A DNA stretch of 64,000 nucleotides from a virus: the IMG/VR virus record IMGVR_UViG_3300027782_000037, positions 93,277 through 157,276 of that record; one strand, given 5' to 3'. Positions 1-64,000 of this stretch are shown here, in pieces. Below the pieces are notes generated by a model that was not told where the DNA came from, searched no databases, and saw only the letters and a program-made list of their open reading frames with translations. The stretch's first letter is position 1; each line of letters begins with the position of its first letter. Position numbers and translations under genes: made by a program.

Positions 1-514
1 GTGCTGAGGTATTTAAATTTACTATTTGTAGTACTTCTTCTAGCAAAAGACCCTGTTGTATACACATATCTAGTGCGGGTTTATGCTTTATAATACGTCT
101 TGCGGTTTCTTCACTTAGTCTTCCTGATGAGAGAATCTGTGACTGTGCCTGTCGCACCAAGCGAAGTTTTAATTCATCAAAAAAATTGATTTCGTACATT
201 TCATCATCTGTTTTACCTGGAATACGAGTTTTTTCAGCCTCGTCCGAAAGTGCTGCTTCAAAATCAGTTAAAAAATCAATTTCGTTAACACAATCTTGAA
301 TGTTTTTTTGATTGTGTGGTTTATTTAATAGATATTGTTTGTACTCGTAAGAATCTTTGTCTAGTGTTGTTTCACTATGTTCTTCACTTAATTCTGCAAG
401 GGCTAATGCTAGTTTTTTTTGTTCTAGTTGATTACGAACAACTCGTAGCTTTTCCCATACAGTTTCACCCTCTAAATCGTAAATATATTGTGCGTTATGA
501 TTTTGTCTTGACAT
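1..514 (-). CDS. Hypothetical helical, charged protein downstream of the propeller adhesin; 3' end runs off the window
   Basis: Not in the ORF track. Hand translation from ATG at 514 gives MSRQNHNAQYIYDLEGETVWEKLRVVRNQLEQKKLALALAEL..., open to the window edge. Upstream GGAG and CTAAATA motif (541-547). Confidence 0.8.
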   Translation of the reverse strand, partial: MSRQNHNAQYIYDLEGETVWEKLRVVRNQLEQKKLALALAELSEEHSETTLDKDSYEYKQYLLNKPHNQKNIQDCVNEIDFLTDFEAALSDEAEKTRIPGKTDDEMYEINFFDELKLRLVRQAQSQILSSGRLSEETARRIIKHKPALDMCIQQGLLLEEVLQIVNLNTSA

Positions 515-575
515 TTAGTTTATGCTCCGGTATTGTCAAATATTTAGTGTATGCTTTGTCAAGTGTATATTTAAT

Positions 576-1595
576 TTATAGTCCAGCTCCAGCCAGAGCA
601 TATCTCGCTGTTCCCGCATTTGTTTGGCAACCAACTAGTGCTCCGCACGCATTGATACGAGTTACTAAATCAGAAAGACTGCGACCTATTCCACCATAAA
701 ACAATCCATTTGCGCCAACCGCAGCTCCAGCCAGCCCAAATCTTACTGTTCCCACATTTGTTTCAGAACCAACCAGTGCACCACATGCATTGATTCTTGT
801 TACTAGGTTGCTTTGACTGCAGCCAGAGCCAGCATAAAACAATCCATTTGCACCAACCGCAGCTCCAGCCAAATATCGTCTTGCTGTTCCCACATTAGTT
901 TGCGAACCTACTAGTGCGCCACAGGCATTAATTCTGGTTACGAGATTGCTGGAGCTACCGCAAATCTGTCCACCATAAAACAATCCGTTTGCACCAACAG
1001 TGGCACCAGCAAGACCGATCCTTCCTGTTCCCACATTTGTTTGGGAACCAACCAGTGCACCACATGCATTGATTCTTGTTACTAGGTTGCTGGCTGTGCC
1101 GGTACAGCCAGCATAAAACAATCCATTTGCACCAACAGTGGCACCAGCTAGATAATATCTTGCTGTTCCAACATTAGTTTGCGAACCTACTAGTGCGCCA
1201 CATGCATTGATTCTGGTTGCTAGGTTAGTGTAGCAACCACCAAATCCACCATAAAATAATCCATTTGATCCTACTTTTGTCCCAGCAGGATATGTTCTTG
1301 CTGTTCCCACATTCGTTTGAGAACCAACCAGTGCGCCACAAGCATTAATTCTGGTTACTAGGTTGCTGTCAGCAAAGTTAGAGCCAGCATAAAACAATCC
1401 CACAGTGGTACCGCTTGACTTACCATAAAAGTTAGTAGGCATAGTGATTGCGCCGGTTTCTACACCTGCCAGTGTTCTTACTGTAGCACAGTTCAAACTA
1501 ATCTGAGTTGTGCCAGTTCCGCCAAGTTCAAGTTGAACTGACTGTCCTGCGGTAGTTCCGCCTAATGATATTGGACCTGATGCATTTAATGCCAT
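576..1595 (-). CDS. Putative fibre-tip adhesin: N-terminal attachment domain plus six Kelch-like beta-propeller repeats
   Basis: N-terminus MALNASGPISLG...ISLN...VRTLAG...MPTNFYGKS resembles gp38-type adhesin attachment domains. Six 46-47 aa repeats GLFY(A/G)G..NLVTRINACGALVGSQTNVGTAR..LAG. Confidence 0.65.
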   Translation of the reverse strand: MALNASGPISLGGTTAGQSVQLELGGTGTTQISLNCATVRTLAGVETGAITMPTNFYGKSSGTTVGLFYAGSNFADSNLVTRINACGALVGSQTNVGTARTYPAGTKVGSNGLFYGGFGGCYTNLATRINACGALVGSQTNVGTARYYLAGATVGANGLFYAGCTGTASNLVTRINACGALVGSQTNVGTGRIGLAGATVGANGLFYGGQICGSSSNLVTRINACGALVGSQTNVGTARRYLAGAAVGANGLFYAGSGCSQSNLVTRINACGALVGSETNVGTVRFGLAGAAVGANGLFYGGIGRSLSDLVTRINACGALVGCQTNAGTARYALAGAGL

Positions 1596-1604
1596 ATCTT
1601 ATAC

Positions 1605-2120
1605 CTATGGTGTACCGAACGCAGTAACGTTATTTGCAGCAATGAGATTTCCGGTGCTGTTCAAACTAAGAATATTTGCTCCACCATAACTGAATACTAA
1701 TTTTGTGCCAACAGCAGTGATTGTAAAACCACCAACGACAACAATGTTACCAGCTGTCATATTGTTACCGGTAATATTTCCGGTAGAAGAAATTGCGCCA
1801 GCTGTTAAAATATTGCCAGTACTTGACATTAATCCAGCTGTTAAAATATTTCCGTGTATCGCATTACCAGTACTTGACATTAATCCAGCTGTTAAAATAT
1901 TTCCGTGTATCGCATTACCAGTACTTGACATTAAACCGGCAGTTAAAATATTACCGCCAGTTATGTTGCCACTGGCACTATTCACACCGGTAACCAATAA
2001 TCCGGTGCTAGTAACAGTAGCGATAGATACCGCATTACTTTGCAATACCAAATTACCAGTGAGATCACCAGTTTGGACTAAACTTGTTGTGGTTGAGGTT
2101 CCGGCTGATATATTACTCAT
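1605..2120 (-). CDS. Short fibre segment (GN-repeat) with fibre-end motif GNLIAANNVTAF
   Basis: GNILTAGLMSST repeats; C-terminus resembles the GNVTAY-type ends of phage fibres. Confidence 0.65.
   Translation of the reverse strand: MSNISAGTSTTTSLVQTGDLTGNLVLQSNAVSIATVTSTGLLVTGVNSASGNITGGNILTAGLMSSTGNAIHGNILTAGLMSSTGNAIHGNILTAGLMSSTGNILTAGAISSTGNITGNNMTAGNIVVVGGFTITAVGTKLVFSYGGANILSLNSTGNLIAANNVTAFGTP
1816..1934. repeat. Perfect 51-bp tandem repeat (~2.3 copies) encoding a 17-aa fibre unit
   Basis: ccagtacttgacattaatccagctgttaaaatatttccgtgtatcgcatta at 1816-1866 and 1867-1917, partial copy 1918-1934. Confidence 0.9.
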
Positions 2121-2129
2121 ATTTTCTCT

Positions 2130-5100
2130 TTAGATAATTACCCAACGTTGCCCAGCGGTAACTGTGACAACTACACCACTATTAGTAGTAATTGGTCCCA
2201 CACTAAATCCATTTGTACCTGCTGCTATAGTATAATTAGCTGTTACATTGCTACCGTTAACTAAAATTCCGTTTGTGGCTGCTACAACAGGAGCACTTAT
2301 TCCAGATGAAGTAAATGTCGCTACGTTAGCTGTACCCGCAACACCAACAGTTACATTACCGCCGCTTGTGGTAATGCTTACATTACTTGTACCATTACTT
2401 ATGTTTGAGCTACTACCAGTACTGATACCAGTCAGTTGACTGCCGTTACCCAGTATGAAGCTACCTGTAATATTGCCAGTTGCCGATACAATACCGGCTG
2501 TTAAAATATTTCCGTGTATAGCATTGCCAGTACTTGACATTAATCCGGCTGTTAGGATATTTCCACCAGTTACGTTACCAGTTACAGATAAATTACTAAC
2601 AATGCTTATATTACTTGTGGCGTTACTTGTTCCTGCTGCTATGGATAACGGATAAAAACTATTAGCACCAATATATAATACGCTGTTGTCAACTTGGTTG
2701 ATAAAACCACCAGTACCATTTGATGTTATTCTTAGTCTACCAGCTATCAAAGTACTGCTATCAGCAGTAGCGATGTTTCCAGTAACACTGACACTTGTAC
2801 CTGTTATAACACCACCAACCACTGATGATGCTGTGGTAGTTCCTGAGACACTTGTTGAAGTACCGGTTATAACGCCACCCACTACTGATGCTGCTGTTAC
2901 CGCACCAGTGGCACTGATCAAACCGGCTGTGTGTAGGTTGCCACCTTGTATATTACCAGAAACGTTGGCTGTTCCAGATACATCAAGTTTAGCCCCTGGT
3001 GTGGAGGTACCAATACCCACATTACCGCTATTGATATATGATGATGACGATGAGTTAGCATCAATTACTACACGCAGGACGTTGGATCCGTCTCTGGCAG
3101 CAAATTGAAAATTATTTGCTACGTCAACATAGATACCAGAGTCGTTTGTCAAACCAGTTGTTCTAGCTTGAACCGCATACGCAGCAGATGCCGCTGTTTT
3201 TGTTATTAGAAGATTACCACCCGTAACAAGATTACCGCCAGTAACAGCACCAGTGACACTGATTAATCCACCAGTTAATATGTTACCGCCAGTAATATTA
3301 GCAGCACTTGTAATAGTTGAAGTTGCTGAAATTAATCCAGCTGTTAACACGTTACCGCCGGTTACGTTACCAGTGGCGGTCACTAAACCAGCAGTTGTAA
3401 TGTTGCCGCCAATTATGTTAGCTGCCGATGTAATTGTTGAAGTTGCTGAAATTAGTCCAGCTGTTAATAAGTTACCACCAGTTACGTTACCACTTGCCGA
3501 AACTACAGAACCTAATAAACTTGATCCTGTAACAGTACCTGTTGCGCTAACTAAGCCAACAGTTGTAATATTTCCACCAACTACGTTAGCTGCTGAAGTA
3601 ATAGTTGATGTAGCCGAAATTAATCCAGCTGTCAGTAAGTTACCACCGACTACGTTAGCTGCCGAAGTAATGGTACTTGTAGCCGAAATTAAACCAGCTG
3701 TCAGTATATTACCACCAGTTACGTTACCAGTAGCAGTCACTAGACCAGCTGTTGTAATATTTCCACCAATTACATTGGCCGCCGAAGTAATTGTGCTAGT
3801 AGCACTAATTAAACCAGCTGTTAAGATATTTCCACCAGTTACATTTCCAGTAGCAGTCACCAGTCCTGTGGTTGTAATATTTGCACCAACTACATTGGCT
3901 GCTGATGTAATTGTACTCGTAGCTGAAATCAATCCAGCTGTTAGTAAGTTGGCACCGGCTATATTACCAGTTACACTTAACACATTACCAACAGTATTAA
4001 ATGTTAATCCTGCGGTAGCTGCTAAGTTACCATTGGTATTAAATTGTATCTGTGTATTTGCGCCTGCCGCTGTAATGTTACCGCTAATACTACCAGCAAA
4101 AGCTCCGACAAAGAATCCCGCTGTGGTAATGTTACCAGTAGCACTTATCTGTCCAGCTGTTAGAATATTGCCATGTATCGCGTTACCAGTACTTGACATT
4201 AACCCCGCTGTTAGAATATTGCCACCAGTAATATTAGCTGCACTTGTAATAGTACTTGTAGCTGAAATTAAACCAGCTGTTAATAAATTACCACCTGTAA
4301 TATTCGCAGCACTTGTAATAGTGCTTGTTGCTGAGATTAAACCAGCTGTCAGTATATTACCACCAGTTACGTTACCGGTAGCAGTCACTAGTCCAGCAGT
4401 TGAAAGGTTACCACCGACTACGTTTGCTGCTGATGTAATTGTACTTGTTGCTGAAATCAATCCAGCTGTCAGTATATTGCCACCAGTTACGTTACCAGTA
4501 GCCGTCACTAATCCAGCAGTGGTAATATTACCACCGACTACGTTACCTGTAGCAGTTACCAAACCTGCGGTTGTAATATTACCACCGATAATATTAGCTG
4601 CCGAAGTAATGGTGCTTGTAGCCGAAATTAATCCAGCTGTTAACAAATTGCCACCTGTTACGTTACCAGTAGCAGTCACCAGTCCTGCGGTTGTAACATT
4701 GCCACCAATTACGTTACCAGATGCACTAACAACAGTACCCAATACACTTGATCCTGATACCGTTCCTGTTGCTGAAATTAACCCAGCTGTTAATAAGTTA
4801 CCGCCTACTACGTTGCCAGATACAGTTAATAAATTGCCAACTGTGTTGAATGTCAATCCAGCAGTAGCAGCTAAGTTGCCGCTATTATTAAATTGTACTT
4901 GAGTGTTGGCACCGGCAGCAGTTACGTTACCACTAATACTACCAGCAAATGTTCCAACAAAGAAACCTGCTGTGGTAATATTGCCAGTAGCACTTACTTG
5001 ACCTGCTGTTAAGATGTTACCATGTATAGCATTGCCTGTGCTACTCATTACGCCAGCAGTTAGGATATTTCCGCCGGCTAAGTTTCCAGTAGATGTAATT

Positions 5101-7079
5101 CCAAGGCCCGCTGTTATATTACCAACTGAACTAATGCCTAAACTAGATACCCAGACATTAGATGCTGTGTTATATAATAGTGTTGCGTATTCCGCGCCCG
5201 CAGGACCAACTCCAATACCGCCATTGTTAGCTGCTGTTGCGTTGGCAGCGTTATTGGCCATATTAATTTGTAAATCATTTGTGGTAATTGTATTTGAATT
5301 AATTGTGGTTGTTGTACCGTTAACAGTTAAGTTACCGGTAATAACAACGTTACCATCAGTACCACCTGATCCATTTGGATCAATAGTTAATGTTGGGCCA
5401 GCACCTACAATTAAGTTACCACTTAGTGTGATACCACCAACTGATATAGTTCCACTTGTTGTGAAATTACCACCAGTCGTGTTGCCTGTTACGCTTAAAC
5501 TTGTTAATGTACCTAAACTAGTGACATTTGGCTGTGCCGCTGTAGCAAGAGTACCTGTAATTAATGTACCTGATAAATTACCGCCGGCAATATTACCAGT
5601 TGTACTGATTAATCCACTTGATGTTAAACTAGTTAATGTACCAACCGAAGTAATATTTGGTTGAGCATTTGTTGTAACAGTTGCAGCAGTTCCAACAGCC
5701 GATCCTGCTGATACAGCAAATGTTGCGTTTGCTACAGTACCAGTTACGTTACCACCGGTTAATGATGTTAATGTAGAACCATTACCAATGTAATAGTTTG
5801 CTGTTATATTTCCAGTTGAACTAATCAATCCTGCTGTTAGAACATTGCCGCCAGTTACATTAGCAGTAGCACTTACCAGACCGGCAGTAGTAATATTACC
5901 ACCAACAACGTTTGCTGCTGATGTAATTGTTGAAGTTGCCGAAATCAATCCAGCTGTTAATAAGTTACCGCCAGTTACGTTTGCAGTTACCGAAACTACA
6001 GCGCCTAATAAACTTGATCCTGTGATAGTTCCGGTTGAACTAATTAATCCTGCTGTTAATAAATTGCCGCCAGTAATATTACCATTTCCAGCTATAGTTC
6101 CAAGTACACTAACACCAATTGGTGAAAATACAGCAACGTTGCCAACTGTGCTAACTGATATAGTTACATTTGCGTTTGCCGCAGCAATGTTTAGATTACT
6201 TCCACCGTTTACAACATTGGATACACTTGTAATAATACCAGTAAGTTGCGATCCATTACCCAGTATAAAGTTACCAGTGACGTTTCCTGTTGCTGAAACT
6301 AAGCCGGCCGTTAAGATGTTGCCGTGTATTGCATTGCCAGTACTGCTCATTATACCGGCTGTTAGGATATTTCCACCAGTTACATTACCAGTAGCAGTTA
6401 CTAATCCAGCGGTAAGAATATTTCCACCGATTACGTTTGCTGCGGATGTAATTGTACTTGTAGCTGAAATCAATCCGGCTGTTAATATATTACCGTGTAT
6501 GGCGTTGCCAGTACTGCTCATCAATCCAGCAGTTAATAAATTGCCACCAGTTACGTTACCTGTAGCAGTTACTAGTCCAGCAGTTGAAATATTGCCGCCA
6601 ATTACGTTTGCAGCGGATGTAATCGTACTTGTAGCTGAAACTAATCCGGCTGTTAATATGTTTCCACCAGTTATATTACCGCTTGCTGAAACTAATCCAG
6701 TTACATACTCTCCGGTTGGCGCAAATACCGCCACATTACCTACTCCACTTACCCCAATAGTTATATTTGCAGCAGAAGCGGAAATAGTTACATTACTATT
6801 ACCATTATTAATATTGCTTGATGATGTACTAACACCTGTTAATAAAGAACCATTACCTAGAATATAATTTCCAGTTACGTTACCAGTAGCTGAAACTAAT
6901 CCTATGGTTAGTAAGTTACCTCCTATGATGTTACCGGCTGCTGAAATGTTACCAGATGCGCCTATATTGACAAATCCAGTCGCCGACCTAGTCCAGGTAT
7001 TATTACCTGAAGAATAAGTGTAAACAATATTGTTTACTGTTGCAGTTTGCCCATCAACGGGCGATACGGGAAAAGCCAT
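2130..7079 (-). CDS. Long virion fibre protein (1649 aa) with 17/23-aa GN(I/V)TGGN(I/L)LTAGLISAT repeats
   Basis: Extensive Gly/Asn/Thr/Ala repeats. N-terminus MAFPVSPVDGQ..YTY..W, internal GNVGIGTSTPGAKLDV motif, C-terminus VTVTAGQRWVII. Confidence 0.75.
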   Translation of the reverse strand: MAFPVSPVDGQTATVNNIVYTYSSGNNTWTRSATGFVNIGASGNISAAGNIIGGNLLTIGLVSATGNVTGNYILGNGSLLTGVSTSSSNINNGNSNVTISASAANITIGVSGVGNVAVFAPTGEYVTGLVSASGNITGGNILTAGLVSATSTITSAANVIGGNISTAGLVTATGNVTGGNLLTAGLMSSTGNAIHGNILTAGLISATSTITSAANVIGGNILTAGLVTATGNVTGGNILTAGIMSSTGNAIHGNILTAGLVSATGNVTGNFILGNGSQLTGIITSVSNVVNGGSNLNIAAANANVTISVSTVGNVAVFSPIGVSVLGTIAGNGNITGGNLLTAGLISSTGTITGSSLLGAVVSVTANVTGGNLLTAGLISATSTITSAANVVGGNITTAGLVSATANVTGGNVLTAGLISSTGNITANYYIGNGSTLTSLTGGNVTGTVANATFAVSAGSAVGTAATVTTNAQPNITSVGTLTSLTSSGLISTTGNIAGGNLSGTLITGTLATAAQPNVTSLGTLTSLSVTGNTTGGNFTTSGTISVGGITLSGNLIVGAGPTLTIDPNGSGGTDGNVVITGNLTVNGTTTTINSNTITTNDLQINMANNAANATAANNGGIGVGPAGAEYATLLYNTASNVWVSSLGISSVGNITAGLGITSTGNLAGGNILTAGVMSSTGNAIHGNILTAGQVSATGNITTAGFFVGTFAGSISGNVTAAGANTQVQFNNSGNLAATAGLTFNTVGNLLTVSGNVVGGNLLTAGLISATGTVSGSSVLGTVVSASGNVIGGNVTTAGLVTATGNVTGGNLLTAGLISATSTITSAANIIGGNITTAGLVTATGNVVGGNITTAGLVTATGNVTGGNILTAGLISATSTITSAANVVGGNLSTAGLVTATGNVTGGNILTAGLISATSTITSAANITGGNLLTAGLISATSTITSAANITGGNILTAGLMSSTGNAIHGNILTAGQISATGNITTAGFFVGAFAGSISGNITAAGANTQIQFNTNGNLAATAGLTFNTVGNVLSVTGNIAGANLLTAGLISATSTITSAANVVGANITTTGLVTATGNVTGGNILTAGLISATSTITSAANVIGGNITTAGLVTATGNVTGGNILTAGLISATSTITSAANVVGGNLLTAGLISATSTITSAANVVGGNITTVGLVSATGTVTGSSLLGSVVSASGNVTGGNLLTAGLISATSTITSAANIIGGNITTAGLVTATGNVTGGNVLTAGLISATSTITSAANITGGNILTGGLISVTGAVTGGNLVTGGNLLITKTAASAAYAVQARTTGLTNDSGIYVDVANNFQFAARDGSNVLRVVIDANSSSSSYINSGNVGIGTSTPGAKLDVSGTANVSGNIQGGNLHTAGLISATGAVTAASVVGGVITGTSTSVSGTTTASSVVGGVITGTSVSVTGNIATADSSTLIAGRLRITSNGTGGFINQVDNSVLYIGANSFYPLSIAAGTSNATSNISIVSNLSVTGNVTGGNILTAGLMSSTGNAIHGNILTAGIVSATGNITGSFILGNGSQLTGISTGSSSNISNGTSNVSITTSGGNVTVGVAGTANVATFTSSGISAPVVAATNGILVNGSNVTANYTIAAGTNGFSVGPITTNSGVVVTVTAGQRWVII

Positions 7080-8116
7080 TAGTACCTTCCAATTGCTACT
7101 TCAATTACACCTGGTAAATTAGAATTATAATCTTCCAGTGATTTACCAATGATACACCCAGGCAAGTATTTATTAGAATCTAAAACAGTGGCTACTCCTT
7201 TTATGGTACTAGAAACCAATCTATCTCCCTTACGAATTGTACCCACTACGCTGCATGGAACACGCCCCGTTAGTGCTACTGGTAATCCAACTGCGCCTGA
7301 ATTCATTAAGTAAGCAGGTTCAGTTGAAATAACACCGGCTACTCTGGTATCATGCGATATAGTTGATGCAGTAATTTCATCTGCACCGCCGAATATAACT
7401 AAAGTACCAGGAGAATAGCTGTTATCAGCAACATAAGTTTCAGCCAAGTCAGCGTATTGTGCTGAAGTTGCCTTAGCAAATACTGTATTAAAGTATGTTG
7501 TCGCATTACCAATGTTACCTACACCGTTAGCTTGTAAGTTAGTAAGACCGGCTGTTGTCCATGCTGCTATCGCAGTACCTCCAACAGTAATAGTAATATT
7601 ACCGTTACTAGCATCAATGTTAGCTGAAGTATTGCCATTTGTAATGGCATTAAATGTGCCGTTTACACCAGCTGATGCCCCAAAATCGTCAATCCAATAG
7701 TAGCTCGTGCCATCAAAAGTAAAACGATATTGAACGTTAGTTGTGGTGTTGTACCAAAAATCGCCCACGCTTGGACTTGATGGAGCTGTGCCACTTGATG
7801 TTGATCTAATGCCTCCACCAAAAATGTTACCAGAAGTACTGATAATCCCACCAGATAGTATATTTCCGCCAGTTATGTTACCAGTAACGCTTACTGTTGT
7901 ACCTGTGTGATTTGTGGCAGAAATATTGCCACCAGTTATGTTACCCGTAGCGGAAATTAATCCAGCGGTTAGTATATTTCCGCCAGTTATGTTACCGGTG
8001 GAAGATACTAATCCAACAGTTACTACATTTCCCCCAATAACGTTTCCTGTTACCGTTAAAAATGTCTGAACTGTTAGATTGCCATATACGTTTGATCCAC
8101 TTTGTAATTTAGCCAT
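7079..8116 (-). CDS. Fibre protein with C-terminal intramolecular chaperone/autocleavage (peptidase G2-like) domain
   Basis: SAQYADLAE...AGVISTEPAYLMN...VALTGRVPC...IGKSL C-terminal domain; internal PSVGDFWYN...DGTSYYWID module. Confidence 0.65.
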   Translation of the reverse strand: MAKLQSGSNVYGNLTVQTFLTVTGNVIGGNVVTVGLVSSTGNITGGNILTAGLISATGNITGGNISATNHTGTTVSVTGNITGGNILSGGIISTSGNIFGGGIRSTSSGTAPSSPSVGDFWYNTTTNVQYRFTFDGTSYYWIDDFGASAGVNGTFNAITNGNTSANIDASNGNITITVGGTAIAAWTTAGLTNLQANGVGNIGNATTYFNTVFAKATSAQYADLAETYVADNSYSPGTLVIFGGADEITASTISHDTRVAGVISTEPAYLMNSGAVGLPVALTGRVPCSVVGTIRKGDRLVSSTIKGVATVLDSNKYLPGCIIGKSLEDYNSNLPGVIEVAIGRY

Positions 8117-8123
8117 AACTTAA

Positions 8124-8366
8124 TTATGATATTCCCGTCACTTCATCAAAAATTCCGTTAGATCCCGATACATTACCAGTCTGCATAGTTCCATCAGTTA
8201 AAATACGTAACGGAACGTTAACGGGTTGTGTAACTTCATCAAATACACTAGCAAAACACGCACTATTAGCAATCCGAGCGTTACTGTAAGTAACTTCATC
8301 AAATTGAATCGTGTTTGCCAGCAATAAATTGCCTGTATTAAATAACCTAGCTGCTAAAAATGCCAT
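8124..8366 (-). CDS. Small fibre adaptor with three FDEVT motifs
   Basis: 80 aa, AARL...FDEVT...FDEVT...FDEVTGIS; SD-like AGGAG upstream; similar to both ends of 11736-12602. Confidence 0.7.
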   Translation of the reverse strand: MAFLAARLFNTGNLLLANTIQFDEVTYSNARIANSACFASVFDEVTQPVNVPLRILTDGTMQTGNVSGSNGIFDEVTGIS

Positions 8367-8378
8367 TAGATTTCTCCT

Positions 8379-11300
8379 TTAACCGAATGTAAAGTCTACA
8401 CTTTGCAGTGAGGTATTGTATGTCATCTGTGCGCCCGGACCCGCTGCGTTCGCACTGTTTGCCATTTTAAACGAAGCACTTGTAATTATATTTCCAGTGG
8501 CAGTTACAAAACCAGCTGTTAAAATATTTCCATGTATCGCATTGCCAGTACTGCTCATTAATCCAGCAGTTAGTATATTTCCACCTGTTACGTTACCAGT
8601 CGCAGTTACTAATCCAACTGTTGTAATATTGCCACCAATTACGTTTGCGGCACTAGTAATTGTACTTGTTGCCGAAATTAATCCAGCTGTTAATAAGTTA
8701 CCACCAACTACGTTACCAGATACAGTTAATAAGTTACCTACTGTGTTAAATGTTAAGCCTGCGGTGGCAGCTAAGTTACCACCAGTATTAAATTGTACTT
8801 GCGTGTTAGCACCAGCAGCAGTTATGTTGCCCGAAATACTTCCAGCAAACGTACCAACAAAGAATCCTGCTGTAGTAATATTACCTGTCGCACTTACTTG
8901 ACCGGCTGTTAGGATATTTCCATGTATTGCGTTACCAGTACTGCTCATTAATCCAGCAGTTAGTATATTTCCACCAGTTACATTACCAGCAACAGACAAT
9001 GCGCTGCCACTAGTATTAGCTATGATAACCGTTGTATTTGCCGTAAATGTAGCATTACCATTACCTGCACTAGTACCAATCGTAATTATAGTATTACTAT
9101 TAGCAATACCACTGGTACCGATATTAATATTTTTAATTAGTGCATTGCCAGTTGCGCCTGAACCTAAGTTATAAGTAGCATTTGCTGTTGATGAACCAAT
9201 TGTAGCATTAGCACCAGATGTAGTAATATTAGCACCAGTAATATCACCAGTTGCAGAAATTAATCCGGCAGTTATTAAGTTACCACCAATTACATTACCA
9301 GTAGCAGTTACTAAGCCAATTGTAGTTAAATTACCACCAATTACGTTTGCTGCGGATGTAATTGTACTAGTAGCCGAAATTAATCCAGCTGTTAGTAAGT
9401 TACCACCTGTAATATTTGCTGCTGAAGTAATTGTACTTGTCGCTGAAATCAATCCAGCTGTTAAAATATTACCGCCTGTTACATTACCCGTAGCAGTTAC
9501 TAATCCCGCTGTTGTAATATTTCCACCAATTACATTGGCCGCCGAAGTAATTGTACTTGTTGCTGAGATTAATCCTGCTGTTAATAAGTTTCCGCCTATA
9601 ATATTAGCAGCACTAGTAATTGTACTTGTTGCTGAGATTAATCCAGCTGTTAGGATATTGCCATGTATTGCGTTACCAGTACTGCTCATTAATCCGGCTG
9701 TTAGTACATTACCACCAGTTACATTACCAGTAGCAGTCACAAGCCCAGCTGTTGAAATATTACCACCAATTACGTTTGCCGCCGAAGTAATAGTACTTGT
9801 AGCACTAATCAATCCTGCTGTTAATAAGTTACCACCGGCTATGTTACCAGTAGCCGTCACCAGACCAGCAGTTGATATATTACCACTAGTTATGTTACCA
9901 GTAGCGGTTACTAATCCAGCAGTAGTAATATTACCGCCAATGATATTAGCTGCTGAAGTAATAGTACTTGTTGCTGAAATCAATCCAGCTGTTAATACAT
10001 TTCCGCCAGTTACATTACCAGTAGCAGTTACTAGTCCAGCTGTTGAAATATTACCACCAATTACGTTTGCTGCTGATGTAATTGTGCCAGTTGAACTAAT
10101 CAATCCAGCTGTTAATAAGTTACCACCAACTACGTTGCCTGATACGGTTAATAAGTTACCAACTGTATTAAACGTTAATCCTGCTGTAGCGGCTAAGTTA
10201 CCACCAGTGTTAAATTGTACTTGTGTATTAGCTCCGGCAGCAGTTATGTTGCCCGAAATACTTCCAGCAAATGCACCGACAAAAAATCCTGCTGTAGTAA
10301 TATTACCAGTAGCTGATATTACTCCGGCTGTTAAAATGTTACCGTGTATTGCGTTACCAGTACTGCTCATAATACCAGCAGTTAAGATATTACCACCGGC
10401 TAAGTTTCCCGTAGCAGTAATACCAAGACCAGCTGTTATATTACCAACAGAGCTAATACCTAAACTTGATACCCAAACATTTGATGCTGTATTATACAGC
10501 AATGTTGCGTATTCAGCACCTACTGGACCAACGCCAATACCGCCATTGTTTGCTGCTGTTGCATTGGCCGCATTATTGGCCATGTTAATTTGTAAATCGT
10601 TAGTGGTAATAGTATTTGAGTTAATAGTGGTTGTTGTACCATTAACTGTCAAGTTACCTGTAATAACAACGTTACCGTCTGTGCCGCCAGATCCGTTTGG
10701 ATCAATAGTTAATGTAGGCCCGGCTCCAACAATTGTATTCCCACTTATTACAATACCACCAACTGATAAAGTTCCACCTGTTGTGAAATTACCACCTGTT
10801 GTATTTCCTGTTATGCTTAAACTTGTTAGAGTGCCAAGTGAAGTAACATTGGGCTGTGCTGCTGTAGTTAATGTACCAGTAACCAGAGTTCCTGATAAAT
10901 TACCACCTGTAATATTGCCAGTTGAGCTAACAATACCAGCTGTTAGAATATTACCACCTGTAATATTTGCTGCTGATGTAATTGTACTTGTAGCACTGAT
11001 CAATCCAGCTGTTAATAAATTACCACCAGTCACGTTACCAGTACTTGACATAACACCAGCTGTTAATACGTTTCCGCCGGTTACATTACCAGTGGCAGTT
11101 ACTAACCCAGCCGTTGAAATGTTGCCACCAATTACGTTTGCCGCTGATGTAATTGTACTTGTTGCTGAAATCAAACCAGCTGTTAAAATGTTTCCACCAG
11201 TTACGTTGCCGCTGCCCGCAATTGTTCCTAAAACACTTATTCCGGTAGGAGAAAATACAGCAACGTTACCTACTCCACTGACTGATATAGTTACATTGGC

Positions 11301-11714
11301 AGCGGCAGCAGAAATGTTAACATTACTATTGCCGTTTACTACGTTAGATACTGATGTAATAATACCAGTTAATTGACTACCGTTACCTAGTATAAAGTTA
11401 CCGGTTACGTTGCCAGTGGCAGACACCACGCCTGTAGTTAATATATTTCCAGCTTGTACATTACCGGATGCGCTGATTCCACCACCACCGCCACTTGTTA
11501 TGAACGAGTTACCATAAACGTTACCAGTGGCACTAATAATACCAGCAGTTGATATATTGCCGCCAATTACGTTTGCCGCCGAAGTAATAGTACTTGTAGC
11601 ACTAATTAATCCTGCTGTCAGTAGGTTACCGCTAGTGATGTTGCCAGTAGCTGTGATGAATGTTTGTACGTATAAATTACCGTATACCGTGGTGCCTGAT
11701 AGAAGTTTTGCCAT
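8379..11714 (-). CDS. Long virion fibre protein (1111 aa), paralogue of 2130-7079
   Basis: Same repeats and near-identical non-repeat blocks as 2130-7079. N-terminus MAKLLSGTTVYG, C-terminus YNTSLQSVDFTFG. Confidence 0.75.
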   Translation of the reverse strand: MAKLLSGTTVYGNLYVQTFITATGNITSGNLLTAGLISATSTITSAANVIGGNISTAGIISATGNVYGNSFITSGGGGGISASGNVQAGNILTTGVVSATGNVTGNFILGNGSQLTGIITSVSNVVNGNSNVNISAAAANVTISVSGVGNVAVFSPTGISVLGTIAGSGNVTGGNILTAGLISATSTITSAANVIGGNISTAGLVTATGNVTGGNVLTAGVMSSTGNVTGGNLLTAGLISATSTITSAANITGGNILTAGIVSSTGNITGGNLSGTLVTGTLTTAAQPNVTSLGTLTSLSITGNTTGGNFTTGGTLSVGGIVISGNTIVGAGPTLTIDPNGSGGTDGNVVITGNLTVNGTTTTINSNTITTNDLQINMANNAANATAANNGGIGVGPVGAEYATLLYNTASNVWVSSLGISSVGNITAGLGITATGNLAGGNILTAGIMSSTGNAIHGNILTAGVISATGNITTAGFFVGAFAGSISGNITAAGANTQVQFNTGGNLAATAGLTFNTVGNLLTVSGNVVGGNLLTAGLISSTGTITSAANVIGGNISTAGLVTATGNVTGGNVLTAGLISATSTITSAANIIGGNITTAGLVTATGNITSGNISTAGLVTATGNIAGGNLLTAGLISATSTITSAANVIGGNISTAGLVTATGNVTGGNVLTAGLMSSTGNAIHGNILTAGLISATSTITSAANIIGGNLLTAGLISATSTITSAANVIGGNITTAGLVTATGNVTGGNILTAGLISATSTITSAANITGGNLLTAGLISATSTITSAANVIGGNLTTIGLVTATGNVIGGNLITAGLISATGDITGANITTSGANATIGSSTANATYNLGSGATGNALIKNINIGTSGIANSNTIITIGTSAGNGNATFTANTTVIIANTSGSALSVAGNVTGGNILTAGLMSSTGNAIHGNILTAGQVSATGNITTAGFFVGTFAGSISGNITAAGANTQVQFNTGGNLAATAGLTFNTVGNLLTVSGNVVGGNLLTAGLISATSTITSAANVIGGNITTVGLVTATGNVTGGNILTAGLMSSTGNAIHGNILTAGFVTATGNIITSASFKMANSANAAGPGAQMTYNTSLQSVDFTFG

Positions 11715-11735
11715 GTTGTTTCCTGTAAATTCTGG

Positions 11736-12602
11736 TTAGGTTATGCCACTGGATTCATCGAAGTAACCTTTTACTTGTATTGTTCCTGGAGCGATCTCTC
11801 GTTGTACTGTATTTAGTGTAAATGGATTATTATTACTCGGCTGAATATTTCCTACTAATAACACTTTAAAATTGTTTGGACTGGTATCTGCAAAAGCTCC
11901 CCCATTATTGGGGGCACACAGCAATAATTGGGTATTAGGCACAGATACTAAAGGAGCATACGGCGGAGTAAAATTTGCTGCATATAATGCTGAGCCCACG
12001 ACTAGGCGTAAGTTGCTGATATATCCAGAAAGCCCATTATTACCTATGCCGTTATTATCATAAAATCCATTTACAACCCACTGGGTCGCAGAAGATAATG
12101 ATACGTTCGACATGGCTCCATTATCTGCAACACCATTTATATATAATCCACGAAATCCAGTTGCAGAACAACTTATAGCCACATGATACCATGAATTAGC
12201 AGCATAAGAATTGGTGGTAGTTATAGATATTGGATAGCTAGCCCCATCTCCTTGTCTAACTGTAAATTTATTTGCTACTGTGTATCCCCAATCTATGGCT
12301 AAACTTTGTCCATATTGTGTACCATCACCAATTGAAAATATAGCGCCACTGGCCACTGGAAATATCCAAGTTTCAAATGTCCATTCGGTACTAGATGCGC
12401 CAATATTAAAAACATTATTAATGCCATTTAGATAATTTCCTGACCCAGCAAAATCAATACTACCAGGAGATAAAAATGTTTCATCAAATAACCCGGCATA
12501 AATTACTGTGGGAGTAATACTAATCCAATTTTGTGTAATTTCGTCAAAATACCCATTGGTTAATAAGACACCGTCAGCAGTAAGTCTGGAGGCTATAGTC
12601 AT
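11736..12602 (-). CDS. FDE-motif adaptor with inserted LamG/concanavalin A-like lectin domain
   Basis: WTFETW...WYHVAIS...LYING...GYISNLRLV is a LamG-type signature, flanked by ASRL..GYFDEIT and GYFDESSGIT. Confidence 0.7.
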   Translation of the reverse strand: MTIASRLTADGVLLTNGYFDEITQNWISITPTVIYAGLFDETFLSPGSIDFAGSGNYLNGINNVFNIGASSTEWTFETWIFPVASGAIFSIGDGTQYGQSLAIDWGYTVANKFTVRQGDGASYPISITTTNSYAANSWYHVAISCSATGFRGLYINGVADNGAMSNVSLSSATQWVVNGFYDNNGIGNNGLSGYISNLRLVVGSALYAANFTPPYAPLVSVPNTQLLLCAPNNGGAFADTSPNNFKVLLVGNIQPSNNNPFTLNTVQREIAPGTIQVKGYFDESSGIT

Positions 12603-12611
12603 GTTATATAA

Positions 12612-13337
12612 TTAAATGAATATCGTATCTAAGCTAGTTGTGCCAGCATTGTATATCTGATACACTGTGACAGCTCCATTGCTTGTCCAATTTACAGTAT
12701 TTCCAATTAAATTATTTCCTGTAATATTGCCACCAGCACCAGTGGTAGATATGTTACCTGTAGTAGTTAAATTACCTGCTTGTATATTTCCAGTGATACT
12801 TACATTATTTGTTAAATTAAATGTAACAATATCAGCGGCAGAATTGCCTGTTATTGAAATATTATTACCAGAAGCAAAAGCGACTGTACTGCTTACCCCA
12901 TTGGCCACCACATTTGCGCTGCCGACTACATTAATAATACTAAATGAATTGCCTGTATTTTGTAAAAACGTTAATCCTGTAGTTCCTATTACAATAGGAT
13001 CATCAGTGACTAATTTCCAAGAAGTATCACTCCATTCTGTGCCTTCAGTGACCATTACGATCATTCCAGCATTAATTTCGCCGGTGGCATTAGAATCAGA
13101 TGTGCGTACCCAAGTGCCGTTACTTCCGGAACCAACTATGGATACATCATACAATCCATTTTGACTAGCTGTAGATTGTCCGGCTACCAGAATACGATCG
13201 TTAATGTTAAGACTTACCCCGTCAACGGTGCTGGGAGTTCCACCTGATAATGTAACATTGGCCAGTTCCAGCACACGTACGGCTTGTTTATAGTCAATGT
13301 CGGATATTTGTCCTGCTCGGATTCGAGTTAGTGTCAT
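12612..13337 (-). CDS. Virion fibre connector protein
   Basis: Start refined to ATG 13337 (MTLTRIRAGQISD). VDGV...DRILV..Q....NGLY..W.R module shared with 13416-17945. C-terminus YNAGTTSLDTIFI. Confidence 0.7.
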   Translation of the reverse strand: MTLTRIRAGQISDIDYKQAVRVLELANVTLSGGTPSTVDGVSLNINDRILVAGQSTASQNGLYDVSIVGSGSNGTWVRTSDSNATGEINAGMIVMVTEGTEWSDTSWKLVTDDPIVIGTTGLTFLQNTGNSFSIINVVGSANVVANGVSSTVAFASGNNISITGNSAADIVTFNLTNNVSITGNIQAGNLTTTGNISTTGAGGNITGNNLIGNTVNWTSNGAVTVYQIYNAGTTSLDTIFI

Positions 13338-13367
13338 CTTTTTTTCCAATTATAGCATTATTTAGTC

Positions 13368-13394
13368 AAAAAGACGGGGCTTCTGAGCCCCGTC
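13368..13394 (-). terminator. Rho-independent terminator
   Basis: GACGGGGC-6nt-GCCCCGTC hairpin followed by a T5 run on the minus strand, just after the stop of 13416-17945. Confidence 0.8.
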
Positions 13395-13415
13395 CTTTCA
13401 TACACTAACTAGTAA

Positions 13416-16400
13416 TTACGACACAGTAATATTAGCAGTTCTTGTAACTCCATCGGTACCACGCACCAGTATAGCTAGGGTCGTATTGTTAACTAATCTA
13501 AATGACATAGTTGAATTAGCAGTTAAACTAGGCGCAGCAGGATTAAGCTGAGCCACTAAGTTACCGGTAATATCAACTTGCCCCGTAGTTTCTTGTATAG
13601 CAACAATACTATTTCCAGACGTGTTACTAATAGCAGTTACCGAAGTGGTAGTAGTAATTTCACGTACATCAATGATGTCACCAATCGCAGGAGCTTCTGT
13701 AAATGTCAGTACACAAGTTGGAAATACGCCACTTACTGCATATGCGGTAGTTGGAATTTGCACTACACCGTTGATAGTAACAATACAACTGACAGTAGTT
13801 TGACTTGATCCCAGTGTGAATACCGTAGTAGATCCATCACCTGCAAACTGTTCATTTGCAATAACTGTGTAAGAAGATCCACCAACTGCTACCCAGGCTG
13901 CGCCATTCCAAATTTCACATTGTGAAACTGTACTGTTATAACGTAACATACCGGTTGCAGGAGACCCAGGACGCTGTGCTACGTTACCAACTGGTATTAA
14001 CATACTATCTGTGGCATTTATTGCTAATGTTGCGCCGGTTGTTAGTGTAATATTAGCACCAAGTGCTACTGAATTGGCTGTTGTATAAACTAGGAAAGTT
14101 GTGCCAGATTGAATATTACCAGTAGAGCTTATGTAACCACCAGTTAATATATTACCACTGATTAGATTACCGGTAGCACTAACATTACCAGCTGTTAATA
14201 CGTTTCCTGCTATAGCATTACCAGTAGCACTAAAATTGCCACCAGACAGTACATTTCCACCAGCACTAATATTTCCTGTGCTTACATTTCCACTAATAAC
14301 ATTGCCACCTACACTTACGGTTGATACACCATAAAAATTATTGGCTGTCACATCAGTAGTAACAATTAAGTTAGAAACTACATTACCTGATAAACTTAAT
14401 TGATTAGCATTAATACTAGCGTTAGTGGCAATATTTCCAATTAAACTTACGCCTTGATCATAAAATGTAGCAACTACATTTGATGCTGCGCCAACAGCAA
14501 TTACTAAGTTACCACCTGTACTAGCAATGTTAGCATAACTTCCACCATTAGTAATCTTAGTTGATGATACGTTGGCAGCGTTAATGTTACTGATATATGC
14601 GCCATCACCAATAAAGAAATTTCCTGTTGAAATATTACCAAGGGCACTAATTTGTCCCGATGTATCAATATTGCCAACAGTAGCGTTGCCACTTGTGCTA
14701 ATTATACCTGTTCCAACTAGTACATTACCACCTGTTATATTTCCAGAAGCACTTACTGTAACTGCGTTAACAAGATTACCAGTAATATTACCAAAAGAAC
14801 TTATATCTCCGCCAGTTAGAATATTACCACCAATTACATTACCAGCCGCAGAGACATTTACTGTTGTAAATAAGTTACCAGAAATAACATTACCAGTTAC
14901 ATTTAATGTTGATGTTACATTTCCACTTAGACTTAGTGTATTTCCGTTCAATGCGTTATTAGAAACAACGTTACCAAACGCAGAGACATCATATACAGCA
15001 ACTAAGTTACCGGCTGCTACATTACCAGTTACATTCAATGCTGATGTTACATTTCCACTTAGACTTAGTGTATTTCCGTTCAATGCGTTATTAGAAACAA
15101 CATTACCAAGAGCCGAAACATCATATACAGCAACTAAGTTACCAGAAATAACATTACCAGTTACATTTAAAGTTGATGTTACATTTCCACTTAAACTTAA
15201 ATTGCCAGTATTAACTATTACCGCATTAATTACATTGCCTGTAATTTGATTATCAACATTAAGATTTCCAAGTACATTACCGCTTAATGAAATATTACTA
15301 GTTAAAATATTACCAGCATTGATGTTTCCAATAATACTAAGTGTAGTTGAACTTATAACATTACCTGTTATACTACCAGTTACACTTAAACTTGAGCCAG
15401 TAGCATCGCCGATATTTGGCGTAACTAATGGGGCATTGGCAGGAATATAAAGCTGATTGCTGCCGTTTCTGCTGATAGTATTGCCGTCATATAAAGCGTC
15501 AATAACTGTGCCAGTTACGCTAATTGCGTTACCACCAGAGTATTGGCCTGCTCCAGAAAATTGAGACCAAAGAATTTGTGTTGTTCCAACTGTAATTGGA
15601 TTATTGGTTATACATACCCATCCAGTATCTGCTTGAGTTGAACCATATTCAACAAAAGTAAATGCCGATGCCATTTCTGTGCCGATATCAAAATCAGTGG
15701 CACGAGTCAATACATAAGCAACACTTGGACTACCTGCAGTAGTTACAGTATAGATACCATTAAAAGCTGCTGATTGTGTTGTGTTATTGACAAATGCACC
15801 AACTTCATTTTTAATTAAAACACGTTCGCCTGCTGATACCACCGTACCATCAATTGTTAAATTACCAACTGCTGTGGCTGTTAACGTTGCTCCAACACCA
15901 CTTGATCCATTATTGTATGTATAACCAGTTCCAAAAATGTTACCTGCTGTAGCATACGCCACAGATGCTTTAATATCCAGACCTTGTGCTACGCTATCAA
16001 CATATTGTTTATTTGCCACGTCCAACGCAGCATACGGATCTGGTACGTTTGTAATCCATGTATTACCAGCATTAATATTACCTGTTACGCTAAATTGTAG
16101 TCCTGCGCTTGTGCTAGTAATAATAAGTGTATTACCACTTAGAGCATTACCAACAAAAGTTTGATTTGTAATAATATTTCCGGCAGCACTTATAATATTT
16201 CCAGAATATACATTACCTGTGTAAACACTACCAACTGCGCTGACACTAGCAGCAGCAATTAAATTTCCGGCAGATACATTACCAGTTGCTGTTATGAAAC
16301 CAATGGTTGATACATTTCCAACGGTAGCAGTTCCAGTAGAACTAATTACACCAGGAGTGGCAATATTACCTGCTATAATATTACCTGTTACATTTAATGT

Positions 16401-17945
16401 GCTAGTTACATTTCCACTTAGACTTAGGGTATTTGCATTTACTGCGCTATTGGCAACAATATTACCCAATGCCGAAACATCAGTAATAGCAACAATATAC
16501 TGAGCAGTTACATTGCCAGTTACATTTAGTGCTGATGTTACATTACCAATTAAGCTCAATGAATTAGCATTAACAGCAGCGTTTGTTGAAACATCCCCAA
16601 CAAAACTTACTCCTGTGTCATAAAATGTAGCGGCTACATTTGAATTTGCCCCAATAGCAATTACTAAATTACCATCGGCACTAGCAATATTTGCGTATGT
16701 ATTGCCATTTGAAATTTTGGTTGATGAAACGTTGGCTGCATTAATGTTACTAATATATGCGCCATCACCAATAAAATAATTTGCTGTTTGAATATTACCA
16801 ACTGCGCTTACTAGGCCAGCAGTTAATAAGTTACCACCATAAACGTTGCCAGTTGCTGTTAATGTCGTTGATGCAATTACATTAGCACCAGTTATATTAC
16901 CACTTGCGCCTGTTGTTGAAAAATTAGCAGCAGTTACGTTGCCACCTGCGCTAATAGCATTTGTTACGCTAACATTGTTGCCATATACATTTCCGGCAGC
17001 ACTTACAGCGTCTACTGCGCTGATATTATTGGCAGCAACGTTACCAGTTACATTTAATGAGCTAGTTACGTTTCCACTTAGACTTAGGGTATTTCCATTT
17101 AATGCGCCGTTAGCAACAATATTGCCTACAGCCGAAATGTCAGTAATAGCCACTAAATTGCCTACTGTAGCTGTGCCTGTAGCACTTACGTTACCAGTAA
17201 AATCTACTCCATTGTTGTAAAATGTTGAAACTAGTACATTGGCAATTGTAATTACCAAGTTACCTGCATCAGATCCAATGTTAGCTGAACTATTACCGTT
17301 GCTGATCTTAGTTGCCGAAACGTTACCTGGATTAATGTTACTGATATAGTAACCATCTCCAATAAAGAAATTTGCGGTAGAGATATTTCCTGTAGAACTT
17401 ATTTCACCTGTCGTAGCAATATTTCCCACAGTGATATTACCAGAAATATTCAATGGACTTACAATGTTGCCAGCTATTGAAATATTTCCACCGATTAATA
17501 ATTCACCGGTTACATTGGCATCACCAGTAGTTAGGGTAGCATAGCTAAGAATATTAATATTTGTATTGTCAGTTGCGTTTGAATCTGTAAAAACAGTTGC
17601 AAACGATGTTAAGCTCTCGTCCCAGACAAAAGCAATGTTATTTGATGTGCCGCGTTGGCCTATATAACCAATATCAACAGTAGGAGAACCAGTTTGGTTA
17701 CTGGCCAGGTATAATAATGGATCTTCAATTGTTACATTTGTGGTGTTAATGGCGGTTACATTACCTGTAACGCATAAATCACCCTGAACCGTTAGGTTTG
17801 AACTATAGACAAAGTTGTTAGCCAATAAATTCGATGTTATCGAATATGGTTGTACTTTGGTATTAGCATCAATACCGAAATAGGTATTACCCGAAATAGC
17901 ATCGGTAATTTGATTATTATTAATTCTGGTTAATGTTCCGCTCAT
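13416..17945 (-). CDS. Long virion fibre/structural protein (~1509 aa)
   Basis: Start refined to ATG 17945 (GGGAGA SD; MSGTLTRINNNQITD). GN repeats, ANKQYVD..GLDIK module, IPVGNVAQRP...G.LRYN..W module, INGVVQIP module. Confidence 0.75.
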   Translation of the reverse strand: MSGTLTRINNNQITDAISGNTYFGIDANTKVQPYSITSNLLANNFVYSSNLTVQGDLCVTGNVTAINTTNVTIEDPLLYLASNQTGSPTVDIGYIGQRGTSNNIAFVWDESLTSFATVFTDSNATDNTNINILSYATLTTGDANVTGELLIGGNISIAGNIVSPLNISGNITVGNIATTGEISSTGNISTANFFIGDGYYISNINPGNVSATKISNGNSSANIGSDAGNLVITIANVLVSTFYNNGVDFTGNVSATGTATVGNLVAITDISAVGNIVANGALNGNTLSLSGNVTSSLNVTGNVAANNISAVDAVSAAGNVYGNNVSVTNAISAGGNVTAANFSTTGASGNITGANVIASTTLTATGNVYGGNLLTAGLVSAVGNIQTANYFIGDGAYISNINAANVSSTKISNGNTYANIASADGNLVIAIGANSNVAATFYDTGVSFVGDVSTNAAVNANSLSLIGNVTSALNVTGNVTAQYIVAITDVSALGNIVANSAVNANTLSLSGNVTSTLNVTGNIIAGNIATPGVISSTGTATVGNVSTIGFITATGNVSAGNLIAAASVSAVGSVYTGNVYSGNIISAAGNIITNQTFVGNALSGNTLIITSTSAGLQFSVTGNINAGNTWITNVPDPYAALDVANKQYVDSVAQGLDIKASVAYATAGNIFGTGYTYNNGSSGVGATLTATAVGNLTIDGTVVSAGERVLIKNEVGAFVNNTTQSAAFNGIYTVTTAGSPSVAYVLTRATDFDIGTEMASAFTFVEYGSTQADTGWVCITNNPITVGTTQILWSQFSGAGQYSGGNAISVTGTVIDALYDGNTISRNGSNQLYIPANAPLVTPNIGDATGSSLSVTGSITGNVISSTTLSIIGNINAGNILTSNISLSGNVLGNLNVDNQITGNVINAVIVNTGNLSLSGNVTSTLNVTGNVISGNLVAVYDVSALGNVVSNNALNGNTLSLSGNVTSALNVTGNVAAGNLVAVYDVSAFGNVVSNNALNGNTLSLSGNVTSTLNVTGNVISGNLFTTVNVSAAGNVIGGNILTGGDISSFGNITGNLVNAVTVSASGNITGGNVLVGTGIISTSGNATVGNIDTSGQISALGNISTGNFFIGDGAYISNINAANVSSTKITNGGSYANIASTGGNLVIAVGAASNVVATFYDQGVSLIGNIATNASINANQLSLSGNVVSNLIVTTDVTANNFYGVSTVSVGGNVISGNVSTGNISAGGNVLSGGNFSATGNAIAGNVLTAGNVSATGNLISGNILTGGYISSTGNIQSGTTFLVYTTANSVALGANITLTTGATLAINATDSMLIPVGNVAQRPGSPATGMLRYNSTVSQCEIWNGAAWVAVGGSSYTVIANEQFAGDGSTTVFTLGSSQTTVSCIVTINGVVQIPTTAYAVSGVFPTCVLTFTEAPAIGDIIDVREITTTTSVTAISNTSGNSIVAIQETTGQVDITGNLVAQLNPAAPSLTANSTMSFRLVNNTTLAILVRGTDGVTRTANITVS
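14872..15195. repeat. 132-bp (44-aa) near-perfect tandem repeat
   Basis: acattaccagttacatt recurs at 14887 and 15019; unit GNLVAVYDVSA.GNVVSNNALNGNTLSLSGNVTS.LNVTGNV. Ends are approximate. Confidence 0.8.
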
Positions 17946-17951
17946 AGTGGT

Positions 17952-18004
17952 CTCCCTTGACAATGTTATTTAGCCAAAAACGGTCAAATAACATTGTCGG
18001 TGAG
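17952..18004 (-). promoter_or_regulatory. Hairpin overlapping a late promoter and the SD of the downstream fibre gene
   Basis: 13-bp perfect inverted repeat 17959-17971/17986-17998; CTAAATA at 17967-17973; CTCACC (18004-17999) can pair with GGGAG (17956-17952). Confidence 0.65.
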
Positions 18005-18006
18005 TT

Positions 18007-21000
18007 TTATAGTCTTCCAACCAATATTTCTATTACTCCCAGATTTCCAGCAAAACCAGTTATTGCTTTACCTATTACTGTACCCATTTTAGGGTTAGTT
18101 TCGGCTCTAGCTCGTCCATTTCCAGCAGACACCATCATAGCACCAGCGGTAACTGGACCTTGAACCAAACAAGGTACGCGACCTACTAGTGCAAGGGCTA
18201 CTACAAATTTTCCGGTTAATCCCGAATTCATTTGATACGCCGGATTTGTACTAATAATTCCAGCAATCAGTGGGTCATTATCCTGAGTACTAATGGTTAA
18301 TTCTTCTTCGCCGCCAAAACTTAATACTGTTCCGGGGGTATATTCCGCATCTGCTAAGTACAATTCTGCTAAGTCAGCGTATTGTGCTGATGTTGCGTTG
18401 GCAAATATTGTGTTAAAGTAATTGCTTGAGCTACCAATATTTCCTACCGCATTAGCATTTGAATTAACAATATTTCCCACAGTAATTGTGCCAGTACCAA
18501 CTGATAAGTTGCCACCTGTTATATTACCAGCTGCGCTAAATGCCGCTGATGCTGCCAATGTAGCAGCAGTTACAGCAAGAGTGGCTCCACCTGCTATCCC
18601 TGTATTCCCTGTAACTTGAATACGAGCATCATAGTCCACAACAGTAGCACTACTATTAAAGTCAATATAAGGAGTACTAGCAACGCCATCAATGCGTCCA
18701 ATATTAACAGCTCCACCACCGTCCGTTGCTATGTTAACTCTACCCGTAGCAGTGCTTACTGTAATCTGCGCTGCCGAAGTAATATTACCGGTGGCACTTA
18801 CAAAACCCCCAGCAGTGATATTACCAGTTACCGATAAATTGCTTAGGGTACCAACACTAGTGGCAACTACGCCAGTCAACGCCGAACCATTACCATTAAA
18901 GAAATTACCGGTTACATTACCAGTAGCACTTACTAAACCACCAGTTAATAAATTACCAGTTTGAGTAGTGCCTGATACCGATAAACTTGTTAATATGCCA
19001 ACAGAAGTAATGTTTGGCTGTGCTGCGGTAGATACAGTACCTGCTGTTGTGGCAGATGTAGCAGCCCCCACAGTCAATGACGACGCTGTACCAGTTAACC
19101 CAGTACCAGCACCACTGAAACTTGATCCAGTAACGGTGCCAGTAGAACTGATCAATCCAGCAGTTAATATATTTCCGCCAGTTACATTACCAGTAACAAC
19201 CATGGCATTTGCGGCAGAATTAAATGTAAATCCCGCACTTGCATTTGCTTGACCAGCATTATTATAAATGACCTGTGTATTAGCACCTGGTACTGTTATA
19301 TTACCTGAAATATTACCCGTTAAATTACCAATAAAATATGGCGCAGTAATATTTCCTGTGGCACTGATTAATCCAGCAGTTAATATATTACCACCAGTAA
19401 CATTAGCTGTTACTGCCAAACTTGTTAAGGTACCAACTGAGGTAATATTAGGTTGAGCATTTGTTGTGACAGTAGCCGCAGTAGTAGCTGAATCAGCAAT
19501 TATGCCAGTTAATAATGAACCGTTGCCATTAAAGAAGTTACCGGTTATATTACCGGTAGCACTTACCCGTCCAGCAGTTAAGATATTTCCGCCAGTTACA
19601 TTACCAGTAACCACTATAGCATTTGCAACAGAATTAAAAGTAAATCCTGCACTTGCATTTGCTTGCCCATCATTATTATAAATGACCTGTGTATTAGCAC
19701 CAGGTACTGTTAAGTTACCTGAGATATTACCTATTAAATTACCAATAAAATATGGCGCAGTAATATTTCCTGTGGCACTTACTATGCCAGCAGTCAATAT
19801 ATTACCACCAGTAACATTTGCTGTTACTGCCAAACTTGTTAATGTACCAACTGAAGTTATATTTGGTTGTGCATTTGCTGTAATAGTAGCGGTAGTACCT
19901 GATGACACTGCATATGTCGCATTAGCCACAGTTCCAGACACATTGCTACCAGTAATTGATGATAATAATGCTCCATTGCCAATTATACGACCACCAGTAA
20001 TGTTACCAGTAACCACCAAGGCATTTGCAGCAGAATCAAATGTAAATCCTGCACTTGCGCCAGCATTGCCATTGTTATTATAAATGACCTGAGTATTTAA
20101 TCCTGGAATCGTAATATTACCAGTAACATTACCAAAAAGTGTACCGACGAAATATCCTGCTGTTGTGATATTACCAGTGGAACTTATTTGTCCAGCTGTT
20201 AAGATATTACCACCAGTTACGTTTGCAGTTACAGCTAAACTACTTAAAGTGCCTACTGAAGTAATATTTGGTTGTGCATTTGCTGTAACAGTCGCCGAAG
20301 TACCAACAGCACTACCCGCTGATACTGCATATGTTGCATTAGCCACATTACCTGATACATTTGCACCGGTAATGGAACTTAATGTTGCGCCATTGCCAAT
20401 TATGTAACTACCAATGACATTACCAGCAGCACTGGCGTAACCACCAGTTAATAAGTTACTACCAGTAACAGTACCAGTCGATACTAAACTATTTGATGCA
20501 AAATCAAAGGTAAGCCCGGCACTTGCGTTTGCTTGTCCATTGTTATTGTAAATGACCTGTGTATTTGCCCCGGGAACTGTTAAATTACCCGAAATATTTC
20601 CTATTAAATTTCCAACAAAATACGGAGCAGTTATATTACCGGTAGATGAAACAATACCGGCAGTTAGTAAATTACCACCACTAATATTGCCGGTTGCGGT
20701 TAATGATCCAGCTGTGGCAATATTTCCGCCAATGATATTAGCAGTACTAGTAATAGTACTTGTTGCTGATATTAGACCAGATGTTAGTAAATTGCCGCCG
20801 GTGATATTTGCTGCTGCGGTAATTGATCCGGTAGCTGATACTAGCCCGGCGGTAACTAAGTTGCCACCAATTATATTACCACTTGCCGATACAACCGCAC
20901 CTAGGTGACTTGACCCGGTTACCGCCCCTGTTGCACTAATTAATCCGCTGGTCAATAGATTGCCAGAGCGTGTGTTTCCAGTTACACTTAAACTCGTGAG

Positions 21001-23334
21001 TGTACCAAGGCTTGTAATATTTGATTGGGCGTTTTCTGTTACTGTACCCGAAAAACCAGAGGATGCGGCATATGTTGCATTAGCCACAGTGCCAGAGACA
21101 TTTGCACCACTAACTGCATAGGCTGTGTCGGCTATAGTAGCACGAGATACGGTACCACTTACATTACCACCTTGTATATTGCTTAATGTATTTCCTGCTC
21201 CAATAAATTGAACACCACTGATATTGCCAGTAACACTTATATTATCAGCAGTTAGGTTACCGCTAAATGTAGGCAAATAGTTAGCTACATTAGCATTACC
21301 GTAAGTTGTAGTGATACCTGTTAATTGGCTACCGTTACCAATAAAATAATTACCAGTAATATTACCAACAGCCGTTATAGTTGCGGCAGATACAATATTA
21401 CCTGCCGCAACATTACCGGTGGCGGTAATTAACCCAGCAGTTGTAATATTACCAACTGTAGCATTACCCGTAGCTGACACTAATCCAGCAGTGGTAATAT
21501 TACCAACTGTAGCATTACCAGTTATAGAAATTAACCCGCCTGTAAAAATATTGCCGTAGGTAACATTACCAGCCGCACTTATTATACCGGTAGTTATAAT
21601 ATTACCAGCGATGATATTACCTGTGGCCGATATAAGACCATCGGTGGCTAAATTGCCACCAGTAATATTTGCGGCTGAAGTAATTGACCCGGTAGCTGAT
21701 ACTACTCCAGGGGTCACTAAATTACCGCCGGTAATGTTACCAGTTACCAACAGAGCATTCGCTGCAGAATCGAATGTAAATCCCGTGCCTGCTCCAATAT
21801 TACCATTGAGATTATACAATACCTGCGTATTAGAACCGGGTATAGTAATATTTCCTGAAATATTTCCTATTAAATTACCAATAAAATTAGGTGCAGTAAT
21901 ATTACCAGTTGTGCTTACTGGATTTAGCAAATTAAATGAATTGCTGGTCATTGTGGCAAACAAACTATTTGCCGTAGTAAATTGTATATTGCCCGATGGA
22001 GTAATGTTTATTGAACTATTACCGTAGGAATTAGATAGCGAACTTATCGAAGTAAGGTATGTAATAAATCTAATGTCAATAATATCAGATGACATTGGAA
22101 TTTGTGAGAATGTAATCGAATTTCCCGTAACAGTATAGGATAAGTTAGGTACTTGATTTACGCCATTGATTGCGACTAAAATTCCTGCTGCGGTTGATGA
22201 TTCCACCAACAAATATGAATCAGATACACCATCTGGTGTGATCTGTTGATCTATAATAGTTCCCGGTGATATGACGTTGGCACCTGTTACCCAGCTGGCA
22301 CCATCCCAAGTTTCAATACTGCTTATTATAGTATTAAATCGTGTTACCCCTATGGCGGGGCTCGACGGACGTTGTGCTGTATTACCCGCCGGAATACCAA
22401 TTCCAGCGGAACCTGCAAATAATATTAAATTACCATTACTGGCAAATGTTGTATCCACTATACTAATATTGGCGATATTGGCATTTCCGCTTACAGATAT
22501 ATTTGCCAAAATGCCGACTGATTCTAGACTTGAATATAGTACATTTGCGCTTAATGTGTTTCCTATTAATGCATTAGCATAAACCGATGCGGCTGCAATA
22601 CCGGTTAATTGACTACCATTACCAATAAAATAGTTACCAGTAATATTACCAGTGGCGGTGACTAATCCGTTCGTTATAATATTACCACCAGTTACATTAC
22701 CTGTGGCCGATACCAATCCAATAGTTAATACATTACCACCGTCGATGTTAGCCGAACTGGAAATAGTTGATGCGGCGGAAATTAATCCAGCTGTTAATAA
22801 ATTGCCACCAGTTATATTAGCTGTTGCCGATATTGAACCAGGAGTTAGTATATTACCACCAGTAATATTGCCGGTTGCAGACAACCGCCCCCCTGTTAAT
22901 AAATTACCGCCTAATATATTAGCCGAGCTGGTAATCGTCCCTAGGACACTAACACCGTTAATGGAAAATACTGCGATATTACCCACGGTACTAACAGATA
23001 TTGTTACGTTAGCATTAGCTGAGGCGATATCCAGATTACTACCACCGTTTACTACGTTCGAAACAGAAGTAATAATACCAGTTAATTGTGATCCGTTACC
23101 TAAAAAATAATCGGCAGAAATATTGCCAGTAGCGGTAACTGTTGATAAAGTCAACGAGTTTGACCAAACTCTTGTGTTATTAGTTGATATTGTTAAAATA
23201 CTACTATTGGCACCAGCACCTAAACTGGGTTCTGCTTGCCCCAATGATAAGAATTCGTATCTAGATGAGTCAAGATTAGCGTAAGGTACTACGGGCGACC
23301 GCCCACTTAGCAGTTTTGTTGTGTTTATTGACAT
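18007..23334 (-). CDS. Long virion fibre protein (1775 aa) with C-terminal intramolecular chaperone (peptidase G2-like) domain
   Basis: GN repeats and repeated PGANTQVIYN knuckles; C-terminal SAQYADLAE...NPAYQMN...VALALVGRVPC...IGKA domain paralogous to 7079-8116. Confidence 0.75.
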   Translation of the reverse strand: MSINTTKLLSGRSPVVPYANLDSSRYEFLSLGQAEPSLGAGANSSILTISTNNTRVWSNSLTLSTVTATGNISADYFLGNGSQLTGIITSVSNVVNGGSNLDIASANANVTISVSTVGNIAVFSINGVSVLGTITSSANILGGNLLTGGRLSATGNITGGNILTPGSISATANITGGNLLTAGLISAASTISSSANIDGGNVLTIGLVSATGNVTGGNIITNGLVTATGNITGNYFIGNGSQLTGIAAASVYANALIGNTLSANVLYSSLESVGILANISVSGNANIANISIVDTTFASNGNLILFAGSAGIGIPAGNTAQRPSSPAIGVTRFNTIISSIETWDGASWVTGANVISPGTIIDQQITPDGVSDSYLLVESSTAAGILVAINGVNQVPNLSYTVTGNSITFSQIPMSSDIIDIRFITYLTSISSLSNSYGNSSINITPSGNIQFTTANSLFATMTSNSFNLLNPVSTTGNITAPNFIGNLIGNISGNITIPGSNTQVLYNLNGNIGAGTGFTFDSAANALLVTGNITGGNLVTPGVVSATGSITSAANITGGNLATDGLISATGNIIAGNIITTGIISAAGNVTYGNIFTGGLISITGNATVGNITTAGLVSATGNATVGNITTAGLITATGNVAAGNIVSAATITAVGNITGNYFIGNGSQLTGITTTYGNANVANYLPTFSGNLTADNISVTGNISGVQFIGAGNTLSNIQGGNVSGTVSRATIADTAYAVSGANVSGTVANATYAASSGFSGTVTENAQSNITSLGTLTSLSVTGNTRSGNLLTSGLISATGAVTGSSHLGAVVSASGNIIGGNLVTAGLVSATGSITAAANITGGNLLTSGLISATSTITSTANIIGGNIATAGSLTATGNISGGNLLTAGIVSSTGNITAPYFVGNLIGNISGNLTVPGANTQVIYNNNGQANASAGLTFDFASNSLVSTGTVTGSNLLTGGYASAAGNVIGSYIIGNGATLSSITGANVSGNVANATYAVSAGSAVGTSATVTANAQPNITSVGTLSSLAVTANVTGGNILTAGQISSTGNITTAGYFVGTLFGNVTGNITIPGLNTQVIYNNNGNAGASAGFTFDSAANALVVTGNITGGRIIGNGALLSSITGSNVSGTVANATYAVSSGTTATITANAQPNITSVGTLTSLAVTANVTGGNILTAGIVSATGNITAPYFIGNLIGNISGNLTVPGANTQVIYNNDGQANASAGFTFNSVANAIVVTGNVTGGNILTAGRVSATGNITGNFFNGNGSLLTGIIADSATTAATVTTNAQPNITSVGTLTSLAVTANVTGGNILTAGLISATGNITAPYFIGNLTGNISGNITVPGANTQVIYNNAGQANASAGFTFNSAANAMVVTGNVTGGNILTAGLISSTGTVTGSSFSGAGTGLTGTASSLTVGAATSATTAGTVSTAAQPNITSVGILTSLSVSGTTQTGNLLTGGLVSATGNVTGNFFNGNGSALTGVVATSVGTLSNLSVTGNITAGGFVSATGNITSAAQITVSTATGRVNIATDGGGAVNIGRIDGVASTPYIDFNSSATVVDYDARIQVTGNTGIAGGATLAVTAATLAASAAFSAAGNITGGNLSVGTGTITVGNIVNSNANAVGNIGSSSNYFNTIFANATSAQYADLAELYLADAEYTPGTVLSFGGEEELTISTQDNDPLIAGIISTNPAYQMNSGLTGKFVVALALVGRVPCLVQGPVTAGAMMVSAGNGRARAETNPKMGTVIGKAITGFAGNLGVIEILVGRL

Positions 23335-23335
23335 A

Positions 23336-23668
23336 TTAGCCTGTTAATGTTTCTAGGTAACTCAAAACTAATTGTCCACTAGTATCGTCGCTTGCTGAAA
23401 GTTGTAATTCGTCCCCGTATTGTAAAATCAACCTACCTGTAAGAATACTTGCTGCATCATCTGTCGGAACACTATAGTTGTTGATCAATGACGTAGACAC
23501 ACTTGATCTAAGTATACTGGCAGAAACTTGAATAGTGTCAACACCGGTATTACTAATCTGTGCTAATAACACCACTGTAGCATATCCTAACGGAGGAGTA
23601 TACACGGTTGTCGTAGTAGTAGTAATATCTACTAAAGTTGTTCTAAATAAATTTAATGCGCCCGACAT
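23336..23668 (-). CDS. Small beta-rich virion adaptor protein
   Basis: 110 aa, LNLFRT...VYTPP...VVLLAQISN...LILQYGDEL...LSYLE; tightly coupled between two fibre genes. Confidence 0.65.
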   Translation of the reverse strand: MSGALNLFRTTLVDITTTTTTVYTPPLGYATVVLLAQISNTGVDTIQVSASILRSSVSTSLINNYSVPTDDAASILTGRLILQYGDELQLSASDDTSGQLVLSYLETLTG

Positions 23669-23690
23669 AGTTTTTCCTTTTTTTTACTAA

Positions 23691-25331
23691 TTAATCGCCT
23701 GATATAGCTAAAATGTACGGTGTCATTTGAGCAAATAAACTTTTATAAAAAGCATCACCTGTAATAGTTGCAGTCGCTTGATTAACAATAAATCCGTCGC
23801 CTACCTTAAAATTACCCTTTTGATCTGTACTTGTATAGGTTACAACTCCGCCACCAGTTTGTACCACTTCGTTGGCTTCAATTGGAATTCCTCCGTATTG
23901 GGGCAATGCGGTAGCAGGATTTGTTCCTGCACCCACATACTCAAACGTATGAGCCGATGCAATAATACTGCTGCGAGTGTATAGTGAGAGTGTTGTGCCT
24001 GGAGCAGCATTTCCTAAATATATTTGCTGTACCAAAACTGTACTACTACCAACTGCTGGAACATTAGGTAATATTGTGTCAATAGTATAAAATTCTGGAT
24101 CTCCGTCTATTACTACAACAGTATTAACATGAGGTTGGCCATTGGATAAATTATCAATTACAAAACTTCCTTGAAATTGACTTACAATAGTTCCAGAAGT
24201 TTGCAGTGGACCAATACCTTCTGCCACCAATCCATAATTTCCAATAGAACAATCTGATCCGTTAAGAGTAATGAATGATCCTGATTCAACTTTAACTCCA
24301 ATGGCACATGCAATTGTATAAATGTTAACTGATTGACTATATGCCGAATTTACAAGATGTATACCTATCCCACCTCTATTAATAATAGTAAAGAAACCTA
24401 CAATCATTGCTTTAGTTCCAGTACATACACTACCATCAACATACACAGCAGTTCCTGTTGTTGTACTTGAGGTCAGATTTTGTATATATGGACTGACAAA
24501 AGCAGTAGTTATAGTACTTGGATCGTAGCTAAATGCTTTGCCTGTATAATCTCTTACTGTTACACCCCATACATAAGATCCTCCGGACATGTAAAACATA
24601 TCACTGCTTGCTACAGTTGGCTTTATGAATACATTTCTTAAATTATCACCCATTAATGCCGTATTGGGAGGAATAGTAATAGGCATATCTTCAATATATG
24701 TACCAGGAGCAACGTTAACAGATACATTTCCCCCCAATCCGGTTGCTAATGTCATAGCAGCCTCAATTGTTAATAATGGAGAAGTTAGTCCACCCGAATT
24801 GTTATCATTTCCATTTTTTGCTACATAAATTATGTTAGAGCTGGCAGAAGTGATATTTATATTAGCGTTGATATTCTGTGCTGTTAGATTACCAGAAACA
24901 CTAATATTTCCAGCTAATGCCAATAAACCTGAACTTGGGTTAAATGTTAAATTTGCACTACCACCAAATTTTCCACTATCGTTAAATTGTACTGATGAAT
25001 TTGGTTCGGCAGGATTGTTGATATTAGCATAAGCGGTAATTGGAGCACCATTAGAACTAACATTATTACTAGTTTGCCAAGCGTTGGACGCTACATCAAA
25101 TCGTAGTCCAGCAAATGTATTAGCACCTGTTTGTCCTAGTAATCCCATGTCAGTAATTGCGCCCGTATTATTGGCGGCTACTGTTAAGAAAGGGCTTGTT
25201 GTAATCGAAGGAACATTATAAGTTACATTACCTGTAAAAACTGTCTGAGCATTAATTGTAAGAACGCCATTGCCTGCAGGAGTTCCTACATTTAACGTAT
25301 AATCAGTATTGATATTTTTAACCGAAGCCAT
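23691..25331 (-). CDS. Virion protein with pectin-lyase-like parallel beta-helix domain
   Basis: IYVAKNGND..G....PLLTIEAA...VAPGTY.E.PI.IP....L.GD.LR is a typical beta-helix N-cap; C-terminus TSTDQKGNFKVG...KSLFAQMTPYILAI. Confidence 0.65.
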   Translation of the reverse strand: MASVKNINTDYTLNVGTPAGNGVLTINAQTVFTGNVTYNVPSITTSPFLTVAANNTGAITDMGLLGQTGANTFAGLRFDVASNAWQTSNNVSSNGAPITAYANINNPAEPNSSVQFNDSGKFGGSANLTFNPSSGLLALAGNISVSGNLTAQNINANINITSASSNIIYVAKNGNDNNSGGLTSPLLTIEAAMTLATGLGGNVSVNVAPGTYIEDMPITIPPNTALMGDNLRNVFIKPTVASSDMFYMSGGSYVWGVTVRDYTGKAFSYDPSTITTAFVSPYIQNLTSSTTTGTAVYVDGSVCTGTKAMIVGFFTIINRGGIGIHLVNSAYSQSVNIYTIACAIGVKVESGSFITLNGSDCSIGNYGLVAEGIGPLQTSGTIVSQFQGSFVIDNLSNGQPHVNTVVVIDGDPEFYTIDTILPNVPAVGSSTVLVQQIYLGNAAPGTTLSLYTRSSIIASAHTFEYVGAGTNPATALPQYGGIPIEANEVVQTGGGVVTYTSTDQKGNFKVGDGFIVNQATATITGDAFYKSLFAQMTPYILAISGD

Positions 25332-25382
25332 TAGTCCGAATCCTTTTTATTATTTATGCTGATATTTGAATGGATGGATCAT

Positions 25383-25410
25383 AAAAAATCCCCTGTTTTA
25401 CGAGGGGATT
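25383..25410 (-). terminator. Rho-independent terminator
   Basis: AATCCCCT-8nt-AGGGGATT hairpin with a T-tract on the minus strand. Confidence 0.75.
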
Positions 25411-25469
25411 AAACTTAAACATAGTTCAAGAAAAATGCTGCATCTACGTAGGACTCAGCTGTTATAATA

Positions 25470-26384
25470 TTACGGATTACTTGGCACTTTAGCCATTGTA
25501 ATATTACCAACACTACCAGTAAATGTAACTGCGTCAGCACCAGATTTAACTACAGAAATAGGAAGACTTCCTACGGTAAATGTTAATCCACGTGTATTTC
25601 CCGCAGTAGTAACAATATTTGCTCCGCCTACAGTAGTAGACAATGTAAATGTTGATGTACCGTTAGTTGTTGTAACATAATATGTAGAGGGATCTGCGTA
25701 TCCAGCAATATTAGCGTTACCAGTTAATGTACCAGAAACAATAATCGGAGCGTTTGCTAAAATAGTAGTAGCAACAGTACTAAATGTACCTGCATTGCCA
25801 GTAACTGTTGTAGTTCCTAGCGTAATATTACCGGCTGGATCAAAGAAGTTTAAGAAATACTGTGTAGCATTGTTATTAACAATAACATTGGCAACTTGTG
25901 CCGCTGTGCTAAATCCAACACCATATTTGTTGTTGATACGCGACATATATGTTACGGTAACATTGCCAGTACCATCAGGAGTACTAACACCAACACTCAT
26001 TTGATTAACTGTTAACGCACCATTTGCCACGTTAGCTAGATAAGCAACACCAGTCTCACCTGATGTCACACCAGTAACTAAGAATTTACTAGCGCCTTTT
26101 TGGCGTGTAATAAATGCTGCTTCGTTTTGTGTACCATCAATATTAGCTGAAACTGTAACTACAGGGAATGTAGCCGAACCGCCGGCCATTGTAGCATTAC
26201 CATTGTTCCAACCTGTTTGTGAATTTTGTACGTTACCACCAACAATACCGTAGTAATTACTGTCTGTTAATCCCGTTGGAGTAACAGCATTGTCTAGTGT
26301 ACCAATCTGCGGATAACCTGCGTTAACTGCATCGCCTGGAGTGGCAGCATAACCTTGTTTTTGAATTTTTAGAGCACGACCCAT
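25470..26384 (-). CDS. Virion structural protein (possible fibre anchor or decoration)
   Basis: Own late motif (26466-26472), AAGGA SD and terminator; Thr/Gly/Asn-rich beta composition. Role is inferred from position. Confidence 0.55.
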   Translation of the reverse strand: MGRALKIQKQGYAATPGDAVNAGYPQIGTLDNAVTPTGLTDSNYYGIVGGNVQNSQTGWNNGNATMAGGSATFPVVTVSANIDGTQNEAAFITRQKGASKFLVTGVTSGETGVAYLANVANGALTVNQMSVGVSTPDGTGNVTVTYMSRINNKYGVGFSTAAQVANVIVNNNATQYFLNFFDPAGNITLGTTTVTGNAGTFSTVATTILANAPIIVSGTLTGNANIAGYADPSTYYVTTTNGTSTFTLSTTVGGANIVTTAGNTRGLTFTVGSLPISVVKSGADAVTFTGSVGNITMAKVPSNP

Positions 26385-26521
26385 TGAATTTCCTTTGTTT
26401 TAGTTGTAGGTTCTATTCTACTACGGGGGGATAAAACCCCATAAAATGCACCATTGCATTACTATTATTTATTGAAACATAACTTTTTTAAACAGCACAG
26501 TAAATCACAGTAAATATCTAC

Positions 26522-27673
26522 ATGACTCCTGACGAATACCTAGCCCACGGCAATAATTTCCGTTCATTAACTGAACCTGAAAAAGCACTAGCTTGCTACG
26601 CACAAGCATTTATAAAAAATCCCAAGATGGGATCTGCCTATAACAATTATGGTAACGTAGTACGTGAAATGGGTTATCCTGAACAGGCAATTGGCTTTTT
26701 GCTAAATGCAATTGCCATTGATCCAAAAGATACCGTTGCTCAATTTAACCTCGCGGTAGCATATTTGCTATCCGGAGATCTTGAGCGTGGATGGCGACAG
26801 TATGAAAAACGCTGGAGTTTTGAACATTTAGATGGTAAATTACCTCAATTTCAAAAACCACGCTGGGAAGGACAGGATCTAAATGGCAAAAGCATATTAG
26901 TAACAGGCGAACAAGGCCACGGCGACAACATACAGTTTTGTCGTTTTGCCGAACAGCTTGTTCATGCAGGTGCAAAAGTGTATTTAAGCGTGGACAACAA
27001 TTTGCGTCCGCTATTTTTGGCATCATTTATAAATGCTGTGACTATTGTAGCCCCAGAAGATTTACTCCCTGATTTTGATTACTGGACTCCAATTATGAGT
27101 ATACCGGGATTTTTAGGTATTACATATAAGAATTTGCCATATAAACTACAGTATCTTAGTCCCAGTCAAGCCACAGTACAGACCTGGGCTAAACGATTAG
27201 GCTTAAAAAATCGGTTACGAGTTGGATTTTGTTGGAGTGGCCGTAAGGATAGTTGGATTAATCAACATAAATCAGTGCCATTTGAAAAAATGTTGGCATT
27301 AATTCAGAGAAATCCTGATTATGAGTGGCTTAATCTACAAGCAGAGTGTAGCGCAGACGAAGAAGCACAATTAGTTGCCGCAGGAGTTACTGCGTATCCT
27401 GCTAGTATTGGAAATTGGGATGATACCGCAGGATTAATGCATCATCTTGATGTTGTAATAGCTGTAGATACCGCAGTAGGGCATTTAGCAGGAGCTATGG
27501 GCAGACCTTTTTGGCTACCGCTTAATAAATTTGGACAAGATTGGCGTTGGCTATTAGACAGGAATGATAGTCCGTGGTATGGATCATGTAGAATATTCCG
27601 TCAGACTACAATCAGCAATTGGGACGATCCACTTGAACAAATTCACAATAATCTAAAGCTGTTTAAGATTTAA
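26522..27673 (+). CDS. TPR-repeat glycosyltransferase (GT-B, GT9/heptosyltransferase-like)
   Basis: N-terminal TPRs (AYNNYGNV..A; AQFNLA); EQGHGDNIQF.RF; RVGFCWSG; DTAGL..LDVVIAVDTAVGHLAGAMG.P.W...DWRW...SPWY. Confidence 0.85.
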   Translation: MTPDEYLAHGNNFRSLTEPEKALACYAQAFIKNPKMGSAYNNYGNVVREMGYPEQAIGFLLNAIAIDPKDTVAQFNLAVAYLLSGDLERGWRQYEKRWSFEHLDGKLPQFQKPRWEGQDLNGKSILVTGEQGHGDNIQFCRFAEQLVHAGAKVYLSVDNNLRPLFLASFINAVTIVAPEDLLPDFDYWTPIMSIPGFLGITYKNLPYKLQYLSPSQATVQTWAKRLGLKNRLRVGFCWSGRKDSWINQHKSVPFEKMLALIQRNPDYEWLNLQAECSADEEAQLVAAGVTAYPASIGNWDDTAGLMHHLDVVIAVDTAVGHLAGAMGRPFWLPLNKFGQDWRWLLDRNDSPWYGSCRIFRQTTISNWDDPLEQIHNNLKLFKI

Positions 27674-27675
27674 AA

Positions 27676-28356
27676 TTATGGTGAAAATGTACCAGAACTA
27701 TTGAAAATATGTACGGTATAACCATTTAAAGTGCTAATTGTTCCACCTGTACCTCGGGCATTTCCTGCGTAAGCAAACGCAATAACACCCGTACCACCGC
27801 CTGCAGGGGGAGTATAATTACCGCCACCGCCACCACCACCTGTATTGGGTGTACCTGCTGTGGCATAAGTTCCAGAGCCGGTGTTTATATCACCCGCACC
27901 ATGACCACCGCCACCTAATCCTCCGCCGCCGCCTTGTTGGTATGAATCCAATGCACCACCGCCGCCACCGCTACCACCTACCCAATAAGAACCACCAGAA
28001 AAAACGCCGGGATTAGTGCCAACAATTGGTAAATCTGTTGTTACGCCAGTATTACCGCCAGAATTAGTTGATGCGCCGCCAGCAACCCCACCACCAGCAA
28101 TCGCAGTTAATTCCAACACAGAAACAGTTGAATTTCCCCCTCCTACTACAACAGAATAACTAGTGCCAGGTGTAACTACTGCGTTACCTTTAAGAACTTG
28201 CCCGCCTGCGCCACCTGGTCCTGGTTCATTCGTTCCACCACCACCAGCACCAACTACTAAATATTGAACTGAATATGAGTACGGAGGGCCACCAACTAAT
28301 GTTGTACCAGCTGGTCCTATTCCAAATGCTACTCCTGCTCCGATTGATATTGGCAT
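27676..28356 (-). CDS. Glycine-rich putative adhesin/decoration protein
   Basis: YLVVGAGGGG...GGAGG...NTGGGGGGG...GGTGV..F.Y...TGG......YTVH.F..SG.F polyglycine domain; late motif at 28380-28386. Confidence 0.65.
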   Translation of the reverse strand: MPISIGAGVAFGIGPAGTTLVGGPPYSYSVQYLVVGAGGGGTNEPGPGGAGGQVLKGNAVVTPGTSYSVVVGGGNSTVSVLELTAIAGGGVAGGASTNSGGNTGVTTDLPIVGTNPGVFSGGSYWVGGSGGGGGALDSYQQGGGGGLGGGGHGAGDINTGSGTYATAGTPNTGGGGGGGNYTPPAGGGTGVIAFAYAGNARGTGGTISTLNGYTVHIFNSSGTFSP

Positions 28357-28388
28357 AATACTATCCTTGATGATAGTATTATTTATGA

Positions 28389-29180
28389 TTATTTATTATG
28401 ACCACAGTTATCACCGTGCCAACGAGCGTACATACTCACACTTGAGGTCTTTCCGCAATGCTCGCAAGTCTTTTTCATCTGACTTGGATGTGTGCCATTA
28501 GCTAATCTCGCTAAGTTACCTGCGCTACCCACAAAGTTGTGTGTGCCTTCTGCGATGCGTTTATTGTTTAGTTCCGGACCTAAAAAGTTATGACGCCCTT
28601 CCTCAATAAGTCGTTTGTTTAGTTTACCACCAGCATTAGGCGCATTACCGTTTTGCCATTGATGAATTCCTTCTTTAGAACGACGAGTACTTGGATTATT
28701 TTTGAGCCATATATGATTACCACTAGCCATAGCTGCTTTGGCATTTTGTCCATCTTTGTTTGGGTTATCTCGTTTAAAAATATGGTCACCTGAATCTACT
28801 AAACTATTTTGTATTTCTGAAAATACTTTATGAAATTCATCTGGCCGTTTATGAGACCAATGATTTTCACCCTTAAATTTGTCTACAATTTCAGGGTTTT
28901 TCATTGGGTTATTATCAGTATCAAATCCAATAGGATCAGGTGTACGATTCATACAATTAGGTTTACCAAAATTTTCTGCTAGATATTTTCTTTCTAATTC
29001 TTTAACTTCAGCAAAAGATTCAGCATACTCAAGTATTTCTCTTGTAAGTGTAGATTTATCTTTGATAGATAAAGGCCATTTGCCAGATCCAATATAACCG
29101 TCATCTATATTGTCAGTGCTATGCCTACCAATGTAATATTTTCCATTTTTATGGATTGTTTTATATATAAAATGTTTCAT
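28389..29180 (-). CDS. Free-standing Seg-like GIY-YIG homing endonuclease
   Basis: Start refined to ATG 29180. FIYKT...YYIGRHST...DGYIGSG catalytic domain, repeated G.H.F modules, C-terminal CEHC...WHGDNC zinc ribbon. Confidence 0.85.
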   Translation of the reverse strand: MKHFIYKTIHKNGKYYIGRHSTDNIDDGYIGSGKWPLSIKDKSTLTREILEYAESFAEVKELERKYLAENFGKPNCMNRTPDPIGFDTDNNPMKNPEIVDKFKGENHWSHKRPDEFHKVFSEIQNSLVDSGDHIFKRDNPNKDGQNAKAAMASGNHIWLKNNPSTRRSKEGIHQWQNGNAPNAGGKLNKRLIEEGRHNFLGPELNNKRIAEGTHNFVGSAGNLARLANGTHPSQMKKTCEHCGKTSSVSMYARWHGDNCGHNK

Positions 29181-29185
29181 ATGTT

Positions 29186-29239
29186 TATTTATGTAATCTG
29201 CTGCGTTACTACAATAACATAGGTACAAATAAAAGTCAA
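29186..29239 (-). promoter_or_regulatory. Tandem sigma70-like and late promoters for the homing endonuclease
   Basis: TTGACT-N17-TATTGT with TG extension, then ATAAATA (29192-29186) 5 nt before the ATG. Confidence 0.55.
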
Positions 29240-29240
29240 C

Positions 29241-29263
29241 AAAAAAGCACCTTGCGGTGCTTT
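29241..29263 (-). terminator. Rho-independent terminator after the major capsid gene
   Basis: AAAGCACC-GCAA-GGTGCTTTTTT on the minus strand. Confidence 0.85.
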
Positions 29264-29305
29264 CCTGAAACTTCCCATCCCTGAGTTGTTTGTATTGCGT
29301 TTGTA

Positions 29306-30502
29306 TTAACTGAACGACAAGTTTTGAACGGCTATCTCGCCAACGTAGTCGGCGGCATTTCCAAAACTGCTGGCAGTATTAGTGAGCTCGACAAACCCGT
29401 ACCTTGTCATAAATGATACGACTGGTTCGAATGTGCTTGGATCCAACACAACGCCAGATGACATCAGCGGAATGTATGGGCAATAGAACGCAGCGGCATC
29501 CGCCTCTGACGAACCTTTGTAACCAACCAATACTGATTGTGTATCTGGAGCATAGCTGTTTACGAATACACGTAATGAACCATTTAATGTACCAACAAAC
29601 TTAGTGTTTGTAGGAGCTTCAAATGTTCCTTCTGTTGTACGAGCAAAAGCTGATGTTGTTGCAGATTGTAGTACTGTTAAAGCAGCACTTGAAACAACGG
29701 CCCAGTTACCAGCGCCACGACGTGTGCGTTGGGCGATCAAGTTAGCAACTCTATTGATCAGAACAGCTAGTGCAGCATGTTCATCACCAACGAATGTAGC
29801 AGTACCTGATACTGTAGCTTGGTTGTATGTGTACTCTGTAGCAGCCAGACTGCTTAATGATAAGAGAATCTCTTGATCGATTTCAGCTGTGATTTCTTGG
29901 GCCAAAGCAGCCATAATTTCTGCTTCAACGTCAATACCATGCATAGCTTGTGCGTCTTGTGCTGATTCAAATGTCCAACGGGCTTGTAACTTACGTGTCT
30001 TTGCTTCGACAGCTTGTTTCAAGATTTGGATACTGATTTGCTTACCGCCAGTACCTTCCATAGTAGCTGTATTGTTACCGGTATAAGCGGTAGCAGTAGT
30101 AGTACCTTGTGGAACTGTTGAGTATGCTGTAGCAATGGTGAATGGGCTTAAAGCTTCTTGACCAGCTGTTACGCTTGTTGCAGCTAAACTGTTGTCAGTC
30201 AATGACTGAGCATAGCGTACACGTAATGTATGGATCTGTGAAACAGGGCCAGTCATTGGTTGTACACCAACCAACTCGTTAGCGATAACGGTTGGCATTA
30301 CACGTCGGATAACTGGCAGAATTACACGGTTTAATGTAGCAATGTTGCCTGACGCTGTTGAACCCGTTGACGCATTTTCTTTCAAATACTTACGGGTGTT
30401 TTCTAGGATTACAGACATTGAGCTACGCTTTGAGCCACCTAGGCCTTCTAGCAACGCATCTTTTGTCTCGCCCCAACGGCTTTCTAATAACGCTTGTGAC
30501 AT
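29306..30502 (-). CDS. gp23: Major capsid protein (T4 gp23-like)
   Basis: IRRVMP..IANELVGVQPMTGP, AKTRKLQARWTFE.AQD..A.HGID.EAE, FYCPYIPL, TRYG motifs. Confidence 0.96.
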   Translation of the reverse strand: MSQALLESRWGETKDALLEGLGGSKRSSMSVILENTRKYLKENASTGSTASGNIATLNRVILPVIRRVMPTVIANELVGVQPMTGPVSQIHTLRVRYAQSLTDNSLAATSVTAGQEALSPFTIATAYSTVPQGTTTATAYTGNNTATMEGTGGKQISIQILKQAVEAKTRKLQARWTFESAQDAQAMHGIDVEAEIMAALAQEITAEIDQEILLSLSSLAATEYTYNQATVSGTATFVGDEHAALAVLINRVANLIAQRTRRGAGNWAVVSSAALTVLQSATTSAFARTTEGTFEAPTNTKFVGTLNGSLRVFVNSYAPDTQSVLVGYKGSSEADAAAFYCPYIPLMSSGVVLDPSTFEPVVSFMTRYGFVELTNTASSFGNAADYVGEIAVQNLSFS

Positions 30503-30522
30503 TTAAGTCTCCTTTTTTCTTT

Positions 30523-31620
30523 TTACAGCCCTGCCAACCGCTTAAGATCAATGACGTTGCTGTCGCTTTCGTCTTCTTGCTCTTGGACACGGGCAGATTT
30601 ATCGCCAGTTGCTTCAGTTAATCTTTGGGTGTTAGCTGGTTGAGCAGCTTTTGCCGAACGGTTTTCTAAAACGGCTGGTAGATACTTTTCAAAAGCACCT
30701 TTCAAACGACTTGTTTGAACGCTTTCAAGTAAATTACGCATTACTTCTGCTTTTTCTTCATTTAGAGGATTAAGCAATTCTTCCATTGTACGTGTACGTA
30801 CATTAGATTCTTTTAGGATGCGTACTTCACGTTCCTTGGATTCGACTAAGACAGTTGCTTTCTTAGCGAATTTGATGGCTTCGGCAATTTTCTGATCTTT
30901 GTAAGCAATCATATCATGCAGTTTACGAACTTCTGCTTTCTCATTTAAGTGAGTAGCACCGAATTCTGCTGAGTATGCTTCAAAAATACGACGACCAAAA
31001 TTGTTCTCGCGAGCAACTTGGATGTCTTCTTTCAATTGGCCGAGTTCAGCCTTGAGATGCCGGGATACAGAGCGTGACATTTTTTCAGCAGATTCTTTTA
31101 CGAAACGATGCTTTAGTGATTCTAATTGATGGCGTGCGTTTTGAACTAGGCGAACCTTAGTTTCAACTACATCACGTTTATCTTCTTGGAATTCACGGAT
31201 TTCACGTGCTAACGCATGAACGATAAAGCCTTCTAACTTAGCTAGGCCTTCGTTATGTGTTTTGCGATCTCTACGCAATTCGCCAATTTCTTCCGCTAAT
31301 TTAGACACCATGAAGTTGTTAAACTTGTTAGTGTCTTCTTTAATTTTGCGTTGGAATTTAACGCGATCTTCAGCAAGAGCAGCTTTTTCTGCTTTCAACT
31401 GACGAACTTCTGCGATAAGACTTTCTGATACCATGCGATCTAGGGCTTCCACCATCACTTGTTTGTCATGCTCGTAGCGTTGTGCAAACTCTTCGCGGAG
31501 TTCTGCACGGGCTTGTTCCTTGGCTTCAACAATTCTGGCTTCCCAGGCTTCGTTGATTTCTGCTTTCGCTTCCTCGGTTACAAACTCGCTATCTAGTAAC
31601 GGTTTCAATGCGTCTAGCAT
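30523..31620 (-). CDS. gp22: Prohead core scaffolding protein (gp22-like)
   Basis: Glu/Lys-rich coiled coil located between the protease and capsid genes. Confidence 0.8.
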   Translation of the reverse strand: MLDALKPLLDSEFVTEEAKAEINEAWEARIVEAKEQARAELREEFAQRYEHDKQVMVEALDRMVSESLIAEVRQLKAEKAALAEDRVKFQRKIKEDTNKFNNFMVSKLAEEIGELRRDRKTHNEGLAKLEGFIVHALAREIREFQEDKRDVVETKVRLVQNARHQLESLKHRFVKESAEKMSRSVSRHLKAELGQLKEDIQVARENNFGRRIFEAYSAEFGATHLNEKAEVRKLHDMIAYKDQKIAEAIKFAKKATVLVESKEREVRILKESNVRTRTMEELLNPLNEEKAEVMRNLLESVQTSRLKGAFEKYLPAVLENRSAKAAQPANTQRLTEATGDKSARVQEQEDESDSNVIDLKRLAGL

Positions 31621-31621
31621 A

Positions 31622-32272
31622 TTATTTTCCTTCGATCTTCAGACCACGTATTAAACGAATCACTTCGCTCGATACGTATTTCTGCGCTTTGTTGCTTTTA
31701 GCCGGATCCTTAAACATTTCCAATAACCTTTGCCCGCCGGCGTGATTTAACAAGCCTTCGTAAATTGCTTTTGGATATGCGTTTGGAGCACTTGGCTGGG
31801 CAACTACATCAACAGTGACGATTTCAAAATCACTGACATGTCCGTTGTTGTCGTTGACGTTTCCTGATCCACGACTACTAACCCCTAGTTTAACGCCCGA
31901 GTCCAACATGGTCTTAACCAGTTGTCCCATGGGTGTTGGTAATATCTTTAACTTGCCATAACCGCAAGGACCTTCCATCCACATACCTTCAATCATATGT
32001 GAAACACGATCCAGGTTAATTTTCAAATCATCTGGGTGGTCTACTTCACCTAATACACTATGCCCTGATTTAATTTGTTCGTTGATGGTGTCTACAGCGT
32101 TGGCTATTTCGTTGACAGGATATACACGTTCATTGGCGTTTCTTACGCCGCCCTCAATACAAATACCCTTCATGTAAAGGGTTTTGCCGCCATCTTTGGC
32201 TTCCTCAGTTTCGAGGACTACTCGAGCCTGAGTGAAGCTTAGATGTTCTTTGAGATATGTGTTACGAGCCAT
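31622..32272 (-). CDS. gp21: Prohead maturation protease (gp21-like)
   Basis: N.N.RVYP, GEVDHP, RVSH, TPMG, LGVSSRGSG, DVVAQPSAPNA motifs. Confidence 0.95.
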   Translation of the reverse strand: MARNTYLKEHLSFTQARVVLETEEAKDGGKTLYMKGICIEGGVRNANERVYPVNEIANAVDTINEQIKSGHSVLGEVDHPDDLKINLDRVSHMIEGMWMEGPCGYGKLKILPTPMGQLVKTMLDSGVKLGVSSRGSGNVNDNNGHVSDFEIVTVDVVAQPSAPNAYPKAIYEGLLNHAGGQRLLEMFKDPAKSNKAQKYVSSEVIRLIRGLKIEGK

Positions 32273-32281
32273 ATCAGTCTA

Positions 32282-33169
32282 TTAACCTTTTGGAAAAGGT
32301 GTTTTTGTATTTACGCCAGTTGCCTGGGATAAATGTGGCTTAGGTGCTGGGGCTAATTTAGCATTTGCTCCGCCTTTAGCTGGCGTGTTTTTAAATTTTC
32401 CTGCTCCTGGAAGATCGCCACGTCCTTTGTCAGCATAGCTGCTTGGTGCACGGTATGCTGATGTACCATCTGGGTTTGATTCAGAGGCAACATTGCGTAC
32501 TGGCTTACCCTGCATTCCGGCTGCGCCCGAGTTAAATGTTGTTGGCGATCTAGTATTAGCACCGTTGTCACCCATTTTAGCTGGTGCAACTTTCTCTAAA
32601 CTAACGTTTTCCATCATACCCATGCCGCCTTCTTCATCATCAAATTCTGATGTGTCATCGTCTGCATAAGCGTCACCGCCTACGTCGCCGTCAACTGGTT
32701 CCATGTCAAATTCGTCGCCGCCCATGTCGTCGCCCATGTCGCCACCTTCTTGGTCGCCCATAAGCTCTTCAAACTCAGCCATTAATTCATCAAGTTTATC
32801 TTCAAGGTCAACTACACGATCTTCTAGATCTTCGTCGCCGAAATCGTCGTCGCCCATGTCGTCGCCCATGTCGTCGCCCATGTCGTCGTCGCCCATGTCG
32901 TCTTCTGGTTCTTCTTCGTCATCAAAGTCAGCGTCTTCGTCGTCATCACCTTCGTTCATGCCGCTTTCGTCAGTTTCGACGTTGCTCATTATATCTTCAG
33001 TAGCAGAACCAGAAGTATCGTCCATATCTTCTTCGATATCTTCTTCTTGCATAAGGTTTTCATAAATTTCGCGTGATTTCTCAACTACAATATTATGGAA
33101 AAGCTCGCGGGCTTTTTCGTTGTCATCGTTAATCACATATTCGATTAACTGTTCAAATTTCGATGTCAT
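32282..33169 (-). CDS. Highly acidic prohead core protein (gp67/gp68-like position)
   Basis: Asp/Glu-rich N-terminal two thirds with DDMG repeats and a basic C-terminal part; SD AGGAG; late motif GTAAATA at 33200-33206. Confidence 0.7.
   Translation of the reverse strand: MTSKFEQLIEYVINDDNEKARELFHNIVVEKSREIYENLMQEEDIEEDMDDTSGSATEDIMSNVETDESGMNEGDDDEDADFDDEEEPEDDMGDDDMGDDMGDDMGDDDFGDEDLEDRVVDLEDKLDELMAEFEELMGDQEGGDMGDDMGGDEFDMEPVDGDVGGDAYADDDTSEFDDEEGGMGMMENVSLEKVAPAKMGDNGANTRSPTTFNSGAAGMQGKPVRNVASESNPDGTSAYRAPSSYADKGRGDLPGAGKFKNTPAKGGANAKLAPAPKPHLSQATGVNTKTPFPKG
32844..32902. repeat. 12-bp tandem repeat (tcgtcgcccatg) encoding DDMG
   Basis: About four copies here and two more near 32712-32742. 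Confidence 0.85.
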
Positions 33170-33369
33170 ATTCTCTCCTTGGATAATGGCTCGTGCTGAT
33201 ATTTACTATTAACCAGCATTATTACTCTATTAGGGGTTGAAAATGACTAATTTATGTGGGTTTTGTTACATTTGAAATTAGTCTTCATGTAGAAGGCTAC
33301 CCATTACGTACAAATCTTTTTTAAATGATTTAGTGAAACATTTGTTTCCCCAAAATAGTAATAGTAAAA

Positions 33370-35265
33370 TTAGTTCCAGTTGTCTTTGTTATATACCGGA
33401 GGGGCAAGGGTTCTACCTTTGTTTGGTTGTGGTGGCATCGGTTGCGGCTGTTGTTGATATGCTGGTACTACAATACCTTGTGGCACCACAGATTCCGGAG
33501 GTATAGCTGGTTCTGGCGCAGCTGGTTTAGCTGGTTTAGGGGGAGGTGCAACAGGTCCAGGTGCCGGAGCAACTGGTTTTGGTTTAGGTATGCTATTATC
33601 AAAAGGTGGATATCCCAATTTCTTGAACACCGCATTAGCACGTTCCACCGCCTTGGACCAAGCCGGATCGCTATCTTTGCCGTGTTTCTGTTGTAGATCT
33701 TGTATTTCCTTAACCAGTCTCTTGATCTCTTCCGAATTTTTTGCATCTGTTGCTGTGGCGTTGTCAGATGATGTACCTGGTGCAGCGTCCGGAGTTTCCG
33801 ACCCACGGGCATAATCAGCTATTTTTCCAACGCCTGACATGATAAGATCACCATTATTAAACACAAGGTCCAATGCAGCCAGGGCCGCGGCGTATTTTAA
33901 AAATCTCTTTGATTTTGCCGCCCACGATAAATTGGCTGGTAAACTATTTGGTTTTAATATATTTGCTGCAGGGTTAGATGCGGTGGGTCCTGTCGGTGGT
34001 TTGGGGGTACTAGTTGGACTTGAGGTGGGACTAGTAGTACTTGTGTTAGAACTTGTTAATCGTCGTTGTGCTTCTCTTTCTAGAGCTATAGCTTCGTTAC
34101 TTCCTCTTGGGATCACTGTGCCGTCTTGTTTTACCCATGACCCATCTGCATTTTTAGTGTGACTTGTTATCGTACCGGTTGACGCGGTGTCCGTAACTTG
34201 AGATCCTTTAGGCACACCAAAAGTTTTCTCTAATTTCGACCCTTCTTGTTTTAATTCTTTAGCAAGAGCTTTGGCGTCAAGAGTTCTACCATTAGGACCG
34301 GAAAACATATTAGTATTAGGTAGTCTCGTCCAACCTGTGGCTACCTCAGTTCCGTCGGTCAGTCTTAATACGGGAGTTTTTCCCAGCGCATCAGCTACTT
34401 CGGCTTGTGGCCTTCTTTTAAATAGCCACCCAAAGTCGTCAGCAAGTTTCTCAACAGCCGGTGGTAGTCTTACTTCATTAAGCTGTGTTGTTTCATCTAA
34501 ACGTTTTAATTTTGATACCAAAAGCGACATCTCGTCAGATTCAGATAAACTACGAGAGGTATTATGATTTTCTTTTACCGAATCCCAACCTTTTACCGCT
34601 CCCTTGGCCGCCCCTGTTAGTGCATCCAAACCATACTGGCCAGCTTGTTTTGCCATATTATAATGATGTTTGACTGTCGCCCCCAGAGCGTTTCCTACGT
34701 AAGAGCCGATTTTAGAGGCCACGGGCTCTTCTTCTTCGGGTTTAGCTGCTGCGGTTGCCGCCATATCAGCAGCAGTAAATGCGCCGATATCACCGCCCGC
34801 AACACCTTTGTCTGTTGTGTCTGTATTGGGTGTGCTTGTGTTAGTAGAAGCAGATCTCACTGCTCGGCTATCGGCGGAGGATGTATTGGTGGGTGGAGTC
34901 AGTCGGAATAGTTTAACCAGAGCATCCGCGTCTGTGGGCAGATTCATAGATTTTTTATAAGTTTGTATTGCGGCGAGGATGTCTTCTACTGGATTGCCAC
35001 CACTATTGGGTATTTTAATTCCTTCTCTATCTAATGCAGTATGCAGTTCCTTAACTAGTTCACTTGCTGACATTTTGGTTACGTCACTGCCACTATTTGA
35101 TGAATCGTCGGCCTGTTGAGCGTTCTTGTATTCTTGATATCTAGATTCTTTGTTTCTTTCCGCTGCCATGCGTTCTTTAAACTCTTTTTCCTCTTCCGGA
35201 GATAGGTCAGTGAGGTCTTCTAACAGTTTAAATTGTGTATGCAGTTTTTTTAGTAATTGATCCAT
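33370..35265 (-). CDS. Putative internal head/ejection protein, Pro-rich C-terminus
   Basis: Within the head operon; several L-x-E motifs; one hydrophobic stretch; low-complexity linkers. Confidence 0.55.
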   Translation of the reverse strand: MDQLLKKLHTQFKLLEDLTDLSPEEEKEFKERMAAERNKESRYQEYKNAQQADDSSNSGSDVTKMSASELVKELHTALDREGIKIPNSGGNPVEDILAAIQTYKKSMNLPTDADALVKLFRLTPPTNTSSADSRAVRSASTNTSTPNTDTTDKGVAGGDIGAFTAADMAATAAAKPEEEEPVASKIGSYVGNALGATVKHHYNMAKQAGQYGLDALTGAAKGAVKGWDSVKENHNTSRSLSESDEMSLLVSKLKRLDETTQLNEVRLPPAVEKLADDFGWLFKRRPQAEVADALGKTPVLRLTDGTEVATGWTRLPNTNMFSGPNGRTLDAKALAKELKQEGSKLEKTFGVPKGSQVTDTASTGTITSHTKNADGSWVKQDGTVIPRGSNEAIALEREAQRRLTSSNTSTTSPTSSPTSTPKPPTGPTASNPAANILKPNSLPANLSWAAKSKRFLKYAAALAALDLVFNNGDLIMSGVGKIADYARGSETPDAAPGTSSDNATATDAKNSEEIKRLVKEIQDLQQKHGKDSDPAWSKAVERANAVFKKLGYPPFDNSIPKPKPVAPAPGPVAPPPKPAKPAAPEPAIPPESVVPQGIVVPAYQQQPQPMPPQPNKGRTLAPPVYNKDNWN

Positions 35266-36677
35266 TAAAATGCCCCTTCCTGTGTTTTTAGCCAGTTCTG
35301 ATATCTAGCTTCTTTGGCTGGATCTGTATATTGAGCGGGCTTTGATGATGTTTTATTAGTTGTAGTTGGTGTTGTCGATACAGAGGGACCACTAGTGATG
35401 CCTGTACTGCCTGCGTCTGCTGCAATACCCACTGGATTTACCGAAGATCCTTCCGGGTAAATTTCATCAATAATATAGTTGATCAACTCCTCGGGTTTAT
35501 CACCAAATGCTTGTTGCAGAGCTAATCCACCTGCCATACCGCCCAATAACCCCACTAACATACCGGGTATTCCTCCGAAGGGCGCACCAATTAATGCACC
35601 AAAGTATGCACCAACTACAAAAATACCAAATTCTGCTATTACTTTACTCCAAATTTTTGCTATAGCACTTTTATATCTAGACACTGCACCGGCATCATTG
35701 GGATCGGCTGGTTTTGGTAAATTTTTACTAGCATGATATGCTTCATAGATTATCATACCAGTATTAAGAACCCAGTTAGGTGTTTTGCCTATTTTAGCTG
35801 CAAAACCTTTCACCGCGTCCCACGCTCCTTCGTCCAACTGTTGGGCCTCGAATAGCACCGGATCAAGCATTAATTGTTGTTCCATCAAGGCCAATTCTTT
35901 TCTTAATGAATAAGAACTTTCATTAGTTTTTTCTTTATTGCCTGGTGCAAACGTATCTGGCGTATTTTTCTGTACCCATTCTTTTGCCTTGGGGCCAAAA
36001 TCGCCGTTGAGGGCATCTTTATATGCTTGGTAGGCGTTTATTGCAATGCTCAACCCTTTGGCCGCAGGACCCCCGAAATTCAACACTCCTGCTAGGCCAG
36101 ATGTAAATGCCTCCCAATAATCTCCTTTCTTGGCACGATTATACGCATCGTACCAGGCAGCAGCTGATGCAATAGGGCCTCCTACCATTTTTCCGGCAGT
36201 TCCAACTAGGGGACTTTTAGTAACGGCGCCTGCTACCCTTGCTAACCCACCCGCAGCTTGAGCACCCAGGGCACCTGCACTACCGGTTGATGACAATGCA
36301 ATGGGCACTAATTTCTCCAATGCTGTGACCAATTCATCTAATTTTTTAGCATCTTCGGGGTTCTTTTGTGCTTCAGGTGCGGCTGCGCCGGGTTTCGCAC
36401 GACTGGGATCAGCTAACAGCTTATTCATTACGGCTACAGTCTCTGGACCGGGATCGCCATCAACTGCTAGTGGAGGATTTGCTTGTTGGAATGCTCGTAC
36501 GGCAGCAGCAGAATCCGGGCCAAAATTACTGTCCACACCCTTTGATCCGACAGAATATCCTAAATCTTCTAAGCCCTGTTGTATTTTACCAATATTATCG
36601 CCCAGCCAAGCACCATTACGTGGTGCAATTTCTTCTGTCAGATAATCTAATCTGTTTAGTATTGAGCGAATATCCAT
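35265..36677 (-). CDS. Peptidoglycan-binding-domain protein with hydrophobic helices (putative internal/ejection protein)
   Basis: IQQGLEDLGY.....VDSNFGP....AVRAFQ......VDG.PGPET is a PG_binding_1 signature; leader MDIRSILNRLDYLTE; Gly-rich hydrophobic hairpin near the C-terminus. Confidence 0.75.
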   Translation of the reverse strand: MDIRSILNRLDYLTEEIAPRNGAWLGDNIGKIQQGLEDLGYSVGSKGVDSNFGPDSAAAVRAFQQANPPLAVDGDPGPETVAVMNKLLADPSRAKPGAAAPEAQKNPEDAKKLDELVTALEKLVPIALSSTGSAGALGAQAAGGLARVAGAVTKSPLVGTAGKMVGGPIASAAAWYDAYNRAKKGDYWEAFTSGLAGVLNFGGPAAKGLSIAINAYQAYKDALNGDFGPKAKEWVQKNTPDTFAPGNKEKTNESSYSLRKELALMEQQLMLDPVLFEAQQLDEGAWDAVKGFAAKIGKTPNWVLNTGMIIYEAYHASKNLPKPADPNDAGAVSRYKSAIAKIWSKVIAEFGIFVVGAYFGALIGAPFGGIPGMLVGLLGGMAGGLALQQAFGDKPEELINYIIDEIYPEGSSVNPVGIAADAGSTGITSGPSVSTTPTTTNKTSSKPAQYTDPAKEARYQNWLKTQEGAF

Positions 36678-36689
36678 TTCGTGGTCCGT

Positions 36690-36908
36690 TTAGACTGCAG
36701 GTGCAGCAGGAGGTGCATATTGAGCTTTAATATCTTTCAATTTATTCTTAAATTCTAGTTCTCTAAGCTCATTCATCTTACGTAATTTACTTATTTGTTT
36801 TAACGTTAGTCGAGTTTTGCGAAGCTGGCCCATTTGAGGTTGCGAGTTATCGTTTTCAAGGTCTTGAAACCCTTCCGGACTGCGTTGGTAAATTTCGTTT
36901 AGGATCAT
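36690..36908 (-). CDS. Small hypothetical head-module protein
   Basis: 72 aa, RKTRLTLKQISKLRKM helix; late motif ATAAATA 7 nt upstream. Confidence 0.7.
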   Translation of the reverse strand: MILNEIYQRSPEGFQDLENDNSQPQMGQLRKTRLTLKQISKLRKMNELRELEFKNKLKDIKAQYAPPAAPAV

Positions 36909-36922
36909 AGTATATTATTTAT

Positions 36923-38761
36923 CTATGCACCAGCAGTTTGTCCGGCAGGGCTACCCACGCTTCCGGCACCAAGATCACCACCAGGAGCTGCCGCAGGGCC
37001 TGCGCCGGTATCTACATCCGCGGAACCTAATTCTGTATCGGCTAAATCATTGCCCATGTCAATATCTGATTCCATACCGCCAGGAGTTACACCCACTGTA
37101 CGTAAGTCTTGTCCGGATGCAAGATCTGTCTTGATAAGTTCGTGTTCTTCTTTCCACAGAGTTTCGTTTTCCATGATCTCTTCTTCGGTTAGACCTAAAT
37201 ACCGCTTTAACAAGAAACGTTTTGATAGATAAGGTAGTGGCTCAATAGCTGCAAATGTACTAACACGGGCAGTATCCAACTCCGACTGTCGATAGCTGGC
37301 AAAGTTTTGTGGTTGTGACAGTTTAATTGTAAAAATACTGCTGTCAATACTAAATCCACGCCAGTTTAAAAATAATTTAAACTCGTCGTCCAACTTCTGC
37401 ATGATTAATTTTTGTAAACGTTCACAGTATTTGTTAAATCTAAATTCCTGTATCAATGCTGTGCCCACACGACCGTCATTCATGGGTGCCGAGCTGTCAT
37501 CTGGACCTGTTGGTAGGTAACTACTGGGAACACGTAACCCACGTGCCATTTTATTATTAAAATACTTTAAATCATCGATCTCGCCTAGGTTTTGACCACC
37601 GGGCAGTACCTCGACAGAACTACCGCGCCCGTCCGACGTTTGAGGGAAGAAGTAATCTTCGTTTACACTCAGGGGATTGTAACTGGCATCCATCATATTA
37701 GCACCACCGCCGGTTACAGTGGGTATACGCCGTTGATGCATCTCATTTTTTACACGTTCCACAAAGGCCATAGCCATGTGACTGGGCATATTACCCACGT
37801 CAATCTTAAATAACCTACGTTCAGGAGCACGTTGTACACGATAAATCAGTACAGAGTCTTCTAATAGTGCTTTTTGTTTGTAAACTTTGTAGATGTTCTC
37901 TAAAATACTTTGTCCAAAGGGCCAAAAGTAATCTAAACCTTCATTTAAACTTAAATGCACCACGTGTTTAGCGTCAATACATGATTCATTCATAGCTTGA
38001 GTGAATCTACCGTTACCTACACCCCCACCGCCACCACCACCTGCACCACCGTTGGGTGCATTATAGTTACCGCCTGTGGTAACTGATCCAGTTGATCGAC
38101 TTACATAATAATCTGACGTGGTTTTTGACGCCATACTCATGTTTTGGAAGTTAGGGTTAATGTCACGAATAATATATTGCTCGGGACGCTTGCCTTCACT
38201 TTCATTTACAATAATTCTAGCCACTTTGATCATGTCGATCCAGTACATTTCAAATGTTTCCGGATCTCGAACAAATACCTGATCGCCATACTTAATAGCG
38301 TTTCTAAACAGTTTAAACATTCGTTGATCTAGCTTGTTTAGCTTAACCCACTGCTGTAATTGCTTTTTAATAATTTCAATTTCATGGTCTGTGGGTTTAT
38401 CGCCAAAATCTATATCAAATGGTGTACCATTATCACTGTTAGACTGTGTGCTAAACTCAGAAATAATGTCTAAACAAGCGTTGACTTCGGAATCGCAATC
38501 CATATTTTCATATTGATTGTACCGTTCCAGCCGGTTAGGGTGTCCCGAATACACTTCGGGTAATCGACTAGCATAGTTACGAAACGCAAATTCATTGCGT
38601 GTTCCACTTTCAAAGTCTGATCCAGGTCTATTATAGCCTGGTAATCCAAAATTATTTTTGCCCGATATCGGACTAAGTTGTCCCAGTTGATTTACATCAG
38701 CTAGTTTGAAATATTTTCTCCACGAACCGTTGCGTGAGTTACTGCTGTTTGAAGTTGCCAT
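36923..38761 (-). CDS. gp20: Portal protein (gp20-like)
   Basis: LLEDSVLIYRVQRAPERRLFKIDVGNMP, EDYFFP...GRGSSVEVLPGGQNLGEIDDLKYF, LRVPSS motifs. Confidence 0.96.
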   Translation of the reverse strand: MATSNSSNSRNGSWRKYFKLADVNQLGQLSPISGKNNFGLPGYNRPGSDFESGTRNEFAFRNYASRLPEVYSGHPNRLERYNQYENMDCDSEVNACLDIISEFSTQSNSDNGTPFDIDFGDKPTDHEIEIIKKQLQQWVKLNKLDQRMFKLFRNAIKYGDQVFVRDPETFEMYWIDMIKVARIIVNESEGKRPEQYIIRDINPNFQNMSMASKTTSDYYVSRSTGSVTTGGNYNAPNGGAGGGGGGGVGNGRFTQAMNESCIDAKHVVHLSLNEGLDYFWPFGQSILENIYKVYKQKALLEDSVLIYRVQRAPERRLFKIDVGNMPSHMAMAFVERVKNEMHQRRIPTVTGGGANMMDASYNPLSVNEDYFFPQTSDGRGSSVEVLPGGQNLGEIDDLKYFNNKMARGLRVPSSYLPTGPDDSSAPMNDGRVGTALIQEFRFNKYCERLQKLIMQKLDDEFKLFLNWRGFSIDSSIFTIKLSQPQNFASYRQSELDTARVSTFAAIEPLPYLSKRFLLKRYLGLTEEEIMENETLWKEEHELIKTDLASGQDLRTVGVTPGGMESDIDMGNDLADTELGSADVDTGAGPAAAPGGDLGAGSVGSPAGQTAGA

Positions 38762-38779
38762 AGTTTATTATTTAGTTTT

Positions 38780-47285: not shown

Positions 47286-48298
47286 AAGCTCTGGTAAATT
47301 TTCAACAATAACTTGGGGTCATAAAATTCAGATTCAATATTAGTGATCTGATCTGTAACAATTTGATCCACTGATTCGAATTTTATGTCGCCCGGTGCTA
47401 AATCTGTGTCAACAGATGAGTGCTTAACAGGTATTAGTGCCATCTCCCTAAGGTTATAGTCTCTAATAAATGTTTCTTTAATGTAATTTGCTTCTTCATA
47501 GCTAATACCAATATCTAATTCTACTCGAACGTGCATATTGGGTTGAAAAATAGTTGCGGCATTGTCAATTGCATCGCTTAATTTAACCACACGGTACAAA
47601 GGCTGGTGGGGCCAAGAAAAATATTGATCTGCTTTGCCCCATTCCTTCACCATCATACCACGAGCACCGTCACCTGCATCGGCAAAGTTATGCGGGAAGC
47701 AATTTCCAATGTATGTGACGTTTTCTTTCTGTTGCCGCATATGAAAGTGACCGCTGTAAACGCTTTCAAAGCCTTTGAAGTGATCTACTTTAATCTCTCC
47801 ATGGTCCGGCATCTCCACGTTAGCGTTCATCTTAAAATGTGGCAGTTCAAAGTGGCCAAACATGTACTGCCCACTTAGTTTATGAATTTTTTTATGATCA
47901 TCACCCACTAACCAAGGGGCAATAGTAACATTGCCGTCAGTAAACCAATCGTTTACAATAATAATGTTGGGAATATGTTTAGCCCACTCTGCACCATGTA
48001 TATCACGCTTGTCACGATAATATAAATCATGGTTGCCGGGAATAAAATAGAACCGATCAAATGCTTTTGATAACTTTTCCAATGCCCTGACACTAAACTG
48101 TAGTGTTTGTAAGTTGATAGAAGCACGATGGTTATGCCAGTCGCCAAGAAACATTCCAGTTTCGCAACCTTCTTCTTTAGCTTTGCCAATAAACCAGTCA
48201 ACGAACGCTTCACAATCGCGGTTATGGACCAAGCTGTTAGATTTTAACCCCCAATGCATATCGGTACAAACTGCTACTTTCTTAAATAGATTTGTCAT
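47282..48298 (-). CDS. gp47: Recombination endonuclease nuclease subunit (Mre11/SbcD-like)
   Basis: DMHWG, LGD, GNHD, GHFE and SGHFH metallophosphoesterase motifs. Confidence 0.95.
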   Translation of the reverse strand: MTNLFKKVAVCTDMHWGLKSNSLVHNRDCEAFVDWFIGKAKEEGCETGMFLGDWHNHRASINLQTLQFSVRALEKLSKAFDRFYFIPGNHDLYYRDKRDIHGAEWAKHIPNIIIVNDWFTDGNVTIAPWLVGDDHKKIHKLSGQYMFGHFELPHFKMNANVEMPDHGEIKVDHFKGFESVYSGHFHMRQQKENVTYIGNCFPHNFADAGDGARGMMVKEWGKADQYFSWPHQPLYRVVKLSDAIDNAATIFQPNMHVRVELDIGISYEEANYIKETFIRDYNLREMALIPVKHSSVDTDLAPGDIKFESVDQIVTDQITNIESEFYDPKLLLKIYQSL

Positions 48299-48305
48299 AT
48301 AGTCA

Positions 48306-48340
48306 AGTATAAACTTTTAGTTGCGGCGATACAACTAAAA
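48306..48340 (-). promoter_or_regulatory. Sigma70-like promoter within an inverted repeat, upstream of gp47
   Basis: TTGTAT-N17-TATACT, 7 nt before the ATG; TTTTAGTTG/CAACTAAAA inverted repeat. Confidence 0.55.
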
Positions 48341-48343
48341 CGG

Positions 48344-49270
48344 CTAATCCTGATTATATTCGTCTACCGAAATATTAATTACAGGGCCGTGTGCATGTGC
48401 TTCTCGTCTACCGGAATTTTGTCTAGTCCAGCTGGGAGTTAGACCATTTTGTTCCAATAGATCATCACGAATGTTTTGATTTTTCTTTTCACTGTTCAAC
48501 ACGTGAGTAAATGAATTCGTAATGGCTGCGGTATAGTATGCAAAAGGGTTTTGCGATTTTGACTCGTCAAATCGTAATCCAATTTGTGACAATTGTACTA
48601 ATGCTGACCCGCGCATTTCTTCATTGTATGTATATCCACGCCAGTTAGATCTAGTTGCGTATCGCTCACAAAGTTTGATATACATTGTGGCCAAGGTACG
48701 TGTCACTGTGCCGTGATCTTTACAGAACTCACCAGTATCTAAGTCGCCTTTCCAGTGACTTTTGCCCACTATATAAGGTTGTTTTTTATCATCTAGTCTA
48801 TAGTGATAAAAAGGAGGAAAAGGCAAGCGTAAATATTTTACTATAGCTTCTTCGTCTGCTTCGCCTGTAACTACCAAGTCCAATAGAGAATCGTCTTCGA
48901 TTAATTCTAAGTCAAAAATATCTTCAATTTTTTTCTTTTTAGTAGCACTTTTTGGTATTTTTTTAGGTGCTGCTGGTATATGTTCCCAAGATGTCACTCT
49001 AAATACTAGGTCTGTGTTGGGGATTTTCTTTTGATCTATGACCACGCCAGTTTCTTTTTTAATACGATCTGAACGATTACGCCTAGCTTCTGCAACGGTG
49101 CGTTGATTAATTTTGGCTAAACTGGGTAAAATAATATCATATTGGTGATCGTTTTTGGGATCTTTAAAAGAACAATATGTATTTTTGCTTAGGTGTATCT
49201 GCTTTAACAGATCTCGGTTATTGAGATAAATGACTTTTTTTTGGGGTATTGGTGTTGGTGATGTGCTCAC
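48344..49270 (-). CDS. gp55: Late-transcription sigma factor (gp55-like)
   Basis: YLNNRDLL, NWRGYTYNEEM, FDESKSQNPFAYYT motifs. Start refined to GTG 49270 (AGGAGA SD). Confidence 0.88.
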   Translation of the reverse strand: MSTSPTPIPQKKVIYLNNRDLLKQIHLSKNTYCSFKDPKNDHQYDIILPSLAKINQRTVAEARRNRSDRIKKETGVVIDQKKIPNTDLVFRVTSWEHIPAAPKKIPKSATKKKKIEDIFDLELIEDDSLLDLVVTGEADEEAIVKYLRLPFPPFYHYRLDDKKQPYIVGKSHWKGDLDTGEFCKDHGTVTRTLATMYIKLCERYATRSNWRGYTYNEEMRGSALVQLSQIGLRFDESKSQNPFAYYTAAITNSFTHVLNSEKKNQNIRDDLLEQNGLTPSWTRQNSGRREAHAHGPVINISVDEYNQD

Positions 49271-49290
49271 TAAAATGTCTCCTGGACGAT

Positions 49291-49323
49291 TATTTAGTAT
49301 AGCATAAGTCAATTAATTGTCAA
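49291..49323 (-). promoter_or_regulatory. Sigma70 promoter for gp55 overlapped by a late motif
   Basis: TTGACA-N16-TATACT with TG extension; CTAAATA at 49297-49291. Confidence 0.65.
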
Positions 49324-49385
49324 CCTTTTTATATAATATTGGTATATTATTCAAGGCATAAATATTAATATAGGAAAACATTAAT

Positions 49386-50534
49386 ATGGCCACACAGATA
49401 TTTGACGATGGGTCTACTCTCACTACAACAGATACGACTGAAGTATCAATCGCTAGTATTGTTGCGACACCTGCACCTGTTGACCCTGCGGTTGATCCCG
49501 AGGTTGATCCTAGGCTTCGGGAGTATCTACGCACCCCGGCCAATCAAATTAACCGATCTGCTGATCCATCATTTTTTGATTCACTTGGTGCTGCTGTGCA
49601 GACCGGGGCATCGGCCTTGGGTGGCGCAATAACAGCGGGCCTGGGTGCTGTGGATAGCTTGGTGAATAGCCCCCTGGGCAGTCTAATTCAGCAGGGAATT
49701 ATTAACGCACGTGGCCAACCTGCTAGAGCTACACAGATAAGTAACACGGCTAGTAATAGTGACTGGCGTGTACGATTAAGCCTGGCCGAGAACGCAAATT
49801 ATCTGTATAATGATAATTCTGCCCCTAACGGTATATTGCAACCCCTGCAAGCAACCGGAGGTGTTATATTTCCATATACCCCCAAGATTGATATGTCGTA
49901 TAAGGCAAATTATGCGCCATACAATCCCACGCATTCTAATTACCGTGGTTACTTTTATACAAATAGCCAGGTAAATGATATTACTATAACTGGAAAATTT
50001 ACCGCACAGGATACTGTACAGGCAAATTATCTATTGGCGGTAATACATTTTTTACGATCAGCAACCAAAATGTTTTATGGGCAGGATCCTCAACGTGGAT
50101 CTCCTCCGCCGCTATTATTCTTATCAGGATTAGGGCAATATCAGTTTAATGACCATCCTTGTTTGTTGACTAGTTTTACATATAACTTACCCGAAGACGT
50201 TGATTATATTCGTGCCCAGGTTGTTAATCAGGCAAATCTTAACCTAACAGCACAAAATATAGTTAAGCAAGCCGTACCGGTTATTGGTGCGGCTGCATCG
50301 TTACTAAGGTTATCCAATGCACATACATCTAAAGGTGCGCAGCCAGTAATACCATTTGGTACAGGTATACCAGCTTCGTTACCCAGTTTAGCACAAGGGT
50401 CACCTACCTATGTGCCCACAAAAATGGATATTAGTATTACGCTATTACCAGTCAACACTCGGCAACAAGTTAGTCAACAGTTTAGTTTGCAAAATTATGC
50501 TAATGGTAATGGTCTTAAAGCAGGATTCTGGTAA
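49386..50534 (+). CDS. Baseplate/tail-tube initiator-like protein (gp48/gp54-like)
   Basis: GVIFPYTP.I...Y.ANY...THSNY, HFLRS.TKM.YG...G.PPP motifs; first gene of the baseplate operon; late motif at 49358-49364. Confidence 0.6.
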   Translation: MATQIFDDGSTLTTTDTTEVSIASIVATPAPVDPAVDPEVDPRLREYLRTPANQINRSADPSFFDSLGAAVQTGASALGGAITAGLGAVDSLVNSPLGSLIQQGIINARGQPARATQISNTASNSDWRVRLSLAENANYLYNDNSAPNGILQPLQATGGVIFPYTPKIDMSYKANYAPYNPTHSNYRGYFYTNSQVNDITITGKFTAQDTVQANYLLAVIHFLRSATKMFYGQDPQRGSPPPLLFLSGLGQYQFNDHPCLLTSFTYNLPEDVDYIRAQVVNQANLNLTAQNIVKQAVPVIGAAASLLRLSNAHTSKGAQPVIPFGTGIPASLPSLAQGSPTYVPTKMDISITLLPVNTRQQVSQQFSLQNYANGNGLKAGFW

Positions 50535-50836
50535 TGACAGCAACTTATAATCAAAATAGCCCTTATTATTTGACTCAATATAGTCAATACTTTTTGGATG
50601 TCATGGTCAATCGCCCTATCCCAAAGTTACCCGATGACCAATATTTCACAATAAATTCAACTTATCAGTATCGCCCGGATCTGTTGTCATTTGACCTATA
50701 TGATGACAGTAATCTATGGTGGGTATTTTACCAGAGAAATCCCAACGCACTCAACAAGCCGCCCTTGGATTTTATATCTGGTACACAAATCTATCTACCA
50801 AATATTAACACATTAAGATCGGCGTTGGGAATTTGA
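50534..50836 (+). CDS. gp53: Baseplate wedge LysM-like protein (gp53-like)
   Basis: YRPDLLSFDLY....LWWVF...N......DF..G..I.LP. Confidence 0.8.
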   Translation: MTATYNQNSPYYLTQYSQYFLDVMVNRPIPKLPDDQYFTINSTYQYRPDLLSFDLYDDSNLWWVFYQRNPNALNKPPLDFISGTQIYLPNINTLRSALGI

Positions 50837-50837
50837 T

Positions 50838-52271
50838 ATGGGAACACTATTCGCACCTAGACAAAATATTAACTGGACTCCGGAACAGTTAGCTGAGCAG
50901 AGAGCCCAGACTGACGCTGCCAATGAGCGTCGAACAGTCAGTCTAGCACAAAGCCAAAGCACTTCCCCTGGTCCATCAACCGGGGCAGTACCGTATACCG
51001 CACCAGCACCAGCTGTTACTATAGAAAATGGTGTAAGAACCACTAGCTATAACATTCAAGATTTGCAGCTTAACGCCAAAGTGGAAGCCTATACCGCAGC
51101 AAGAGCCCAGGGAAAATCAGAAGAAGAAGCTGAAAATATAGGCTCCACCGCAGGTCTTAATGCAGGTGATTCCGCACTTAGGGGAGTATATACAGATTAC
51201 GAAGCAAGGACTGGTGCCAGCTCACCTGGGGTAGGTTCAGACACCGATGACAATAGTAATGGCATCAATACTCTATCAGGAACAAATGCCGGTTTAAATT
51301 CTTCTACCCAGCCCTCAGGTGGCATTAAACCACAACCCAATGTGCTGGATAATTTTGCTAGTTATACATATAATATTGGTTGGTATCTTTTAACTTTACC
51401 ACAAGCGACTACGGTCATGACTAGTTCTAAGATAAACACTAGTCAATGGTCTTTATTAGTGCAGAGTGGTGGCGCACCAGCATCACAGCAAGGATCATCA
51501 CAAACGGGAACTGCGGGACTGGCAATACCTAGCCTTTCCAACTTAATCTCAGATACATTAACCAAAGGTGGTACTGCCACTAGATCTTCGGGGGGAAGAA
51601 ATCAATTCTTCCCACTGGACTATTATATAGATAATTTAGAAATAACAGCAGTGATCGCAGGGGAGGCACAAGGAACTATTTCTTCTATAAATTTTCGAGT
51701 AACTGAACCTAATGGATTAACTTTACTACCTAATCTTAATAGTGCAGTAAGACAAGCGTATAAAAATACCACCTCAACTCCCAGGGAGGCTCATTATTGT
51801 TTAGTTATAAAATTTTACGGTTGGGATATTAATGGTAATTTAATAACTGATCCAACTAGTAGTCGAGGAGTACCGGGTGCCACACCATCTGGGTCAAATG
51901 CGGCAGTTGTAAGATATTATCCATTCCAAATTACAAAATTTGATTTTAAACTAGCCAGTAAGCAAGTAGAGTATTCAATCGAAGGAGTCGCGTCCCCTTT
52001 TAAATATGCCACATCCACTGCATTTGGTAGCGTACCTTATAACATAGAACTCACAGGTGAAACGGTGAAACAAGTATTGGTGGGTAATGGTACTACCAGC
52101 ACAGTTCCGCTTGATTCCAAGGGAAAACCGATAGGCGCAGGAAGAGAAGCAACCAACAAGGATACCGCGGGAACAACTGATACTACTAAAGATGTCAATA
52201 CCCCTATCACTAATGCCGAAATACAGGCATTGTCAGTGCAGGCAACAAATAACGGCAATGTTGCTATATAA
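50838..52271 (+). CDS. Putative baseplate hub protein, N-terminal half (gp27-like)
   Basis: Between gp53 and gp5; NVLDNFASYTY, I.F.VTEP.G, IKFYG.D..G motifs. Confidence 0.5.
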   Translation: MGTLFAPRQNINWTPEQLAEQRAQTDAANERRTVSLAQSQSTSPGPSTGAVPYTAPAPAVTIENGVRTTSYNIQDLQLNAKVEAYTAARAQGKSEEEAENIGSTAGLNAGDSALRGVYTDYEARTGASSPGVGSDTDDNSNGINTLSGTNAGLNSSTQPSGGIKPQPNVLDNFASYTYNIGWYLLTLPQATTVMTSSKINTSQWSLLVQSGGAPASQQGSSQTGTAGLAIPSLSNLISDTLTKGGTATRSSGGRNQFFPLDYYIDNLEITAVIAGEAQGTISSINFRVTEPNGLTLLPNLNSAVRQAYKNTTSTPREAHYCLVIKFYGWDINGNLITDPTSSRGVPGATPSGSNAAVVRYYPFQITKFDFKLASKQVEYSIEGVASPFKYATSTAFGSVPYNIELTGETVKQVLVGNGTTSTVPLDSKGKPIGAGREATNKDTAGTTDTTKDVNTPITNAEIQALSVQATNNGNVAI

Positions 52272-52280
52272 GGACTAATC

Positions 52281-54131
52281 ATGGCAGCGACAACAACAGT
52301 ACTTCCTACAGTTAACATAGGTGACTTTCAGACTGCGGATCGATTGGCTACTCAGGCTGCACCAAACGTTAGACCCTCTGACTTAATGAGCGAAGGTGAC
52401 TTTCAGAGTGCGGATAGATTGGCTACGCAGACCGCGACTGCTAGACAGCCAGCAGGAACACCCAATACTTCAAACACCACCGCTGCTCCGGCCAAGGCAG
52501 ACGCTGCACCCAAGGGTGGCGCGGCAGTTTCGTACGTTGGGTTATGTGATGCAATGAATTCTTACGAAAAAAGTCTAGTTAAAGCTGGCGTAGTTGAGTT
52601 TGCCAATCAATATGATATACAATTTGTTCCTGCAAATAAATTAGCCAGTGCAAAAGTAGCACCAAAAGGTCCGACCGAGCTAGCCGCTAAATCTATGGCA
52701 AACTCAAACACCGCCGCCGCCAAGGTTGATTCAAGTAAAACTGCTGTTGACATGACATCACAAAGATTTACCTTGGTTGCGGGTGCGCAGATCATTCAGT
52801 TTATTAGTATGGTTTTACAAAATAGTACTTATATTACTAATCAACTAAAAGCAGTACAAGATCCTACTAAAGCGGACAAACAAGCTACCCCACAATCGCC
52901 TACTACTAAAACAACCGATTGGTTTAGAATTTCTGTTAGTGCAGTCCCGATAGGCACCACAAAAGATAAAAAAAGAAATGATTACCCTTATAAAATAACC
53001 TATCTTGTAACCACATATGCCATTAATCAAATGCAAAGTCAGTATTTCAATGATGCAAAATTTAGGGGCATACATAAATCATATAATTATTGGTTCACCG
53101 GCCAGAATACGCAAGTATTAAGATATGAACAGAGTTATAATACTCAATTCTTTTATGTAATGGGTAGTCGTAGCAAATTACAAGGTCCTCAAAATTCTAC
53201 ACAAACAGATGATATAGCGAAGATTATCGCCAAACCGCTGGGTGATCCGGCTAACATTCCGTCACAGCCTAACGCATCTATCCAAGGGTCAACCAATGAC
53301 GCCAATACACCAACAGCTACGGCTGCTGATTACCTGTATAGCATGGCAGATCAAGGTGTAGTTAAAATACAAATTGTTGGAGACCCGGCTTGGTTGTTAC
53401 AGGGAGAAGTGAAAGGAATAACTGCTAACAGCGTTAACTTTAATGGATTTTATCCTGATGGTAGCGTATGTTACGAAACACAAGAGGTAGTGTTTGCCAT
53501 TAATTTTAATGCTCCGGCAGATTACAATAGTGCATCGGGATCAGGTGGACCCGCCGGTGGCACTGGATTGATGGATACTATATCACGGTCTTCTCCGATT
53601 AATAGTGCCAGAGGATCGACACAGGCCAGTGCCGCATATAGAGCAACCACCATAAAAAGTACGTTTAGTAAAGGAAGTTTTACCCAAGAATTAGAAGGAA
53701 CTGCACTTACTAATTTAAATGCCAAACAAATAGCTGATGCAAGTAATGGTAGATCAGTCAAAGGGTCTGCCGGCGGCAATGGCGCAGTACGTTCCGATCC
53801 CAATGGCATTGCATCAGACTCAGACGCACCGGAATTGGCGAGCGGAGCATCACCCAAATCGGTGGCTGATCAGGTTAATGATTTTGAGAGTGGACTTCCA
53901 CCGGATACGTCAGCAGCACAATCTAATGATGTATCTATAGCATCAACCCGGCTGTCAAACCCTCCGGGGCCAACTACGTCTAACGGTATAGATGTGACAG
54001 ATCGTGATCCTATAGTAACTACTTCTACTCCGGGGGTTGGCCCACCCGCTACTGCTGCTGAACTACGCAACCTATTTCTAAATACTCCACCGTCAAACAA
54101 TCAGCAAACCTCGGCAGCAAGGGATCCATAA
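52281..54131 (+). CDS. Putative baseplate hub protein, C-terminal half (gp27-like)
   Basis: K.YNYWFTGQN, IQIVGDPAWL, Y....I.S.FSKG.FTQ.L.G motifs resemble the C-terminal part of hub proteins. Confidence 0.55.
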   Translation: MAATTTVLPTVNIGDFQTADRLATQAAPNVRPSDLMSEGDFQSADRLATQTATARQPAGTPNTSNTTAAPAKADAAPKGGAAVSYVGLCDAMNSYEKSLVKAGVVEFANQYDIQFVPANKLASAKVAPKGPTELAAKSMANSNTAAAKVDSSKTAVDMTSQRFTLVAGAQIIQFISMVLQNSTYITNQLKAVQDPTKADKQATPQSPTTKTTDWFRISVSAVPIGTTKDKKRNDYPYKITYLVTTYAINQMQSQYFNDAKFRGIHKSYNYWFTGQNTQVLRYEQSYNTQFFYVMGSRSKLQGPQNSTQTDDIAKIIAKPLGDPANIPSQPNASIQGSTNDANTPTATAADYLYSMADQGVVKIQIVGDPAWLLQGEVKGITANSVNFNGFYPDGSVCYETQEVVFAINFNAPADYNSASGSGGPAGGTGLMDTISRSSPINSARGSTQASAAYRATTIKSTFSKGSFTQELEGTALTNLNAKQIADASNGRSVKGSAGGNGAVRSDPNGIASDSDAPELASGASPKSVADQVNDFESGLPPDTSAAQSNDVSIASTRLSNPPGPTTSNGIDVTDRDPIVTTSTPGVGPPATAAELRNLFLNTPPSNNQQTSAARDP

Positions 54132-55645
54132 TGGCAATTAATGTAAACAAAACAACAGGCAAGAATTCGGCATACAACTTTGATAAAGGAAATATGCCCG
54201 CGGAGTTTGGGCCATATATCGGGGAAGTGGTTAATAATGTAGATCCCACACGCAGTGGTAGACTACAGGTATACATAACTCAATTCAGTGGCGGTGATAA
54301 GACAAACAAGTCACTATGGCGAACAGTATCTCCAATTCAACAACAAGGAGGGGCAACGCCTAAGACCAGTACGTCAACTGGTGTTGGCACATACGGCTCC
54401 ACCAACAATCAACAGAGTTATGGATCCGCTGCACCCGGTCCTGATATTGGCACACAGGTATTGTGTATATTTGTTGCAGGGCAGGGACTGGAAGGTTATT
54501 ATATAGGTATTATACCAACACAGGGCATTAATCATATGACTCCTGCTATTGGTGCAACCCCAGCGGCGGAACCACAGAATACAAACCAGTCTACATATTT
54601 CGCCAAGGCCCCGCAACTTCCTGTTTCTGAAATCAATAACGCGGAAGAAAATACCGCCATTACCGAGAATCCTAAGTTTTACGACCAGAAAAAACCGGTG
54701 CATAGCTACGCAGCCCAGGGATTATTTCAACAGGGTGTAGTTAATGATCCTATTCGTGGTCCTATAACTTCCTCCAGTCAAAGAGAAAGCCCCAGTACTG
54801 TTTCTGGTATGAGTACCCCGGGTAGACCCGTGTATAAAGGTGGGTACGATGATGCTACTGTTGTGCAGAAAGTTTCGTCAGGGTCAGTTCCTGCAGATTC
54901 GGTGGATATAGTAGGACGTAAGGGTGGACATTCTGTTGTTTTAGATGATGGTGATGCCAGCGGAAAAAATTCCATGGTACGATTCCGTACGGCCAAGGGA
55001 CATCAGGTTACATTAAGTGATGATGGCAACAATCTCTATATCGCCCATGCAAATGGACAAGTATGGTTAGAGTTCGGACAAGAAGGTACATTAGACGTAT
55101 ATACGACAAATTCTATCAATTTACGTACAGAAGGCACAATAAATCTACATGCTGACAAAGATTTTAATGTATGGGCCGGCGGAAACATCAACATGAAAAG
55201 TAATGTAGCCACCACCATGCAAAGTGAAGGTACATTTACCTGCGCCAACAAAGATGTATTGACTCTGTTTAGTCAAGCAACCATAGGAATCAAGAGTAGT
55301 GGTGCATTGACACTTGATGGTAAGACCAGTTCATGGAATGGTGGCGGCAGTTTAGCATTACAAGCAGGTACTATAGATTTAAATCCCGGATCTGCTGCGT
55401 CTGTAGCTATACCCCAGGGATTAGTGGAATATACTATGCCGGATAGCAGTTTTAATTCGTCGTCTGGCTGGGACGTAGCATCTGAGGGAGTTAAGAGTAT
55501 TGTTACTCGAGCACCTGCGCATGAACCTTGGCCTTATCATAATCAAGGGGTACAGGTAAATGTTAACTTGAGTGATGGCTCCAATTCAAGTCCACCTGGG
55601 GCACCCACAGTTCCCGCGGGCACATCAATAACTAAGACAGCATAA
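54131..55645 (+). CDS. gp5: Baseplate central spike (gp5/VgrG-like), no lysozyme domain
   Basis: OB-fold GEVVNNVDP..SGRLQV; RKGGHSVVLDDG, RFRTAKGHQ; beta-helix repeats; P.HEPWPYH tip. Confidence 0.8.
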   Translation: MAINVNKTTGKNSAYNFDKGNMPAEFGPYIGEVVNNVDPTRSGRLQVYITQFSGGDKTNKSLWRTVSPIQQQGGATPKTSTSTGVGTYGSTNNQQSYGSAAPGPDIGTQVLCIFVAGQGLEGYYIGIIPTQGINHMTPAIGATPAAEPQNTNQSTYFAKAPQLPVSEINNAEENTAITENPKFYDQKKPVHSYAAQGLFQQGVVNDPIRGPITSSSQRESPSTVSGMSTPGRPVYKGGYDDATVVQKVSSGSVPADSVDIVGRKGGHSVVLDDGDASGKNSMVRFRTAKGHQVTLSDDGNNLYIAHANGQVWLEFGQEGTLDVYTTNSINLRTEGTINLHADKDFNVWAGGNINMKSNVATTMQSEGTFTCANKDVLTLFSQATIGIKSSGALTLDGKTSSWNGGGSLALQAGTIDLNPGSAASVAIPQGLVEYTMPDSSFNSSSGWDVASEGVKSIVTRAPAHEPWPYHNQGVQVNVNLSDGSNSSPPGAPTVPAGTSITKTA

Positions 55646-55646
55646 C

Positions 55647-57479
55647 ATGGCAATTTATAACTATACATTACCATCCGGGGCAACATTTCAAGTATCGGCT
55701 CCCTCTGGTACCACACAAGAAGAAGCAGATGATATTTTTTATTCGCAAGTAGCGGCAGGTACATTTGTTGGATATGATGTGGGTGACACCTTAATTAATC
55801 CCACACAAGCTCTGGAAAATTTTGGTATTACTCGACTACAACGCGGTACTGCGGGCGTGGATGATCAGACTTTGCTGGCTATTATATCTGGGCTACCGAT
55901 AGTTGCGTCACTTCCATCCTTAACCTCACAACCTGTTGCTAATCCAATAGACCAATCAAGTTATATACAAGTTACCAGTACGCCCACTGGTACAGTTAAC
56001 CTATCATTGCAAGCAGGCCAATTAACTCCGCAGCAAACACAGTCTTTAATGGCGCAAATGGCGGCAAATGCAAATAATACTCCTGATACATTTACCCAAG
56101 CTGATGGTATCGGATTATACGGGTTTAACTGTAATCAACTTGAGCAAGCCGGAATAGTTAAACCCGGTATGAGTCAATTATACTGTCCTCTTGATTCTAA
56201 TGGTAATAATCCCTCTAATTTTGTTAGTTTTATGACGTCACCAACACCCTGGACCGGATTATATGGCATTACCAGTATCAATGATCTGTTAAATGATGCA
56301 GGATTGCAAAATGAAATACAACAGGACTTATTGCAACAAACTTATGATCAATTGGTGTACAGCGGAGTAGTTGTACCCCCTAAACCAAAAGTCACCACCG
56401 CCAGTATCACCACAGGACTGGTATACAATTCCTCGGGCTCACTGCTGTCTGCTACTCCACTATCGTTATTGGTAATGGGACATAATGATTCAACAAGTCT
56501 ACAGAATTCCTTTCTAAGCACACTTGGTGCCGCTGGTAGCACGACAAATAATTTATTTTCTAACCTAGCCGGTACTCCCCTGGGAAGTGTACCCGCAGCT
56601 ATACAGAATTTTGGTACATCGGCGGTTGCGCAATATACTTCTGGCTTGGCATCATTATCCACTGGTGCGGTTGGGTTTGCTACAGGGGCATTGAATAGTG
56701 TTACTGCGGCTACCGGAGCGGTCGCTACACAATTGTCTGGATTGTCCTCAGGATTAGTTGGCGGTGCGGTTGCATCTGCGGCTAGTGTTATACAATCAAC
56801 AGTTAACGGAGATGTAGGTGCGTTGATGGCAGTGGGAAGTAAATACGGCACCAGTATTGCCAGTGCATGGTCCAGTACAACTGATTCAATATCCTCGTTG
56901 GGTGCATCGGTAACCACAGGAGTGGGATCGCTGGCCGCTGGGATTGGTAGTAGTGTATCAGGTTTAGCATCAAATATTACAGCATCCGCCGGTGCGTTAG
57001 CATCGGGAATACAAAGTCAAGTGACTGCGTTGTCATCGGGTATCAGTAGCCTAGCAAAATCTGCCCAAGCCAGCATTAACTTCAGTGATTTTTCTTTAAG
57101 TAGTTTAGTATCCAGGGTTCAACCAGCCGCAGGGTTCACAAACACAGTAAATCGAGCCACAGTTGACGCAGCAGTAACCCGAATTATAGGATCTCCACTA
57201 ATAACCCCACCGGTATATGCATTACCCTCAATACAGTCCTTGGGTACAGCATTAGACATTAAAACTGCACAAAACTTACTGGCAAAAACGCAATCTATTG
57301 CAAGTGGAGCTACTGGGCTAATAACTGGTATAACCGCCGGGGGAAAGAATCTAATACAAGGATCTCTATCACAAGTTCAATCGGTATTAAACTCAGCACA
57401 AGGGGTTCAACAAGCGGCCAACAATGTGGTTTCGCAAGCAAAACGATTGGGTAACAGCCTGTTACCCCCGGGCAACTAA
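55647..57479 (+). CDS. Baseplate-associated protein with possible degenerate lysozyme-like domain and Ser/Ala/Gly-rich helical tail
   Basis: GIGLYGF...QLE.AG.VKPG...WTG..G...LL....Q motif; located between gp5 and gp25. Confidence 0.45.
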   Translation: MAIYNYTLPSGATFQVSAPSGTTQEEADDIFYSQVAAGTFVGYDVGDTLINPTQALENFGITRLQRGTAGVDDQTLLAIISGLPIVASLPSLTSQPVANPIDQSSYIQVTSTPTGTVNLSLQAGQLTPQQTQSLMAQMAANANNTPDTFTQADGIGLYGFNCNQLEQAGIVKPGMSQLYCPLDSNGNNPSNFVSFMTSPTPWTGLYGITSINDLLNDAGLQNEIQQDLLQQTYDQLVYSGVVVPPKPKVTTASITTGLVYNSSGSLLSATPLSLLVMGHNDSTSLQNSFLSTLGAAGSTTNNLFSNLAGTPLGSVPAAIQNFGTSAVAQYTSGLASLSTGAVGFATGALNSVTAATGAVATQLSGLSSGLVGGAVASAASVIQSTVNGDVGALMAVGSKYGTSIASAWSSTTDSISSLGASVTTGVGSLAAGIGSSVSGLASNITASAGALASGIQSQVTALSSGISSLAKSAQASINFSDFSLSSLVSRVQPAAGFTNTVNRATVDAAVTRIIGSPLITPPVYALPSIQSLGTALDIKTAQNLLAKTQSIASGATGLITGITAGGKNLIQGSLSQVQSVLNSAQGVQQAANNVVSQAKRLGNSLLPPGN

Positions 57480-57498
57480 GTTAGGGTAAATACATATT

Positions 57499-57873
57499 AT
57501 GTCAACTTTTATTGGATTCTCAACAGTTAATAGAAACAAAAATTTTGTTTTAGTTGACGATGACCTGATCAAACAGGATTTATTAAACGCCTTTAATATT
57601 AGACAGGGTGAGTTAGTTGGTCGCCCGGGATATGGCACTTTAATCTGGAATTATTTGTTTGAAAATCAAACTGCCGAACTGGAAGCCGCTATTTACCGTG
57701 AAGTTCAACGTATTATTGGTGGTGATCCTAGACTATACCTAACTAATCTCTATATGTACCCCCAGGAGAATGGCATACGGCTGCAATTAGAGTTACAGAC
57801 TGTAGCTACTACTTCTCCACAAATATTATCTATTTTCTTTAATGAAACTTCACGTTCCGCTAGCTACTCTTAA
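57499..57873 (+). CDS. gp25: Baseplate wedge protein (gp25-like)
   Basis: IKQDLLN.F.IR.GE...P.YG..IW.YLFE...DPR; late motif 6 nt upstream. Confidence 0.9.
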   Translation: MSTFIGFSTVNRNKNFVLVDDDLIKQDLLNAFNIRQGELVGRPGYGTLIWNYLFENQTAELEAAIYREVQRIIGGDPRLYLTNLYMYPQENGIRLQLELQTVATTSPQILSIFFNETSRSASYS

Positions 57874-57933
57874 CTCATAACATAATAATAGCATATTATC
57901 GGTAGGATAAATAATTGTAACATTGGAACGACC

Positions 57934-60900
57934 ATGGCTACATCTACAAGACAAACCGTATTATTTGGGGTTGAGGATTGGAAAAAGATCTATCAAACCT
58001 ATAGCGAAGGTGACTTTCAAAGTTACGACTTTGAAACATTGCGCAAGAGTTTTATAGATTACCTCCGGCAATATTATCCAGAAACATTCAATGATTATAT
58101 TGAATCTTCGGAATTCATTGCATTACTTGACGTCATAGCTTTTATGGGTCAAGCCCTGGCATTTCGCACGGATCTAAACACTCGCGAAAGTTATATTGAT
58201 ACTGCGGAACGCCGAGACAGCGTTATTAAACTGGCAAATCTAGTTTCCTATACACCACAACGCAATACCGCAGCTAGTGGTTATCTAAAAGTAAACTCGA
58301 TTGTGACTACAGAAAATGTGGCCGATTATAATGGTGTGAATCTAGCTAACATTACTGTTAATTGGGCAGATCCCAGTAATTTTGATTGGCAAGAACAATT
58401 TATTGCAATTATAAACGCATCTTTGGTCAATACACAATATATTGGTTCTCCAGGTAATGACCAAGTGCTATTGGGAGTAGATACACAAGAGTATACTATT
58501 AACCTAGTACCTGGATATCTTCCAGTGATCCCGTACACATCCACTGTTAATGGCGTTAGTATGCCATTTGAGGCAGTTAATTCTACGTCACTGGGTCAAA
58601 CATACATCTACGAACCACCACCATTACCCAATGGTCAGTTTAATATTTTATTCCGTAATGATCAGTTGGGATTTCAGTCAGCTAATACCGGTTTCTTTTT
58701 CTACTTTAAACAAGGTACACTATTAAACCAAGATTTTAATCTAGTGGAACAAGTGTCTAATCGTACTGTTGATATTAATGTGGAAGGGGTTAATAATACT
58801 GATGTATGGTTATATCAATTAGACAATCTTGGTAATGCAAGAACTATTTGGGGTAGAGTACCTTCAGTATATGCTGCCGCAGTTGAACAAATGACACCCT
58901 CAATACGTGACGTATATTCTGTAACCAGTCGTACTAACGATCAGATAACGTTAGTATTTGGTGATAATGTGTTTGCTACTATTCCCGTAGGCCAATTTAG
59001 AAATTATGTTCGTGCATCTAACGGATTGCAATATATTATTAACCCGGAAGAAATGCAGTCTGTTCAAATTCCCATCAGTTATGTTAGTCGTACTGGCCAA
59101 ATTGAAACAGTGACATTTAATTGTGGAATTACCAGCCCGGTGACTAATGCAGCACCGCGCGAAACTATTGATCAAATTAAACAACGTGCGCCTGCTCGTT
59201 ATTACACACAAAATCGTATGGTTAACGGAGAAGATTATACAAATTTCCCTTTCACCACATACAATTCTATCATTAAAAGTGCTGCTCTTAATCGCAGTTC
59301 TATTGGCACCAGCCGCTATTTAGATCTAGTGGATCCTACCGGCAAGTATTCATCAACTAATGTGTTTGCCGATGATGGTGCATTGTGGTATATTAATAAT
59401 ACTCCTGCCTTTAACTTTACCTATCAGACTACTAACGATATTAATAATGTTATTATAAATGAAATTACTCCGGTATTATTGAAAGACACTTTCAAACAAT
59501 TTTATTACGCTTACTTTCCTCGCCCTAGTTTAACAGCATTGAATTATTCTTGGCATGAAAGTACAACTATTGTAAATGAAACCACTGGTTATTTTCAAAA
59601 TAGCAGTGGTGTGCCTGTTCCTGTTGGTAGTACTGCTAGCAATAATGCCAAATACATTGTCGAAACTGCGTTGGTACAATTTGTGCCGCCTACTGGCTAT
59701 TATTTCAATAAAAATAATGAATTGCAGCCCGGGGTACCAACCTCAGATGGTGACCATTTATACATATGGGCAAGCCCCACCGCTATTGATGGTAATGGTA
59801 CTAATGAGGGGTTAGGAAACTTATTAGATGGCACAGGTCCAGTAGTATTGAATACTTATATTCCTACAGGTGCCATACCGGTACAGGTTATCCCGGTGTT
59901 GACAACACAATTTGGGTCGAGTGTGCAATCTGCTATTCTTAACCAGATTTATTTAAATCAAAATTTTGGGTTAGGTTACGACAGTACTGGGGCAATTACC
60001 GGCACTCCGTATACATGGTATCTTATCACCTCGGCCAATCTTGCAGTGAACGCAACCTGGAGCCAGCAATTTGCAGGCAATACTTCTGGTGCTAACTTAG
60101 ATTCAAGTTGGATGATTCAAGCAACTTATGATGGGTCACAATATACAGTTAAATCTCGCAGTCTTGAATATTACTTCGGTAGTGTATTAGAAGTTCGTTT
60201 CTTCTTTGAAACAGCGCAAGCAATCTATGACAGCCGTACCGGTACAGTTATTTCAGATTTTATTAAGGTATTGAGATCAAATAGCCAGGCAAATAGTAAT
60301 TTGCCACTGCTTGGGGATATCGCCCTTAACATTATTGCACAGCCTGTATTAAGTGACGGCTTAGTTGATGATTTTCAAGTAATAGTAGGATATGAAGATT
60401 ATAACAATAACGGTATTCCCACAGATCCTGATTTCTTCCAGGCAATCGTTGGCGTGGATCCTTCGGATACTACACTTCCGTTACCTTATGTTTATTTTCA
60501 ATTGACCACAGATTTTGATAATTTGCAACGTTATTTGTTACAGCCATCTGGTGTGGTTAATGATAGTTATGCTACATTACCAGAAATTCAAGTGGTTACT
60601 GAGCAATATACAACGGGCCAGGTATTTTATGCTTACCAAGAAAATTTATTTTATATATTGACACTAACATTAGCTGGTCAACGAATATTAACACTCACTG
60701 ACAGTTGGCAAGCACGAGTTGGTCGGCAAGATCTATATTTTCAATATCGTCATAACTCTTCACTAACTAATCTTATTGATCCGGGTAGTTCTAACATTAT
60801 TGATTTATATGTGGTAACTTTGGAATATTATACCGCCTATGTAGCATGGATACGTGATACAACCAACACGGTTGATCCACCATTGCCCCCGACTATTGAT

Positions 60901-61365
60901 GAATTAACTACAAATTATGCGGGATTACAAAACTACAAGATGATCAGTGATAATATGATTCTTAACAGTGTGGAATTTTTACCACTCTTTGGTAGCAAGG
61001 CTCCCGAAGCATTAAGAGCTACTATTAAGGTTATTCCTGCGGCAAATACTAATGCCAGTAATAATCAAATACAAAATCTTGTACTGGCCTCCATGAACGC
61101 ATATTTTGACATTGCCAACTGGAGTTTCGGACAAACATTTTATTTCTCAGAATTAGCCGCGTATATACATTCTCAAATAGGAACGTATGTGGCGTCAGTA
61201 GTGTTAGTTCCTCTCAATACACAAAAATCGTTTGGTGATTTGTATGAAATACAATGTGCTCCATATCAAATTTTTGTTAATGGTGCAACAATCAATAATA
61301 TTGAAGTTATACAAACATTGACCAGCACTAATTTACAAACTGCCCCTGGTAGTGGAGCAATTTAA
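57934..61365 (+). CDS. gp6: Baseplate wedge protein (gp6-like)
   Basis: DFETLR...YLR..Y.E.FND, TAERRDSVIKLA...Y.P, FGD, E....IK.RAP..Y.TQNRMV..EDY. Confidence 0.88.
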   Translation: MATSTRQTVLFGVEDWKKIYQTYSEGDFQSYDFETLRKSFIDYLRQYYPETFNDYIESSEFIALLDVIAFMGQALAFRTDLNTRESYIDTAERRDSVIKLANLVSYTPQRNTAASGYLKVNSIVTTENVADYNGVNLANITVNWADPSNFDWQEQFIAIINASLVNTQYIGSPGNDQVLLGVDTQEYTINLVPGYLPVIPYTSTVNGVSMPFEAVNSTSLGQTYIYEPPPLPNGQFNILFRNDQLGFQSANTGFFFYFKQGTLLNQDFNLVEQVSNRTVDINVEGVNNTDVWLYQLDNLGNARTIWGRVPSVYAAAVEQMTPSIRDVYSVTSRTNDQITLVFGDNVFATIPVGQFRNYVRASNGLQYIINPEEMQSVQIPISYVSRTGQIETVTFNCGITSPVTNAAPRETIDQIKQRAPARYYTQNRMVNGEDYTNFPFTTYNSIIKSAALNRSSIGTSRYLDLVDPTGKYSSTNVFADDGALWYINNTPAFNFTYQTTNDINNVIINEITPVLLKDTFKQFYYAYFPRPSLTALNYSWHESTTIVNETTGYFQNSSGVPVPVGSTASNNAKYIVETALVQFVPPTGYYFNKNNELQPGVPTSDGDHLYIWASPTAIDGNGTNEGLGNLLDGTGPVVLNTYIPTGAIPVQVIPVLTTQFGSSVQSAILNQIYLNQNFGLGYDSTGAITGTPYTWYLITSANLAVNATWSQQFAGNTSGANLDSSWMIQATYDGSQYTVKSRSLEYYFGSVLEVRFFFETAQAIYDSRTGTVISDFIKVLRSNSQANSNLPLLGDIALNIIAQPVLSDGLVDDFQVIVGYEDYNNNGIPTDPDFFQAIVGVDPSDTTLPLPYVYFQLTTDFDNLQRYLLQPSGVVNDSYATLPEIQVVTEQYTTGQVFYAYQENLFYILTLTLAGQRILTLTDSWQARVGRQDLYFQYRHNSSLTNLIDPGSSNIIDLYVVTLEYYTAYVAWIRDTTNTVDPPLPPTIDELTTNYAGLQNYKMISDNMILNSVEFLPLFGSKAPEALRATIKVIPAANTNASNNQIQNLVLASMNAYFDIANWSFGQTFYFSELAAYIHSQIGTYVASVVLVPLNTQKSFGDLYEIQCAPYQIFVNGATINNIEVIQTLTSTNLQTAPGSGAI

Positions 61366-64000
61366 TGGCCGCAACAATTCGTTCTGTTGATTTTTTACCG
61401 GAAATCTTTCAAACTCCGGCAAACAAGCAGTTTTTATCAGCGACACTTGATCAGTTAATACAAGAACCCAAGTATAAACAGACTCAAGGGTTTATTGGTC
61501 GAAAGGTTGGCCCCGGTGTTAATCCCACAGATAATTATGTCATTGAACCCACGGTACTACGTAACAATTATCAATTGGAACCCGGTGTGGTTAGTGTGGA
61601 TCCCAATACGGCTAAAGTTATCGATGGTATCACTTATCCTGGTATACTATCCGCAATCGGCACGGAAGGTGGGTTTACTAATCAGGCTGATAGATTATTT
61701 GAAAGTGAATATTATACCTGGGATCCTTTCGTAGATTTTGACAAGTATAATAACTATGCTCAGTATTTTTGGTTACCTAATGGTCCAGATACGGTCACTG
61801 TGGCGTCAACTTATGTACCAACAGAAGAAACATTTACGGTTACACGCAGTAATGGTGCATATACGTTTACCGGTTATGATGGTAATAACCCGTCGCTGAC
61901 CTTGGTTCGAAATGGAAACTATAGTTTTGTTGTGGCACAGAATCAAGCAGCAACTATTCAATATCGTGTAACAAATAATGGCACTAGTAGTTGGAATATT
62001 AATTTTCAGACTAATCCAACGTTAACTCTTATTCGAGGCAACACCTATATTTTTAATCTGGTGCAGACCGCAGCCTTGTCTTTCTATATTAAGACACAAG
62101 TTAGCTTTGGTACAACTAATCTCTGGAATTCTGGAGTAATCAACAATGGTGGTACACAAGGTCTGGTTACATTTACCGTTCCACAGGATGCTCCTGATAC
62201 TCTTTACTATTGCAATGATTTAGAATATAACCTACAAGGTCAGTTTGATATCGTCAGTGCTGAACCAGGAACCGGTCCGGATTTTTGGATACAATCAGAA
62301 CCTGGGGTAGATGGTCTATTACCTTGGTCACGTAATATCAGTAGTCGTGGTGTGCTGGGGGTAGTAAACAACGGTATAGATTTAGGAACAGTAACGTTCA
62401 ATGTACCTGCATCTACCGCACAGAATTTTTATTATTCTTTGCCCTTTATTGGCTACCCTACTGCCACAACTGGACAGGTAAATTTAATCTGCGACTCAAT
62501 ACGGTATGATCAAATAAATGGTATTTTAGTTTCACAGTTTCTTGACACATATCCCAATGGTATAGACGGTATTACTAATCTTGACGGCCAAACTCTAGTG
62601 TTTACTTCACAATCGTCGGATCCGGCAGTAGGTGGATGGTACAATGTGCAACCTTTCGATCCCTTACCAACAGGCGATGATTTTCAAACAGGTGCGTACG
62701 ACACTACTGGATTTGCCGAAGCTATTCCAATAACCGATCCTGCGGTACAATCAAGTCTATGGCAAATAGAATATGTAAGTGACGCCAATGGGGTACCTTT
62801 TATTCAGCTTAATAGTATCCTGCCGATAGATAATTCAACACAATTTATTGTTACCTCTGGTACTCAATACGTTAATACACAATGGTATAAAAATTCTTCG
62901 GGAATTATTACTGAGATGCCGTTACTTACTGCGGCATTACCACAGTTATACTATCAGGATAGTGAAGATCCAAGTATATTTGGTGTAATTAATTTAATCG
63001 AAAGCAATATTAACCCTCCGGTAGCAGCATTATCTATTACTGCGGTTACGTCTACTGGATCTCAAGTAACATTGACGTTTGCAGAACAATCTTCTGCTCC
63101 CTATTCTATCGGTAGTACCATTATTGTATCAAACATTTCTCCATCTGGATACAATGGCAACTATACAGTAATTGCATGTACCACATCAACAGTAACTTAT
63201 GCAAGCACTTACACTGGTACATATAGTAGCGGCGGTGTAATAAATTCTATTAGTATTAATTCTTACATCAATGTTGATACTGACATCTTAGGACAAACAA
63301 ACTATACCAGTCCAAACGGTGTACAATTCACCAACGGACTTAAAGTTATATTTGAAGGTACTGTATATCCCGAATCTTATGTTAATAATACCTATTATGT
63401 GCAGGGTGTAGGATCCGGTATTCAATTAGTGTCCGTGGATAACCTAATAGTAGTGGAACCCTATTCGACCGACACCAATGGCCAGCCCATTGTTCCCGAT
63501 TACATGACTATTAACATGGCCAGTCCGGATCTTAATCCTTGGTCTCGAGGTAATCGCTGGTTTCATGCTGATGTTATTGATTATGCCGCAGCAATAAATG
63601 ACGTCGAACCGGTATACACCAATTTACAACGGGCAAATCGTCCTATTTTAGAATTTAGAGCCGGTACTAAGTTATATAATTTTGGAACTCAAGGAATTCC
63701 TGCGGTTGACATTATTGATTTTACTCAGACTGATGCACTATTAAATGTTAATGGACAAACTGGGTATGGATCCAATGGATATACTTTCGTGCAGGGCAGT
63801 CTGGTAATTTTTGCAGCTGATAATAACCCCAATGTTCGTAATCAAGTATATACTGTAAACTTTATTACTCCAGCGCCATCTGCTACCCCGGTTATTAATT
63901 TAGTTCCGACTAGTTATAGTCCTGTATTATATAATCAGACGACGGTATGTCGTAATGGACTCACTTTACCTATTGTCGATATAGTTGGTACTGGCACCTC
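61365..64000 (+). CDS. Large baseplate wedge/structural protein (gp7-like), truncated by the window end
   Basis: Not in the ORF track. ATG overlaps the gp6 stop (TAATG): MAATIRSVDFLPEIFQTPANKQFLSATLDQL...DFDKYNNYAQYFWLPNGP. Only part of the frame was translated by hand. Confidence 0.75.
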   Translation, partial: MAATIRSVDFLPEIFQTPANKQFLSATLDQLIQEPKYKQTQGFIGRKVGPGVNPTDNYVIEPTVLRNNYQLEPGVVSVDPNTAKVIDGITYPGILSAIGTEGGFTNQADRLFESEYYTWDPFVDFDKYNNYAQYFWLPNGPDTVTVASTYVPTEETFTVTRSNGAYTFTGYDGNNPSLTLVRNGNYSFVVAQNQAATIQYRVTNNGTSSWNINFQTNPTLTLIRGNTYIFNLVQTAALSFYIKTQVSFGTTNLWNSGVINNGGTQGLVTFTVPQDAPDTLYYCNDLEYNLQGQFDIVSAEPGTGPDFWIQSEPGVDGLLPWSRNISSRGVLGVVNNGIDLGTVTFNVPASTAQNFYYSLPFIGYPTATTGQVNLICDSIRYDQINGILVSQFLDTYPNGIDGITNLDGQTLVFTSQSSDPAVGGWYNVQPFDPLPTGDDFQTGAYDTTGFAEAIPITDPAVQSSLWQIEYVSDANGVPFIQLNSILPIDNSTQFIVTSGTQYVNTQWYKNSSGIITEMPLLTAALPQLYYQDSEDPSIFGVINLIESNINPPVAALSITAVTSTGSQVTLTFAEQSSAPYSIGSTIIVSNISPSGYNGNYTVIACTTSTVTYASTYTGTYSSGGVINSISINSYINVDTDILGQTNYTSPNGVQFTNGLKVIFEGTVYPESYVNNTYYVQGVGSGIQLVSVDNLIVVEPYSTDTNGQPIVPDYMTINMASPDLNPWSRGNRWFHADVIDYAAAINDVEPVYTNLQRANRPILEFRAGTKLYNFGTQGIPAVDIIDFTQTDALLNVNGQTGYGSNGYTFVQGSLVIFAADNNPNVRNQVYTVNFITPAPSATPVINLVPTSYSPVLYNQTTVCRNGLTLPIVDIVGTGT

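Follow-up and report, generated by a model that had tools for sequence, protein, structure and literature searches.

Candidate joints between separately encoded fibre segments in an uncultured giant T4-like phage

The DNA studied here comes from an uncultured, giant, T4-like phage whose long fibres are encoded as separate protein segments, and its fibre gene cluster raises the question of how the products of about ten consecutive genes are held together. The first-pass annotation had proposed that recurring motifs chain all of them into one modular appendage. The window, meaning the whole stretch of DNA that was analysed, is 64,000 nucleotides long, and the cluster occupies its positions 576 to 25,331. 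Our reading, to which we give a probability of roughly 65%, is that the cluster encodes several virion fibres, whose separate segments would be joined end to end in gene order by a few types of joint. The parts, with their putative roles, are as follows:

23691..25331, minus strand: 546-aa fibre or spike protein, head of the cluster (phrog_17885, tail fibre, E 1e-61)
23336..23668, minus strand: 110-aa conserved partner of the 546-aa protein (phrog_1276; 43% identical to S-SRM01 gp330)
18007..23334, minus strand: 1775-aa fibre with an N-terminal unit of ~470 aa, a repeat shaft and a C-terminal chaperone-like domain
22030-22383, minus strand: INGV module of the 1775-aa protein, residues ~318-435 (motif position)
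18010-18492, minus strand: chaperone-like domain of the 1775-aa protein (C-terminal region 40% identical to the 345-aa protein)
13416..17963, likelier ATG at 17945, minus strand: 1515-aa proximal fibre segment with the start tag LTRINNNQITD (synteny in five lineages)
~13599-13943, minus strand: INGV module near the C-terminus of the 1515-aa protein (motif position)
12612..13349, likelier ATG at 13337, minus strand: 245-aa short segment that starts LTRIRAGQISD and carries the end tag ..VYQIYNAGTTSLDTIFI (phrog_11518, tail fibre, E 6.6e-28)
11736..12602, minus strand: 288-aa large connector, an FDE triple-repeat module interrupted by a ConA-like lectin between repeats 2 and 3
8379..11714, minus strand: 1111-aa middle fibre segment with the start tag MAKLLSGTTVYGNL and the end tag ..MTYNTSLQSVDFTFG
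8124..8366, minus strand: 80-aa small connector, the FDE triple-repeat module only
7079..8116, minus strand: 345-aa distal segment with the start tag MAKLQSGSNVYGNL (start-tag profile E 8e-14)
7082-7564, minus strand: chaperone-like domain of the 345-aa protein, residues 185-345 (atlas neighbours)
2130..7079, minus strand: 1649-aa fibre with a MAFPVSP..GQ start and a ..GQRWVII end (motif positions)
1605..2120, minus strand: 171-aa segment with an MSNISAG start and a ..NNVTAFGTP end (motif positions)
576..1595, minus strand: 339-aa tip protein with six Cys-bearing repeats of ~46 aa (repeat motif spacing)

All motif strings listed in the first-pass annotation are present in the genes to which it assigned them, on the minus strand. 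In the 1515-aa and 245-aa proteins the tag LTRI...QI(T/S)D stands at residues 11 and 7, respectively, or at residues 5 and 3 when counted from the likelier ATG codons. Both the 245-aa and the 1111-aa proteins finish with YN..S(L/V)D..F, which takes up their last 13 residues, A.RL with three FDE motifs occurs in the 288-aa protein (residues 19, 39 and 281) and the 80-aa protein (residues 22, 42 and 73), and MAKL.SG..VYG is at residue 1 of both the 1111-aa and the 345-aa proteins. A start-tag profile run over the six frames of the window matched only the ORFs of these last two proteins (E 8e-14 each; next 0.7), and an alignment of the 288-aa and 80-aa connectors, with both paralogues from six genomes, has 16 invariant columns; the recurring motifs are thus not due to chance. 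Two placements had to be corrected. The INGV module is present in both proteins but is not terminal: INGV..DIIDxR lies in the N-terminal quarter of the 1775-aa protein and ends ~80 residues before the C-terminus of the 1515-aa protein. GDFWY..DGTSYYWID, taken to be a protein end, occupies residues 118-150 in the 345-aa protein, ahead of a C-terminal domain of 160 residues.

Motif statistics across genomes, the check proposed for the earlier annotation, bore out the set of end tag, connector and start tag. Its order, a fibre ending YN..S(L/I)D..F, next a small connector bearing three FDE motifs and last a fibre starting MA.L..GT..YG, is strongly non-random in hundreds of viral contigs. The start-tag scan sampled 112 gene starts, and the matches listed gave 93 distinct N-terminal 36-mers. 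The FDE protein was directly upstream in 83 of the 112 viral start-tag genes; about ten further ones follow 5'-truncated ORFs with lectin-like or glycine-rich ends, and 17/112 come after a different protein of ~1000 aa ending ..SWTEAQA, so the start tag is not exclusive to the connector. In the control, the FDE protein was found in 81/109 upstream ORFs and in 4/645 other ORFs (odds ratio 464), with all adjacency counts drawn from related, non-independent contigs, by crude ORF calling and among the matches listed. The proteins upstream of the connector carry the end-tag pattern in 55/59 cases, and the remaining four are visible variants. Gene context of representative connector homologues was taken from DNA-pattern scans. 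An independent scan with FDEVTGI recovered the same gene order in distant contigs, with start-tag variants after the connector and the end tag before it wherever the upstream gene was visible; two small ORFs separate connector and start-tag gene in L015 and L061, and in L030 and L076 the contig breaks off on one side.

The order of six genes, from the 1515-aa to the 345-aa protein, is kept in five relative lineages. Shaft lengths there differ ~2- to 13-fold, and against this free length change the terminal 30-mers are 40-75% identical. Orthologues of the 1515-aa protein measure 1389-1759 aa with termini that are conserved (75% identity over the last 30 residues), those of the 1111-aa protein 574 to 1345 aa, again with conserved termini, and the proteins at the position of the 345-aa protein 125-1598 aa with an unconserved C-terminus. 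In L008/L009 two genes replace the 245-like gene, a natural module swap that leaves the end tag beside the connector. End tag, connector type and start tag come in matching flavours, and where a genome has two joints, these differ in flavour. The two start tags of the window are very similar (14/19 identical), so an ordering code is not evident at the start-tag position here. Among cultured phages, Synechococcus phage S-SRM01 has an end-tag fibre, a connector and a start-tag fibre in the same order (gp331-gp332-gp333). Megablast with the entire cluster as query found no match among cultured phages, nor did tblastn with the 80-aa connector and a 77-aa relative; only P0154, a distant member of the connector family, reached S-SRM01 by tblastn. 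A literature search for virion proteomics of connector carriers found none. In conclusion, the pattern of end tag, connector and start tag is real and general, and these comparisons support the view that the motifs behave as joints.

The connector is a domain of ~70 residues comprising three homologous repeats of ~22 residues, each with an FDE end. In the 80-aa protein, a profile of any one repeat recovers the remaining two, while no shuffled control was found at E < 0.01; the connector is a true internal triplication. Its AlphaFold2 model is all beta (pLDDT 85.7, pTM 0.70), with no PDB match by Foldseek at E <= 0.001 (best 1.1), none by VIA-align at Z >= 2 among 48,161 chains, and a single match in BFVD, an uncharacterised 74-aa homologue; 228 representative homologues were collected. 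The 288-aa connector aligns with the 80-aa connector at both ends, and its residues 70-200 match Laminin_G_3 (PF13385, ConA-like lectin) with 39.7 bits against a gathering cut-off of 27.6. It has 27 close homologue clusters of 288-289 aa, and AlphaFold2 with 12 sequences returned no confident fold (pLDDT 36). Among 149 representative connector proteins the FDE module is alone in 32, N-terminal in 38, C-terminal in 23, split in 51 and internal in 1, and in none (0/149) is it fused to an end tag or a start tag. Long proteins with a C-terminal FDE module were considered as fusions of the connector to the upstream fibre end, and rejected: they carry other N-terminal domains, none with the end tag.

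Such a separate polypeptide, its gene directly behind that of a fibre whose C-terminus is conserved, might also be a chaperone of fibre assembly comparable to Tfa or T4 gp38, the genes of tail-fibre chaperones being usually found in just this place. It would then help the upstream fibre trimerise via its C-terminal tag and bridge nothing, while the start tag would anchor elsewhere. We regard this as unlikely. A chaperone serving only the upstream fibre does not predict that 74-83% of start-tag genes directly follow the connector; no Pfam or PHROG chaperone family matches the connector; and its varied extra domains (lectin, glycine-rich, large N-terminal), in connectors of up to about 1650 aa, suit parts exposed on the virion better than transient helpers.

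The joint reading also draws on a second motif pair. That a protein with the INGV module precedes an LTRI start was confirmed elsewhere, in 76/97 sampled loci. This adjacency, too, is strongly non-random in viral contigs, and in the control the module occurred in 87/110 upstream proteins versus 123/870 other proteins. In L003 and L007 the LTRI-start fibre is preceded by a 304-aa-like protein without the module. Residues 66-471 of the 1775-aa protein and 1105-1492 of the 1515-aa protein are 34% identical. The INGV protein of relative L293 matches Phage_T7_tail (PF03906), the N-terminal tail-attachment domain of T7 gp17, at residues 271-345 (29.0 bits, cut-off 25.2); the N-terminal 480 aa of the 1775-aa protein and five other relatives gave no significant match to PF03906. 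Many complete LTRI-start fibres have, judged by eye, a GxIEVVVGR-type C-terminus like that of the chaperone domain.

The junctions that occur once in the window fared unevenly. GQRWVII followed by MSNISAG recurs, in few other lineages only: L200 has a GQRWIIL end and then an MSTISAG start, and in L198 homologues of the 1649-aa and 171-aa proteins are fused as one protein of 1295 aa. In the search for relatives of the 171-aa protein the matches were mostly to shared shaft repeats, and few loci were informative. The shaft of the 1649-aa protein is also shared with the 1111-aa protein (63% identical across it). NVTAFGTP followed by M....G.ISL recurs in L197 and L241, but the gp38-like identity given to the last gene did not stand: positions 576-1595 match no gp38 and no Pfam or PHROG family. 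The 339-aa product, with RINACGALVG at residues 82, 128, 174, 221, 267 and 313, is probably a propeller, judging by these repeats. The pairing of GDFWY with MAFPVSP does not hold as a rule, the start MAFP.SP..GQ having many different upstream neighbours. In L033 and L392 a GD.W..DG.S.F.YDF end lies directly ahead of a MAFPSP start.

These neighbours, the start tags behind ..SWTEAQA proteins, the GxIEVVVGR-type ends, which fit stand-alone fibres, and the freedom with which relatives swap, split and fuse shafts would all suit conserved termini that are generic anchors or recombination linkers, each fibre attaching alone to a hub or baseplate and adjacency reflecting a conserved operon only. We consider this quite improbable: end tag, connector and start tag remain adjacent across very different genomic backgrounds and connector architectures, their flavours match even where one genome has two joints, and linkers for DNA recombination need no protein-level conservation across lineages whose connectors are <50% identical.

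Where a fibre stops is suggested by the C-terminal domain of ~160 residues shared by the 345-aa and 1775-aa proteins, which probably resembles the Peptidase_G2 (PF11962) intramolecular chaperone. In the atlas, the neighbours of the 345-aa protein (feature score 0.98, structure TM 0.96) belong to clusters with PF11962 in 11-37% of members; a search of the PDB with its sequence gave no match. Both window proteins are below the Pfam threshold, and homologue P0040 reaches 16.2 bits against a cut-off of 25. Fibres and spikes with a Peptidase_G2-like domain have it at their C-terminal end, and the closest known counterparts of the domain seen here are the Peptidase_G2 and S74 intramolecular chaperone domains of phage fibres and spikes; self-cleavage is putative for the window proteins. 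The argument that this YADLAE domain must mark a chain end is weakened, since cleavage, if it occurs, exposes a new C-terminus, and by the L033 and L392 junctions. The 1775-aa and 345-aa proteins are probably fibre ends, so the window most likely encodes more than one fibre, with three or four fibres or branches in all.

At the head of the cluster, the C-terminal ~135 residues of the 546-aa protein are conserved and match families annotated tail fibre or baseplate wedge; the protein is 36-46% identical to S-SRM01 gp329, whose gene likewise stands first in the order found there. Fibre genes of uncultured aquatic phages are routinely mislabelled, and the S-SRM01 homologues of the cluster proteins are annotated 'baseplate wedge subunit'. 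In L072 a 108-aa protein ahead of the first fibre has a C-terminal sequence resembling the 110-aa protein by eye. A head appendage had been proposed from gene position only, and the tail-fibre and baseplate-wedge matches speak against it; nor is the cluster far from the baseplate genes, which are in the same window (49386-63998), and in T4 itself the long-tail-fibre genes are remote from the baseplate genes. A single appendage of great length made of all ten or so products, possibly branched and perhaps borne by the head, is very unlikely: at least four junction types of the cluster recur elsewhere, the internal INGV unit of the 1775-aa protein could be a branch point at which the 1515-aa fibre docks, and S-SRM01 shares the order in outline, from the 546/110 homologues through an annotated RCC1-repeat protein (with no similarity detected to the 339-aa repeat protein), but two members end in the chaperone-like domain, L003 and L007 are without the 546/110/1775 block, genes are fused or split elsewhere, the chain in relatives stops at the chaperone-domain protein with non-fibre genes next, GDFWY lies inside its protein and no constant partner goes with the MAFPVSP start.

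Herein, we describe how several segmented fibres might be assembled. The clearest unit would be the six genes 1515 -> 245 -> [288] -> 1111 -> [80] -> 345 aa, with two successive joints. Each would bring together a C-terminal tag, a small connector protein and the N-terminal tag of the segment that follows. The connector may cap the three-fold end of the upstream trimer and offer a docking place to the downstream trimer; a single chain with three repeats would suit a three-fold axis. Extra domains, here the lectin, would project sideways, like the T4 'knee-cap' gp35. A second type of joint, formed without a connector, would pair the INGV module, which may resemble the T7 fibre N-terminus, with the LTRI..NQI.D start. 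Binding, stoichiometry and attachment to the tail are parts of the proposal that we infer.

The recurrence of tags and connectors side by side in other phage genomes points to an unstudied joint system that would work like the tail-fibre knee of T4. The T4 long tail fibre is built as (gp34)3, a gp35 monomer as 'knee-cap', (gp36)3 and (gp37)3, and the gene of the small non-fibrous protein lies between those of the proximal and distal segments, in the order 34-35-36 (PMC5537660). The window likewise has separate segments in assembly order (245 -> 288 -> 1111 and 1111 -> 80 -> 345), and a gp35 monomer between trimers parallels the proposed role of the single-chain connector. It differs in having two joints in series with paralogous connectors, and its connector is a triple repeat of ~70 residues whereas gp35 is a globular protein of 372 aa. 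Homology was rejected for both parts: the FDE profile scored -0.2 bits against gp35 (E 0.15, database of four sequences), and gp36 was absent from the start-tag profile matches at E <= 10 among 118 sequences. The gp36 sequence 'MADLKVGSTTGG' resembles the start tag by eye, without significance.

Two other systems are partly comparable. PAAR-repeat proteins and T4 gp5.4 each cap a trimeric beta-helix with one chain of internal three-fold pseudo-symmetry, and the connector similarly has three related repeats in one chain, suited to a three-fold axis; however, it has no structural similarity to any PDB chain (Foldseek, VIA-align), and PAAR proteins cap a spike tip and do not bridge two fibres. 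Branched receptor-binding-protein systems, such as those of Klebsiella phages and Ackermannviridae, dock via conserved N-terminal anchor domains, and like the fibres proposed here they combine conserved terminal docking modules with exchangeable bodies. In those systems, in contrast, the anchor domain of one protein docks onto the platform of another, and we know of no separate triple-repeat connector or C-terminal tag among them.

A wider claim, tentative and less likely than not, is that the FDE domain is an undescribed, widespread joint protein, a single-chain pseudo-three-fold snap whose matched flavours would set the order of segments and whose side domains would add binding sites; with the INGV/LTRI pair it may form a joint set for multi-segment, possibly branched fibres of aquatic T4-like and jumbo phages. 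To our knowledge, a trimer-monomer-trimer joint has so far been known only from the T4 knee, the structure of which is unsolved. If the claim is true, the FDE connector would be a second, unrelated solution to this problem, and each knee would gain a further binding site through plug-in side domains such as lectins and beta-helices. Such a joint would account for exchanges of shafts and tips that leave assembly intact, would allow fibre segments to be ordered and annotated from sequence alone, and would provide a natural plug-and-play interface for studies of host recognition in laboratory phage-host pairs.

The sequence is the final 64 kb of a 157-kb IMG/VR viral contig with a completeness of 45% (CheckV). 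In its major capsid protein it shares 62-67% identity with the jumbo myoviruses Vibrio 2.275.O, Sinorhizobium Phosso, Pseudomonas PA5oct and Erwinia pEa_SNUABM. Genes for the portal, prohead protease and capsid are on the minus strand, immediately upstream of a fibre cluster for which no nucleotide-level matches were found among cultured phages. Fibre proteins are named here by their length.

Fibre and baseplate genes of the window.
25331-576, minus strand: fibre cluster of 12 genes, encoding proteins of 546, 110, 1775, 1515, 245, 288, 1111, 80, 345, 1649, 171 and 339 aa
49386-63998, plus strand: baseplate genes (gp5-, gp25-, gp6- and gp7/10-like)

The window also holds two homing-endonuclease-like genes, one between the capsid gene and the fibre cluster (28389-29228; phrog_314) and one beside gp46/47-like genes (45047-45478; phrog_447, phrog_7363). 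The long fibre proteins consist of ~20-residue repeats of the type GN(I/V)TGGN(I/L)LTAGL(I/V)SAT. Strong paralogy spans genes 2130-7079 and 8379-11714, and also 18007-23334. The 1649-aa and 1111-aa proteins are paralogous, with 63% identity across ~1230 columns, a span that includes a near-identical non-repeat block of ~150 residues (TIDPNGSGGTDGNVVITGNLTVNG...), which points to a recent duplication or gene conversion inside the cluster. Long plus-strand ORFs over the fibre genes (3253-4902, 5845-6867 and 9535-11376; 340-613 aa) are proline/valine-rich and mirror the GN.TGGN repeats; they are almost certainly repeat artefacts rather than genes.

The first-pass annotation had read matched motifs at gene junctions as chaining about ten fibre genes into one modular appendage, possibly on the head. 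All of its motif strings were found in the window. Of these, the end tags, connector motifs and both the MAKL and LTRI starts truly sit at protein ends, whereas INGV in the 1775-aa protein (module at residues ~318-435) and GDFWY in the 345-aa protein (residues 118-150) are internal. Adjacency of the motif pairs in other genomes, a check that it had named, was borne out for two patterns among the matches listed. In pattern A, a protein with an INGV module precedes a fibre starting LTRI..NQI.D (76/97). In pattern B, a connector gene with FDE motifs precedes a fibre with the start tag MA.L..GT..YG (83/112 immediately upstream), and is itself preceded by a protein with the end tag YN..S(L/I)D..F. 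The flagged joints are a real, general system, for which binding, stoichiometry and virion location are what we infer.

For pattern B, a DNA scan for FDEVTGI recovered connector proteins at 17 loci, and the genes again stood in this order. The end tag preceded the connector at every locus with a visible upstream gene, and variants of the start tag followed it; two loci (L030, L076) are cut at one side, and at two others (L015, L061) two small ORFs separate the connector from the start-tag gene. Some of the loci carry two joints in series, with differing tag flavours. The start-tag scan, which underlies the count of 83/112, yielded at least 112 gene starts that have an ORF upstream (93 different N-terminal 36-mers among the matches listed). 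Among the same matches, about ten further start-tag genes had 5'-truncated upstream ORFs ending in lectin-like or glycine-rich domains, and the end-tag pattern was present in 55/59 of the proteins preceding a connector, the remaining four being obvious variants. As a control at the same loci, connectors made up 81/109 of the immediately upstream ORFs versus 4/645 of other same-strand ORFs (odds ratio 464 among the matches listed); the loci are mutually related contigs, so independence is overstated, and the effect is still very large. A second start-tag context was seen in 17 genes among the matches listed, each lying 0-4 nt behind another kind of protein, ~1000 aa long and ending ..R(L/I)SWTEAQA, without an FDE connector (for example L095, L099, L137, L143, L148, L151, L158 and L161). 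The order is reversed in L006 and L034, where the SWTEAQA-type protein comes after the MAKL-start fibre.

For pattern A, a scan for TRI(K/N)NNQITD gave at least 97 matches at N-termini preceded by an ORF, and some of the INGV proteins upstream end exactly in ..IDVRFL. The control gave 87/110 immediately upstream versus 123/870 (matches listed). The last ~400 residues of the 1515-aa protein share homology with the first ~470 residues of the 1775-aa protein, so the INGV unit is a discrete module; elsewhere among phages it occurs as a stand-alone protein of about 190-980 aa. The INGV module of one relative passed the threshold of Pfam Phage_T7_tail, the tail-attachment domain of T7 gp17, and the window's own copies fell below it. 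Many LTRI-start fibres among the matches listed end, as read from their printed termini, in GxIEVVVGR-type sequences like that of the chaperone-like domain, and hence look complete by themselves.

The 80-aa connector corresponds to the 288-aa connector minus its ConA-like lectin domain (Laminin_G_3, 39.7 bits), and an alignment of both paralogues from six genomes has 16 invariant columns. Each connector has three FDE motifs, and the connector module is made of three ~22-residue segments (consensus 1, LAARLTNTGNLLINGTVEFDEVTQ; consensus 2, STISITPTAVYAGEFDEVTN; consensus 3, AMRITNNGTIQVSGIFDEVT). The segment profiles detected one another (best E 4e-11), while shuffled controls gave 0/540 at E < 0.01. 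An AlphaFold2 model of the 80-aa protein from 36 sequences was all-beta (pLDDT 85.7, pTM 0.70); nothing similar was found in the PDB (Foldseek, VIA-align), and the sole match in a BFVD fold search was an uncharacterised homologue. The small-connector profile had 228 matches in 1.84 billion representative proteins, with the module alone, N-terminal, C-terminal, or split by other domains (lectin, glycine-rich, beta-helix-like). Neither tag occurred inside any of 149 representative connectors, so the joint always comprises three separate polypeptides. A single-chain, three-repeat connector that would sit between two trimers recalls the T4 knee-cap gp35, a monomer (PMC5537660); no relationship was detectable between T4 gp35 or the gp36 N-terminus and the connector or start tag.

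A six-gene order was kept in nine IMG/VR loci from five lineages, across which the termini are conserved and lengths vary several-fold.

Six-gene order in the related loci.
Position 1: 1389-1759 aa, start (L/V)TRI.NNQITD, end ..SFQLVN..VRG.DG.TR
Position 2: 222-427 aa, start LT(K/R)(P/I)RA.QI.D, end VYQ.YNAS.GSLDTIF
Position 3: connector, 289 aa
Position 4: 574-1345 aa, start MAKLLSGT..YGN, end GPGGH.TYN.SL.S.DFTF
Position 5: connector, 73-87 aa
Position 6: 125-1598 aa, start MAKL(Q/L)SGT.VYGN

The C-terminus of the position-6 protein is unconserved (12% identity), as expected of a host-facing end. In L008 and L009, an 822-aa protein with the start tag and a new 250-aa protein with the end tag stand in place of the 245-like gene, and the end tag thus still adjoins the connector.

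The remaining junctions fared unevenly. The proposed step from GQRWII(L) to MS(T/N)ISAG recurs in one other locus (L200), and that from N(V/I)TAFGTP to M....G.ISL in two (L197, L241); in L198, one gene corresponds to the window's 1649-aa and 171-aa genes. The pairing of GDFWY with MAFPVSP did not hold: the MAFP.SP..GQ start is common, its upstream neighbours are varied (40/109 are chaperone-domain fibres), and L033 and L392 are the only loci where it follows a terminal GD.W..DG.S.F.YDF. By shared start and end sequences, the 811-815-aa MALLRSG-start fibre of L062 and L069 apparently equals two L033 genes (423 aa and 815 aa), with the break between a GD..W..DG.S.F.YDF end and a MAFPSP start; on these sequences, it looks like a fibre gene naturally split at a module boundary. 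At L200:4129-9477, a fibre ending GQRWIIL is followed by several small genes in a row that have an N-terminus, M..TI.A.....D.(S/T)GNL..QTN, like that of the 171-aa protein; these may be alternative tips that dock at a single site.

Synechococcus phage S-SRM01 (Kyanoviridae; locus L193, NC_070963, 212414-223362) is a cultured carrier.

Genes of the S-SRM01 locus.
gp329: 546-like
gp330: 110-like
gp331: end ..NSLDFIFI
gp332: FDE module, N-terminal (E 3e-11)
gp333: start MALLKTN
gp334: C-terminus like S74-type chaperone domains, by eye
gp335: annotated as 'regulator of chromosome condensation' (RCC1)

In the existing annotation, gp329, gp331 and gp333 are each a 'baseplate wedge subunit' and gp332 is hypothetical. 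By our analysis, the three are fibre segments and gp332 an FDE connector, so that annotation is probably wrong.

A single ten-gene appendage and its placement on the head were both left unsupported. At the C-terminus, the last 160 residues of both the 1775-aa and the 345-aa protein form a YADLAE domain, with over 5000 homologues in the 189-604-aa length class alone, that resembles Peptidase_G2 intramolecular-chaperone domains (Atlas score 0.98; a homologue's Pfam match was below threshold). In relatives, a YADLAE-type protein closes the chain and non-fibre genes follow. Homologues of the 546/110/1775 block are absent at the corresponding place in L003 and L007. A 304-aa protein without a family match (25470-26384) has homologues that immediately precede the LTRI-start fibre in L003, L007, L313 and L351; compared with those phages, this one thus carries the block as an insertion between the two genes. 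In conclusion, the cluster most likely encodes three or four fibres or branches: 546 (with 110); 1775; 1515-245-288-1111-80-345, in which 288 and 80 are the connectors; and 1649-171-339.
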